This document shows, piece by piece, positions 1-64,000 of a DNA stretch of 64,000 bases. Location of the stretch: positions 13,826,001 through 13,890,000 of the forward strand of contig OZ059896.1 of NCBI GenBank assembly GCA_964057225.1, given 5' to 3'. Each line of letters starts with the position of its first letter. Within the stretch, counting starts at the first letter, position 1. The DNA is from Auanema rhodensis. Taxonomy: Eukaryota; Animalia; Nematoda. The translations under genes were made by a program, and so were the position numbers. Under the pieces are notes generated by a model that worked only from the letters and a program-made list of their open reading frames with translations, had not been told where the DNA came from and did no database searches.

Positions 1-400
1 AGAAAATGTTATGTGAAAATCAGCGAAAATGCTGTTAACTTTCTCGCGCATCCGCAGTCGGAAGAGCAAGCCTGCTGTGGTCATCTTTGCCGCTGTCCTT
101 CAATAAGGTTTATCTGATTTGTATTCATGTTGTCGTGTTCATTCCATTGTCCTTATTTGTAGGCTCATTAAGCTTCTGAAGACATGACTGAGTATGAAGA
201 ATGAATAATCATAATTAACTATTTTAGTTTTATAATAAAACTAGTTGAATATTCAAGCCTATTACTCTACTTCATCATCTGGTTAATTTGCTCATCTTAA
301 ATCAATCGCATTCCTCTTCAATATTTCTTCTTCTTCGTTTGCATCTTGCAGCATATTCTAACTTCAAATATTTTCGAAATATTTTGTTTTGAGTTTTGTT

Positions 401-408
401 TTTTTCAG
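401..408 (+). promoter_or_regulatory. Putative trans-splice (SL) or 5'UTR splice acceptor TTTTTCAG
   Basis: Nematode consensus acceptor preceded by a T-rich tract, 14 nt upstream of the signal-peptide ATG at 423. Confidence 0.5.
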
Positions 409-422
409 ATGAGGTTAGAGTT

Positions 423-3400
423 ATGAAACTTCTACAGTTTATTTCACTTCTCTTCTACCCTTTGCTTCAAGCAACTGCACCTAATCTAGGCAAGTATTAA
501 TATTTTGTGTTATATGTTTAGTTATTTTTGTTTTTTTTTTAAAGAAATTAACTTTATTTTTCCAGGTCCTCCTAAACTATTATCTCAGTCTGCTGAAGAA
601 GTTTGGTATAAATTAGATATTTCTTCTAATCCACTTTCAAAACCAACTCTTAAATGCCAAGCTTCAGAAAATGCTGAAAGGTTTTTATTCAATACTCATA
701 GAATATTCATAAAATAAGAAAATTTTCAGTTACGAATGGTACAAAAACGGCGAATTACTGGATATAGGTGGTGATATTGAATGGATTTTACCAGGCCAAA
801 GTGGAACTATCGTTATAAATTCTCCGAAACGAGAACATCAAGGCTACTACCAATGTTTTGTTTCAAATATTTTTGGAACTGCTGTTTCAAATAAAATATT
901 TCTTCGCTTAGGAGGTTAGTTTTTATATTATTTTCTTAAAAATAAAAATATTCAACTATACTATTTATACGTTTATGAAAATTTTAATTTTATTGTCTTG
1001 ATTTTGATCTGATTGATTCAAGTGTTGAAAATTTAAATAAGCTCTGCAAGTAGGCTTGCAATCAAGGCATCCTCTCGGCTACTCTTCCGACACGCTATCT
1101 TTCCGACCAATTTCTCTGGCTTTTTCCTTTTGCTCTAGCGTTTCAACATATATTCTGAGACAAGTTATTTAAAAAATTTGTGGCTCATCCAAATAATCTC
1201 CAAATAAAGGAAATGACTGACCTCGTGTGTTGAAACTAACAAAGTATTATATGAAACTTTAAATTTTGTTCCAATTAAACAGGCATTATACTATATTTAA
1301 TTATATAATTAACCTATATAATATTATGTAAATAATATTATTTAATCAAATAACTAGCATATAGCAATATATAATTTTCTTTTTTATAATCTCAAACATC
1401 TTGATGACTACTTAGTGTGCCTCTCATCACTACCTCTCCCTCTCTTCACACCCAGGTCCTCTCTCATATAGTATACGGACACACGCTCATAAACCGTTTG
1501 TAATGACGTCATGCACAGAATCTCAATGATGTCAGTATGATTCAGAGCCTATAAAGCAGAACTAAAAAGAAAATAATTGACAGAAAGCGTGAGAGAGAGA
1601 GAAAGGTTATGTGTTTTTCTCTGTTTGTCTGTGTTTGCATGTGCGCGATAACACATGATGTAAGTGTCCATAACCAAAATACTATAAGTAGTAGCATAGT
1701 ATATACACAGTAATTATATGTACTATTACAAGAGAATATTGACAGATGTGTGTGTGTGTTTTCTCTCTTTCTCTCTCTCTGATACTCATCTTACTTATAC
1801 ATCTTAATGATGTCCTTATTACATAATTGCCAATTAACACATTTTTCTATAATAGATAGGTTAATGGACAGATATCGTATAAGGACATTGAGCTAATAAC
1901 TATATAGATTAAGCTTACTATACATATAGTTCATAGAAATAAAGAGAACAATTTTCGTTTGACAAACAAATTGTTTTCTTTTTTTCTAAAAAAACATTAA
2001 TTGTTTCCCAACAACATTTATGTCTGCTTGTATTGACGTCACAGGAACTGAGATTTTCTGAGTAATTGGGTGGGTCAGTCCTCTTAGCCATTATAGAATT
2101 TTTTTCTTTTAAAATTTCATGTCAAATTCAGATATGTTTAATGATGGATAAAAATTTATAAGATAAAAAAATTGAAAGAAGTAAATGAAAATACCTAATG
2201 TTTTGTGCCAAAGTATTGGTAATAGAATGAGAAAAGAGATGACTATAATAGCATAGTTAATCTATTTATGGTCAAATAATTAGTATAAGAATGAATAAGA
2301 CATTGAATTCCCTTAGGAAAGAAAAAGTGAAGAGAATCCATTAAGTCAATGATTAGGTGAACAAAGAAAATGCCGAAACATTTACATTAACTTCTTTAAA
2401 AGATTAAAATTATATTTGAGTTCTGCTATTACTCGTAGTCATCTTCATCTTCAAGCTAATTAATGTCTATATATTTCATGAATTAGAGCTAAAGTTTTAA
2501 GTTTTACTTAAACGCCTAATCTTGTAATTTAAGTAATTTAAATTTCTAATTAATAATTCTGTGAACAGTTCAATTTGAAGAATAAATAATGAATTTCAAG
2601 AAGCTATTTCGGTAAGAACAAACGATAAAAGCTTATACAATTTATTCAAACAATTTGTCTTAAACGAGAAATCGATTAAAAAGAAATATCTGATCTTTAT
2701 TTTCAAAAAAAGAAACTATTATATACAGATATAACATAAATTAATAATATTGCTTTGATTATTATATTTTTATTTCAGTTTTGGAACATTTCATTTCAAG
2801 ACCAATGAGAACTGTAGAAGCTGTTGAAGGCGATGCTGTAACCTTGGAGTGCAATGGCCCACTCGGCAATCCAGAACCAACAATATTTTGGCTTTACAGG
2901 TTAATATATATATTTTATATTTTATTAAATATTTTTCATAATTAAGAGATACGGAACAAGAATCGGTTATTGAGACAATTCGAAAACGACATATAACTGC
3001 TGATGATCAAGGACGTTTGCATTTCTCTTCTGTTGAGCCAATTGATGGACGAAGTGTAAGTTCAGAATAATTTAGAAATTTTTTCTTATATGAATATCTT
3101 AATAATTATAGACATTAATCTATGAATGTGCTGCCACATCACCAGTTTTACATGGAGAATATCGATCTGGAGATCAAATTCAATTACGCGTCTTACCTCG
3201 AACATGTATCTATTACATCTTTCATCTTTTTGTTTCATATTTGAACTATTTTAGCTAAACATCCTATTCAAATTAATGCTTTGTATTTGAGTCCAGCTGA
3301 AGTTACTGTTAAAGCTGGAGGTCGTTTGAAGATTCAATGCATTTTCGGAGGAAGGTAATGAGTAAACTTTATATACTTATTTACATCAGAGAGTTTTAGA

Positions 3401-6400
3401 CCAGTACCTACTGTTACATGGACTAAATTAGATGGAGAGTTACCTAAACTTCGTATGAAAAGCCTTACATCACCAGATAGTGATTTTGGTAAAAGTTTAA
3501 TCATTGAAAACGTTCATCCTGGTGATGCTGGCAGATACGAATGCCAAGCAGAGCACCTCACTCATACTGTTAATGTTCGCGTACTTGGTAATTTTTTAAT
3601 AAATATTACATAAAGTCAATTAAACTATACATATATAGCTGCTCCGTATTGGGATATAGATCCACCACAAGATGTAACGCAATCGGAAGAGAGTACAACA
3701 GAACTAGAATGCTTAGCATCTGGTCATCCAGAGCCAATCATTAGATGGAGTATGAATGGAATACCTTTGCATGGTTAGTTGATAGTATGATAGCTTTCAA
3801 TAGAGATAAACTTCAGAACTTAAAGAAGACTCAAGAAGGCTCATCTTAGATAATGGACGTATTCTTCGTTTGAAAGACTTGAATCATGATGTTGATACGG
3901 GAGTTTATCAGTGTAATGCCAGTAACCCTTTAGGTTATATCTATGCAAATGCTTATGTTCATGTGAGAGGTACATCGATAAGAGAAACCACTTCCAATTT
4001 CAACCACTTCTTTCAGCACATGCTCCCAAGTTCTTAATGCCAGCTCAGCGTGTTTGGAAAGTAGTCATTCACTCCACAGTATCATTGAATTGTGATGTCG
4101 ATGCAGCTCCCGAAGCGTTAGTTCGATGGGTTGATACGGATGATCGGCCATTACAAGTGAAAGATGCAAAAACACAGGTAAATGAATGATGAAATTTCTA
4201 TTCTCAGTATTTGTGATAAGATAAGAGTGAAAATAATAATTTATTGAATATTATGAGGAAGTTCAAATACTGACGATTAGTAAGTGAAGAAGATAGCCAA
4301 GAGAGGCAATAGCATGAAGAATGTCGAGCTAGTAGCTTCTGAAACAACAACAGGATTATGATATCAGTATGCTTGATGTGATTACTATCAATGTTAATAA
4401 CAGCTAGGAATTGTGATTTGCGTCCGTCAACTACTTTCTCTTTCATCAAGTTGAATGACAGTTGAAGTTCGGCTCCTTTCAATTCATAAGCCTCTTGGAC
4501 CAAATTGAGCTTTTCACTGAACCCATGAATCTGTACACCATCATATCCACGATTACGGAGAGTAATAGCAGCATCGTCATAGATACTTCCAGTAAACTAA
4601 AGAGAATTTCACAAATTATTCATAAAACATTCTGAAGCATCTGATAACATACTTGAATATCATATTTGGTGTTATTGTGCTTAGCTTTGAAATTATACTT
4701 GACATCGAAATAAGTTTGGTCTGTTTGCTCACGAAGGAATTTATATCCAGAAGACATAGCGAGTACTGTATCTCCCCAATCAACTGACATCTCAATTACA
4801 TCGGATCCATTATGATCTTAAGAATATCGAACATCAGTTACTTTTCATTCAATTGGCTATATAGTTCTTACAGTAATCATCAGACTGAACATTCATAGAG
4901 ATTGATCCAGGGAATGAAGCAGTTTGACGGAAAGTAATTATTTCTTCCAAAAGAAGAAGACCTGGATTGTTACGTCCAACCATTTTACTGAATATTTTAG
5001 ATTAAGTTTGAGAATAAGAAAATTCTCTAATTTCCTCTGCATAGATACACAAAGACTAAAGAATTTGGATGAGCGGAAATAACATTTTAATGTACTTTTC
5101 GACCATCTGGATAAAAATCTGGTGGTCAAAGCAGAAGAATTTCATCTTCCTTTCATTCTTAATTGTCTCCTCACCCAGCTTCTATACTCTTATTCTATTT
5201 TACTACTTTGCAAGCTTATTCTTCCATTCACACTCAATGTTTCCTCTTTGTCTTTTTTTTACAAACTAACCCAAGATCCAGTAATTTGTATTCTTCCATT
5301 CTAGCTTCTTTAGCACCACCAGCTGAAAGACTTAACCAAGACATCTGTAAGAACATTTAATCAAAATCTAAGTTATAAGATAGAAGTATAAGGGATACCA
5401 TCGATGTTCCACTGATATTATAAATGGTAGTGAACTTCTTTGGACATAAAACGGTTACAAAGATGTTATGAATTGAAGTTCCATTCAAATCGATTCTTGT
5501 CTTTTCTCCTTCCAATGATGTTACAACACGATTATCTTGAATTAAATAATTATAAAAATTCGAGAAATCACACGTGAATGTATTCATTTTTTTTTGAAAT
5601 TTTAAATTTCATTACCTGCTCCTTCTTCAACAGCATAGATAATAGCTGGAAACTCATAGGGTACAGTATTGAATGCAGCTGTTACAGTAAACTATAAGTT
5701 GTAATGATATTTAAAAAAAACATGAAAAAAGCTTTTATCACCTCGTCAACTGGATATGGGAAAGCAGGTGCTAAAAGTCCATCAGTTACGTTTCTAGTAG
5801 CATTATAGATTCTGAATAGAACATTGATATAAATTAAGATTATGACTAATTCTTACGAGATCACATCATTTTCTGGAGAAGTCAATCGAATGTTCTTTTC
5901 TTTATTATCTTCAATTCTTGCGGATCCAACATAAATCTTGAAAAAATTAGAGAAACAATTTGATTAGTTCGAATGAAAAATTGAACTTACAAAAGATTTT
6001 TTATTTAAATGCACAGTTTTTGGAATGGTATTAACATCATAGAAAACACTATATACTTCATCATCAAAGATGGCTTTTGTTTGGCAAAAAGCGCCAAGTA
6101 ACAAGAATACTGAAAAATGAAATTAAAAAAATTAAAAATTTTTAATGAAAAACCTTTGAGAATTATCATTGAGTTGCGTAACTCTCAAGTAGTTGGTTGG
6201 TTGGTCAACCGTAATTGGAGTGAAAATGAAAAAGAAAACAACAACGTTTTAGATTAAAAAAAATGCCTGATAAGCAATATTTAAGTTGTTAAAGGCAATA
6301 AGCTGAAATAAATATTTTTTTGCTGTATTATCATTGTTCTTTGAACTAATCCGACACCATTACTCCCACTAATTAGTCAGCAAAAAATGAAAATTGTATA

Positions 6401-8530
6401 GATTCATTAAAGAATTTTCAAAATAATATTTATTTTTCTGAAAATGTTTGAAAAAAAAAGTTGAAAATGTGGGAAAATAATAACAGAAAATCTTTCAGTT
6501 AATGGCTAATAATACATTTGTCATTCATGATGTTAATAAGGATGATGAAGGATTATATTATTGTAATGTTAGTAACAAATATGGTATTAATAGAGCTACT
6601 AATAAACTTCAAGTTTATAGTAAGTTTTAGATGTTTGTATTAATTATAAGAAAATATTAAATTTAAGAACCAACCTACTTTGTTAAAATTCCGACACCAA
6701 AACGATTAACATTAGAAGCTGGACAAACCACAGAATTATTTTGTCAAGCAATTTCGGATCCTAGATTGAATATTGACTATAGATGGACAATTAATGGAGA
6801 TCGTATTAATAACTCAGAAACATTTCAGTAAGTATAAAATTTTAAAAATAAATTTTAAATTTTTTTTAGAATTTTAAAAGATCGTCTAAGAGTTGTAGCT
6901 GCTAGAGGTAGACACAGTGGTATCATCGATTGTGCTGCTGTAACTGATGTTGATGTGAAATTAGCTTCTATGCAACTTATAGTAAAAGGTATAAACTGAT
7001 TTAATAAGTTAAAACATTAATCTTTCATTATGTTAGATGTACCAGCAAATCCAGAAGTTGATGTTCCTGTATGTTCTGAACGAAAAGCTATTATTAAATG
7101 GAAGCGTTCAAATGATCATGCAGATTCAATTAAGAAATATATTGTTGAAGTTATGACAGATTTCAGAAAGGTTTATTTTATTTTCTAAATGTTTGACTCA
7201 TTTTATGTTTCATTTAGGGATTTTGGGAAAGAGTTATTGAAGAAGTTAATGTTAGTAAGCAGTTTTATGAAGTCGATGTTACGTTAACTCCATGGGTGAG
7301 AAATTATTTAGAATATTTTTGACAATATTTTGAAATTTTAGGTTAACTACACATTTAGAATTGTTGCTGAAAATTCACATGGGCGTTCAGATGCTAAAGT
7401 AGGATCAGACGTTGAAGGTATACATTTGAGAGATCAAACATTTTCATGAGGTTTCTTCTTATAGATGTGGCTCAAACAGTAAAATGTAATACCAGAGCAT
7501 CATTTCCATATACAAATCCTAGCGGTGTTTGGGCAGAAGGTAATGAACCAGATAACTTAGTCATCTATTGGAATCCTATGGATAAATATTATTGGAATGC
7601 TCCAAATTTACAATATCTTATAAGGTGTAATCATGACAAGTTTTGATTAATGTTTAATGTTTGAACAGGTATAAACTCAATGAGCCGCATACAGCTTGGA
7701 CCGAGTTTTTGGTGGAAGATCCTTTAGCGGTTTGTTCTTGAAAAATGAATCGCTTAATAATAATGGGTCTTTTCCAGAATCATACAATTATCAGAGAACA
7801 GCCAACTTTTCGAGAATATTTGGTTCAAGTGCGATCTGTAAATGCTATTGGTCCTAGCATTGTCGAGCCTGATTCTATCACAGGATATTCTGGAGAAGAT
7901 AGTACGTTACTTAAGAACAACTCGGAGTGTAATAAGTGATTTTTTCAGTACCATCAATGGCTCCTTACAACTTTAAAATCGAACAAGTTCGTAACTTCAC
8001 TTCAGCTTCATTTTCTTGGGAAGAAATAGATCCTGAGTCTGCAAATGGAAAATTTGAAGGATATGAGGTAATAAAATCGAAATTTTCCATGATATACATT
8101 TTATATTTTTCAGATAGAATATTGGAAAGATATGGGCAGAAAATACAAGATAAGCATACCAGCTGGTGTGCATAATAAGGTTTTGTCAATACTCTTATCT
8201 ACAAAAGCAATTTTTTTATATGACGTTTCAGACAATTACAATATTTTCTGCAAATTCAAATTATACAGCAGTTATTAAAACAAAAAATAAGCATCATGTT
8301 AGTCATGATAGTAACCAAGTTCGATTTGAAATGCCTGAAGGAAGTATGTTCAAATTTTAATAAAAATATTATCATCATTAATTCATTTTTCAGTTCCGTC
8401 CAAAGTTCATAATTTAAAAGTACTTGCGGTCGGTGCTAATTCAATACTGATTCAATGGGACAAGCCAAGAATTCCGAATGGCATTATCAGAGGATATTTT
8501 CTTTCATTTGAAAGTGATAAAAGTGAATTT

Positions 8531-8561
<31 letters not shown>

Positions 8562-9663
8562 CCTCTCTCTCTTATCTTATTTTCAATTTTTTTCTTTAAA
8601 TTAATATAAATCATTTTGTTTTAGACGATACTGAAGAAACATACGTAGTCCATAAACGAACCTATTATCTTCATGAACGAAGTCAATCAGATACATCTTA
8701 CAAGGTTTTGAATTTTTTCCTCCACAATCACATTCAAAGCATTTTTTATAGATAGGAGTATGGGCTGAAACAAGTGCAGGTGAAGGACCAAAACTGATAC
8801 GAACTATACGAACATGGCCAGCTGGACGTATGCTAGAACATCATTGAAATATATAATTGAATCGGTTTTTATAGCTCCTGATACTCCAATATTTCAAGTT
8901 TTGAATGTAACGAAGAATTCAATGATAATTGAATGGATACCATCAAATTCAACGATATGGAAAATGCCTGGATCTTCATTTTCTGTTAACTATTCTATTG
9001 ATGGTAAAATTCATTAAAAGTTTAGTTCTTTAATTATAACCATATAATTAATTAGGAAGTGATGAGTATATGGAATCACAACGTGTTTATCTGCCAGATA
9101 CTATGATAGCTTTAGAAAATCTTCAAGAATCAACGAGATATCATCTGATTGGTATAGCTAAAGATGGCAATGAAATATCAGTTACCGATCCTCCATTGCC
9201 TGTTACAACCCTTTCAAAAATAAATATGACAGAAATGCAAAAAGGTTTCTGATTTCACATTTTATTTTTTTTTTACTTCAAAAATCTTTTATTTGTAGAA
9301 AATCTTCGTTCTATTGTGTGGTTTATTGCAATTTTAATTGTGGTTTGCATAGCTATGATGACAATTTTCTTAACATGCTGTTGTGAAGAGAGGAAAGGGC
9401 GACGATATGGAGTGCGACGAAAGGTTAGAAAAACAATTAGTAAACGATATCTTATAGCATTATCAATTTGAAATGAACTTGCTTATATCTCTCTAATTCT
9501 ATTTATTCACACTAAAATGTTTTATTGCTTAACATTTCTTATAAAAAAAGAATGATATGCAACATTATTGAAATATGTATTGTAGGAATTGCAAACACAT
9601 GATCCAGCAGAATCTGAAGAAGTAAGAAAATTTCTCGAGTATCAGTACGGGTATAAAAGCTAG
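423..9663 (+). CDS. lad-2: L1CAM-family cell adhesion molecule, LAD-2-like (signal peptide, 6 Ig, 5 FN3, TM, short cytoplasmic tail); multi-exon, span given
   Basis: Manual splicing gives MKLLQFISLLFYPLLQATAPNLG|PPKLLSQ..., Ig motifs (YEWYKNG...QGYYQC; WTKLDG...DAGRYEC; DTGVYQCNASNPLG; DDEGLYYC), FN3 motifs (LTPWVNYTFRIVAENSHG; PTFREYLVQVRSVNAIG; PNGIIRGY), TM IVWFIAILIVVCIAMMTIFLTCCC and tail ending EEVRKFLEYQYGYKS* (TAG 9661-9663). The tail lacks the FIGQY ankyrin motif of SAX-7-type L1CAMs, which fits LAD-2. Confidence 0.85.
4277..6169 (-). CDS. Nested antisense gene in lad-2 intron 4178-6498: secreted, probably GPI-anchored nematode protein (possibly CUB-like family); multi-exon
   Basis: ATG at 6169-6167; spliced N-terminus MIILK|VFLLLGAFCQTKA-IFDDEVYSVF (signal peptide); in-frame exons with GT..AG ends, including the 5357-5587 ORF segment DNRVVTSLEGEKTRIDLNG; last exon ...ATSSTFFMLLPLLAIFFTY* (stop 4277-4279) after a 47-nt intron. 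Confidence 0.72.
8529..8571. repeat. (CT)n microsatellite in a lad-2 intron
   Basis: TCTCTTTCTCTCTCTCTCTCTCTCTCTTTCTCCCTCTCTCT. Confidence 0.7.
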
Positions 9664-9904
9664 ATTTTTAATATGTTAATCATCATTTATGTATTATTAT
9701 TTTTGATTTAATGTTATTAATATAATTATTATTAATAACATTAATAATACTGTGTTTTAGAACAAAATTCTCACATTTCTTTCATGAAATCACTTATAGG
9801 CTTGAATTTTTAGAAACTTTTGTATCAATTGTATACGAATAAATATTCATTTTAAAGCTATGTTTTTCATATAAATATAATACACAATAAATATTTAAAA
9901 TAAA

Positions 9905-12375
9905 TTAATAAATATTAAATATATTTATAATTATTAATAAAAGTCCAGTCAAATTAATAGTATCTGAAAAAAAAATATATCTAAAAAACGCGTCAACATA
10001 AAACTTACTCGCAAAAGTTCCTGATGTTGTTGTTGATTCAACATATGTATGATGGAAGGTATTATTCCAAGCCATTTTTAGCAATGAATGAGATGATGTT
10101 TGATAAGTTAAATATTTACCATACGATATTACAGGCAATGGAGTCTTGTTAGTTATGTTTTGTACAACTTCACCAATCATAGTACCATTTCTAACTTTAA
10201 TTACAGTATTATCCTATAATTTTAATTTTATATAATACTTTAAGTTCTTGATTAAGTCTTACATCATTTGGATCGATTTTAACTAATTTCAAGTTGTCAA
10301 TATTATTCGCTAGGATGAACGTGATATAGTAATAATCACAATTTAAATTAGCTGATAAGGTTGCCGTTGCTTGAAGCACGGCATATCTAGATGTTATTCC
10401 ACATACTTTATCCAAATCTATAATAAAATTAATTATGATTAATAAAAATTATGTATAATAACTCACTATCTTTAGGAGCTGAAGTAGCTACTAACTTATA
10501 AGCTGCACTTATATTATCGAAGCATTGCAATGTAAAAGATGTATAAATTATAGGTTTGGCAAAACGATAGCTTTCTTGTAACCTGGAAAAGAAAAGTTTG
10601 AAAAAAAATTGATTTATAAATACATACGTATATGTATTATAAACATTATTATCTTGTGTAATGACCAAACATTTGTTTAAATCATCTACCCGTAAACTAG
10701 ATAGAGCAACTGACAGTATAAGTCGATTATTCTACAAATAAGAATTAAGATTTAAAGTTAAAATATACATTTGTTTGTCCTTACATTCATATCTTTAGAT
10801 TGGAATCGATATGTTTCGCCAGGTAAGATCATAGTGCTGTCAATCATCAGATCATTACTAACTTCGAAGGTTTTTGAAGGTTTAGAAATATCTTAAATAT
10901 TTCAAATTACGATAGTTATAAGAAAATTCTGAATTAAACTAACCAATTTTAATGAATTCAACTTTGAATCCAAGCTTTGTGAAGCCAGTCATTGATGATT
11001 TATATATAATTGATGGTGGTTGAGGAGGATAATAAATTCCAGTTAATGCTCTGGGTATGTTCTCCGAAGAAGTAAAAGAATATCCATAATAATTATCGGA
11101 GTTATTGAAATTAATGTTAAAAGTAGAATTTGAATTTGGATTTATCAGTCCAGCAACACTTATTTTTGGAATATAATCTGAATTTAATGCTTCAATCTGA
11201 AATATTTTAAAAGATGAGATGTACAGTTTTTAATGAAACATAACCTTCCATGTACAATCATACTGACCAATTAAGTCTATAAAAGGAAATAAGAAAGAAT
11301 TATTTTTTAATTCAGACTGCTTAATTGTTGTAACTCCATCACAAGCTGAATAAATTAAATTGGTTATATATTTAAGAAGAAGAGAGAGTGATGTATTTAC
11401 CTGAATAATGAGCTTTAACATCTAAATCCACAATAACATTCTCGAAGTAAAATGTTGTGAAGAGATAATTATCAGTCTCAATCAATAGTGGTATTTGTGT
11501 TTGATTAGAAATTGTAAAATTTGGAGCCTTCTGAGGAGTACTAGTACCTATCTTATATGATGAACCTTGCTATAACAATTTATTATAATTTTTCAATCTG
11601 ATTCAAATTTAACCTCAATTATTGATTTAATGATTATAGGCTTAGCTGGTACTAATGAAACAAGTGTAAATGCTGATAATACTTCAATAGAACCGATAGT
11701 AACAGCATTATCAAACAAATTATGAATAGCATATCCACCACTAGGTAGAACTTAAAATATTTAACATTGTTTAATATATTTGCCATCAACTGATGAATCT
11801 ACCTGATGCTCTTTGAAGAACAAAACCATATTCAGTTACATTAGAATTAATACAAGTTAAGGTAATGCTGTTATTGAATATCTTAGTGTGAGAACCAATT
11901 TGAGTAAAAAGTTGATAGAAGCTGTGAAGTAAAACATGAAAAGGTTGAAATAATTTAGAAGAAACTTACTCATAAATAACCTTAGTTGTATCATTGCTAT
12001 ACGCAATTACGCATTTTTTTAATTTTTCAGAACTATATGTAATTTTTCCAGTGGTTAGAAAACCAGAGAGCGCTATCTAAAAAGAAAAATTGAAGAACAA
12101 TAAAAAAAGTGAATAACTTACACCTGAATCAATTGATTTATTAAATTGAATTGTTTCATTAGTACTTATTTGGGTAATGACGAAACCAGCTTCACCCATA
12201 GTATAACTAGCAATTCCATTATTAACTATAAATAAAAACATTTAGAAAATTAAAAGAAACGTTCTATAAACCAACCTTTCACAGGATCTACTTTTTCCTG
12301 ATACAGTACGTGTGAAAAACTAATGCAACATAAACAATAAAAAAATAAAACACGAAAAAGCTGAAGATGAAACAT
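9905..12375 (-). CDS. Secreted/GPI-type CUB-like-domain protein; multi-exon, convergent with lad-2
   Basis: ATG at 12375: MFHLQLFRVLFFYCLCCISFS-HVLYQEKVDPVK|; many short GT..AG introns; CUB-like segment CDGVTTIKQ...FLFPFIDLIGQYDCTWK; Thr/Ser stretch ESTTTSGT followed by a hydrophobic end LTGLLLIIINIFNIY*. Confidence 0.7.
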
Positions 12376-12698
12376 GTGCACGAAAAACTAAGATCATGCT
12401 AACCCAAATGGTATAAATACTGATGGCACTTAGTCACCATTTACCGTTCTATGGTATAGTTTTACGATCGTATGATTAAAAAGGCAGAATGATAAGAGAA
12501 TAAAAGAATCAAACTTTAACATCTTTTCCTACATCACTTTCTGTATGAATAAGCCTATGACATCAAAATTGGGCTACTTCTGAGTTAGTCATAACTATAT
12601 AAACACGTATCAATTTTTTATTTTTAGATTTAAACAATTAAATATCCATGAAAAAAATTTGATTACGTTCTTCATGAAGATGACGAAAATAAAAAAGT

Positions 12699-14067
12699 AG
12701 GTTCCGCCGAGATTTGAACTCGGGTCGCAGGATTCAAAGTCCTGAGTGCTAACCGCTACACCACGGAACCGACGATTTAGATCAAAAAACTCCGCCTTGA
12801 CTATGTTCTTCAAGAAGATAGTTCAAGAAGAAACAAATTGACTAGTTGATAAAAATGAAAAAGTAGGTTCCGCCGAGATTTGAACTCGGGTCGCAGGATT
12901 CAAAGTCCTGAGTGCTAACCGCTACACCACGGAACCGACGATTTAGATCAAAAAACTCCGCCTTGACTATGTTCTTCAAGAAGATAGTTCAAGAAGAAAC
13001 AAATTGACTAGTTGATAAAAATGAAAAAGTAGGTTCCGCCGAGATTTGAACTCGGGTCGCAGGATTCAAAGTCCTGAGTGCTAACCGCTACACCACGGAA
13101 CCGACGATTTAGATCAAAAAACTCCGCCTTGACTATGTTCTTCAAGAAGATAGTTCAAGAAGAAACAAATTGACTAGTTGATAAAAATGAAAAAGTAGGT
13201 TCCGCCGAGATTTGAACTCGGGTCGCAGGATTCAAAGTCCTGAGTGCTAACCGCTACACCACGGAACCGACGATTTAGATCAAAAAACTCCGCCTTGTTT
13301 ATGTTCTTCAAGAAGATAGTTCAAGAAGAAACAAATTGACTAGTTGATAAAAATGAAAAAGTAGGTTCCGCCGAGATTTGAACTCGGGTCGCAGGATTCA
13401 AAGTCCTGAGTGCTAACCGCTACACCACGGAACCGACGATTTAGATCAAAAGACTCCGCCTTGACTATTTTCTTCAAGAAGATAGTTCAAGAAGATACAA
13501 ATTGACCAACTGATAAAAATGAAAAAGTAGGTTCCGCCGAGATTTGAACTCGGGTCGCAGGATTCAAAGTCCTGAGTGCTAACCGCTACACCACGGAACC
13601 GACGATTTAGATCAAAAGACTCCGCCTTGACTATGTTCTTCAAGAAGATAGTTCAAGAAGAAACAAATTGACTAGTTGATAAAAATGAAAAAGTAGGTTC
13701 CGCCGAGATTTGAACTCGGGTCGCAGGATTCAAAGTCCTGAGTGCTAACCGCTACACCACGGAACCGACGATTTAGATCAAAAAACTCCGCCTTGACTAT
13801 TTTCTTCAAGAAGATAGTTCAAGAAGATACAAATTGACCAACTGATAAAAATGAAAAAGTAGGTTCCGCCGAGATTTGAACTCGGGTCGCAGGATTCAGA
13901 GTCCTGAGTGCTAACCGCTACACCACGGAACCGACGATTTAGATCAAAAGACTCCGCCTTGTTTATGTTCTTCAAGAAGATAGTTCAAGAAGAAACAAAT
14001 TGACCAACTGATAAAAAATGAAAAAGTAGGTTCCGCCGAGATTTGAACTCGGGTCGCAGGATTCAGA
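12699..14067 (-). tRNA. Inverted block of tRNA-Gln tandem array: 8 complete genes (left coordinates 12699, 12865, 13031, 13197, 13363, 13529, 13695 = TTG; 13861 = CTG) plus one 5'-truncated CTG copy (14028-14067)
   Basis: Reverse complement of GGTTCCGTGGTGTAGCGGTTAGCACTCAGGACT(C/T)TGAATCCTGCGACCCGAGTTCAAATCTCGGCGGAACCT at 166-bp spacing. Confidence 0.96.
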
Positions 14068-14249
14068 CGTTTCATATCGTTTCTTCACGTCTTTTCATGG
14101 TCGGAAGATATATGTACTTCTACCTTGTTCCTTAGGTAGGCAGACCCGAACGCCCCCATTTCCTTATTAAGACAAATACTTAAAGAGAAAAGGATTTATT
14201 ATCAGATAACAAGAAAATACATTAAAAAAGAATAAAAAAAGTATTACAT
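14068..14249. mobile_element. 182-bp unique linker at the inversion breakpoint; truncated, diverged relative of the 337-bp element
   Basis: Begins CGTTTCATATCG..TTCACGTC versus CGTTCCGTTATG..CTCACGTC in the element; ~120-135 nt in, ACTTAAAGAGAAAAGGATTTATTAT versus ACTTGAGAAAGAAAGGTTTATTAT at the same offset. Confidence 0.5.
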
Positions 14250-14326
14250 AGTTGGTCAATTTCTTTCTTCTTGAACTATCTTCTTGAAGAACATAGTCAA
14301 GGCGGAGTATTTTGATCTAAATTGTC

Positions 14327-14398
14327 GGTTCCGTGGTGTAGCGGTTAGCACTCAGGACTCTGAATCCTGCGACCCGAGTTCAAATCTCGGCGGAACCT
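14327..14398 (+). tRNA. tRNA-Gln(CTG), first + strand copy (representative unit)
   Basis: 72-nt cloverleaf: acceptor GGTTCCG/CGGAACC, D arm GTGT/GCAC, anticodon stem CAGGA/TCCTG with CT-CTG-AA loop, T stem CCGAG/CTCGG; A box TGGTGTAGCGG, B box GTTCAAATC; no encoded CCA. Confidence 0.97.
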
Positions 14399-14400
14399 AC

Positions 14401-14414
14401 TTTTTCATTTTTTA
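14401..14414 (+). terminator. Pol III terminator T5 followed by a second T run (present in essentially every unit)
   Basis: AC-TTTTT-CA-TTTTT(T) immediately after each tRNA; the second run varies in length and explains 166 vs 167-bp units. Confidence 0.85.
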
Positions 14415-17400
14415 TCAGTTGGTCAATTTGTTTCTTATTGAACTATCTTCTTGAAGAACATAGTCAAGGCGGAGTATTTTGATCTAAATTGTCGGTTCCG
14501 TGGTGTAGCGGTTAGCACTCAGGACTCTGAATCCTGCGACCCGAGTTCAAATCTCGGCGGAACCTACTTTTTCATTTTTATCAGTTGGTCAATTTGTTTC
14601 TTCTTGAACTATCTTCTTGAAGAACATAGTCAACGGGGAGTATTTTGATCTAAATCGTCGGTTCCGTGGTGTAGCGGTTAGCACTCAGGACTCTGAATCC
14701 TGCGACCCGAGTTCAAATCTCGGCGGAACCTACTTTTTCATTTTTATCAGTTGGTCAATTTGTTTCTTCCTGAACTATCTTCTTGAAGAACATAGTCAAG
14801 GCGGAGTCTTTTGATCTAAATCGTCGGTTCCGTGGTGTAGCGGTTAGCACTCAGGACTTTGAATCCTGCGACCCGAGTTCAAATCTCGGCGGAACCTACT
14901 TTTTCATTTTTTATCAGTTGGTCAATTTCTTTCTTCTTGAACTATCTTCTTGAAGAACATAGTCAAGGCGGAGTATTTTGATCTAAATTGTCGGTTCCGT
15001 GGTGTAGCGGTTAGCACTCAGGACTCTGAATCCTGCGACCCGAGTTCAAATCTCGGCGGAACCTACTTTTTCATTTTTATCAGTTGGTCAATTTGTTTCT
15101 TCTTGAACTATCTTCTTGAAGAAAATAGTCAAGGCGGAGTCTTTTGATCGAAATCGTCGGTTCCGTGGTGTAGCGGTTAGCACTCAGGACTTTGAATCCT
15201 GCGACCCGAGTTCAAATCTCGGCGGAACCTACTTTTTCATTTTTATCAGTTGGTCAATTTGTATCTTCTTGAACTATCTTCTTGAAGAACATAGTCAAGG
15301 CGGAGTATTTTGATCTAAATTGTCGGTTCCGTGGTGTAGCGGTTAGCACTCAGGACTTTGAATCCTGCGACCCGAGTTCAAATCTCGGCGGAACCTACTT
15401 TTTCATTTTTTATCAGTTGGTCAATTTGTTTCTTATTGAACTATCTTCTTGAAGAACATAGTCAAGGCGGAGTCTTTTGATCTAAATCGTCGGTTCCGTG
15501 GTGTAGCGGTTAGCACTCAGGACTTTGAATCCTGCGACCCGAGTTCAAATCTCGGCGGAACCTACTTTTTCATTTTTATCAGTTGGTCAATTTGTATCTT
15601 CTTGAACTATCTTCTTGAAGAAAATAGTCAAGGCGGAGTCTTTTGATCGAAATCGTCGGTTCCGTGGTGTAGCGGTTAGCACTCAGGACTTTGAATCCTG
15701 CGACCCGAGTTCAAATCTCGGCGGAACCTACTTTTTCATTTTTTATCAGTTGGTCAATTTGTTTCTTATTGAACTATCTTCTTGAAGAACATAGTCAAGG
15801 CGGAGTATTTTGATCTAAATTGTCGGTTCCGTGGTGTAGCGGTTAGCACTCAGGACTCTGAATCCTGCGACCCGAGTTCAAATCTCGGCGGAACCTACTT
15901 TTTCATTTTTATCAGTTGGTCAATTTGTTTCTTCTTGAACTATCTTCTTGAAGAAAATAGTCAAGGCGGAGTCTTTTGATCGAAATCGTCGGTTCCGTGG
16001 TGTAGCGGTTAGCACTCAGGACTTTGAATCCTGCGACCCGAGTTCAAATCTCGGCGGAACCTACTTTTTCATTTTTATCAGTTGGTCAATTTGTATCTTC
16101 TTGAACTATCTTCTTGAAGAACATAGTCAAGGCGGAGTATTTTGATCTAAATTGTCGGTTCCGTGGTGTAGCGGTTAGCACTCAGGACTTTGAATCCTGC
16201 GACCCGAGTTCAAATCTCGGCGGAACCTACTTTTTCATTTTTTATCAGTTGGTCAATTTGTTTCTTATTGAACTATCTTCTTGAAGAACATAGTCAAGGC
16301 GGAGTATTTTGATCTAAATTGTCGGTTCCGTGGTGTAGCGGTTAGCACTCAGGACTCTGAATCCTGCGACCCGAGTTCAAATCTCGGCGGGACCTACTTT
16401 TTCATTTTTATCAGTTGGTCAATTTGTTTCTTCCTGAACTATCTTCTTGAAGAAAATAGTCAAGGCGGAGTCTTTTGATCGAAATCGTCGGTTCCGTGGT
16501 GTAGCGGTTAGCACTCAGGACTTTGAATCCTGCGACCCGAGTTCAAATCTCGGCGGAACCTACTTTTTCATTTTTTATCAGTTGGTCAATTTGTTTCTTA
16601 TTGAACTATCTTCTTGAAGAACATAGTCAAGGCGGAGTATTTTGATCTAAATTGTCGGTTCCGTGGTGTAGCGGTTAGCACTCAGGACTCTGAATCCTGC
16701 GACCCGAGTTCAAATCTCGGCGGAACCTACTTTTTCATTTTTATCAGTTGGTCAATTTGTTTCTTCTTGAACTATCTTCTTGAAGAACATAGTCAACGGG
16801 GAGTATTTTGATCTAAATCGTCGGTTCCGTGGTGTAGCGGTTAGCACTCAGGACTCTGAATCCTGCGACCCGAGTTCAAATCTCGGCGGGACCTACTTTT
16901 TCATTTTTATCAGTTGGTCAATTTGTTTCTTCCTGAACTATCTTCTTGAAGAACATAGTCAAGGCGGAGTCTTTTGATCTAAATTGTCGGTTCCGTGGTG
17001 TAGCGGTTAGCACTCAGTACTCTGAATCCTGCGACCCGAGTTCAAATCTCGGCGGAACCTACTTTTTCATTTTTATCAGTTGGTCAATTTGTTTCTTCTT
17101 GAACTATCTTCTTGAAGAACATAGTCAAGGCGGAGTTTTTTGATCTAAATCGTCGGTTCCGTGGTGTAGCGGTTAGCACTCAGGACTCTGAATCCTGCGA
17201 CCCGAGTTCAAATCTCGGCGGAACCTACTTTTTCATTTTTTATCAGTTGGTCAATTTGTTTCTTATTGAACTATCTTCTTGAAGAACATAGTCAAGGCGG
17301 AGTCTTTTGATCTAAATCGTCGGTTCCGTGGTGTAGCGGTTAGCACTCAGGACTCTGAATCCTGCGACCCGAGTTCAAATCTCGGCGGAACCTACTTTTT

Positions 17401-20400
17401 CATTTTTATCAGTTGGTCAATTTGTATCTTCTTGAACTATCTTCTTGAAGAAAATAGTCAAGGCGGAGTCTTTTGATCTAAATCGTCGGTTCCGTGGTGT
17501 AGCGGTTAGCACTCAGGACTTTGAATCCTGCGACCCGAGTTCAAATCTCGGCGGAACCTACTTTTTCATTTTTATCAGTTGGTCAATTTGTATCTTCTTG
17601 AACTATCTTCTTGAAGAAAATAGTCAAGGCGGAGTCTTTTGATCGAAATCGTCGGTTCCGTGGTGTAGCGGTTAGCACTCAGGACTTTGAATCCTGCGAC
17701 CCGAGTTCAAATCTCGGCGGAACCTACTTTTTCATTTTTTATCAGTTGGTCAATTTGTTTCTTATTGAACTATCTTCTTGAAGAACATAGTCAAGGCGGA
17801 GTATTTTGATCTAAATTGTCGGTTCCGTGGTGTAGCGGTTAGCACTCAGGACTCTGAATCCTGCGACCCGAGTTCAAATCTCGGCGGAACCTACTTTTTC
17901 ATTTTTATCAGTTGGTCAATTTGTATCTTCTTGAACTATCTTCTTGAAGAAAATAGTCAAGGCGGAGTATTTTGATCTAAATTGTCGGTTCCGTGGTGTA
18001 GCGGTTAGCACTCAGGACTCTGAATCCTGCGACCCGAGTTCAAATCTCGGCGGAACCTACTTTTTCATTTTTATCAGTTGGTCAATTTGTATCTTCTTGA
18101 ACTATCTTCTTGAAGAAAATAGTCAAGGCGGAGTCTTTTGATCTAAATCGTCGGTTCCGTGGTGTAGCGGTTAGCACTCAGGACTTTGAATCCTGCGACC
18201 CGAGTTCAAATCTCGGCGGAACCTACTTTTTCATTTTTATCAGTTGGTCAATTTGTATCTTCTTGAACTATCTTCTTGAAGAAAATAGTCAAGGCGGAGT
18301 CTTTTGATCTAAATCGTCGGTTCCGTGGTGTAGCGGTTAGCACTCAGGACTTTGAATCCTGCGACCCGAGTTCAAATCTCGGCGGAACCTACTTTTTCAT
18401 TTTTATCAGTTGGTCAATTTGTATCTTCTTGAACTATCTTCTTGAAGAAAATAGTCAAGGCGGAGTCTTTTGATCGAAATCGTCGGTTCCGTGGTGTAGC
18501 GGTTAGCACTCAGGACTTTGAATCCTGCGACCCGAGTTCAAATCTCGGCGGGACCTACTTTTTCATTTTTATCAGTTGGTCAATTTGTTTCTTCCTGAAC
18601 TATCTTCTTGAAGAAAATAGTCAAGGCGGAGTCTTTTGATCGAAATCGTCGGTTCCGTGGTGTAGCGGTTAGCACTCAGGACTTTGAATCCTGCGACCCG
18701 AGTTCAAATCTCGGCGGAACCTACTTTTTCATTTTTTATCAGTTGGTCAATTTGTTTCTTCTTGAACTATCTTCTTGAAGAACATAGTCAACGGGGAGTA
18801 TTTTGATCTAAATCGTCGGTTCCGTGGTGTAGCGGTTAGCACTCAGGACTCTGAATCCTGCGACCCGAGTTCAAATCTCGGCGGGACCTACTTTTTCATT
18901 TTTATCAGTTGGTCAATTTGTTTCTTCCTGAACTATCTTCTTGAAGAACATAGTCAAGGCGGAGTCTTTTGATCTAAATTGTCGGTTCCGTGGTGTAGCG
19001 GTTAGCACTCAGTACTCTGAATCCTGCGACCCGAGTTCAAATCTCGGCGGAACCTACTTTTTCATTTTTATCAGTTGGTCAATTTGTTTCTTCTTGAACT
19101 ATCTTCTTGAAGAACATAGTCAAGGCGGAGTTTTTTGATCTAAATCGTCGGTTCCGTGGTGTAGCGGTTAGCACTCAGGACTCTGAATCCTGCGACCCGA
19201 GTTCAAATCTCGGCGGAACCTACTTTTTCATTTTTTATCAGTTGGTCAATTTGTTTCTTATTGAACTATCTTCTTGAAGAACATAGTCAAGGCGGAGTCT
19301 TTTGATCTAAATCGTCGGTTCCGTGGTGTAGCGGTTAGCACTCAGGACTCTGAATCCTGCGACCCGAGTTCAAATCTCGGCGGAACCTACTTTTTCATTT
19401 TTATCAGTTGGTCAATTTGTATCTTCTTGAACTATCTTCTTGAAGAAAATAGTCAAGGCGGAGTCTTTTGATCTAAATCGTCGTTTCCGTGGTGTAGCGG
19501 TTAGCACTCAGGACTTTGAATCCTGCGACCCGAGTTCAAATCTCGGCGGAACCTACTTTTTCATTTTTATCAGTTGGTCAATTTGTATCTTCTTGAACTA
19601 TCTTCTTGAAGAAAATAGTCAAGGCGGAGTCTTTTGATCGAAATCGTCGGTTCCGTGGTGTAGCGGTTAGCACTCAGGACTTTGAATCCTGCGACCCGAG
19701 TTCAAATCTCGGCGGAACCTACTTTTTCATTTTTTATCAGTTGGTCAATTTGTTTCTTATTGAACTATCTTCTTGAAGAACATAGTCAAGGCGGAGTATT
19801 TTGATCTAAATTGTCGGTTCCGTGGTGTAGCGGTTAGCACTCAGGACTCTGAATCCTGCGACCCGAGTTCAAATCTCGGCGGAACCTACTTTTTCATTTT
19901 TATCAGTTGGTCAATTTGTATCTTCTTGAACTATCTTCTTGAAGAAAATAGTCAAGGCGGAGTATTTTGATCTAAATTGTCGGTTCCGTGGTGTAGCGGT
20001 TAGCACTCAGGACTCTGAATCCTGCGACCCGAGTTCAAATCTCGGCGGAACCTACTTTTTCATTTTTATCAGTTGGTCAATTTGTATCTTCTTGAACTAT
20101 CTTCTTGAAGAAAATAGTCAAGGCGGAGTCTTTTGATCTAAATCGTCGGTTCCGTGGTGTAGCGGTTAGCACTCAGGACTTTGAATCCTGCGACCCGAGT
20201 TCAAATCTCGGCGGAACCTACTTTTTCATTTTTATCAGTTGGTCAATTTGTATCTTCTTGAACTATCTTCTTGAAGAAAATAGTCAAGGCGGAGTCTTTT
20301 GATCTAAATCGTCGGTTCCGTGGTGTAGCGGTTAGCACTCAGGACTTTGAATCCTGCGACCCGAGTTCAAATCTCGGCGGAACCTACTTTTTCATTTTTA

Positions 20401-23400
20401 TCAGTTGGTCAATTTGTATCTTCTTGAACTATCTTCTTGAAGAAAATAGTCAAGGCGGAGTCTTTTGATCGAAATCGTCGGTTCCGTGGTGTAGCGGTTA
20501 GCACTCAGGACTTTGAATCCTGCGACCCGAGTTCAAATCTCGGCGGGACCTACTTTTTCATTTTTATCAGTTGGTCAATTTGTTTCTTCCTGAACTATCT
20601 TCTTGAAGAAAATAGTCAAGGCGGAGTCTTTTGATCGAAATCGTCGGTTCCGTGGTGTAGCGGTTAGCACTCAGGACTTTGAATCCTGCGACCCGAGTTC
20701 AAATCTCGGCGGAACCTACTTTTTCATTTTTTATCAGTTGGTCAATTTGTTTCTTATTGAACTATCTTCTTGAAGAACATAGTCAAGGCGGAGTATTTTG
20801 ATCTAAATTGTCGGTTCCGTGGTGTAGCGGTTAGCACTCAGGACTCTGAATCCTGCGACCCGAGTTCAAATCTCGGCGGAACCTACTTTTTCATTTTTAT
20901 CAGTTGGTCAATTTGTTTCTTCTTGAACTATCTTCTTGAAGAACATAGTCAACGGGGAGTATTTTGATCTAAATCGTCGGTTCCGTGGTGTAGCGGTTAG
21001 CACTCAGGACTCTGAATCCTGCGACCCGAGTTCAAATCTCGGCGGGACCTACTTTTTCATTTTTATCAGTTGGTCAATTTGTTTCTTCCTGAACTATCTT
21101 CTTGAAGAACATAGTCAAGGCGGAGTCTTTTGATCTAAATTGTCGGTTCCGTGGTGTAGCGGTTAGCACTCAGTACTCTGAATCCTGCGACCCGAGTTCA
21201 AATCTCGGCGGAACCTACTTTTTCATTTTTATCAGTTGGTCAATTTGTTTCTTCTTGAACTATCTTCTTGAAGAACATAGTCAAGGCGGAGTTTTTTGAT
21301 CTAAATCGTCGGTTCCGTGGTGTAGCGGTTAGCACTCAGGACTCTGAATCCTGCGACCCGAGTTCAAATCTCGGCGGAACCTACTTTTTCATTTTTTATC
21401 AGTTGGTCAATTTGTTTCTTATTGAACTATCTTCTTGAAGAACATAGTCAAGGCGGAGTCTTTTGATCTAAATCGTCGGTTCCGTGGTGTAGCGGTTAGC
21501 ACTCAGTACTCTGAATCCTGCGACCCGAGTTCAAATCTCGGCGGAACCTACTTTTTCATTTTTATCAGTTGGTCAATTTGTATCTTCTTGAACTATCTTC
21601 TTGAAGAAAATAGTCAAGGCGGAGTCTTTTGATCGAAATCGTCGGTTCCGTGGTGTAGCGGTTAGCACTCAGGACTTTGAATCCTGCGACCCGAGTTCAA
21701 ATCTCGGCGGAACCTACTTTTTCATTTTTTATCAGTTGGTCAATTTGTTTCTTATTGAACTATCTTCTTGAAGAACATAGTCAAGGCGGAGTATTTTGAT
21801 CTAAATTGTCGGTTCCGTGGTGTAGCGGTTAGCACTCAGGACTCTGAATCCTGCGACCCGAGTTCAAATCTCGGCGGAACCTACTTTTTCATTTTTATCA
21901 GTTGGTCAATTTGTATCTTCTTGAACTATCTTCTTGAAGAAAATAGTCAAGGCGGAGTATTTTGATCTAAATTGTCGGTTCCGTGGTGTAGCGGTTAGCA
22001 CTCAGGACTCTGAATCCTGCGACCCGAGTTCAAATCTCGGCGGAACCTACTTTTTCATTTTTATCAGTTGGTCAATTTGTATCTTCTTGAACTATCTTCT
22101 TGAAGAAAATAGTCAAGGCGGAGTCTTTTGATCTAAATCGTCGGTTCCGTGGTGTAGCGGTTAGCACTCAGGACTTTGAATCCTGCGACCCGAGTTCAAA
22201 TCTCGGCGGAACCTACTTTTTCATTTTTATCAGTTGGTCAATTTGTATCTTCTTGAACTATCTTCTTGAAGAAAATAGTCAAGGCGGAGTCTTTTGATCT
22301 AAATCGTCGGTTCCGTGGTGTAGCGGTTAGCACTCAGGACTTTGAATCCTGCGACCCGAGTTCAAATCTCGGCGGAACCTACTTTTTCATTTTTATCAGT
22401 TGGTCAATTTGTATCTTCTTGAACTATCTTCTTGAAGAAAATAGTCAAGGCGGAGTCTTTTGATCGAAATCGTCGGTTCCGTGGTGTAGCGGTTAGCACT
22501 CAGGACTTTGAATCCTGCGACCCGAGTTCAAATCTCGGCGGAACCTACTTTTTCATTTTTTATCAGTTGGTCAATTTGTTTCTTATTGAACTATCTTCTT
22601 GAAGAACATAGTCAAGGCGGAGTATTTTGATCTAAATTGTCGGTTCCGTGGTGTAGCGGTTAGCACTCAGGACTCTGAATCCTGCGACCCGAGTTCAAAT
22701 CTCGGCGGAACCTACTTTTTCATTTTTATCAGTTGGTCAATTTGTATCTTCTTGAACTATCTTCTTGAAGAAAATAGTCAAGGCGGAGTCTTTTGATCGA
22801 AATCGTCGGTTCCGTGGTGTAGCGGTTAGCACTCAGGACTTTGAATCCTGCGACCCGAGTTCAAATCTCGGCGTAACCTACTTTTTCATTTTTTATCAGT
22901 TGGTCAATTTGTTTCTTATTGAACTATCTTCTTGAAGAACATAGTCAAGGCGGAGTATTTTGATCTAAATCGTCGGTTCCGTGGTGTAGCGGTTAGCACT
23001 CAGGACTCTGAATCCTGCGACCCGAGTTCAAATCTCGGCGGAACCTACTTTTTCATTTTGATCAACTAGTCGATTTGTTTCTTCTTGAACTATCTTCTTG
23101 AAGAACATAGTCAAGGCGGAGTTTTTTGATCTAAATCGTCGGTTCCGTGGTGTAGCGGTTAGCACTCAGGACTTTGAATCCTGCGACCCGAGTTCAAATC
23201 TCGGCGGAACCTACTTTTTCATTTTTATCAGTTGGTCAATTTGTATCTTCTTGAACTATCTTCTTGAAGAAAATAGTCAAGGCGGAGTCTTTTGATCTAA
23301 ATCGTCGGTTCCGTGGTGTAGCGGTTAGCACTCAGGACTTTGAATCCTGCGACCCGAGTTCAAATCTCGGCGGAACCTACTTTTTCATTTTTATCAGTTG

Positions 23401-26400
23401 GTCAATTTGTATCTTCTTGAACTATCTTCTTGAAGAAAATAGTCAAGGCGGAGTCTTTTGATCTAAATCGTCGGTTCCGTGGTGTAGCGGTTAGCACTCA
23501 GGACTTTGAATCCTGCGACCCGAGTTCAAATCTCGGCGGAACCTACTTTTTCATTTTTATCAGTTGGTCAATTTGTATCTTCTTGAACTATCTTCTTGAA
23601 GAAAATAGTCAAGGCGGAGTCTTTTGATCGAAATCGTCGGTTCCGTGGTGTAGCGGTTAGCACTCAGGACTTTGAATCCTGCGACCCGAGTTCAAATCTC
23701 GGCGGAACCTACTTTTTCATTTTTTATCAGTTGGTCAATTTGTTTCTTATTGAACTATCTTCTTGAAGAACATAGTCAAGGCGGAGTATTTTGATCTAAA
23801 TTGTCGGTTCCGTGGTGTAGCGGTTAGCACTCAGGACTCTGAATCCTGCGACCCGAGTTCAAATCTCGGCGGAACCTACTTTTTCATTTTTATCAGTTGG
23901 TCAATTTGTATCTTCTTGAACTATCTTCTTGAAGAAAATAGTCAAGGCGGAGTCTTTTGATCGAAATCGTCGGTTCCGTGGTGTAGCGGTTAGCACTCAG
24001 GACTTTGAATCCTGCGACCCGAGTTCAAATCTCGGCGTAACCTACTTTTTCATTTTTTATCAGTTGGTCAATTTGTTTCTTATTGAACTATCTTCTTGAA
24101 GAACATAGTCAAGGCGGAGTATTTTGATCTAAATCGTCGGTTCCGTGGTGTAGCGGTTAGCACTCAGGACTCTGAATCCTGCGACCCGAGTTCAAATCTC
24201 GGCGGAACCTACTTTTTCATTTTGATCAACTAGTCGATTTGTTTCTTCTTGAACTATCTTCTTGAAGAACATAGTCAAGGCGGAGTTTTTTGATCTAAAT
24301 CGTCGGTTCCGTGGTGTAGCGGTTAGCACTCAGGACTTTGAATCCTGCGACCCGAGTTCAAATCTCGGCGGAACCTACTTTTTCATTTTTATCAGTTGGT
24401 CAATTTGTATCTTCTTGAACTATCTTCTTGAAGAAAATAGTCAAGGCGGAGTCTTTTGATCTAAATCGTCGGTTCCGTGGTGTAGCGGTTAGCACTCAGG
24501 ACTTTGAATCCTGCGACCCGAGTTCAAATCTCGGCGGAACCTACTTTTTCATTTTGATCAGTTGGTCAATTTGTTTCTTCTTGAACTATCTTCTTGAAGA
24601 ACATAAACAAGGCGGAGTCTTTTGATCTAAGTCGTCGGTTCCGTGGTGTAGCGGTTAGCACTCAGGACTCTGAATCCTGCGACCCGAGTTCAAATCTCGG
24701 CGGAACCTACTTTTTCATTTTTATCAGTTGGTCAATTTGTTTCTTCTTGAACTATCTTCTTGAAGAAAATAGTCAAGGCGGAGTCTTTTGATCTAAATCG
24801 TCGGTTCCGTGGTGTAGCGGTTAGCACTCAGGACTCTGAATCCTGCGACCCGAGTTCAAATCTCGGCGGAACCTACTTTTTCATTTTAATCAGTTGGTCA
24901 ATTTGTATCTTCTTGAACTATCTTCTTGAAGAAAATAGTCAAGGCGGAGTCTTTTGATCTAAATCGTCGGTTCCGTGGTGTAGCGGTTAGCACTCAGGAC
25001 TCTGAATCCTGCGACCCGAGTTCAAATCTCGGCGGAACCTACTTTTTCATTTTTATCAGTTGGTCAATTTGTTTCTTATTGAACTATCTTCTTGAAGAAC
25101 ATAGTCAAGGCGGAGTATTTTGATCTAAATTGTCGGTTCCGTGGTGTAGCGGTTAGCACTCAGGACTTTGAATCCTGCGACCCGAGTTCAAATCTCGGCG
25201 GAACCTACTTTTTCATTTTTTATCAGTTGGTCAATTTGTTTCTTATTGAACTATCTTCTTGAAGAACATAGTCAAGGCGGAGTCTTTTGATCTAAATCGT
25301 CGGTTCCGTGGTGTAGCGGTTAGCACTCAGGACTTTGAATCCTGCGACCCGAGTTCAAATCTCGGCGGAACCTACTTTTTCATTTTGATCAACTAGTCAA
25401 TTTGTTTCTTCTTGAACTATCTTCTTGAAGAACATAAACAAGGCGGAGTCTTTTGATCTAAATCGTCGGTTCCGTGGTGTAGCGGTTAGCACTCAGGACT
25501 CTGAATCCTGCGACCCGAGTTCAAATCTCGGCGGAACCTACTTTTTCATTTTAATCAGTTGGTCAATTTGTATCTTCTTGAACTATCTTCTTGAAGAAAA
25601 TAGTCAAGGCGGAGTCTTTTGATCTAAATCGTCGGTTCCGTGGTGTAGCGGTTAGCACTCAGGACTTTGAATCCTGCGACCCGAGTTCAAATCTCGGCGG
25701 AACCTACTTTTTCATTTCTATCAGTTGGTCAATTTGTTTCTTCTTGAACTATCTTCTTGAAGAACATAGTCAAGGGGGAGTTTTTTGATCTAAATCGTCG
25801 GTTCCGTGGTGTAGCGGTTAGCACTCAGGACTTTGAATCCTGCGACCCGAGTTCAAATCTCGGCGGAACCTACTTTTTCATTTTTATCAGTTGGTCAATT
25901 TGTATCTTCTTGAACTATCTTCTTGAAGAAAATAGTCAAGGCGGAGTCTTTTGATCTAAATCGTCGGTTCCGTGGTGTAGCGGTTAGCACTCAGGACTTT
26001 GAATCCTGCGACCCGAGTTCAAATCTCGGCGGAACCTACTTTTTCATTTTTATCAGTTGGTCAATTTGTTTCTTCTTGAACTATCTTCTTGAAGAACATA
26101 GTCAAGGCGGAGTTTTTTGATCTAAATCGTCGGTTCCGTGGTGTAGCGGTTAGCACTCAGGACTCTGAATCCTGCGACCCGAGTTCAAATCTCGGCGGAA
26201 CCTACTTTTTCATTTTTTATCAGTTGGTCAATTTGTTTCTTCTTGAACTATCTTCTTGAAGAAAATAGTCAAGGCGGAGTCTTTTGATCTAAATCGTCGG
26301 TTCCGTGGTGTAGCGGTTAGCACTCAGGACTCTGAATCCTGCGACCCGAGTTCAAATCTCGGCGGAACCTACTTTTTCATTTTTATCAACTAGTCAATTT

Positions 26401-27396
26401 GTTTCTTCTTGAACTATCTTCTTGAAGAACATAGTCAAGGCGGAGTTTTTTGATCTAAATCGTCGGTTCCGTGGTGTAGCGGTTAGCACTCAGGACTTTG
26501 AATCCTGCGACCCGAGTTCAAATCTCGGCGGAACCTACTTTTTCATTTTTATCAGTTGGTCAATTTGTATCTTCTTGAACTATCTTCTTGAAGAAAATAG
26601 TCAAGGCGGAGTCTTTTGATCTAAATCGTCGGTTCCGTGGTGTAGCGGTTAGCACTCAGGACTCTGAATCCTGCGACCCGAGTTCAAATCTCGGCGGAAC
26701 CTACTTTTTCATTTTTATCAACTAGTCAATTTGTTTCTTCTTGAACTATCTTCTTGAAGAACATAGTCAAGGCGGAGTTTTTTGATCTAAATCGTCGGTT
26801 CCGTGGTGTAGCGGTTAGCACTCAGGACTTTGAATCCTGCGACCCGAGTTCAAATCTCGGCGGAACCTACTTTTTCATTTTTATCAGTTGGTCAATTTGT
26901 ATCTTCTTGAACTATCTTCTTGAAGAAAATAGTCAAGGCGGAGTCTTTTGATCTAAATCGTCGGTTCCGTGGTGTAGCGGTTAGCACTCAGGACTTTGAA
27001 TCCTGCGACCCGAGTTCAAATCTCGGCGGAACCTACTTTTTCATTTTGATCAGTTGGTCAATTTGTTTCTTCTTGAACTATCTTCTTGAAGAACATAAAC
27101 AAGGCGGAGTCTTTTGATCTAAGTCGTCGGTTCCGTGGTGTAGCGGTTAGCACTCAGGACTCTGAATCCTGCGACCCGAGTTCAAATCTCGGCGGAACCT
27201 ACTTTTTCATTTTTATCAGTTGGTCAATTTGTTTCTTCTTGAACTATCTTCTTGAAGAAAATAGTCAAGGCGGAGTCTTTTGATCTAAATCGTCGGTTCC
27301 GTGGTGTAGCGGTTAGCACTCAGGACTCTGAATCCTGCGACCCGAGTTCAAATCTCGGCGGAACCTACTTTTTCATTTTTATCAGTTGGTCAATTT

Positions 27397-27640
27397 TGTG
27401 GCGTTATACCGCAAGTGTATAGTATGGTTGGAAATAAAACACAAAGCGAATATGTAGAAAAGGGTTTATTGATGAATTAACAAGACAAGCACGGAATAGA
27501 ATCACTGACTGCGAACGTTAAAAAATGTAAGACTGATCTCTTCTCGTGGGCGGTCGTCAGCCTGAAACAAAGAGTTAGTCATGCCACATGTATAACACAA
27601 CATGTGGTATGGATAAAAATTACTTAGGAAGTTAGAAGAA

Positions 27641-27699
<59 letters not shown>

Positions 27700-27763
27700 A
27701 GAAACAAATAAAACAATTGTTGAAGATAAAAAAATTATACAAACTCACTCGCTTATCGCGACA
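27397..27763 (-). repeat. 3' LTR of copy 1 (367 bp, contains (GA)n tract)
   Basis: Direct repeat of 36812-37180; apparently differs only by 2 bp in the (GA)n tract. Confidence 0.96.
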
Positions 27764-27793
27764 CTCCCGGCAATGCGGGAATGAGAAGAAGGC

Positions 27794-28306
27794 CTACAAA
27801 GGTCTTTTACGTTTTATATCTCCACAAACCACTCCATGATGCGTATCCGCCTTACATCTATAGCAGGATACCTCGCATATCGCTGGATGTTTTTGATTCA
27901 AACATCTGATGCATAACCCCAGTTCATGAAGACGGAGAGTGCGTTCCGGTGAGGAAGGATAAATCGGACAGGCCGCAGTACGGTGCCCATCAGCTGTCGG
28001 TTTATTGCAGAATACACATGAAGCTTTAGGAGCAGTCTGAATGGTCAAATTGTCTAGTTTCAGATTTAACGAATGTTGAATATTGTCCAGTCGTTCGGAT
28101 AGATGGTTCACCGCGCTAGCTAGGTGCTCGTAGAGCCTCTTTTCAAGCACAATTAGTTGCCTCAGATTGGCAGCAGTGTTAGGTAGATGGGAATATTTTT
28201 TGAGCTCTTCCTCAAAGGAAGCATTCTCAATTATATTCGAGACAATATCTTCCATTTTCATGGAATATAGGAAAGACATGATCTGCATCCTTATATACAT
28301 GTTCAC
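27794..28306 (-). CDS. Accessory 3' ORF of copy 1, 170 aa: predicted coiled coil plus three Cys/His zinc knuckles
   Basis: CVFCNKPTADGHRTAAC, CIRCLNQKHPAIC, CYRCKADTHHGVVC; intact in both element copies. Confidence 0.8.
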   Translation of the reverse strand: MNMYIRMQIMSFLYSMKMEDIVSNIIENASFEEELKKYSHLPNTAANLRQLIVLEKRLYEHLASAVNHLSERLDNIQHSLNLKLDNLTIQTAPKASCVFCNKPTADGHRTAACPIYPSSPERTLRLHELGLCIRCLNQKHPAICEVSCYRCKADTHHGVVCGDIKRKRPL

Positions 28307-28602
28307 ATCTGGACTTTAAACGCTGATTAACATCTATTAGTTCATTGTACAATGGTGTGTTTAGGTTATCTTGTTACAGATACAATGAATTTTAGAGCCT
28401 GTACAAAAGGTTATGTGTTATGTAACTGAGTTGGATAAAAGAAACTTGATACTACCATAAATTGAAAAGAAAGAAAAACAATGATATTGTTTTATTACAA
28501 TGGTTATATTCGTACATAATGCTTTCTTTTTCTTTTGTTTCATTATTATTTCAATTTTTAATTTTAAATTTTATCTCCACAAGAAATTCTTCTCTTATGC
28601 TT

Positions 28603-31600
28603 TTAAAATCTTTGATCCCGAAATAAGGCTTTTGATTTTATCCACAGTGTGAATATCCTGGTAGCTATCCATTGTGTGGTTAAGACTGTATTCAAAACTA
28701 CACAGTACATGATGGGTGTACATGCCACATATCCTATGGTGGCGGTTATTGCAACACCTATCAATATGATTCCCAACTTTGATAAAATTAACTTGAAGAT
28801 TGGAGCAAAGTCAATGGATTTGGATTCTGTACCCTTACTTGAGTCACTTTCGTTTATTTCATCTATGCTTGCTATGTGATGTAATATTCCTTTAATAATG
28901 ATCTTAATTTTTTTATTGTCGCATGTGGTATAGCATAATTCATCAATCTGAGAATTTTCTCTTTTCATTGTTACTTTTGTGATTGCTACTTTTGGAGAGC
29001 ATTTTATCATGAATACTTCTTTTTGACATTCGATAGAAATCCATGTTTCTTCTGCCGTAAGGCATTGGAATTCTGCGAATGCACCCTGCCCGCAGGAGTA
29101 GCAACCTGATAGTTTTGTCAGGGCAGGTGCGCAAGGCAAATTGTTGGAGAAGATCACTGAGTTTAAGAATAGGGATGAATCGACCGTAACTAAATTTTCG
29201 TCTAAATTCGTAGAGAATGATAACGTGTTATCTTTAGTTTTAAAGTTTTGGTTAGGAGATTTTATGTCTGATGTATTGGACATTTTTTCAAAAGTAGGGG
29301 TATCACACCTACATTTTATGTCATCAAATCTATTGAATGTGCAAGGGCAGAATGAGGATACTGTACAGTTATTAAAATGTTTTAATGCGGCTTCCTCTGT
29401 TCCACATTGAATTATTCCCTTTGTGTGTATATCCGTAATGTACGTGTTTTCTTTGGAGGAAAAAAATAATTTTGTGTACATTTCTGGAGGAGGTTGTGAT
29501 TGTGATAACGTTGTTATATTGAAAAGTTGTTCACGATTTTTCGTGTAAGGTTGTAGAGTGATATTGTAATTATTTTTCTGCTGGAGTAATGTTGTTTCTA
29601 TATTAAATACGGTTTGGGTGGACCAACTATCACAAGTATAGACTTCGTATACTTCCTCAGTGACGGGTATATGCTCTATTTTGTAGAAAAGGCACGGATC
29701 TGTCCAAATCATAGGACATGTGTAAAATCTTGCTGACGATGTGAAGCAACCTGATTGTGAAGGGAACGTATATGGTTGTAGTTCCTCGATTTTATTATGA
29801 AGCGAGTTAGTTTCACATGTTCCGTCACACGAGCCCCGGTGACGGCATCGTAATATGCTCAATATGTTGACGGTTGTCTGTCTAGTGAAGTATCTAGTAT
29901 TCTTCTGGCAGACATGTTCAGTATATAGTTTAGTTATTTTAAATTGACCAATTTCATGATTAGAATGCGTTATGGTAATGCATAATTGTTTTGTTCCGGG
30001 AGAAAATATGATATCTTGACTGTATTCGTGATAACAAGCTAAGTTGTCATCGCATCGTATGTTAACGAAGTGTTCAACATGAACATCGGAACATGAACTG
30101 CAGCTTCCAATACATAAAGCCAAGATGATTGCCAGTAACGATGGTAAAGATGTTTGCGACCCTCTAGTAAAGAGAGAGAATTTTGGTGGCTTTCTCGTAT
30201 GGTTTAAAATAGGGTAAATATGCTTTTGAAAGGTTTCATGATCCACAATATTAGCGTCTTGTGTGTTCGTTTGTTTTAATTGCAACGTATCATTGTGGTC
30301 TTCTGTTATTTTTTGATCAGTTTCATGATCTTCTTGTTCGGAGATTGTTTTATGTTTTAATTTCATGATGTTGAGCATGGTTTGAGTGTTTCTGGACCAT
30401 GTCTTATATCTATATTGGCTGTAACCCATGCGGCATAGACAAGAGACTATGAGGGTAACTGCCATAATGGTTATTATCACTGTCCATGTTGCCATTTCTG
30501 GGGAGCAATGAGGATTCGCTATAAGTTTTGTGGTGAACATGTTAGAGTCCTTGCAACTATTGATTTCTTCGGCATACGTCGAAGTAATTATAATCGGTAA
30601 TGAAAGGGCTTTCATTATGTCAGCTGCTATTTTTGGGTTTATTTTATTTTTTCTTTGGTGTGTGGCATAGGACATTTTTAGTGGGAAGGCTTTTATATTT
30701 TCCTTCTCAGTGACCTCATCTTGTTCTGTATATTTTGCTGTTTTTACTGATGATAGCTTTGTTTTATTTTGAGGTCGATCATTTGTTGCATCCTCATTAT
30801 TCTCTGTTTCTGGAGTGTATGTATTATCATGTTGAGAGTTATCTGATTCATATGCAATATCGTAATTATGGTTGCTATCATTTATGTTATTGTTCTCATG
30901 TATTGTTTCATCTGTATGTTCTATAGGATGATCGGAGTGTATGTTGTCTAATACGGTATCAGTATGTGGTATTCTATCTGTTGAGCTATTATTTTCTTGG
31001 ACTATGTGTGAGTTGTCTTCTATGATTTTGTTGTTGCTAGTGTTGCATCTTATCTCTAGTGGATAGAGCTGATTGATAGATCGAGTAATTATGTTTCCGT
31101 TGCTTGTTGCAACTTTTGCTGAACGTATGTTGCCATCTGAACTAGTGATTGTTTTAATGATGCGACCTAGTTTCCATGTTCCTCGTGGCAACATGTCGTT
31201 TTGTATCAATACTATTTCATCTGGTTGGGGGAAGATGTTTGTGTGATTTTTTCTATGGTGTTTATGCTTAAATATAACTTTTAAGCTTGTTAGATATTCT
31301 TCTTGAAATCGTTTCCAAAATTTAGATGCTGAGTCTTCTGATAATTGAAGCGCTTCTAGCGCTTGCTCTGTTGATTGAATCGTTTGAATATCGCTATGGA
31401 TATCAAATATATGAGTATCCGCGTTGTTTTCAGGTAATGAAAACTTTATGGCTGATGTTAAAAAGTCAATTGGCCTTATGGGTAGAGTATCTAAATTATC
31501 TGGGTGTGGATGGGTGAGTGGGCGTGTATTAATTATAGCTTCTATTTTTACAATGGCTGTGTGTAAGTCATCCAGGGACATTCGACTAGGAATGAAACAT

Positions 31601-34600
31601 TTTTTGAGTGAAGCTTTGGTTACACCTACTAAACGTTCCCAACATCCACCTTTCCAGGGTGATAATGGAGTGTTGTATATCCATTTAATTTTTTGTTGTG
31701 CTAGTGTGTTTAGTAAGCTTCTTTCGTTGTAATCCGATGTTTTTTCAAGGGTTTCTAATATTTTTGAGCTCAATATAAAGTTTCCTGCGCAGTCACTACG
31801 CATAATTTCTGGAGTACCTCTGCGTGATATAAATCTAGTGAATGCATTCATAAAAGCAACTGTGGATTGATTGGTGACTACCTCTAAGTGAATTGCTCTA
31901 GTTGTCATGCATGTAAACAGACAGATATGGACTTTAGACCCATTTCGAAGGGTGAAGGGGCCCATAAGATCACACCCTGTTGAAAAGAATGCTCTTGTAA
32001 GAATCGTTCTATCTTTTGGTAGCGATGGCATATCTGGTAATTCATAAGGGTGTGATTGAAATCTTTTACATGTCACACAGTTTTTCAATGTTTGCTTAAT
32101 GACTCCGGTTGTTTTTGGTATATAGAACTTTTGTCTGAGTTGAATAAGCGTGAAATGTTTGCCTTGATGATTATTGTCTTTGTGTATTTTGTTGATCAGT
32201 TTTTTAACTATGGGGTTTGTTTTAAGAAGGAATATAGGGTTTTTCGTCTCTTCGGGAAGAAGAGTATTTTGTAAACGGCTTCTTACGCGATAAATATCCC
32301 ATGTATCTTTGAAGAATTTTAGATTTATATGTCTTTGCTGTAAGTCATCAAGGCTCATATTAGATTGACTGTTACTGATCAAAATTTTTTCAATAATGTT
32401 GATGTCTTCAACAGTGTGCGTGTCTGTTGATGTGAGATGTTTTATTTTTTGCAACTTGTTGGCGTCGTTAGGATGGACTGTGAAAAACCATTTCTTGAAT
32501 AATTTCCCTACGGTTGTCATTGTTTTGATCACGTCATCATAGTTTTCACGAATGTTCCAAATATCATGGGTTGGAGGATTGTCTATGATTATGTGGACAA
32601 CATTGTGATGCTCCGATTTTAATTCTGCGTTATTCCTGCTCGAGTTGTTAGGTGAGCCGAGTGATGTCAGAGGGTTATGCACGGAAAGTTTAGTTAACCA
32701 ATGTGGGCCTTCAATCCAGTCGGAAACTTGTAGTTTTTCCATTTCTGCACCTCGAGATCCGATGTCTGCTGTGTTGAACGAGGTTTGTACGTGATATAGT
32801 TCTATATTGCAACATATTTGTTCGATTTGCTTGAGCTGTTTCTTTATAGTATTTGTTTGATTATTAATGAACAGTGGGAGAGATTTTTGTGAGACAATCC
32901 ATGATAGTGCGATGTTGCTATCGCTCACAATGTTAACTTTCGCTATTTTCGGACATATGGTGACGATAGATAATGCCATTCGTACAGCTAAACGAATGGC
33001 TAGTAACTCTAATCGTGGAATTGTAGTTTTATTTTTGGGTGCTATGCGTGATTTCCCGTTGAGCAGAGAACTAATCTTCCCATTTGTTTGGAAATATGAA
33101 CAAGCGGCCATTGCTTGGTTGCTTGCGTCAGCGAAGACCCATAACTGTGTTTCATGTTCAGAAAACTTAAAATATCTGTTCATGGTTAATTGCTTATTGT
33201 TAATCTGAGTAATATGTTGTTCCCATTGCTTGATACTGTTTGAGTCAATGGGTTGGTCCCATGATAATTTTGTGCTAATGATTTCTCGCAAGATAAGTTT
33301 GAGGGGTAACAGTATTGGTGCTGATAATCCAATGGGATCAAATATTGAATGTAACTGACTGAGTAGAATTCTCTTGGTGTAACTTGTGTGAGTCGTTGTT
33401 ATTTTTATTGGGATAATGAAGGAGTCGTGTTCTTTATTAAAAGATATGCCAAGTATTTTGGTTGTCATGTTCGGATATCTGTCTTCTTCAGGAAGGTTCT
33501 GTATTACTTGTTCATCGTTTGACAAGAATTCGCGAACATGCATGTTTATTTCTGAGAATAGTGTTTGGGTTTCTTTACATTTCTTTATAGCTTCTTCGGT
33601 TGTATTTGCTGTAAGAATGATATTGTCGACGTATAAGTTGTGCAGGATTTCCATAGCTAATGGGTTGTCTACTTTTGATTCTAAGAACCATTTTATGCCC
33701 ATGTTCAATACGCTGGGGGATGCAGTGATACCGAATGGTAATCTGTTGAATCGAAGGGTTATGATATTATTGTGTGATATTGGGTATTCTTTGTTTTTTA
33801 TCCAAAAGAATTTGCATAAATTCTTGTGATTTTCTGTCAATTGTACTTGTAGAAATGCGGCTTTAATATCGCATGTTATTATTATTGGTCTTGTTCTGCA
33901 GGAGATCATGATGTCGTGTATATATGTGATAAATGATCGTCCTGTGTGTATTATCTCATTCAACGATGGGCTATCCTTCTGTTTAGCGGAGGCGTCAAAA
34001 ACGATTCTGAGAGGGTTAGCCTTGCTGGGCTTCCAAACCCCATGGTGGGGCATATAAAACTCTAAAGGCTCCTGGTGATTGTTGGGAATTTGTTCGACAA
34101 TGTTATCTTTGAGGTAACTTTCAATGGTTGTAGTATAGTGTGAGAGCATTTCTGGATTGTGCAGTAACTTTCGCCATAGGGATACGAATCTATGGTACGC
34201 GGGCATTTTGTTGTTTTTGAGATTTTTGAAGTTATTTTTTAACGGGAACGGTGCAATAATACGGTTGTTCTCAATTTTTATATCTTTTGAGTATTCTTCA
34301 TAGTAATCAATAGTGCGGTCTGCGTTGGCATTTTCTGTATTGATGCCGATAGAATCCAGTTCAAACAGATTAGTGAGGAGTTCTTTATGAGAGGTTTCTT
34401 TTGTTATCTCTTCTAATGTAGAGCATAATATTACTTCTTGTTGTGTATTATCATCGGGAAGAGGAGCTTCCCCATGTATCATGTGGCCGAATACCGAGTT
34501 TTTCAATCTCATACGTGAGGGGAGTTCGGTTTCTTCGTTTAAGTGCATGAATAGTTTGTATCTATCCATACCTATCAGTATATCCGGAGTAAATGATTCT

Positions 34601-36533
34601 CCGTTTGTTTTTGGATTGGCTAATTTAATTTTTCTTCTTTGTATGAATTTTAAGTCTTCATTAGATAGTTTAGGACACCGTATAGGTGTGGTTAACATGG
34701 GTTTTGTGAACAGTTTTGTTACGATAAGGGATCCAGTTGAGGTTCCAATAATTACCTTAACATCTTCAACTTCATGTGTTTCTGATAATGCTCCAATGCC
34801 GTAAAAGGTTCTCTTCTGAGAACCAAGAATGGGCAGTCCTAATCTTGTAGATAGGTCCTTGGATATAAAAGATCTCATGGATCCTTCATCTATGAGCATG
34901 CGTACTTGCTCATATTTTTTACTATTGTGGTTGTATATGTTCGCCATTGCTGTTCGTAATATTACTTGACTTTCTTCAATATTATGTGTGTCAGCAATGT
35001 GATTAAGCGATACTGGTGCATTAAGTGCCTCAGTAGGGATTCGATTATTAGTGTCAGATTCTTGTTTATATTCTGTTGTTTTTTTATTCAATAATTCTTC
35101 TGTGGTGATCAGTAAAGCCTGATCTTTTTTAATTGTGGGAGTTTCTTTATCTTTTTGGATATTTTGTACACTTTTTCTTCCTTGTGAGCACAAGGCGGAA
35201 TTATGATCTCCTTGGCAATTGCGACATTTTTGTTTTCTGCATTCCGAACTTTTGTGTTTATCGGAAAAGCAAATCCAACAGATGGCCTTTCCGCGAATGC
35301 GGTACCTTCTTTTCTCTGGTGTTTCAAATGTGGTGCATTGATAAAAACGATGCTCGGATGAGTCGCAAAAGACACATGGCCAAGTTTGGGTTTTCCGTTG
35401 TTCTGCAGTGCTGTCTTTATGTGAAACAGATGTGACATTGTCTTTGTGATTTCGAAACTTTTGTTCATGACTATTTCTTGTTTGTTCTTTTAGAAAAAAG
35501 GAATAGATTTTGTGGTCTACAGCTGTCAGCATTTCTTTAGTAGAATGGTAGTTGTTTGGATGAATTAGAATGTCTTCCACGATGTGGTATGGGAATTTGT
35601 TGAGAATCATCGCGGTACACATTTCGCGGGATACTGTAGCTCCGGCTGCTTCAATTTGCCTGATAAGTGCCTTGGTTTCTCCAAATGTTTCTTTGCATGC
35701 TTTTGCATTATTGCTTGCAAATTTCAAATTACGTAGTTGTGTCAAAAGAGAGTTGATATCCGACGAATAGTCTCCAAATTCAGAAACTAATGCTTCACGC
35801 ATAAGCTCATAATTTTGAGCAGAGGGTTCTATTCCTCTGATTGCTATTTGTGAATCGCCTTTGAGGCTTTCACAGAGTAGGTTTACCTTTTCTAAGGTTG
35901 TAAACTGTTCATTATCATGAACAAGTCTATCAAAACGGCCCCAGAATGATTTGAAGTTCTCTGGTTTGCCATCAAATGTAGGTAGCGACATCGCTGGTTT
36001 TTGGATACTAGTTTGTTGGATGTGTAGGAATGACTTGATAATTTCCAGAAATTGATCATTCGATTTGTTTTCTGTTTCATTGTTTTCTGTTGAGCGATTG
36101 CTGTTGTGCTCAGATTCATTCTTATGAAGCGTTTTTCTCAGCTTTCTAAGTATGCGTTCGGCTTTCATGATGTGTTCGTCAAGCTCAATAATGGCGTTTT
36201 GAACCTTTTTAATGTTGGGTTCAAAGTCTTCATCGGATGTGAAGGCGATGTACTGTTCGTCTAATGCTTTACGAAGCGTTTGTCTGATGCTTCGTAAAAT
36301 TTTTGGAATTTTTTCTCGTTATCTTGATGATTTTTCAACGATTCTTTGAATTGGTGTTGGACTTTTGTCCAGCGAATGATAAGGCAAGAGAGGGTTTCCT
36401 CTTCTTCCTCAGTGTGGAAGTCGCAATCTACCAGAATACCAGGAAGGTCCTTCACTTCCATCTCGTATCGTGTAAGTAATTCTCCGAGAAACTGGTTAGA
36501 CTGTTTGATATGATTGACAAAAAGGAGTGACAT
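28603..36533 (-). CDS. Gag-Pol-Env polyprotein of copy 1, with a 1-bp frameshift at ~36280 near the gag N-terminus
   Basis: ORFs 36261-36662 (MSLLFVNH from ATG 36533) and 28603-36168 together match the 2643-aa ORF of copy 2; GAAGCGTTTGTC here versus GAAGCGTTTTGTC in copy 2. Confidence 0.93.
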
Positions 36534-36796
36534 TTTTGTCGTAGATGTAGGAATAATGCTTATATTCCTTTTACTTTCTCTTTTTTTTTTGTTTGTTTGG
36601 TGATCACAGTATATGTGATAGTGAATCTCTGTTTCTGTCTGCAGAGTTTGCTTATGGTTCAAGTCTTTTTGGTGTGACTTGACGTGGACTAATGGTTGCC
36701 ACGATTTCTATTAAGTATGTTTTTTGCTCAAACACGCTTGGTTTGAGCTGTATCTCACCTGCCACGCGGGACTTGAAGCGGCTAAGATCTGAACTA

Positions 36797-36808
36797 GCCG
36801 ATGCACCA
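36797..36808 (-). promoter_or_regulatory. Primer-binding site TGGTGCATCGGC, complementary to the 3' end of tRNA-Gly(GCC)
   Basis: 3 nt downstream of the 5' LTR on the minus strand; the + strand reads GCCGATGCACCA, the 3' end of invertebrate tRNA-Gly-GCC plus CCA. Confidence 0.88.
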
Positions 36809-36811
36809 ATT

Positions 36812-37055
36812 TGTGGCGTTATACCGCAAGTGTATAGTATGGTTGGAAATAAAACACAAAGCGAATATGTAGAAAAGGGTTTATTGATGAATTAACAAGA
36901 CAAGCACGGAATAGAATCACTGACTGCGAACGTTAAAAAATGTAAGACTGATCTCTTCTCGTGGGCGGTCGTCAGCCTGAAACAAAGAGTTAGTCATGCC
37001 ACATGTATAACACAACATGTGGTATGGATAAAAATTACTTAGGAAGTTAGAAGAA

Positions 37056-37116
<61 letters not shown>

Positions 37117-37180
37117 AGAAACAAATAAAACAATTGTTGAAGATAAAAAAATTATACAAACTCACTCGCTTATCGCGACA
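36812..37180 (-). repeat. 5' LTR of copy 1 (369 bp)
   Basis: Direct repeat of 27397-27763, adjacent to the PBS. Confidence 0.96.
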
Positions 37181-40100
37181 AATTTGTATCTTCTTGAACT
37201 ATCTTCTTGAAGAAAATAGTCAAGGCGGAGTCTTTTGATCTAAATCGTCGGTTCCGTGGTGTAGCGGTTAGCACTCAGGACTCTGAATCCTGCGACCCGA
37301 GTTCAAATCTCGGCGGAACCTACTTTTTCATTTTTATCAGTTGGTCAATTTGTTTCTTCCTGAACTATCTTTTTGAAGAACATAGTCAAGGCGGAGTCTT
37401 TTGATCTAAATCGTCGGTTCCGTGGTGTAGCGGTTAGCACTCAGGACTCTGAATCCTGCGACCCGAGTTCAAATCTCGGCGGAACCTACTTTTTCATTTT
37501 TATCAGTTGGTCAATTTGTTTCTTCTTGAACTATCTTCTTGAAGAACATAAACAAGGCGGAGTCTTTTGATCTAAATCGTCGGTTCCGTGGTGTAGCGGT
37601 TAGCACTCAGGACTCTGAATCCTGCGACCCGAGTTCAAATCTCGGCGGAACCTACTTTTTCATTTTGATCAACTAGTCAATTTGTTTCTTCTTGAACTAT
37701 CTTCTTGAAGAAAATAGTCAAGGCGGAGTCTTTTGATCTAAATCGTCGGTTCCGTGGTGTAGCGGTTAGCACTCAGGACTCTGAATCCTGCGACCCGAGT
37801 TCAAATCTCGGCGGAATCTACTTTTTCTTTTTGATCAACTAGTCAATTTGTTTCTTCTTGAACTATCTTCTTGAAGAACATAAACAAGGCGGAGTCTTTT
37901 GATCTAAATCGTCGGTTCCGTGGTGTAGCGGTTAGCACTCAGGACTCTGAATCCTGCGACCCGAGTTCAAATCTCGGCGGAACCTACTTTTTCATTTTTA
38001 TCAGTTGGTCAATTTGTTTCTTCCTGAACTATCTTCTTGAAGAACATAGTCAAGGTGGAGTCTTTTGATCTAAATCGTCGGTTCCGTGGTGTAGCGGTTA
38101 GCACTCAGGACTTTGAATCCTGCGACCCGAGTTCAAATCTCGGCGGAACCTACTTTTTCATTTTTATCAGTTGGTCAATTTGTTTCTTCCTGAACTATCT
38201 TTTTGAAGAACATAGTCAAGGCGGAGTCTTTTGATCTAAATCGTCGGTTCCGTGGTGTAGCGGTTAGCACTCAGGACTCTGAATCCTGCGACCCGAGTTC
38301 AAATCTCGGCGGAACCTACTTTTTCATTTTTATCAGTTGGTCAATTTGTTTCTTCTTGAACTATCTTCTTGAAGAACATAGTCAAGGCGGAGTTTTTTGA
38401 TCTAAATCGTCGGTTCCGTGGTGTAGCGGTTAGCACTCAGGACTCTGAATCCTGCGACCCGAGTTCAAATCTCGGCGGAACCTACTTTTTCATTTTTATC
38501 AGTTGGTCAATTTGTTTCTTCTTGAACTATCTTCTTGAAGAAAATAGTCAAGGCGGAGTCTTTTGATCTAAATCGTCGGTTCCGTGGTGTAGCGGTTAGC
38601 ACTCAGGACTCTGAATCCTGCGACCCGAGTTCAAATCTCGGCGGAACCTAGTTTTTCATTTTTATCAGTTGGTCAATTTGTTTCTTCCTGAACTATCTTT
38701 TTGAAGAACATAGTCAAGGCGGAGTCTTTTGATCTAAATCGTCGGTTCCGTGGTGTAGCGGTTAGCACTCAGGACTCTGAATCCTGCGACCCGAGTTCAA
38801 ATCTCGGCGGAACCTACTTTTTCATTTTTATCAGTTGGTCAATTTGTTTCTTCTTGAACTATCTTCTTGAAGAACATAAACAAGGCGGAGTCTTTTGATC
38901 TAAATCGTCGGTTCCGTGGTGTAGCGGTTAGCACTCAGGACTCTGAATCCTGCGACCCGAGTTCAAATCTCGGCGGAACCTACTTTTTCATTTTTATCAG
39001 TTGGTCAATTTGTTTCTTCCTGAACTATCTTCTTGAAGAACATAGTCAAGGCGGAGTCTTTTGATCTAAATCGTCGGTTCCGTGGTGTAGCGGTTAGCAC
39101 TCAGGACTTTGAATCCTGCGACCCGAGTTCAAATCTCGGCGGAACCTACTTTTTCATTTTTATCAGTTGGTCAATTTGTTTCTTCCTGAACTATCTTTTT
39201 GAAGAACATAGTCAAGGCGGAGTCTTTTGATCTAAATCGTCGGTTCCGTGGTGTAGCGGTTAGCACTCAGGACTCTGAATCCTGCGACCCGAGTTCAAAT
39301 CTCGGCGGAACCTACTTTTTCATTTTTATCAGTTGGTCAATTTGTTTCTTCTTGAACTATCTTCTTGAAGAACATAGTCAAGGCGGAGTTTTTTGATCTA
39401 AATCGTCGGTTCCGTGGTGTAGCGGTTAGCACTCAGGACTCTGAATCCTGCGACCCGAGTTCAAATCTCGGCGGAACCTACTTTTTCATTTTTATCAGTT
39501 GGTCAATTTGTTTCTTCTTGAACTATCTTCTTGAAGAAAATAGTCAAGGCGGAGTCTTTTGATCTAAATCGTCGGTTCCGTGGTGTAGCGGTTAGCACTC
39601 AGGACTCTGAATCCTGCGACCCGAGTTCAAATCTCGGCGGAACCTAGTTTTTCATTTTTATCAGTTGGTCAATTTGTTTCTTCTTGAACTATCTTCTTGA
39701 AGAACATAGTCAACGGGGAGTCTTTTGATCTAAATCGTCGGTTCCGTGGTGTAGCGGTTAGCACTCAGGACTCTGAATCCTGCGACCCGAGTTCAAATCT
39801 CGGCGGAACCTACTTTTTCATTTTGATCAGTTGGTCAATTTGTTTCTTCTTGAACTATCTTCTTGAAGAACATAGTCAACGAGGAGTCTTTTGATCTAAA
39901 TCGTCGGTTCCGTGGTGTAGCGGTTAGCACTCAGGACTCTGAATCCTGCGACCCGAGTTCAAATATCGGCGGAACCTACTTTTTCATTTTGATCAACTAG
40001 TCAATTTGTTTCTTCTTGAACTATCTTCTTGAAGAACATAAACAAGGCGGAGTCTTTTGATCTAAATCGTCGGTTCCGTGGTGTAGCGGTTAGCACTCAG

Positions 40101-42870
40101 GACTCTGAATCCTGCGACCCGAGTTCAAATCTCGGCGGAACCTACTTTTTCATTTTGATCAACTAGTCAATTTGTTTCTTCTTGAACTATCTTCTTGAAG
40201 AAAATAGTCAAGGCGGAGTCTTTTGATCTAAATCGTCGGTTCCGTGGTGTAGCGGTTAGCACTCAGGACTCTGAATCCTGCGACCCGAGTTCAAATCTCG
40301 GCGGAACCTACTTTTTCTTTTTGATCAACTAGTCAATTTGTTTCTTCTTGAACTATCTTCTTGAAGAACATAAACAAGGCGGAGTCTTTTGATCTAAATC
40401 GTCGGTTCCGTGGTGTAGCGGTTAGCACTCAGGACTCTGAATCCTGCGACCCGAGTTCAAATCTCGGCGGAACCTACTTTTTCATTTTTATCAGTTGGTC
40501 AATTTGTATCTTCTTGAACTATCTTCTTGAAGAAAATAGTCAAGGCGGAGTATTTTGATCTAAATCGTCGGTTCCGTGGTGTAGCGGTCAGCACTCAGGA
40601 CTCTGAATCCTGCGACCCGAGTTCAAATCTCGGCGGAACCTACTTTTTCATTTTTATCAGTTGGTCAATTTGTATCTTCTTGATCTATCTTCTTGAAGAA
40701 AATAGTCAAGGCGGAGTATTTTGATCTAAATCGTCGGTTCCGTGGTGTAGCGGTTAGCACTCAGGACTCTGAATCCTGCGACCCGAGTTCAAATCTCGGC
40801 GGAACCTACTTTTTCATTTTGATCAACTAGTCAATTTGTTTCTTCTTGAACTATCTTCTTGAAGAAAATAGTCAAGGCGGAGTCTTTTGATCTAAATCGT
40901 CGGTTCCGTGGTGTAGCGGTTAGCACTCAGGACTCTGAATCCTGCGACCCGAGTTCAAATCTCGGCGGAACCTACTTTTTCTTTTTGATCAACTAGTCAA
41001 TTTGTTTCTTCTTGAACTATCTTCTTGAAGAACATAAACAAGGCGGAGTCTTTTGATCTAAATCGTCGGTTCCGTGGTGTAGCGGTTAGCACTCAGGACT
41101 CTGAATCCTGCGACCCGAGTTCAAATCTCGGCGGAACCTAGTTTTTCATTTTTATCAGTTGGTCAATTTGTTTCTTCTTGAACTATCTTCTTGAAGAACA
41201 TAGTCAAGGCGGAGTCTTTTGATCTAAATCGTCGGTTCCGTGGTGTAGCGGTTAGCACTCAGGACTCTGAATCCTGCGACCCGAGTTCAAATCTCGGCGG
41301 AACCTACTTTTTCATTTTGATCAGTTGGTCAATTTGTTTCTTCTTGAACTATCTTCTTGAAGAACATAGTCAACGAGGAGTCTTTTGATCTAAATCGTCG
41401 GTTCCGTGGTGTAGCGGTTAGCACTCAGGACTCTGAATCCTGCGACCCGAGTTCAAATATCGGCGGAACCTACTTTTTCATTTTGATCAACTAGTCAATT
41501 TGTTTCTTCTTGAACTATCTTCTTGAAGAACATAAACAAGGCGGAGTCTTTTGATCTAAATCGTCGGTTCCGTGGTGTAGCGGTTAGCACTCAGGACTCT
41601 GAATCCTGCGACCCGAGTTCAAATCTCGGCGGAACCTACTTTTTCATTTTGATCAACTAGTCAATTTGTTTCTTCTTGAACTATCTTCTTGAAGAAAATA
41701 GTCAAGGCGGAGTCTTTTGATCTAAATCGTCGGTTCCGTGGTGTAGCGGTTAGCACTCAGGACTCTGAATCCTGCGACCCGAGTTCAAATCTCGGCGGAA
41801 CCTACTTTTTCTTTTTGATCAACTAGTCAATTTGTTTCTTCTTGAACTATCTTCTTGAAGAACATAAACAAGGCGGAGTCTTTTGATCTAAATCGTCGGT
41901 TCCGTGGTGTAGCGGTTAGCACTCAGGACTCTGAATCCTGCGACCCGAGTTCAAATCTCGGCGGAACCTACTTTTTCATTTTTATCAGTTGGTCAATTTG
42001 TATCTTCTTGAACTATCTTCTTGAAGAAAATAGTCAAGGCGGAGTATTTTGATCTAAATCGTCGGTTCCGTGGTGTAGCGGTCAGCACTCAGGACTCTGA
42101 ATCCTGCGACCCGAGTTCAAATCTCGGCGGAACCTACTTTTTCATTTTTATCAGTTGGTCAATTTGTATCTTCTTGATCTATCTTCTTGAAGAAAATAGT
42201 CAAGGCGGAGTATTTTGATCTAAATCGTCGGTTCCGTGGTGTAGCGGTTAGCACTCAGGACTCTGAATCCTGCGACCCGAGTTCAAATCTCGGCGGAACC
42301 TACTTTTTCATTTTGATCAACTAGTCAATTTGTTTCTTCTTGAACTATCTTCTTGAAGAAAATAGTCAAGGCGGAGTCTTTTGATCTAAATCGTCGGTTC
42401 CGTGGTGTAGCGGTTAGCACTCAGGACTCTGAATCCTGCGACCCGAGTTCAAATCTCGGCGGAACCTACTTTTTCTTTTTGATCAACTAGTCAATTTGTT
42501 TCTTCTTGAACTATCTTCTTGAAGAACATAAACAAGGCGGAGTCTTTTGATCTAAATCGTCGGTTCCGTGGTGTAGCGGTTAGCACTCAGGACTCTGAAT
42601 CCTGCGACCCGAGTTCAAATCTCGGCGGAACCTAGTTTTTCATTTTTATCAGTTGGTCAATTTGTTTCTTCTTGAACTATCTTCTTGAAGAACATAGTCA
42701 ACGGGGAGTCTTTTGATCTAAATCGTCGGTTCCGTGGTGTAGCGGTTAGCACTCAGGACTCTGAATCCTGCGACCCGAGTTCAAATCTCGGCGGAACCTA
42801 CTTTTTCATTTTGATCAGTTGGTCAATTTGTTTCTTCTTGAACTATCTTCTTGAAGAACATAGTCAACGG
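37181..42870 (+). tRNA. tRNA-Gln tandem array block 2: ~34 genes (37250 to 42799), nearly all CTG
   Basis: 5478 bp between first and last gene starts = 33 x 166. Confidence 0.96.
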
Positions 42871-43217
42871 TGTGGCAATATACCACAAGTGTATAGTATG
42901 GTTGGAAGTAAAACACAAAGCGAATATGTAGAAAAGGGTTTATTGATGAATTAACAAGACAAGCACGGAATAAAATCACTGACTGCGAACGTTGAAGATG
43001 TAAGACTGATCTCTTCTCGTGGGCGGTCGTCAGCCTGAAACAAAGAGTTAGTCATGCCACATGTATAACACAACATGTGGTATGGATAAAAATTACTTAG
43101 GAAGTTACAAGAAAGAAGAAAGAAGAGAGAGAGAGAGAGAGAGGGAGAGAACAGGAGAGACAAATAAAACAATTGTTGAAGATAAAATTTATACAAACTC
43201 ACTCGCTTATCGCGACA
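42871..43217 (-). repeat. 3' LTR of copy 2 (347 bp)
   Basis: TGTGGCAATA...TCGCGACA, direct repeat of 52277-52623. Confidence 0.96.
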
Positions 43218-43247
43218 CTCCCGGCAATGCGGGAATGAGAAGAAGGC

Positions 43248-43760
43248 CTACAAAGGTCTTTTACGTTTTATATCACCACAAACCACTCCATGATGCGTAT
43301 CCGCCTTACATCTATAGCAGGATACCTCGCAAATCGCTGGATGTTTTTGATTCAAACATCTGATGCATAACCCCAGTTCATGAAGACGGAGAGTGCGTTC
43401 CGGTGAGGAAGGATAAATCGGACAGGCCGCAGTACGGTGCCCATCAGCTGTCGGTTTATTGCAGAATACACATGAAGCTTTAGGAGCAGTCTGAATGGTC
43501 AAATTGTCCAGTTTCAGATTTAACGAATGTTGAATATTGTCCAGTCGTTCGGATAGATGGTTCACCGCGCTAGCTAGGTGCTCGTAGAGCCTCTTTTCAA
43601 GCACAATTAGTTGCCTCAGATTGGCAGCAGTGTTAGGTAGATGGGAATATTTTTTGAGCTCTTCCTCAAAGGAAGCATTCTCAATTATATTCGAGACAAT
43701 ATCTTCCATTTTCATGGAATATAGGAGAAACATGAGCTGCATCCTTATATACATGTTCAC
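43248..43760 (-). CDS. Accessory 3' zinc-knuckle ORF of copy 2, 170 aa
   Basis: Identical to the copy 1 ORF from residue ~13 onward. Confidence 0.8.
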   Translation of the reverse strand: MNMYIRMQLMFLLYSMKMEDIVSNIIENASFEEELKKYSHLPNTAANLRQLIVLEKRLYEHLASAVNHLSERLDNIQHSLNLKLDNLTIQTAPKASCVFCNKPTADGHRTAACPIYPSSPERTLRLHELGLCIRCLNQKHPAICEVSCYRCKADTHHGVVCGDIKRKRPL

Positions 43761-44056
43761 ATCTGGACTTTAAACGCTGATTAACATCTATTAGTTTATT
43801 GTACAATGGTGTGTTTAGGTTATCTTGTTACAGATACAATGAATTTTAGAGCCTGTACAAAAGGTTATGTGTTATGTAACTGAGTTGGATAAAAGAAACT
43901 TGATACTACCATAAATTGAAATGAAAGAAAAACAATGATATTGTTTTATTACAATGGTTATATTCGTACATAATGCTTTCTTTTTCTTTTGTTTCATTAT
44001 TATTTCAATTTTTAATTTTAAATTTAATCTCCACAAGAAATTCTTCTCTTATGCTT

Positions 44057-45547
44057 TTAAAATCTTTGATCCCGAAATAAGGCTTTTGATTTTATCCACA
44101 GTGTGAATATCCTGGTAGCTATCCATTGTGTGGTTAAGACTGTATTCAAAACTACACAGTACATGATGGGTGTACATGCCACATATCCTATGGTGGCGGT
44201 TATTGCAACGCCTATCAATATGATTCCCAACTTTGATAAAATTAACTTGAAGATTGGAGCGAAGTCAATGGATTTGGATTCTGTACCCTTACTTGAGTCA
44301 CTTTCGTTTATTTCATCTATGCTTGCTATGTGATGTAATATTCCTTTAATAATGATCTTAATTTTTTTATTGTCGCATGTGGTATAGCATAATTCATCAA
44401 TCTGAGAATTTTCTCTTTTCATTGTTACTTTTGTGATTGCTACTTTTGGAGAGCATTTTATCATGAATACTTCTTTTTGACATTCGATAGAAATCCATGT
44501 TTCTTCTGCCGTAAGGCATTGGAATTCTGCGAATGCACCCTGCCCGCAGGAGTAGCAACCTGATAGTTTTGTCAGGGCAGGTGCGCAAGGCAAATTGTTG
44601 GAGAAAATCACTGAGTTTAAGAATAGGGATGAATCGACCGTAACTAAATTTTCGTCTAAATTCGTAGAGAATGATAACGTGTTATCTTTAGTTTTAAAGT
44701 TTTGGTTAGGAGATTTTATGTCTGATGTATTGGACATTTTTTCAAAAGTAGGGGTATCACACCTACATTTTATTTCATCAAATCTATTGAATGTGCAAGG
44801 GCAGAATGAGGATACTGTACAGTTATTAAAATGTTTTAATGCGGCTTCCTCTGTTGCACATTGAATTATTCCCTTTGTGTGTATATCCGTAATGTACGTG
44901 TTTTCTTTGGAGGAAAAAAATAATTTTGTGTACATTTCTGGAGGAGGTTGTGATTGTGATAACGTTGTTATATTGAAAAGTTGTTCACGATTTTTCGTGT
45001 AAGGTTGTAGAGTGATATTGTAATTATTTTTCTGCTGGAGTAATGTTGTTTCTATATTAAATACGGTTTGGGTGGACCAACTATCACAAGTATAGACTTC
45101 GTATACTTCCTCAGTGACGGGTATATGCTCTATTTTGTAGAAAAGACAAGGATCTGTCCAAATCATAGGACATGTGTAAAATCTCGCTGACGATGTGAAG
45201 CAACCTGATTGTGAAGGGAACGTATATGGTTGTAGTTCCTCGATTTTATTATGGAGCGAGTTAGTTTCACATGTTCCGTCACACGAGCCCCGGTGACGGC
45301 ATCGTAATATGCTCAATATGTTGACGGTTGTCTGTCTAGTGAAGTATCTAGTATTCTTTTGGCAGACATGTTCAGTATATAGTTTAGTTATTTTAAATTG
45401 ACCAATTTCATGATTAGAATGCGTTATGGTAATGCATAATTGTTTTGTTCCGGGAGAAAATATGATATCTTGACTGTATTCGTGATAACAAGCTAAGTTG
45501 TCATCGCATCGTATGTTAACGAAGTGTTGAACATGAACATCGGAACA
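44057..45547 (-). other. Env domain: phlebovirus G2/Gc-like class II fusion glycoprotein (copy 1 equivalent 28603-30093)
   Basis: Preceded by signal-like LLAIILALCIGSCSS|CSD; conserved Cys pattern and GCYSCxxGA motif of Phlebovirus_G2-type envelopes known from nematode BEL elements; C-terminal hydrophobic anchor LGIILIGVAITATIGYVAC. Confidence 0.82.
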
Positions 45548-48500
45548 TGAACTGCAGCTTCCAATACATAAAGCCAAGATGATTGCCAGTAACGATGGTA
45601 AAGATGTTTGCGACCCTCTAGTAAAGAGAGAGAATTTTGGTGGCTTTCTCGTACGGTTTAAAATAGGGTAAATATGCTTTTGAAAGGTTTCATGATCCAC
45701 AATATTAGCGTCTTGTGTGTTCGTTTGTTTTAATTGCAACGTATCATTGTGGTCTTCTGTTATTTTTTGATCAGTTTCATGATCTTCTTGTTCGGAGATT
45801 GTTTTATGTTTTAATTTCATGATGTTGAGCATGGTTTGAGTGTTTTTGGACCATGTCTTATATCTATATTGGCTGTAGCCCATGCGGCATAGACAAGAGA
45901 CTATGAGGGTAACTGCCATAATGGTTATTATCACTGTCCATGTTGCCATTTCTGGGGAGCAATGAGGATTCGCTATAAGTTTTGTGGTGAACATGTTAGA
46001 GTCCTTGCAACTATTGATTTCTTCGGCATATGTCGAAGTAATTATAATCGGTAATGAAAGGGCTTTCATTATGTCAGCTGCTATTTTTGGGTTTATTTTA
46101 TTTTTTCTTTGGTGTGTGGCATAGGACATTTTTAGTGGGAAGGCTTTTATATTTTCCTTCTCAGTGACCTCATCTTGTTCTGTATATTTTGCTGTTTTCA
46201 CTGATGATGGTTTTGTTTTATTTTGAGGTCGATCGTTTGTTGCATCCTCATTATTCTCTGTTTCTGGAGTGTATGTATTATCATGTTGAGAGTTGTCTGA
46301 TTCATATGCAATATCGTAATTATGGTTGCTATCATTTATGTTATTGTTCTCATGTATTGTTTCATCTGTATGTTCTATATGATGATCGGAGTGTATGTTG
46401 TCTAATACGGTATCAGTATGTGCTATTCTATCTGTTGAGCTATTATTTTCTTGGACTATGTGTGAGTTGTCTTCTATGATTTTGTTGTTGCTAGTGTTGC
46501 ATCTTATCTCTAGTGGATAGAGCTGATTGATGGATCGAGTAATTATGTTTCCGTTGCTTGTTGCAACTTTTGCTGAACGTATGTTGCCATCTGAACTAGT
46601 AATTGTTTCAATAATGCGACCTAGTTTCCATGTTCCTCGTGGCGACATGTCGTTTTGTATTATTACTATTTCATCCTTGTGAGGAAAGAGATTTGTGTGA
46701 TTTTTTCTCTTGTTTTTATGTTTGAAAATGTCTTTTAAACTAGTTAGATACTCCTCCTGGAAACGTGTCCAGAATTTAGACGCTGAGTCTTCTGATAACT
46801 GAAGAGCTTCTAGCGCTTGTTCTGTCGATTGAATCGTTTGGATATCGCTGTGAATATCGAATATATGAGTGTTATCATTGTTTTCTGGTAATGAAAACTT
46901 TATTGCTGATGTTAAAAAATCAATTGGTCTTATGGGTAAAGCATCTAAATTATCTGGGTGTGGATGAGTGAGTGGGCGTGTATTAATTATGGCTTCTATT
47001 TTTACAATAGCTGTGTGTAAATCATCTAGTGACATTTGACTAGGAACGAAGCATTTTTTGAGGGATGATTTGGTGACACCTACTAAGCGTTCCCAACAAC
47101 CTCCTTTCCAAGGAGATAGCGGAGTGTTGTATATCCATTTAATTTTTCTTTGAGCTAATGTGTTTAGTATGCTACTTTCATTGTAATCCGAGGTTTTTTC
47201 AAGGGTTTCTAATATTTTTGAGCTCAGAATAAAGTTTCCTGCGCAGTCACTGCGCATAATTTCTGGAGTACCTCTGCGTGAAATAAATCTATTAAATGCA
47301 TTCATAAAGGCAACTGTGGATTGATTGGTGACTACCTCTAAGTGAACCGCTCTAGTTGTCATGCATGTAAACAGACAAATATGGACTTTAGACCCATTTC
47401 GAAGGGTGAAGGGGCCCATAAGATCACACCCTGTTGAAAAGAATGCTCTTGTAAGAATTGCTCTGTCTTTTGGTAGCGATGGCATATCTGGTAATTCATA
47501 AGGATGTGATTGAAATCTTTTACATGTCACACAGTTTTTCAATGTTTGCTTAATGACTCCGGTTATTTTTGGTATATAGAACTTTTGTCTGAGTTGAATA
47601 AGCGTGAAATTTTTGCCTTGATGATTATTATCTTTGTGTATTTTGTTGATCAGTTTTTTAACTATGGGGTTTGTTTTGAGAAGGAATATAGGGTTTTTTG
47701 TCTCTTCGGGAAGAAGAGTATTTTGTAAACGACTTCTTACGCGATAAATGTCCCATGTATCTTTGAAGAATTTTAAATTTATATTTCTTTGCTGTAGCTC
47801 ATCGAGGCTCATATTAGATTGGCTGTTACTGATCAAAATTTTTTCAATTATGTTGATGTCTTCAACAGTATTCGTGTCTGTTGATGTGAGATGTTTTATT
47901 TTTTGCAACTTGTTGGCGTTGTTAGGATGGACTTTAAGAAACCATTTTTTGAATAATTTTCCTACGGTTGTCATTGTTTTGATCACATCATCATAGTTTT
48001 CACGAATGTTCCAAATATCATCGGTTGGAAGATTGTCTATAATTATGTGGACCACATTGTGATGCTCCGATTCTGATTCTGCGTTATTCCTGTTAGAGTT
48101 CTTAGGCGAGCCGAATGATGTCAGAGGGTTATGAGCGGAAAGTTTAGTTAACCAATGTGGACCCTTTATCCAGTCGGAATCTTGTAGTTTCTCGATGTCT
48201 GCACCTCGGGATCCGATGTCTGCAGTATTGTACGAGGTTTGTACATGATGTAATTCTACATTGCAACATACTTGTTTGATTTGGTGTAGCTGTTTATTTA
48301 TAATGTTTGTTTGATTTTTAATGAACAGTGGGAGGGATTTTAGAGAAATAATCCATGATAGCGCGATGTTGCTATCGCTTACAATGTTGACTTTTGCCAC
48401 TTTCGGGCATATGGTTACAATAGCTAATGCCATTCGTACTGCTAAGCGGATGGCTAATAATTCTAATCGAGGAATTGTGGTCTTATTTTTGGGTGCTATG

Positions 48501-51500
48501 CGGGATTTACCGTTGAGCAGAGAACTAATCTGCTCGTTTGTTTGGAAATATGAACATGCGGCCATGGCTTGGTTGCTTGCGTCAGCAAAGACCCATAACT
48601 GTGTTTTATGTTCAGAGAATTTAAAATATCTTTTCATGGTCAATTGCTGATTGTTAATGTGATTAATATGTTGTTCCCATTGTTTGATATTATCTGATTC
48701 AATGGGTTGGTCCCATGATGATTTTGTGTTTATGATTTCTCGCAAGATAAGTTTGAGAGGTAACAGTAATGGTGCTGCTAATCCAATGGGATCAAATATT
48801 GAGTGTAGCTGACTGAGTAGAATTCTCTTGGTGTAACTTGTGTGAGTCGTTGTTATTTTTATTGGGATAATGAAGGAGTCGTGTTCTTTATTAAAAGATA
48901 TGCCAAGTATTTTGGTTGTCATGTTCGGATATCTGTCTTCTTCAGGAAGGTTCTGTATTACTTGTTCGTCGTTTGACAAGAATTCGCGAACATGCATGTT
49001 TATTTCTGTAAATAGTTTTTGGGTTTCTTTACATTTCTTTATAGCTTCTGCTGTTGTATTTGCTGTAAGAATGATATTGTCAACGTATAAGTTGTTCAGT
49101 ATTTCCATAGCTAATGGGTTGTCTACTTTTGATTCTAAGAACCATTTTATGCCCATGTTCAATACGCTGGGGGATGCAGTGATACCGAACGGTAATCTGT
49201 TGAATCGAAGGGTTATGATATTATTGTGAGATATTGGGTATTCTTTGTTTTTTATCCAAAAGAATTTGCATAGATTTTTGTGATTCTCTGTCAGTTGTAT
49301 TTGTAAAAATGCGGCTTTGATATCGCATGTTATTAATATTGGTCTTGTTCTGCAGGAGATCATGATGTCGTGTATATATGTGATAAATGATCGTCCTGTG
49401 TGTATTATCTCATTCAACGATGGGCTGTCTTTCTGTTTAGCGGAGGCGTCAAAAACGATTCTGAGAGGGTTAGCCTTGCTGGGCTTCCAAACCCCATGGT
49501 GGGGCATATAAAACTCTAAAGGCTCCTGGTGATTGTTGGGAATTTGTTCGACAATGTTATCTTTGAGGTAACTTTCAATGGTTGTAGTATAGTGTGAGAG
49601 CATTTCTGGATTGTGCAGTAACTTTCGCCATAGGGATACGAATCTATGGTACGCGGGCATTTTGTTGTTTTTAAGATTTTTGAAGTTATTTTTTAACGGG
49701 AACGGTGCAATAATGCGGTTGTTCTCAATTTTTATATCTTTTGAGTATTCTTCATAGTAATCAATAGTGCGGTCTGCGTTGGCATTTTCTGTATTGATGC
49801 CGATAGAATCCAGTTCAAACAGATTAGTGAGGAGTTCTTTATGAGAGGTTTCTTTTGTTATTTCTTCTACTGTAGAGCATAATATTGCTTCTTGTTGTGT
49901 ATTATCATCGGGAAGAGGAGCTTCTCCATGTATCATGTGGCCGAATACCGAATTTTTCAATCTCATACGTGAGGGGAGTTCGGTTTCTTCGTTTAAATGC
50001 ATGAACAGTTTGTATCTATCCATACCTATCAGTATATCCGGAGTAAATGATTCTCCGTTTGTTTGTGGATTGGCTAATTTTATTTTTCTTGTCTTTATAA
50101 ATTTCAAGTCTTCTTTAGATAGTTTTGGACAACGTATGGGTGTGGTTAACATGGGTTTGGTGAATAGTTTTGTTACGATAAGGGATCCACTTGAGGTTCC
50201 AATAATTACCTTTACGTCCTGAACTTCGTGCGTTTCGGACAATGCTCCGATACCGTAAAAGGTTTTCTTTTGAGAACCAAGGATGGGCAATCCTAACTTA
50301 GTGGATAAGTCCTTGGATATAAAAGATCTCATGGATCCTTCATCTATGAGCATGCGTACTTGCTCATATTTTTTACTATTGTGGTTGTATATGTTCGCCA
50401 TTGCTGTTCGTAATATTACTTGACTTTCTTCAATATTATGTGTGTCGGCAATGTGATTAAGCGATACTGGTGCATTAAGTGCCTCAGTAGGGATTCGATT
50501 ATTAGTGTCAGATTCTTGTTTATATTCTGTTGTTTTTTTATTCAATAATTCTTCTGTGGTGATCAGTAAAGCCTGATCTTTTTTAATTGTGGGAGTTTCT
50601 TTATCTTTTTGGGTATTTTGCACGTTTTTTCTTCCTTGTGAGCACAAGGAGGAATTATGGTCTCCTTGGCAATTTCGACATTTTTGTTTTCTGCATTCGG
50701 AACTTTTGTGTTTCTCGGAAAAACAAATCCAACAGATGGCCTTTCCGCGGATGCGGTGTCTTCTTTTCTCTGGTGTTTCAAATGTGGTGCAATGATAAAA
50801 GCGATGTTCGGATGAGTCGCAGAAAACACATGGCCAAGTTTGGGTTTTCCGTTGTTCTACGGAGTTTTCTTTATGTGCTACAGATGTGACATTCTCTTTG
50901 GGATTTCGAAACTTTTGTTCATGACTATTTCTTGTTTGTTCTTTTAGAAAAAAGGAATAGATTTTGTGGTCTACAGCTGTCAGCATTTCTTTAGTGGAAT
51001 GGTAGTTGTTTGGATAAATTAGAATGTCTTCCACGATGTGGTATGGGAATTTGTTGAGAATCATCGCGGTACACATTTCGCGGGATACTGTAGCTCCGGC
51101 TGCTTCAATTTGCCTGATAAGTGCCTTGGTTTCCCCAAATGTTTCTTTACATGATTTTGCATTATTGCTTGCAAATCTCAAATTACGTAGTTGTGTTAAA
51201 AGAGAGTTGATATCCGACGAATAGTCTCCAAATTCAGAAACTAATGCTTCACGCATGAGCTCATAATTTTGAGCAGAGGGTTCTATTCCTCTGATTGCTA
51301 TTTGTGAATCGCCTTTGAGGCTTTCACAGAGTAGGTTTACCTTTTCTAAGGTTGTAAACTGTTCATTATCATGAACAAGTCTATCAAAACGGCCCCAGAA
51401 TGATTTGAAGTTCTCTGGTTTGCCATCAAATGTAGGTAGCGACATCGCTGGTTTTTGGATGCTAGTTTGTTGGATGTGTAGGAATGACTTGATAATTTCC

Positions 51501-51988
51501 AGAAATTGATCATTCGATTTGTGTTCTGTTTCATTGTTTTCTGTTGAGCAATTGCTGTTGTGCTCAGATTCATTCTTATGAAGCGTTTTTCTCAGCTTTC
51601 TAAGTATGCGTTCGGCTTTCATGATGTGTTCGTCAAGCTCAATAATGGCGTTTTGAACCTTTTTAATGTTGGGTTCAAAGTCTTCATCGGATGTGAAGGC
51701 GATGTACTGTTCGTCTAATGCTTTACGAAGCGTTTTGTCTGATGCTTCGTAAAATTTTTGGAATTTTTTCTCGTTATCTTGATGATTTTTCAACGATTCT
51801 TTGAATTGGTGTTGGACTTTTGTCCAGCGAATGATAAGGCAAGAGAGGGTTTCCTCTTCTTCCTCAGTGTGGAAGTCGCAATCTACCAGAATACCAGGAA
51901 GGTCCTTCACTTCCATCTCGTATCGTGTAAGCAGTTCTCCAAGAAACTGGTTAGATTGTTTGATATGATTGACAAAAAGGAGTGACAT
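44057..51988 (-). CDS. Gag-Pol-Env polyprotein (2643 aa): DUF1759-like gag, 3 CCHC knuckles, aspartic protease, RT, RNase H, integrase, linker, phlebovirus Gc-like envelope
   Basis: LPTFDG..FW..F; CVFC-H-C / CWIC-H-C / CRNC-H-C; LIDEGS; LRIVFDAS, DIKAAF, LPFG..ASP, LYVDN; VFADAS, TIPRLEL; H..H..CVTC, DLMGP, SDCAGNF, GGCWERLVG; Cys-rich C-terminus with RCRHRGSC, GCYSCGQGA and a terminal TM. Confidence 0.96.
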   Translation of the reverse strand: MSLLFVNHIKQSNQFLGELLTRYEMEVKDLPGILVDCDFHTEEEEETLSCLIIRWTKVQHQFKESLKNHQDNEKKFQKFYEASDKTLRKALDEQYIAFTSDEDFEPNIKKVQNAIIELDEHIMKAERILRKLRKTLHKNESEHNSNCSTENNETEHKSNDQFLEIIKSFLHIQQTSIQKPAMSLPTFDGKPENFKSFWGRFDRLVHDNEQFTTLEKVNLLCESLKGDSQIAIRGIEPSAQNYELMREALVSEFGDYSSDINSLLTQLRNLRFASNNAKSCKETFGETKALIRQIEAAGATVSREMCTAMILNKFPYHIVEDILIYPNNYHSTKEMLTAVDHKIYSFFLKEQTRNSHEQKFRNPKENVTSVAHKENSVEQRKTQTWPCVFCDSSEHRFYHCTTFETPEKRRHRIRGKAICWICFSEKHKSSECRKQKCRNCQGDHNSSLCSQGRKNVQNTQKDKETPTIKKDQALLITTEELLNKKTTEYKQESDTNNRIPTEALNAPVSLNHIADTHNIEESQVILRTAMANIYNHNSKKYEQVRMLIDEGSMRSFISKDLSTKLGLPILGSQKKTFYGIGALSETHEVQDVKVIIGTSSGSLIVTKLFTKPMLTTPIRCPKLSKEDLKFIKTRKIKLANPQTNGESFTPDILIGMDRYKLFMHLNEETELPSRMRLKNSVFGHMIHGEAPLPDDNTQQEAILCSTVEEITKETSHKELLTNLFELDSIGINTENANADRTIDYYEEYSKDIKIENNRIIAPFPLKNNFKNLKNNKMPAYHRFVSLWRKLLHNPEMLSHYTTTIESYLKDNIVEQIPNNHQEPLEFYMPHHGVWKPSKANPLRIVFDASAKQKDSPSLNEIIHTGRSFITYIHDIMISCRTRPILITCDIKAAFLQIQLTENHKNLCKFFWIKNKEYPISHNNIITLRFNRLPFGITASPSVLNMGIKWFLESKVDNPLAMEILNNLYVDNIILTANTTAEAIKKCKETQKLFTEINMHVREFLSNDEQVIQNLPEEDRYPNMTTKILGISFNKEHDSFIIPIKITTTHTSYTKRILLSQLHSIFDPIGLAAPLLLPLKLILREIINTKSSWDQPIESDNIKQWEQHINHINNQQLTMKRYFKFSEHKTQLWVFADASNQAMAACSYFQTNEQISSLLNGKSRIAPKNKTTIPRLELLAIRLAVRMALAIVTICPKVAKVNIVSDSNIALSWIISLKSLPLFIKNQTNIINKQLHQIKQVCCNVELHHVQTSYNTADIGSRGADIEKLQDSDWIKGPHWLTKLSAHNPLTSFGSPKNSNRNNAESESEHHNVVHIIIDNLPTDDIWNIRENYDDVIKTMTTVGKLFKKWFLKVHPNNANKLQKIKHLTSTDTNTVEDINIIEKILISNSQSNMSLDELQQRNINLKFFKDTWDIYRVRSRLQNTLLPEETKNPIFLLKTNPIVKKLINKIHKDNNHQGKNFTLIQLRQKFYIPKITGVIKQTLKNCVTCKRFQSHPYELPDMPSLPKDRAILTRAFFSTGCDLMGPFTLRNGSKVHICLFTCMTTRAVHLEVVTNQSTVAFMNAFNRFISRRGTPEIMRSDCAGNFILSSKILETLEKTSDYNESSILNTLAQRKIKWIYNTPLSPWKGGCWERLVGVTKSSLKKCFVPSQMSLDDLHTAIVKIEAIINTRPLTHPHPDNLDALPIRPIDFLTSAIKFSLPENNDNTHIFDIHSDIQTIQSTEQALEALQLSEDSASKFWTRFQEEYLTSLKDIFKHKNKRKNHTNLFPHKDEIVIIQNDMSPRGTWKLGRIIETITSSDGNIRSAKVATSNGNIITRSINQLYPLEIRCNTSNNKIIEDNSHIVQENNSSTDRIAHTDTVLDNIHSDHHIEHTDETIHENNNINDSNHNYDIAYESDNSQHDNTYTPETENNEDATNDRPQNKTKPSSVKTAKYTEQDEVTEKENIKAFPLKMSYATHQRKNKINPKIAADIMKALSLPIIITSTYAEEINSCKDSNMFTTKLIANPHCSPEMATWTVIITIMAVTLIVSCLCRMGYSQYRYKTWSKNTQTMLNIMKLKHKTISEQEDHETDQKITEDHNDTLQLKQTNTQDANIVDHETFQKHIYPILNRTRKPPKFSLFTRGSQTSLPSLLAIILALCIGSCSSCSDVHVQHFVNIRCDDNLACYHEYSQDIIFSPGTKQLCITITHSNHEIGQFKITKLYTEHVCQKNTRYFTRQTTVNILSILRCRHRGSCDGTCETNSLHNKIEELQPYTFPSQSGCFTSSARFYTCPMIWTDPCLFYKIEHIPVTEEVYEVYTCDSWSTQTVFNIETTLLQQKNNYNITLQPYTKNREQLFNITTLSQSQPPPEMYTKLFFSSKENTYITDIHTKGIIQCATEEAALKHFNNCTVSSFCPCTFNRFDEIKCRCDTPTFEKMSNTSDIKSPNQNFKTKDNTLSFSTNLDENLVTVDSSLFLNSVIFSNNLPCAPALTKLSGCYSCGQGAFAEFQCLTAEETWISIECQKEVFMIKCSPKVAITKVTMKRENSQIDELCYTTCDNKKIKIIIKGILHHIASIDEINESDSSKGTESKSIDFAPIFKLILSKLGIILIGVAITATIGYVACTPIMYCVVLNTVLTTQWIATRIFTLWIKSKALFRDQRF

Positions 51989-52261
51989 TTTTGTTGTAGA
52001 TGTAGGAATAATGCTTATATTCCTTTTTTGTTTTCTTTTTTCTTTGTTTGTTTGGTGATCACAGTATATGTGAACGTAAGGAAATTGAAACCTCTGTTTC
52101 TAATTTCAGAGTTTGCTTATTGTTCAAGTCTGTTTGGTGTGACTTGACGTGGACTTATGATCGCCACGATTTTTATTAAGTATGTTTTTTGCACAAACAC
52201 GCTTGGTTCGACTTGTATCTCACCTGCCACGCGGGACTTAAAGCGGCTAAGATCTAAACTA

Positions 52262-52273
52262 GCCGATGCACCA
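52262..52273 (-). promoter_or_regulatory. Primer-binding site (tRNA-Gly-GCC) of copy 2
   Basis: GCCGATGCACCA on the + strand, 3 nt from the 5' LTR. Confidence 0.88.
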
Positions 52274-52276
52274 ATT

Positions 52277-52623
52277 TGTGGCAATATACCACAAGTGTAT
52301 AGTATGGTTGGAAGTAAAACACAAAGCGAATATGTAGAAAAGGGTTTATTGATGAATTAACAAGACAAGCACGGAATAAAATCACTGACTGCGAACGTTG
52401 AAGATGTAAGACTGATCTCTTCTCGTGGGCGGTCGTCAGCCTGAAACAAAGAGTTAGTCATGCCACATGTATAACACAACATGTGGTATGGATAAAAATT
52501 ACTTAGGAAGTTACAAGAAAGAAGAAAGAAGAGAGAGAGAGAGAGAGAGGGAGAGAACAGGAGAGACAAATAAAACAATTGTTGAAGATAAAATTTATAC
52601 AAACTCACTCGCTTATCGCGACA
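52277..52623 (-). repeat. 5' LTR of copy 2 (347 bp)
   Basis: Direct repeat of 42871-43217, adjacent to the PBS. Confidence 0.96.
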
Positions 52624-55600
52624 AACGGGGAGTCTTTTGATCTAAATCGTCGGTTCCGTGGTGTAGCGGTTAGCACTCAGGACTCTGAATCCTGCGACCC
52701 GAGTTCAAATATCGGCGGAACCTACTTTTTCATTTTGATCAACTAGTCAATTTGTTTCTTCTTGAACTATCTTCTTGAAGAACATAGTCAAGGCGGAGTT
52801 TTTTGATCTAAATCGTCGGTTCCGTGGTGTAGCGGTTAGCACTCAGGACTCTGAATCCTGCGACCCGAGTTCAAATCTCGGCGGAACCTAGTTTTTCATT
52901 TTTATCAGTTGGTCAATTTGTTTCTTCTTGAACTATCTTCTTGAAGAACATAGTCAACGGGGAGTCTTTTGATCTAAATCGTCGGTTCCGTGGTGTAGCG
53001 GTTAGCACTCAGGACTCTGAATCCTGCGACCCGAGTTCAAATCTCGGCGGAACCTACTTTTTCATTTTGATCAGTTGGTCAATTTGTTTCTTCTTGAACT
53101 ATCTTCTTGAAGAACATAGTCAACGGGGAGTCTTTTGATCTAAATCGTCGGTTCCGTGGTGTAGCGGTTAGCACTCAGGACTCTGAATCCTGCGACCCGA
53201 GTTCAAATATCGGCGGAACCTACTTTTTCATTTTGATCAACTAGTCAATTTGTTTCTTCTTGAACTATCTTCTTGAAGAACATAGTCAAGGCGGAGTTTT
53301 TTGATCTAAATCGTCGGTTCCGTGGTGTAGCGGTTAGCACTCAGGACTCTGAATCCTGCGACCCGAGTTCAAATCTCGGCGGAACCTACTTTTTCATTTT
53401 TATCAGTTGGTCAATTTGTTTCTTCTTGAACTATCTTCTTGAAGAAAATAGTCAAGGCGGAGTCTTTTGATCTAAATCGTCGGTTCCGTGGTGTAGCGGT
53501 TAGCACTCAGGACTCTGAATCCTGCGACCCGAGTTCAAATCTCGGCGGAACCTAGTTTTTCATTTTTATCAGTTGGTCAATTTGTTTCTTCTTGAACTAT
53601 CTTCTTGAAGAACATAGTCAACGGGGAGTCTTTTGATCTAAATCGTCGGTTCCGTGGTGTAGCGGTTAGCACTCAGGACTCTGAATCCTGCGACCCGAGT
53701 TCAAATCTCGGCGGAACCTACTTTTTCATTTTGATCAGTTGGTCAATTTGTTTCTTCTTGAACTATCTTCTTGAAGAACATAGTCAACGGGGAGTCTTTT
53801 GATCTAAATCGTCGGTTCCGTGGTGTAGCGGTTAACACTCAGGACTCTGAATCCTGCGACCCGAGTTCAAATATCGGCGGAACCTACTTTTTCATTTTGA
53901 TCAACTAGTCAATTTGTTTCTTCTTGAACTATCTTCTTGAAGAACATAAACAAGGCGGAGTCTTTTGATCTAAATCGTCGGTTCCGTGGTGTAGCGGTTA
54001 GCACTCAGGACTCTGAATCCTGCGACCCGAGTTCAAATATCGGCGGAACCTACTTTTTCATTTTGATCAACTAGTCAATTTGTTTCTTCTTGAACTATCT
54101 TCTTGAAGAACATAAACAAGGCGGAGTCTTTTGATCTAAATCGTCGGTTCCGTGGTGTAGCGGTTAGCACTCAGGACTCTGAATCCTGCGACCCGAGTTC
54201 AAATCTCGGCGGAACCTACTTTTTCATTTTGATCAACTAGTCAATTTGTTTCTTCTTGAACTATCTTCTTGAAGAAAATAGTCAAGGCGGAGTCTATTGA
54301 TCTAAATCGTCGGTTCCGTGGTGTAGCGGTTAGCACTCAGGACTCTGAATCCTGCGACCCGAGTTCAAATCTCGGCGGAACCTACTTTTTCTTTTTGATC
54401 AACTAGTCAATTTGTTTCTTCTTGAACTATCTTCTTGAAGAACATAAACAAGGCGGAGTCTTTTGATCTAAATCGTCGGTTCCGTGGTGTAGCGGTTAGC
54501 ACTCAGGACTCTGAATCCTGCGACCCGAGTTCAAATCTCGGCGGAACCTACTTTTTCATTTTTATCAGTTGGTCAATTTGTATCTTCTTGAACTATCTTC
54601 TTGAAGAAAATAGTCAAGGCGGAGTATTTTGATCTAAATCGTCGGTTCCGTGGTGTAGCGGTCAGCACTCAGGACTCTGAATCCTGCGACCCGAGTTCAA
54701 ATCTCGGCGGAACCTACTTTTTCATTTTTATCAGTTGGTCAATTTGTATCTTCTTGATCTATCTTCTTGAAGAAAATAGTCAAGGCGGAGTATTTTGATC
54801 TAAATCGTCGGTTCCGTGGTGTAGCGGTTAGCACTCAGGACTCTGAATCCTGCGACCCGAGTTCAAATCTCGGCGGAACCTACTTTTTCATTTTGATCAG
54901 TTGGTCAATTTGTTTCTTCTTGAACTATCTTCTTGAAGAACATAGTCAACGGGGAGTCTTTTGATCTAAATCGTCGGTTCCGTGGTGTAGCGGTTAGCAC
55001 TCAGGACTCTGAATCCTGCGACCCGAGTTCAAATATCGGCGGAACCTACTTTTTCATTTTGATCAACTAGTCAATTTGTTTCTTCTTGAACTATCTTCTT
55101 GAAGAACATAGTCAAGGCGGAGTTTTTTGATCTAAATCGTCGGTTCCGTGGTGTAGCGGTTAGCACTCAGGACTCTGAATCCTGCGACCCGAGTTCAAAT
55201 CTCGGCGGAACCTACTTTTTCATTTTTATCAGTTGGTCAATTTGTTTCTTCTTGAACTATCTTCTTGAAGAAAATAGTCAAGGCGGAGTCTTTTGATCTA
55301 AATCGTCGGTTCCGTGGTGTAGCGGTTAGCACTCAGGACTCTGAATCCTGCGACCCGAGTTCAAATCTCGGCGGAACCTAGTTTTTCATTTTTATCAGTT
55401 GGTCAATTTGTTTCTTCTTGAACTATCTTCTTGAAGAACATAGTCAACGGGGAGTCTTTTGATCTAAATCGTCGGTTCCGTGGTGTAGCGGTTAGCACTC
55501 AGGACTCTGAATCCTGCGACCCGAGTTCAAATCTCGGCGGAACCTACTTTTTCATTTTGATCAGTTGGTCAATTTGTTTCTTCTTGAACTATCTTCTTGA

Positions 55601-58600
55601 AGAACATAGTCAACGGGGAGTCTTTTGATCTAAATCGTCGGTTCCGTGGTGTAGCGGTTAGCACTCAGGACTCTGAATCCTGCGACCCGAGTTCAAATAT
55701 CGGCGGAACCTACTTTTTCATTTTGATCAACTAGTCAATTTGTTTCTTCTTGAACTATCTTCTTGAAGAACATAAACAAGGCGGAGTCTTTTGATCTAAA
55801 TCGTCGGTTCCGTGGTGTAGCGGTTAGCACTCAGGACTCTGAATCCTGCGACCCGAGTTCAAATCTCGGCGGAACCTACTTTTTCATTTTTATCAGTTGG
55901 TCAATTTGTATCTTCTTGATCTATCTTCTTGAAGAAAATAGTCAAGGCGGAGTCTTTTGATCTAAATCGTCGGTTCCGTGGTGTAGCGGTTAGCACTCAG
56001 GACTCTGAATCCTGCGACCCGAGTTCAAATCTCGGCGGAACCTACTTTTTCTTTTTGATCAACTAGTCAATTTGTTTCTTCTTGAACTATCTTCTTGAAG
56101 AACATAAACAAGGCGGAGTCTTTTGATCTAAATCGTCGGTTCCGTGGTGTAGCGGTTAGCACTCAGGACTCTGAATCCTGCGACCCGAGTTCAAATCTCG
56201 GCGGAACCTACTTTTTCATTTTTATCAGTTGGTCAATTTGTATCTTCTTGAACTATCTTCTTGAAGAAAATAGTCAAGGCGGAGTATTTTGATCTAAATC
56301 GTCGGTTCCGTGGTGTAGCGGTCAGCACTCAGGACTCTGAATCCTGCGACCCGAGTTCAAATCTCGGCGGAACCTACTTTTTCATTTTTATCAGTTGGTC
56401 AATTTGTATCTTCTTGATCTATCTTCTTGAAGAAAATAGTCAAGGCGGAGTCTTTTGATCTAAATCGTCGGTTCCGTGGTGTAGCGGTTAGCACTCAGGA
56501 CTCTGAATCCTGCGACCCGAGTTCAAATCTCGGCGGAACCTACTTTTTCTTTTTGATCAACTAGTCAATTTGTTTCTTCTTGAACTATCTTCTTGAAGAA
56601 CATAAACAAGGCGGAGTCTTTTGATCTAAATCGTCGGTTCCGTGGTGTAGCGGTTAGCACTCAGGACTCTGAATCCTGCGACCCGAGTTCAAATCTCGGC
56701 GGAACCTACTTTTTCATTTTTATCAGTTGGTCAATTTGTATCTTCTTGAACTATCTTCTTGAAGAAAATAGTCAAGGCGGAGTATTTTGATCTAAATCGT
56801 CGGTTCCGTGGTGTAGCGGTCAGCACTCAGGACTCTGAATCCTGCGACCCGAGTTCAAATCTCGGCGGAACCTACTTTTTCATTTTTATCAGTTGGTCAA
56901 TTTGTTTCTTCCTGAACTATCTTCTTGAAGAACATAGTCAAGGCGGAGTATTTTGATCTAAATCGTCGGTTCCGTGGTGTAGCGGTTAGCACTCAGGACT
57001 CTGAATCCTGCGACCCGAGTTCAAATCTCGGCGGAACCTACTTTTTCATTTTGATCAACTAGTCAATTTGTTTCTTCTTGAACTATCTTCTTGAAGAAAA
57101 TAGTCAAGGCGGAGTCTTTTGATCTAAATCGTCGGTTCCGTGGTGTAGCGGTTAGCACTCAGGACTCTGAATCCTGCGACCCGAGTTCAAATCTCGGCGG
57201 AACCTACTTTTTCTTTTTGATCAACTAGTCAATTTGTTTCTTCTTGAACTATCTTCTTGAAGAACATAAACAAGGCGGAGTCTTTTGATCTAAATCGTCG
57301 GTTCCGTGGTGTAGCGGTTAGCACTCAGGACTCTGAATCCTGCGACCCGAGTTCAAATCTCGGCGGAACCTACTTTTTCATTTTTATCAGTTGGTCAATT
57401 TGTTTCTTCCTGAACTATCTTCTTGAAGAACATAGTCAAGGCGGAGTCTTTTGATCTAAATCGTCGGTTCCGTGGTGTAGCGGTTAGCACTCAGGACTCT
57501 GAATCCTGCGACCCGAGTTCAAATCTCGGCGGAACCTACTTTTTCATTTTTATCAGTTGGTCAATTTGTTTCTTCTTGAACTATCTTCTTGAAGAACATA
57601 GTCAAGGCGGAGTTTTTTGATCTAAATCGTCGGTTCCGTGGTGTAGCGGTTAGCACTCAGGACTCTGAATCCTGCGACCCGAGTTCAAATCTCGGCGGAA
57701 CCTACTTTTTCATTTTGATCAACTAGTCAATTTGTTTCTTCTTGAACTATCTTCTTGAAGAACATAGTCAAGGCGGAGTTTTTTGATCTAAATCGTCGGT
57801 TCCGTGGTGTAGCGGTTAGCACTCAGGACTCTGAATCCTGCGACCCGAGTTCAAATCTCGGCGGAACCTACTTTTTCATTTTGATCAACTAGTCAATTTG
57901 TTTCTTCTTGAACTATCTTCTTGAAGAACATAAACAAGGCGGAGTCTTTTGATCTAAATCGTCGGTTCCGTGGTGTAGCGGTTAGCACTCAGGACTCTGA
58001 ATCCTGCGACCCGAGTTCAAATCTCGGCGGAACCTACTTTTTCTTTTTGATCAACTAGTCAATTTGTTTCTTCTTGAACTATCTTCTTGAAGAAAATAGT
58101 CAAGGCGGAGTATTTTGATCTAAATCGTCGGTTCCGTGGTGTAGCGGTTAGCACTCAGGACTCTGAATCCTGCGACCCGAGTTCAAATCTCGGCGGAACC
58201 TACTTTTTCATTTTTATCAGTTGGTCAATTTGTATCTTCTTGAACTATCTTCTTGAAGAAAATAGTCAAGGCGGAGTATTTTGATCTAAATCGTCGGTTC
58301 CGTGGTGTAGCGGTTAGCACTCAGGACTCTGAATCCTGCGACCCGAGTTCAAATCTCGGCGGAACCTACTTTTTCATTTTTATCAGTTGGTCAATTTGTA
58401 TCTTCTTGAACTATCTTCTTGAAGAAAATAGTCAAGGCGGAGTATTTTGATCTAAATCGTCGGTTCCGTGGTGTAGCGGTTAGCACTCAGGACTCTGAAT
58501 CCTGCGACCCGAGTTCAAATCTCGGCGGAACCTACTTTTTCATTTTGATCAACTAGTCAATTTGTTTCTTCTTGATTTATCTTCTTGAAGAAAATAGTCA

Positions 58601-59764
58601 AGGCGGAGTCTTTTGATCTAAATCGTCGATTCCGTGGTGTAGCGGTTAGCACTCAGGACTCTGAATCCTGCGACCCGAGTTCAAATCTCGGCGGAACCTA
58701 CTTTTTCTTTTTGATCAACTAGTCAATTTGTTTCTTCTTGAACTATCTTCTTGAAGAACATAAACAAGGCGGAGTCTTTTGATCTAAATCGTCGGTTCCG
58801 TGGTGTAGCGGTTAGCACTCAGGACTCTGAATCCTGCGACCCGAGTTCAAATCTCGGCGGAACCTACTTTTTCATTTTTATCAGTTGGTCAATTTGTTTC
58901 TTCTTGAACTATCTTCTTGAAGAAAATAGTCAAGGCGGAGTCTTTTGATCTAAATCGTCGGTTCCGTGGTGTAGCGGTTAGCACTCAGGACTCTGAATCC
59001 TGCGACCCGAGTTCAAATCTCGGCGGAACCTACTTTTTCATTTTGATCAACTAGTCAATTTGTTTCTTCTTGAACTATCTTCTTGAAGAACATAAACAAG
59101 GCGGAGTCTTTTGATCTAAATCGTCGGTTCCGTGGTGTAGCGGTTAGCACTCAGGACTCTGAATCCTGCGACCCGAGTTCAAATCTCGGCGGAACCTACT
59201 TTTTCTTTTTGATCAACTAGTCAATTTGTTTCTTCCTGAACTATCTTCTTGAAGAACATAGTCAAGGTGGAGTCTTTTGATCTAAATCGTCGGTTCCGTG
59301 GTGTAGCGGTTAGCACTCAGGACTTTGAATCCTGCGACCCGAGTTCAAATCTCGGCGGAACCTACTTTTTCATTTTTATCAGTTGGTCAATTTGTTTCTT
59401 CCTGAACTATCTTTTTGAAGAACATAGTCAAGGCGGAGTCTTTTGATCTAAATCGTCGGTTCCGTGGTGTAGCGGTTAGCACTCAGGACTCTGAATCCTG
59501 CGACCCGAGTTCAAATCTCGGCGGAACCTACTTTTTCATTTTTATCAGTTGGTCAATTTGTTTCTTCTTGAACTATCTTCTTGAAGAACATAGTCAAGGC
59601 GGAGTTGTTTGATCTAAATCGTCGGTTCCGTGGTGTAGCGGTTAGCACTCAGGACTCTGAATCCTGCGACCCGAGTTCAAATCTCGGCGGAACCTACTTT
59701 TTCATTTTTATCAGTTTGTCAATTTGTTTCTTCTTGAACTTTCTTCTTGAAGAACATAGTCAAG
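52624..59764 (+). tRNA. tRNA-Gln tandem array block 3: ~43 genes (52652 to 59695), nearly all CTG
   Basis: 6972 bp between first and last gene starts = 42 x 166. Confidence 0.96.
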
Positions 59765-60101
59765 CGTTCCGTTATGCTCTCACGTCGATTCTATAGACCA
59801 ATAAAGCCTACAAGATGAGTGTGATAGTATTCCAGATGTAGCGGTACATAAATAGCTTAATGGATAAACATAAGACTTGAGAAAGAAAGGTTTATTATGT
59901 CTACATGATTACAATAAGTTATAAAAGTCTGCATAAAGATATAAAGTGAAAGAGAGCTAAGAAAGGAAGACCAACCATCCATAGTCATTCCATAAGGCAA
60001 AGCTGAAGTCTGTGTTCCATATGAAGGGCGTGTCGTCCTCTCTCAGCCTCATGTTGTCTGATTCTAACCCGCCTGCTACGTATTGATTTCCGAATGGAAC
60101 G
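59765..60101. mobile_element. 337-bp non-coding insertion (solo-LTR-like or MITE), TSD CAAG, termini CGTTCC...GGAACG; further copies start at 60272, 60945, 61452, 61959, 62632, 63305 and 63812 (last one cut by the window end)
   Basis: Empty site CATAGT-CAAG-GCGGAG; filled site CATAGT-CAAG-[CGTTCCGTT...AATGGAACG]-CAAG-GCGGAG. The minus strand has a pyrimidine-rich tract, TTGTAA and AATAAA arranged as in an LTR R region. Confidence 0.82.
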
Positions 60102-63100
60102 CAAGGCGGAGTCTTTTGATCTAAATCGTCGGTTCCGTGGTGTAGCGGTTAGCACTCAGGACTTTGAATCCTGCGACCCGAGTTCAAATCTCGGCGGAAC
60201 CTACTTTTTCATTTTTATCAGTTGGTCAATTTGTTTCTTCTTGAACTTTCTTCTTGAAGAACATAGTCAAGCGTTCCGTTATGCTCTCACGTCGATCCTA
60301 TAGACCAATAAAGCCTACAAGATGAGTGTGATAGTATTCCAGATGTAGCGGTACATAAATAGCTTAATGGATAAACATAAGACTTGAGAAAGAAAGGTTT
60401 ATTATGTCTACATGATTACAATAAGTTATAAAGGTCTGCATAAAGATATAAAGTGAAAGAGAGCTAAGAAAGGAAGACCAACCATCCATAGTCATTCCAT
60501 AAGGCAAAGCTGAAGTCTGTGTTCCATATGAAGGGCGTGTCGTCCTCTCTCAGCCTCATGTTGTCTGATTCTAACCCGCCTGCTACGTATTGATTCCCGA
60601 ATGGAACGCAAGGCGGAGTCTTTTGATCTAAATCGTCGGTTCCGTGGTGTAGCGGTTAGCACTCAGGACTTTGAATCCTGCGACCCGAGTTCAAATCTCG
60701 GCGGAACCTACTTTTTCATTTTTATCAGTTGGTCAATTTGTTTCTTCTTAAACTATCTACTTGAAGAACATAGTCAAGACGGAGTTTTTTGATCTAAATC
60801 GTCGGTTCCGTGGTGTAGCGGTTAGCACTCAGGACTTTGAATCCTGCGACCCGAGTTCAAATCTCGGCGGAACCTACTTTTTCATTTTTATCAGTTGGTC
60901 AATTTGTTTCTTCTTGAACTTTCTTCTTGAAGAACATAGTCAAGCGTTCCGTTATGCTCTCACGTCGATCCTATAGACCAATAAAGCCTACAAGATGAGT
61001 GTGATAGTATTCCAGATGTAGCGGTACATAAATAGCTTAATGGATAAACATAAGACTTGAGAAAGAAAGGTTTATTATGTCTACATGATTACAATAAGTT
61101 ATAAAAGTCTGCATAAAGATATAAAGTGAAAGAGAGCTAAGAAAGGAAGACCAACCATCCATAGTCATTCCATAAGGCAAAGCTGAAGTCTGTGTTCCAT
61201 ATGAAGGGCGTGTCGTCCTCTCTCAGCCTCATGTTGTCTGATTCTAACCCGCCTGCTACGTATTGATTTCCGAATGGAACGCAAGGCGGAGTCTTTTGAT
61301 CTAAATCGTCGGTTCCGTGGTGTAGCGGTTAGCACTCAGGACTTTGAATCCTGCGACCCGAGTTCAAATCTCGGCGGAACCTACTTTTTCATTTTTATCA
61401 GTTGGTCAATTTGTTTCTTCTTGAACTTTCTTCTTGAAGAACATAGTCAAGCGTTCCGTTATGCTCTCACGTCGATCCTATAGACCAATAAAGCCTACAA
61501 GATGAGTGTGATAGTATTCCAGATGTAGCGGTACATAAATAGCTTAATGGATAAACATAAGACTTGAGAAAGAAAGGTTTATTATGTCTACATGATTACA
61601 ATAAGTTATAAAAGTCTGCATAAAGATATAAAGTGAAAGAGAGCTAAGAAAGGAAGACCAACCATCCATAGTCATTCCATAAGGCAAAGCTGAAGTCTGT
61701 GTTCCATATGAAGGGCGTGTCGTCCTCTCTCAGCCTCATGTTGTCTGATTCTAACCCGCCTGCTACGTATTGATTTCCGAATGGAACGCAAGGCGGAGTC
61801 TTTTGATCTAAATCGTCGGTTCCGTGGTGTAGCGGTTAGCACTCAGGACTTTGAATCCTGCGACCCGAGTTCAAATCTCGGCGGAACCTACTTTTTCATT
61901 TTTATCAGTTGGTCAATTTGTTTCTTCTTGAACTTTCTTCTTGAAGAACATAGTCAAGCGTTCCGTTATGCTCTCACGTCGATCCTATAGACCAATAAAG
62001 CCTACAAGATGAGTGTGATAGTATTCCAGATGTAGCGGTACATAAATAGCTTAATGGATAAACATAAGACTTGAGAAAGAAAGGTTTATTATGTCTACAT
62101 GATTACAATAAGTTATAAAGGTCTGCATAAAGATATAAAGTGAAAGAGAGCTAAGAAAGGAAGACCAACCATCCATAGTCATTCCATAAGGCAAAGCTGA
62201 AGTCTGTGTTCCATATGAAGGGCGTGTCGTCCTCTCTCAGCCTCATGTTGTCTGATTCTAACCCGCCTGCTACGTATTGATTCCCGAATGGAACGCAAGG
62301 CGGAGTCTTTTGATCTAAATCGTCGGTTCCGTGGTGTAGCGGTTAGCACTCAGGACTTTGAATCCTGCGACCCGAGTTCAAATCTCGGCGGAACCTACTT
62401 TTTCATTTTTATCAGTTGGTCAATTTGTTTCTTCTTAAACTATCTACTTGAAGAACATAGTCAAGACGGAGTTTTTTGATCTAAATCGTCGGTTCCGTGG
62501 TGTAGCGGTTAGCACTCAGGACTTTGAATCCTGCGACCCGAGTTCAAATCTCGGCGGAACCTACTTTTTCATTTTTATCAGTTGGTCAATTTGTTTCTTC
62601 TTGAACTTTCTTCTTGAAGAACATAGTCAAGCGTTCCGTTATGCTCTCACGTCGATCCTATAGACCAATAAAGCCTACAAGATGAGTGTGATAGTATTCC
62701 AGATGTAGCGGTACATAAATAGCTTAATGGATAAACATAAGACTTGAGAAAGAAAGGTTTATTATGTCTACATGATTACAATAAGTTATAAAGGTCTGCA
62801 TAAAGATATAAAGTGAAAGAGAGCTAAGAAAGGAAGACCAACCATCCATAGTCATTCCATAAGGCAAAGCTGAAGTCTGTGTTCCATATGAAGGGCGTGT
62901 CGTCCTCTCTCAGCCTCATGTTGTCTGATTCTAACCCGCCTGCTACGTATTGATTCCCGAATGGAACGCAAGGCGGAGTCTTTTGATCTAAATCGTCGGT
63001 TCCGTGGTGTAGCGGTTAGCACTCAGGACTTTGAATCCTGCGACCCGAGTTCAAATCTCGGCGGAACCTACTTTTTCATTTTTATCAGTTGGTCAACTTG

Positions 63101-64000
63101 TTTCTTCTTAATCTATCTACTTGAAGAACATAGTCAAGGCGAAGTTTTTTGATCTAAATCGTCGGTTCCGTGGTGTAGCGGTTAGCACTCAGGACTTTGA
63201 ATCCTGCGACCCGAGTTCAAATCTCGGCGGAACCTACTTTTTCATTTTTATCAGTTGGTCAATTTGTTTCTTCTTGAACTTTCTTCTTGAAGAACATAGT
63301 CAAGCGTTCCGTTATGCTCTCACGTCGATCCTATAGACCAATAAAGCCTACAAGATGAGTGTGATAGTATTCCAGATGTAGCGGTACATAAATAGCTTAA
63401 TGGATAAACATAAGACTTGAGAAAGAAAGGTTTATTATGTCTACATGATTACAATAAGTTATAAAAGTCTGCATAAAGATATAAAGTGAAAGAGAGCTAA
63501 GAAAGGAAGACCAACCATCCATAGTCATTCCATAAGGCAAAGCTGAAGTCTGTGTTCCATATGAAGGGCGTGTCGTCCTCTCTCAGCCTCATGTTGTCTG
63601 ATTCTAACCCGCCTGCTACTTATTGATTCCCGAATGGAACGCAAGGCGGAGTCTTTTGATCTAAATCGTCGGTTCCGTGGTGTAGCGGTTAGCACTCAGG
63701 ACTTTGAATCCTGCGACCCGAGTTCAAATCTCGGCGGAACCTACTTTTTCATTTTTATCAGTTTGTCAATTTGTTTCTTCTTGAACTTTCTTCTTGAAGA
63801 ACATAGTCAAGCGTTCCGTTATGCTCTCACGTCGATCCTATAGACCAATAAAGCCTACAAGATGAGTGTGATAGTATTCCAGATGTAGCGGTACATAAAT
63901 AGCTTAATGGATAAACATAAGACTTGAGAAAGAAAGGTTTATTATGTCTACATGATTACAATAAGTTATAAAAGTCTGCATAAAGATATAAAGTGAAAGA
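59765..64000 (+). repeat. Composite tandem array block 4: 507-bp (tRNA + insertion) and 673-bp (2 tRNA + insertion) units; 10 tRNA-Gln(TTG) genes at 60131, 60638, 60804, 61311, 61818, 62325, 62491, 62998, 63164, 63671
   Basis: Insertion start spacings 507, 673, 507, 507, 673, 673, 507; all anticodons read TTG; continues past the window end. Confidence 0.94.

What the first reader, a model, noticed from the sequence alone, without database searches (positions are those of the whole stretch)
12699..64000. Satellite-scale tandem array of ~174 tRNA-Gln genes in a minimal 166-bp unit
Seen: 8 + 79 + 34 + 43 + 10 full-length genes, each with A box, B box and oligo-T terminator and only ~94 bp of spacer, and the array runs past the window end. 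Known: nematode tRNA genes are normally dispersed, with tens of copies per amino acid, whereas large tRNA arrays are best known from Entamoeba and a few vertebrate loci. Inference: this far exceeds plausible translational need, and the period is close to one nucleosome repeat. The array may therefore act structurally (TFIIIC/condensin platform, boundary, pairing or heterochromatin element) or as a source of tRNA fragments.
Basis: partly seen in the sequence, partly recalled or inferred. Interest (0 to 1): 0.85.

Follow-up and report, generated by a model that had tools for sequence, protein, structure and literature searches.

The report
Tandem tRNA-Gln array in Auanema nematode
A roundworm of the genus Auanema carries at least 174 glutamine tRNA genes packed head to tail; the genes are still kept intact, most likely by selection on the tRNA itself, and such arrays have already been reported in this genus.

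Summary
In detail: 174 full-length tRNA-Gln genes (114 CTG, 60 TTG) in five blocks, with a 166-167 bp unit. It is not one clean array. Two ~9.8-kb BEL/Pao-type LTR elements fill 38% of the span, the first block is inverted, and the last block has a 507-bp unit carrying a 337-bp insert. The flanking lad-2-like gene places the host in Auanema, probably A. rhodense (not proven). A 2026 preprint on that species reports 19,554 tRNA loci and tandem tRNA arrays in germline-restricted DNA. Gene bodies are about 11 times less diverse than spacers (0 of 71 versus 16 of 94 sites with common variants; neutral simulations P<=0.004). The only common body variant is the wobble base, which keeps Gln identity. 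Sites outside the A/B boxes are as conserved as the boxes. This argues against an inert satellite and fits selection on the tRNA product better than a pure TFIIIC platform. Best reading: a lineage-specific, recombining array of working Pol III genes whose copy number drifts. No canonical elimination motif lies between lad-2 and the array, so germline restriction is untested. New member of a known kind.

The parts
12699..13932 (-). Block 1: 8 tRNA-Gln genes (7 TTG, 1 CTG), 166-bp unit, inverted relative to the rest
12642..12698 (-). 3' flank of the outermost gene; resembles the array spacer but lacks 28 nt (ancestral flank or decayed unit)
14028..14067 (-). 3' half gene (positions 33-72), cut in the anticodon loop at the inversion junction
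14068..14249 (.). Unique ~180-bp segment between the two divergent blocks; no Rfam family reaches threshold
14327..27366 (+). Block 2: 79 tRNA-Gln genes (39 CTG, 40 TTG), 166/167-bp unit, local higher-order repeats of 7, 12 and 24-25 units
27397..37180 (-). LTR element 1 (BEL/Pao type with phlebovirus-like Gc). LTRs 27397-27763 and 36812-37180 identical except 2 nt of an AG run; 5-bp target duplication AATTT; sits in a spacer. Polyprotein frame interrupted by a frameshift near 36280
37250..42799 (+). Block 3: 34 tRNA-Gln genes (32 CTG, 2 TTG); 9-unit higher-order repeat
42871..52623 (-). LTR element 2 (95.5% identical to element 1). LTRs 42871-43217 and 52277-52623 are 100% identical; 5-bp target duplication AACGG; open 2643-aa polyprotein 44057-51988 and a 170-aa Cys/His-rich ORF 43248-43760
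52652..59695 (+). Block 4: 43 tRNA-Gln genes (42 CTG, 1 TTG); 11-unit higher-order repeat
59765..60101 (.). First of 8 copies (the last cut by the window end) of a 337-bp MITE-like insert: 9-bp terminal inverted repeat with one mismatch, flanked by a CAAG direct repeat, 29 bp upstream of the next gene; copies at least 99% identical
60131..63742 (+). Block 5: 10 tRNA-Gln-TTG genes in mixed 507-bp (insert-bearing) and 166-bp units; continues past the window end
405..9666 (+). Flanking single-copy L1CAM/neuroglian-family (lad-2-like) gene; used only to place the host

Best explanation
This is a lineage-specific tandem array of working tRNA-Gln genes in an Auanema genome. Each 166-bp unit is a self-contained Pol III type-2 gene: short 5' flank, internal A and B boxes, T5 terminator (shown as sequence; transcription inferred). 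The unit was amplified by unequal exchange and block duplication, with recombination between copies (higher-order repeats and four-gamete failures shown; mechanism inferred). New mutations hit bodies and spacers at similar density, but only spacer variants and the Gln-preserving wobble change spread through the array. So purifying selection acts, or recently acted, on the tRNA product (pattern shown; cause inferred). The copy number itself most likely drifts in a genome that tolerates very large repeat blocks, rather than being tuned to need (inferred). Transposons land in the spacers and can be co-amplified.
For: Diversity 0.0046 in bodies (without position 34) versus 0.055 in spacers, permutation p=4e-5; common variants 0/71 versus 16/94, p=8e-5. 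Rare variants are equally dense, 8/71 versus 15/94, p=0.5; common-versus-rare test p=0.012; non-box sites alone 0/48, p=0.001. Neutral duplication-deletion simulations give this pattern in at most 0.4% of runs. No change at anticodon positions 35-36 in 174 copies; 146 are perfect, 12 carry only harmless-looking changes. Single-copy relatives differ by compensatory stem pairs. 53 of 120 spacer site pairs fail the four-gamete test; 70 distinct unit haplotypes; block repeats of 7-25 units. No tRNA in 5.4 kb past the syntenic gene of A. sp. JU1783. A. rhodense has 19,554 tRNA loci, only 215 called pseudogenes (bioRxiv 10.64898/2026.08.27.747507).
Against: No expression or Pol III data. Selection is leaky: a B-box/T-stem-breaking variant reached 8 of 77 copies in blocks 3-4. 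It is unexplained why selection is effective on such redundant copies. Conversion from functional tRNA-Gln genes elsewhere could give a similar pattern. The simulation assumes one mutation rate across the unit. The host species is not proven.
Confidence: 0.6

Rival explanations
1. Germline-restricted dosage array: the block lies in DNA eliminated from somatic cells and its copy number is adaptive, supplying tRNA-Gln to oocytes or early embryos.
For: A. rhodense eliminates about 61% of its genome, including tandem tRNA, 5S and U2 arrays; an earlier short-read assembly had about 500 tRNA loci against 19,554 now. Two young full-length LTR elements here; transposon genes are common in eliminated DNA and rare (about 0.9% of genes) in retained DNA. 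Selection on the product is shown.
Against: No GGC-N3/4-GCC palindrome of the Oscheius type between lad-2 and the array; the only match in the window is inside an LTR element. tRNA density here is 43% per 10 kb, whereas the preprint says eliminated ncRNA arrays stay below 20%; only block 5 (17%) fits. The preprint's authors regard repeat build-up in eliminated DNA as a by-product.
Confidence: 0.17
2. Mostly silent, neutrally drifting tRNA-derived satellite whose bodies are kept clean by gene conversion from functional tRNA-Gln genes elsewhere.
For: Only the body is shared with outside donors, so conversion would spare the spacer. Broken copies are amplified locally (16 of 174). In the Arabidopsis 81-gene array, copy number is judged neutral and some genes are non-functional (PMC2886086).
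Against: The anticodon allele is linked to upstream spacer variants (r2 0.16-0.28), at or above the background for those distances (0.08-0.23). Frequent overwriting from outside should erase that. A plain neutral array is rejected.
Confidence: 0.12
3. Structural element: a TFIIIC/condensin platform, boundary or pairing site with nucleosome-length spacing.
For: Dense B boxes at the edge of a gene-rich region. Unit length is nearly fixed: one 1-bp indel against 35 substitution alleles in the spacer; 507 bp is about three units. The preprint speculates on pairing-centre roles for repeat blocks.
Against: Acceptor stem, anticodon arm and variable loop are as conserved as the boxes, which TFIIIC binding alone does not require. 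The most frequent stem-breaking variant hits the B box. Large insertions and an inversion are tolerated, and the array is missing in a congener.
Confidence: 0.08
4. Assembly artefact: a few real copies over-expanded.
For: Read depth could not be checked.
Against: 70 distinct unit haplotypes, regional differences in anticodon and spacer type, nested block duplications, and LTR insertions with correct target duplications. False expansion would give identical copies.
Confidence: 0.03

Closest known systems
Tandem tRNA arrays of Auanema rhodense (bioRxiv 10.64898/2026.08.27.747507)
   Same: Same genus and possibly the same genome; tandemly repeated, mostly intact tRNA genes; reported repeat units of 167-504 nt bracket the 166/167 and 507 bp seen here.
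   Different: The text I could read names no isotype, unit or selection analysis (tables are images). It gives below 20% ncRNA density in eliminated arrays versus 43% here, and no canonical elimination motif was found here.
Arabidopsis thaliana 81-gene tRNA array (PMC2886086)
   Same: Local tandem array among ordinary genes, unequal crossing-over, concerted evolution, copy number differing between sister species, some non-functional copies.
   Different: Three-gene unit there; single-gene 166-bp unit here, at least twice as many genes, with two isoacceptors segregating on one backbone.
Entamoeba tRNA arrays (PMC2652664)
   Same: Long tandem arrays of short tRNA-bearing units.
   Different: Up to 5 genes per unit, short tandem repeats in the spacers (E. 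histolytica, E. dispar), genus-wide and holding nearly all tRNA genes; here one isotype, a plain spacer, absent at the syntenic site in a congener.
Large tDNA clusters of Nematostella and teleost fishes (PMC2888827)
   Same: Animal genomes with 17,000-20,000 tRNA loci and clusters of 50 or more.
   Different: Those clusters are mostly heterogeneous in Nematostella and zebrafish; this one is all Gln.
Atlas-type belpaoviruses of nematodes (PMC9094657; PDB 7A4A) - for the two LTR inserts only
   Same: Single polyprotein with Pao peptidase, DUF1759, DUF5641, integrase zinc domain and phlebovirus-like Gc; best PDB hit 7A4A, E=1e-20.
   Different: Distant relative; no tree was built, so the subgroup is not assigned.

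Membership tests
Functional eukaryotic tRNA gene (Pol III type 2) | Full cloverleaf with standard pairs and a cognate anticodon | tested here: met
   158 of 174 copies keep all stem pairs; Rfam 65.8-67.3 bits; fold -26 kcal/mol
Functional eukaryotic tRNA gene (Pol III type 2) | A box, B box and oligo-T terminator | tested here: met
   A box invariant; B box intact in 166 of 174; T5 at +3 in all
Functional eukaryotic tRNA gene (Pol III type 2) | Transcribed, processed and charged | not testable with these tools
   No RNA or ChIP data; only the indirect selection signal
Tandem tRNA gene array under concerted evolution | Head-to-tail near-identical units with block duplication and exchange | tested here: met
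   96-97% identity, higher-order repeats, 53 of 120 four-gamete failures
Tandem tRNA gene array under concerted evolution | Paralogues closer to each other than to the orthologous array of a sister species | tested here: inconclusive
   No orthologous array at the syntenic site in A. sp. JU1783; spacer not found in metagenome contigs
Inert tRNA-derived satellite | tRNA part decays as fast as the spacer | tested here: not met
   11-fold lower diversity in bodies; simulations P<=0.004
Germline-restricted (eliminated) repeat of rhabditid PDE | 29-bp palindromic elimination motif at the gene/repeat boundary | tested here: inconclusive
   No Oscheius-type GGC-N3/4-GCC motif at the boundary; the A. 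rhodense matrix was not available, so a diverged site is not excluded
Germline-restricted (eliminated) repeat of rhabditid PDE | Low somatic read depth and telomere-clipped reads at the border | not testable with these tools
   No reads
Entamoeba-type array | Multi-gene units with short tandem repeats between genes | tested here: not met
   Single-gene unit; only a 13-bp two-copy motif in the spacer
BEL/Pao LTR element (the two 9.8-kb inserts) | TG...CA LTRs, 5-bp target duplication, tRNA primer site, Pao peptidase/DUF1759/DUF5641 | tested here: met
   the primer site does not match tRNA-Gln
BEL/Pao LTR element (the two 9.8-kb inserts) | Placement in the reverse-transcriptase tree | not tested
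   No tree built; Pfam did not report the RT domain at E<=0.001

The most novel reading that the evidence does not exclude
The array is a germline-only, adaptively amplified tRNA-Gln locus: programmed DNA elimination is used as gene dosage control, giving the germline hundreds of working copies with a regionally tuned CTG/TTG mix that somatic cells discard.
Probability: 0.13. Interest if true: 0.78.

Novelty: new member of a known kind. Interest (0 to 1): 0.45.

Why it matters
Auanema appears to hold tens of times more tRNA genes than its relatives, and the published view is that its repeat blocks pile up where selection is weak. This locus shows that in at least one such array the tRNA sequence is still guarded while the spacer drifts. 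It offers a resolved system for asking how selection acts on hundreds of redundant genes, how two isoacceptors coexist on one backbone, and whether DNA elimination sets tRNA dosage. Spacer variants tag the copies, so activity per copy can be measured.

Tried and rejected
Exact look-ups of the element-2 polyprotein and ten other window ORFs found nothing, so the species could not be fixed directly. A spacer pattern had no match in metagenome contigs; the tRNA body matched two contigs, each with one copy. Rfam found nothing for the 337-bp insert or the inversion junction. Scans for an elimination motif and telomere repeats were negative; a partial look-alike near 14130-14155 has the wrong spacing. 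The preprint's tables and motif logo are images and could not be read. Targeting of the array by the LTR elements was not accepted: two spacer insertions in one orientation are within chance, and the primer site is not tRNA-Gln. The 507-bp unit as the ancestral form was judged less likely than an insertion, given the inverted ends and direct repeat. mascRNA and snoRNA hits are below threshold.
Full report
Observation. ARAGORN finds 174 tRNA-Gln genes between 12699 and 63742, in blocks of 8 (minus strand), 79, 34, 43 and 10. Rfam scores the copies scanned 65.8-67.3 bits against a cut-off of 29, and TRF gives a 166-bp period at 96-97% identity. Spacers are 94 bp (143 cases), 95 bp (20) or 435 bp (7). 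Every gene is followed by a T5 run, the A box is invariant, and the B box is intact in 166 copies. Both Gln anticodons occur, 114 CTG and 60 TTG. They are evenly mixed in block 2, almost all CTG in blocks 3-4 and all TTG in block 5.

The two 9.8-kb gaps are full-length LTR elements on the opposite strand, 95.5% identical to each other. Pfam finds Pao peptidase, DUF1759, DUF5641, an integrase zinc domain and phlebovirus G2 domains in the 2643-aa polyprotein of element 2. Its envelope region is closest to PDB 7A4A, E=1e-20, an entry cited in the paper on the nematode Atlas virus (PMC9094657). Each element sits in a spacer with a 5-bp target duplication and has identical or near-identical LTRs, so both are young. 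The frame of element 1 is interrupted by a frameshift near 36280. Together they make up 38% of the span. From 59765 on, a 337-bp insert with short inverted ends and a CAAG direct repeat has been amplified along with the gene, giving a 507-bp unit. Block 1 is inverted; it starts with a half gene cut in the anticodon loop and is separated from block 2 by about 180 unique bases.

Host. An exon of the flanking Ig/FN3 gene, searched by reference, is closest to Auanema sp. JU1783 among named proteins. The exons are about 75-96% identical to that species, DNA is about 70% identical across introns, and gene order is the same. The host is therefore a close congener of A. melissensis (JU1783) but not that species. 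A. rhodense is the likely candidate: its genome is 32.2% GC with 47-bp median introns, similar to the left flank, and it has a long-read germline assembly. Exact look-ups did not confirm this. The short-tailed L1CAM being lad-2 rather than sax-7 rests on my own knowledge of these genes. In JU1783 the contig continues with no tRNA for 5.4 kb past the syntenic downstream gene, so the array at this site is lineage-specific, with the caveat that this is a short-read assembly.

Real or artefact. There are 70 distinct unit haplotypes, block repeats of 7, 9, 11, 12 and 24-25 units, regional haplotype differences, and 53 of 120 spacer site pairs fail the four-gamete test. With the correct target duplications at the insertions, this is the record of a recombining array, not of a false expansion. 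Read depth could not be checked.

Selection. Leaving out position 34, body diversity is 0.0046 against 0.055 in the spacer (permutation p=4e-5). Variants at 5% or more occur at 0 of 71 body sites and 16 of 94 spacer sites (p=8e-5); collapsing linked sites gives p=0.001. Rare variants are about equally dense (8/71 versus 15/94, p=0.5), so a lower mutation rate in the body is not the evident cause. Neutral duplication-deletion simulations, with the most diverse body site dropped as in the data, gave the pattern in at most 0.4% of runs. The 48 body sites outside the A and B boxes are as conserved as the 23 box sites. The one common change is the wobble base, and positions 35-36 never change. Related single-copy genes differ by compensatory pairs. 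The constraint therefore looks like that on a working tRNA-Gln, not only on TFIIIC sites. It is leaky: 16 copies have a broken stem pair, and one B-box variant reached 8 of 77 copies in blocks 3-4. Conversion from outside donors could mimic selection, but the anticodon allele remains linked to upstream spacer variants at or above background, which weakens that rival.

How it most likely works. Each unit is a complete Pol III gene (sequence shown, transcription inferred). Unequal exchange and block duplication change copy number and spread or remove variants (products shown, mechanism inferred, as modelled for Arabidopsis in PMC2886086). Selection stops defective tRNA variants from taking over (pattern shown, cause inferred). 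The size of the array probably drifts in a genome tolerant of huge repeat blocks (inferred). Confidence 0.6.

Comparison with what is known. The A. rhodense preprint (10.64898/2026.08.27.747507) reports 19,554 tRNA loci, 215 of them pseudogenes, and tandem tRNA, 5S and U2 arrays in DNA eliminated from somatic cells. The earlier assembly had about 500 (PMC6469403). So large tRNA arrays in this genus are on record. Whether this array is eliminated is open. I found no Oscheius-type GGC-N3/4-GCC palindrome at the boundary, and its 43% tRNA density exceeds the below-20% stated for eliminated arrays. That points to retained DNA or to another assembly. The young transposons point the other way. Other known cases are Entamoeba, the Arabidopsis 81-gene array, and clusters of 50 or more in Nematostella and teleosts. 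It works like these tandem arrays; it fails the Entamoeba-type and inert-satellite tests.

Verdict. A real and striking array, a new member of a known kind, probably within an expansion already reported. What this analysis adds is the selection signal on the tRNA product, the two-anticodon mosaic and the insertion history. Interest 0.45.

Noticed in passing
window 27397-37180 and 42871-52623: Two young envelope-bearing BEL/Pao elements; they are about 99% identical over env and part of pol but about 90% over integrase/RNase H, which suggests recombination between subfamilies. Element 2 has an open polyprotein and identical LTRs.
   Followed up: partly
window 27794-28306 and 43248-43760 (minus strand): A separate 170-aa Cys/His-rich ORF between the polyprotein and the 3' LTR of both elements; no Pfam match.
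   Followed up: partly
window 59765-60101 and 7 further copies: 337-bp MITE-like insert. Read as a 4-bp CAAG duplication or a 2-bp AA duplication; family unknown. It lies 29 bp upstream of the gene, within one base of the distance at which element 2 inserted (28 bp).
   Followed up: partly
window 14068-14249: Unique segment at the inversion junction, with a GC-rich patch near 14130-14160 that partly resembles a telomere-like or elimination motif but has the wrong spacing.
   Followed up: partly
window 14327-27366: The anticodon allele is linked to upstream spacer variants but hardly to downstream ones, suggesting that exchanges resolve in the 3' half of the gene.
   Followed up: partly
array spacer, e.g. 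window 14268-14292: Two TTCnnGAA cores 13 bp apart, resembling heat-shock elements; may be chance.
   Followed up: no
window 4200-6190 (minus strand): A gene nested in a lad-2 intron on the opposite strand, also present in A. sp. JU1783 (L005).
   Followed up: no
window 9900-12240 (minus strand): Fast-evolving gene next to the array, weakly matching a 616-aa gene at the same position in A. sp. JU1783.
   Followed up: partly
L001/L002 (Logan SRR23622349, SRR23622334): A lad-2 locus of a related nematode at 53% GC, with a plexin gene downstream and no tRNA; species not identified.
   Followed up: no

What the first reader, a model, noticed from the sequence alone, without database searches (positions are those of the whole stretch)
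27392..60105. tRNA array used as a landing pad: independent mobile insertions in spacers, two at almost the same position upstream of the tRNA
Seen: three independent insertions with distinct TSDs (AATTT, AACGG, CAAG) all lie in spacers and leave the tRNAs intact. BEL copy 2 and the 337-bp element have TSDs ending 23 and 25 nt upstream of tRNA G1. BEL copy 1 is 25 nt downstream of one gene and 64 nt upstream of the next. Both BEL copies are antisense to the tRNAs. Known: Pol III-gene targeting is established for yeast Ty1/Ty3 and Dictyostelium TRE/DGLT-A elements, and about -25 is the TFIIIB-binding zone. I do not know of it for nematode BEL/Pao elements. Inference: possible tRNA-gene-targeted env-bearing retroelement and a host-array/virus niche. 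With n=3 and spacer being ~57% of the unit, chance plus relaxed selection is not excluded.
Basis: partly seen in the sequence, partly recalled or inferred. Interest (0 to 1): 0.8.

Follow-up and report, generated by a model that had tools for sequence, protein, structure and literature searches.

The report
Retroelement hot spot in tRNA array
A roundworm's array of at least 174 glutamine tRNA genes holds three clean retroelement insertions and likely a fourth, two of them very recent copies of an envelope-bearing endogenous virus that likely has only two or three copies per genome, so the array is likely a preferred landing region, but the claimed fixed landing spot just upstream of the tRNA is within chance.

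Summary
Coordinates, target-site duplications and distances are exact. Two env-bearing BEL/Pao copies (LTR pairs without substitutions, 4.1% apart) and a 337-bp insert sit in spacers of a 166-bp tRNA-Gln array. Public contigs show the 337-bp insert is a solo LTR with CG ends, a 4-bp duplication and a tRNA-Gln-like primer site in relatives; its 8 copies are one insertion spread by array turnover. The -23/-25 match is within chance (P 0.09-0.17) and joins two different families; the BEL copies themselves lie at -23 and -64, and other isolates show 3 flanks outside the array. What is not chance is regional: 2 of 5 known BEL sites lie in about 0.04% of the genome (P about 0.002; about 0.02 if only a tenth of the genome tolerates insertions). 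All three spacer sites also fall on the unit's two GTCAA words (post hoc). Best reading: a loose regional preference plus tolerance, not Ty3-like fixed-distance targeting. No genome was available to map all copies. Four look-ups in earlier scan notes found no such case.

The parts
12699..64000 (.). tRNA-Gln tandem array, 166-167-bp unit (72-bp gene + 94-95-bp spacer), 174 genes: 8 on - strand (12699-13932), 166 on + strand; runs off the window end
14028..14067 (-). truncated tRNA-Gln (positions 33-72 only) at the array inversion point
14068..14249 (-). likely 3' half of an LTR related to the 337-bp element: CG end, AATAAA 133 nt from that end (132 in the 337-bp LTR); the CG end abuts the tRNA anticodon loop
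   Evidence: end-anchored score 46 vs 23.6+-8.3, 9 of 1000 shuffles; unanchored local alignment not significant
27392..27396 (+). left TSD of BEL copy 1 (AATTT; right copy 37181-37185)
27397..37180 (-). BEL/Pao element copy 1, 9784 bp; LTRs 27397-27763 and 36812-37180 (0 substitutions, 2-bp length difference); long ORF 28603-36318, reading frame broken near its start; 173-aa ORF 27794-28315
42866..42870 (+). left TSD of BEL copy 2 (AACGG; right copy 52624-52628)
42871..52623 (-). BEL/Pao element copy 2, 9753 bp; identical 347-bp LTRs 42871-43217 and 52277-52623; gag-pol-env ORF 44057-52099; 173-aa ORF 43248-43769
52264..52273 (-). primer-binding site of BEL copy 2 (starts TGG, 3 nt after the LTR); not complementary to the array tRNA-Gln
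   Evidence: likeness to a tRNA-Gly end is recalled
59761..59764 (+). left TSD of the 337-bp solo LTR (CAAG; right copy 60102-60105)
59765..60101 (-). 337-bp solo LTR with CG...CG ends, antisense to the tRNAs; first of 8 copies in the window
60272..64000 (-). seven further copies of the same solo LTR at the same junction (60272, 60945, 61452, 61959, 62632, 63305, 63812 cut by the window end), 1-3 differences from the first

Best explanation
The tRNA-Gln array has received several independent LTR-element insertions and is likely a loosely preferred landing region for their integrases, without a fixed distance to the tRNA. Shown: three integrase-type insertions with TSDs, two of them very young BEL copies from different templates. 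Inferred: integration complexes reach this dense block of Pol III genes more often than average DNA (accessible chromatin or weak tethering), then pick a local site by sequence or bendability (both BEL cuts fall right after GTC in GTCAA, and the solo LTR one base earlier in the same word). Inserts survive because any one of about 200 units is dispensable, and unequal exchange then spreads or removes them, as it has spread the solo LTR.
For: BEL LTR pairs have 0 substitutions; the copies differ by 398 of 9742 sites, in a mosaic (0.4-1.4% over env, up to 10% in pol), so neither is the direct parent. Contig depths suggest about 2-3 full-length copies per genome (run X2: junction 5.15, internal 9.27+6.74, LTR 24.7; X3: internal 460+391, LTR 1496; the tool warns depth is no copy number). 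2 of 5 distinct known sites lie in at least 32 kb of array against about 76 million letters of contigs: P=0.0016-0.0028 given one is there, 0.016-0.028 if only a tenth of the genome is tolerant. None of the three LTRs matches the 12.7-kb gene-bearing flank. Shared 5-nt run at the two BEL sites: P=0.008-0.010 among site pairs of the unit; 7 of 13 matches P=0.03-0.05 (post hoc).
Against: No genome to map all copies. 3 of the 5 sites are outside this array. The window was picked because it looked striking, and with a tolerant fraction near 2% the P rises to 0.08. Only 1 of the 3 off-array sites could share the AA start of the duplication, and that one is favoured by the way contigs were laid. No evidence on chromatin or transcription of the array. 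Site counts pool different isolates.
Confidence: 0.5

Rival explanations
1. Passive safe haven: insertion is random, but 10-kb elements are purged from a gene-dense genome and survive only in redundant DNA such as this array; the cluster is chance plus window selection.
For: The flank gene has very short introns. All within-unit statistics are within chance. Off-array flanks exist in 3 of 4 runs. Insertions occur at four different unit positions, and one contig in X1 leaves the spacer at a fifth, near spacer base 39 (unverified).
Against: Needs a tolerant fraction of only a few percent of the genome to make two same-family hits 5.7 kb apart likely. The copies are too young for long accumulation.
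Confidence: 0.33
2. The CG-ended, tRNA-Gln-primed family of the 337-bp solo LTR, likely Ty3/gypsy-like, is a Ty3/DGLT-A-type element tethered by TFIIIB just upstream of tRNA genes; the BEL copies are incidental.
For: -25 lies in the 13-33 bp window of DGLT-A and the 6-30 bp window of Tca8/beta (PMC5911963 Table 1, passages). All narrow-window LTR targeters in that table are Ty3/gypsy. 4-bp TSD and a primer site unlike Arg/Gly (PMC8742986).
Against: One insertion event only. Its likely relative ends inside a tRNA gene, in sense. One low-depth contig in X7 (35 vs about 500) shows a non-array flank. The coding region was not seen, so the clade is inferred.
Confidence: 0.1
3. The BEL integrase binds TFIIIB/TFIIIC and inserts at a fixed distance from Pol III genes.
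For: Copy 2 at -23; both copies antisense; off-array flanks were visible for at most 30 letters, too short to exclude a dispersed tRNA beyond them.
Against: Copy 1 is at -64/+25; by the criterion of PMC5006619 (several copies at similar distance; passages) the family fails. 3 of 3 same orientation has P=0.25. Only DUF5641 follows the integrase core.
Confidence: 0.05
4. Assembly artefact or a single insertion duplicated with the array.
For: Tandem arrays are hard to assemble; this does explain the 8 solo-LTR copies.
Against: Different TSDs and unit positions, 4.1% divergence, empty alleles present; copy 2 and solo-LTR junctions in independent runs. The copy 1 junction itself was not seen as a bridging contig.
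Confidence: 0.02

Closest known systems
Env-bearing nematode Belpaoviridae (Semotivirus; Atlas virus, PMC9094657; ICTV profile PMC8742986)
   Same: LTR size, single gag-pol-env frame, Pao RNase H/peptidase A17, DUF1759, DUF5641, phlebovirus G2-like Env, three zinc knuckles; best hits 40-41% identical from Ancylostoma and Haemonchus
   Different: Sits twice in a tRNA array; carries a 173-aa ORF behind env. The word tRNA has 0 hits in the two Atlas papers and in PMC3118150.
Ty3, Tj1, Tca8/beta, Tyl3/Tyl6/Ylt1, DGLT-A (Ty3/gypsy elements at a fixed short distance upstream of tRNA genes; PMC5911963, PMC5006619)
   Same: BEL copy 2 (-23) and the solo LTR (-25) fall inside the DGLT-A and beta windows
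   Different: No repeat of the distance within a family; BEL is another clade; host is an animal; one insertion lies inside a tRNA gene
Ty1/Ty2/Ty4 (about 1-kb window upstream of Pol III genes)
   Same: Loose regional association with Pol III genes, the pattern the data fit best
   Different: Copia clade; in a 166-bp array every site is inside such a window, so the test needs dispersed genes
Dada DNA transposons and target-specific non-LTR elements of animal multicopy RNA genes (PMC8869645, passages)
   Same: Multicopy tRNA genes as harmless targets in animals
   Different: Those are sequence-specific at one site and are not LTR elements

Membership tests
Belpaoviridae (BEL/Pao) | LTRs of 0.2-1.2 kb, genome 4.2-10 kb | tested here: met
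   347-369-bp LTRs, 9.75-9.78 kb (PMC8742986 whole text)
Belpaoviridae (BEL/Pao) | gag and pol with PR-RT-RH-IN order and BEL-specific domains | tested here: met
   DUF1759, aspartyl protease (weak), RVT_1 (scored in copy 1), Peptidase_A17, Integrase_H2C2, DUF5641 in that order
Belpaoviridae (BEL/Pao) | PBS for tRNA-Arg or tRNA-Gly | tested here: inconclusive
   TGG-starting PBS 3 nt after the LTR; not the array tRNA-Gln; match to tRNA-Gly is recalled, host tRNA set not held
Belpaoviridae (BEL/Pao) | polypurine tract of about 10 nt before the 3' LTR | tested here: inconclusive
   only a short G-rich run precedes the LTR
Atlas clade | phlebovirus-like Env plus Atlas-like capsid fold | not tested
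   Env met (Phlebovirus_G2 E 4e-42); capsid not compared
Ty3/DGLT-A-type fixed-distance tRNA targeters (BEL family) | several copies at a similar distance from tRNA genes | tested here: not met
   -23 and -64; 3 distinct non-array flanks
Ty3/DGLT-A-type fixed-distance tRNA targeters (337-bp LTR family) | several copies at a similar distance from tRNA genes | tested here: inconclusive
   one event at -25, amplified; likely relative inside a gene
Ty3/DGLT-A-type fixed-distance tRNA targeters | integrase binds TFIIIB/TFIIIC | not testable with these tools
   host factors not held
Ty1-type regional Pol III targeters | most copies within about 1 kb upstream of Pol III genes genome-wide | tested here: inconclusive
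   2 of 5 sites in the array; the other 3 seen for at most 30 letters; no genome
Solo LTR (337-bp element) | same termini in relatives, with a PBS next to the 3' end, poly(A) signal, TSD | tested here: met
   loose ends start exactly at 59765 and 60101; in X2 and X3 the letters beside the 3' end read as a PBS; AATAAA 132 nt from that end

The most novel reading that the evidence does not exclude
An envelope-bearing belpaovirus and a CG-ended, tRNA-Gln-primed LTR family are actively steered to Pol III gene arrays in a nematode: the first animal LTR elements with Ty1- or Ty3-like tRNA-gene targeting, one of them living in the array of the very tRNA species that primes it.
Probability: 0.25. Interest if true: 0.78.

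Novelty: new variant of a known kind. Interest (0 to 1): 0.46.

Why it matters
tRNA-gene targeting by LTR elements is documented in yeasts and social amoebae; the review table read (PMC5911963, 2018) lists no animal and no BEL/Pao case, and ten literature searches turned up none. A nematode with a roughly 200-unit tRNA array and a young, low-copy, polymorphic BEL family makes the question testable by mapping natural insertions across isolates. If only tolerance is at work, it is still a clear snapshot of insertion, solo-LTR formation, spread and inversion inside a tRNA array.

Tried and rejected
No whole genome is held. Exact LTR-end patterns gave 0 matches in metagenome contigs and genome contigs. 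The pol alignment found 2 distant loci in metagenome contigs (26-30% identity, 0 tRNA genes in both) and none in viral contigs: uninformative. No RNA holder listed among 14 runs. Earlier-scan look-ups by words and by the 337-bp sequence returned nothing; two by place gave unrelated notes. MITE reading of the 337-bp insert (longer inverted ends, 2-bp TSD) rejected: relatives end exactly at the CG termini and carry a PBS. Eight independent solo-LTR insertions rejected: same junction, 1-3 differences. Copy 1 as direct parent of copy 2 rejected (4.1% mosaic divergence, identical LTR pairs). BEL priming by the array tRNA rejected. Strict GTCAA sequence specificity rejected: at least 2 of 3 off-array sites do not fit (by eye). 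Unanchored local alignment of the 14068 fragment to the 337-bp LTR was not significant (46 vs 37+-6); only the end-anchored test was. Of 10 loose-end rows, 4 at the LTR termini were counted and 6 inside the LTR (diverged relatives) were left out; one search showed 24 loose ends and hid 17.
Full report
What is there. The window holds a tRNA-Gln array from 12699 to beyond 64000: 174 genes, 8 on the - strand and 166 on the + strand, in a 166-167-bp unit. Left of it lies an AT-rich gene with Ig and fibronectin-like exons and short introns. The closest named relatives of the element's pol are from strongylid nematodes, so the host is likely a nematode. No whole genome is held.

The BEL copies. 27397-37180 and 42871-52623 are BEL/Pao elements on the - strand with gag, pol, a phlebovirus-G2-like env and a 173-aa ORF behind it. 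Their LTR pairs have no substitutions; the copies differ at 398 of 9742 sites, 0.4-1.4% over env and up to 10% in pol. They are two recent, independent insertions from different templates, 5.7 kb apart. The rebuilt empty spacers occur 14 and 4 times elsewhere in the window. Copy 1's long frame is broken near its start. Their primer site is not complementary to the array tRNA.

The 337-bp insert. It occurs 8 times at one junction with 1-3 differences: one event spread by array turnover. Contigs of all 4 runs laid cross the same junctions, at roughly ten times single-copy depth, so it is older than BEL copy 2. Relatives in those runs leave the reference exactly at 59765 and 60101, which fixes the termini as CG...CG and the TSD as 4 bp. 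In X2 the letters beside the 3' end pair with the tRNA-Gln 3' end plus CCA at 12 of 13 places, 10 in a row; X3 shows the same with one more mismatch; X1 has a 1979-letter contig running on from that end (read by eye). So it is a solo LTR, antisense to the tRNAs, of a likely tRNA-Gln-primed element. ICTV gives Arg or Gly for Belpaoviridae (PMC8742986, whole text), so another clade, likely Ty3/gypsy, is inferred. CG instead of TG...CA ends is unusual by my recall; one search found no paper.

A fourth insert. At the array's inversion point, 14068-14249 is foreign DNA. On the - strand it has AATAAA 133 nt before a CG end (132 in the solo LTR) and shares a GACGTGA word near that end; an end-anchored alignment scores 46 against 23.6+-8.3 (9 of 1000 shuffles), while an unanchored one was not significant. 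Its CG end abuts position 33 of a truncated tRNA. It is likely the remnant of an insertion into a tRNA gene, in sense. The inversion removed the other junction, so no TSD can be checked.

Is the position special? No. Under a uniform model a pair within 2 bp has P=0.089 for three inserts and 0.17 for four; three in spacers 0.18; three of the same orientation 0.25. The lowest value, two in the 13-33 bp DGLT-A window, is 0.044 for three inserts, 0.081 for four and 0.13 if only spacer insertions survive. The close pair belongs to two families, and the two BEL copies lie 41 bp apart in the unit. A rival local pattern is as strong: the unit has two GTCAA words, both BEL duplications start after GTC in them, and the solo-LTR duplication one base earlier (P=0.008-0.010 for a 5-nt run among site pairs, 0.03-0.05 for 7 of 13 matches; post hoc). 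It is not strict, as at least 2 of 3 off-array sites do not fit.

Is the region special? Probably. Eleven of 14 listed runs hold at least half of the BEL words. Of 4 runs laid on the LTR, X2 and X6 bridge the copy 2 junction; X1 and X3 show no cover there. Four loose-end rows at the LTR termini give 3 distinct flanks unlike the array unit (X1 and X3 share one; the X6 one has low depth). Depths point to about 2-3 full-length copies per genome, with the tool's caveat. So 2 of 5 known sites lie in at least 32 kb of array out of about 76 million letters: P=0.0016-0.0028 given one is there, 0.016-0.028 if a tenth of the genome tolerates insertions, 0.078 if the array were 2% of tolerant DNA. Limits: flanks are shown for at most 30 letters, so nearby dispersed Pol III genes cannot be excluded; contigs resembling human DNA, as tRNA genes may, are dropped silently, which would hide array junctions; isolates are pooled; the window was chosen for looking odd.

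Mechanism. Shown: integrase-type insertions, their youth, polymorphism of copy 2, spread of the solo LTR. Inferred: a loose regional bias toward this Pol III block with local site choice by sequence, and survival through redundancy (0.5). Passive tolerance alone 0.33; fixed-distance targeting by the CG-ended family 0.10, by BEL 0.05; artefact 0.02. Pfam finds only DUF5641 behind the integrase core.

What is known. PMC5911963 (passages and Table 1) and PMC5006619 (passages) list tRNA-adjacent LTR elements in yeasts and dictyostelids, all copia or gypsy. PMC8869645 (passages) covers animal non-LTR and DNA elements that target multicopy RNA genes. PMC3118150, PMC9094657 and bioRxiv 10.64898/2026.03.22.711591 (term searches and passages) do not contain the word tRNA. 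Searches (listings only) showed no BEL or nematode case; subscription papers are mostly outside the library and no supplements were read.

Verdict. The elements are ordinary members of a known family. The clustering is real and modestly significant, the fixed-position claim is not supported, and active Pol III targeting by an animal LTR element stays open at about one in four. Interest 0.46.

Noticed in passing
window 59765-60101: Solo LTR with CG...CG termini, 4-bp TSD and, in relatives, a tRNA-Gln-like primer site directly at the LTR end, lying in a tRNA-Gln array; the primer site mismatches the array tRNA at one place.
   Followed up: partly
window 14028-14327: The array flips orientation at an LTR-like remnant; the inversion may have arisen by recombination at or between LTR inserts.
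   Followed up: partly
window 43248-43769 and 27794-28315: 173-aa ORF between env and the 3' LTR with three CCHC-like knuckles, about 99% alike in both copies, no Pfam family at threshold; possibly an accessory protein.
   Followed up: no
window 27397-37180 vs 42871-52623: Mosaic divergence: env and the 3' ORF 0.4-1.4%, pol blocks alternating between 1% and 10%, suggesting recombination between sub-lineages.
   Followed up: partly
window 14327-63742: CTG and TTG anticodon genes are interleaved on one spacer type, with local higher-order repeats; TTG is common left of 27000 and in the solo-LTR block, CTG in between.
   Followed up: no
window 59734 (run X1): One contig leaves the spacer near base 39 into sequence that begins like an LTR end: a possible fifth insertion site in another isolate.
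   Followed up: no
array spacer, e.g. window 14399-14493: The spacer has an internal duplication (GTCAA and TTCTTGAA each twice); the two BEL sites are 41 bp, about four helical turns, apart in a unit of nucleosome-repeat size.
   Followed up: no
window 700-9500: Ig/fibronectin-domain gene with many short introns on the + strand, likely L1CAM-like (label recalled).
   Followed up: partly
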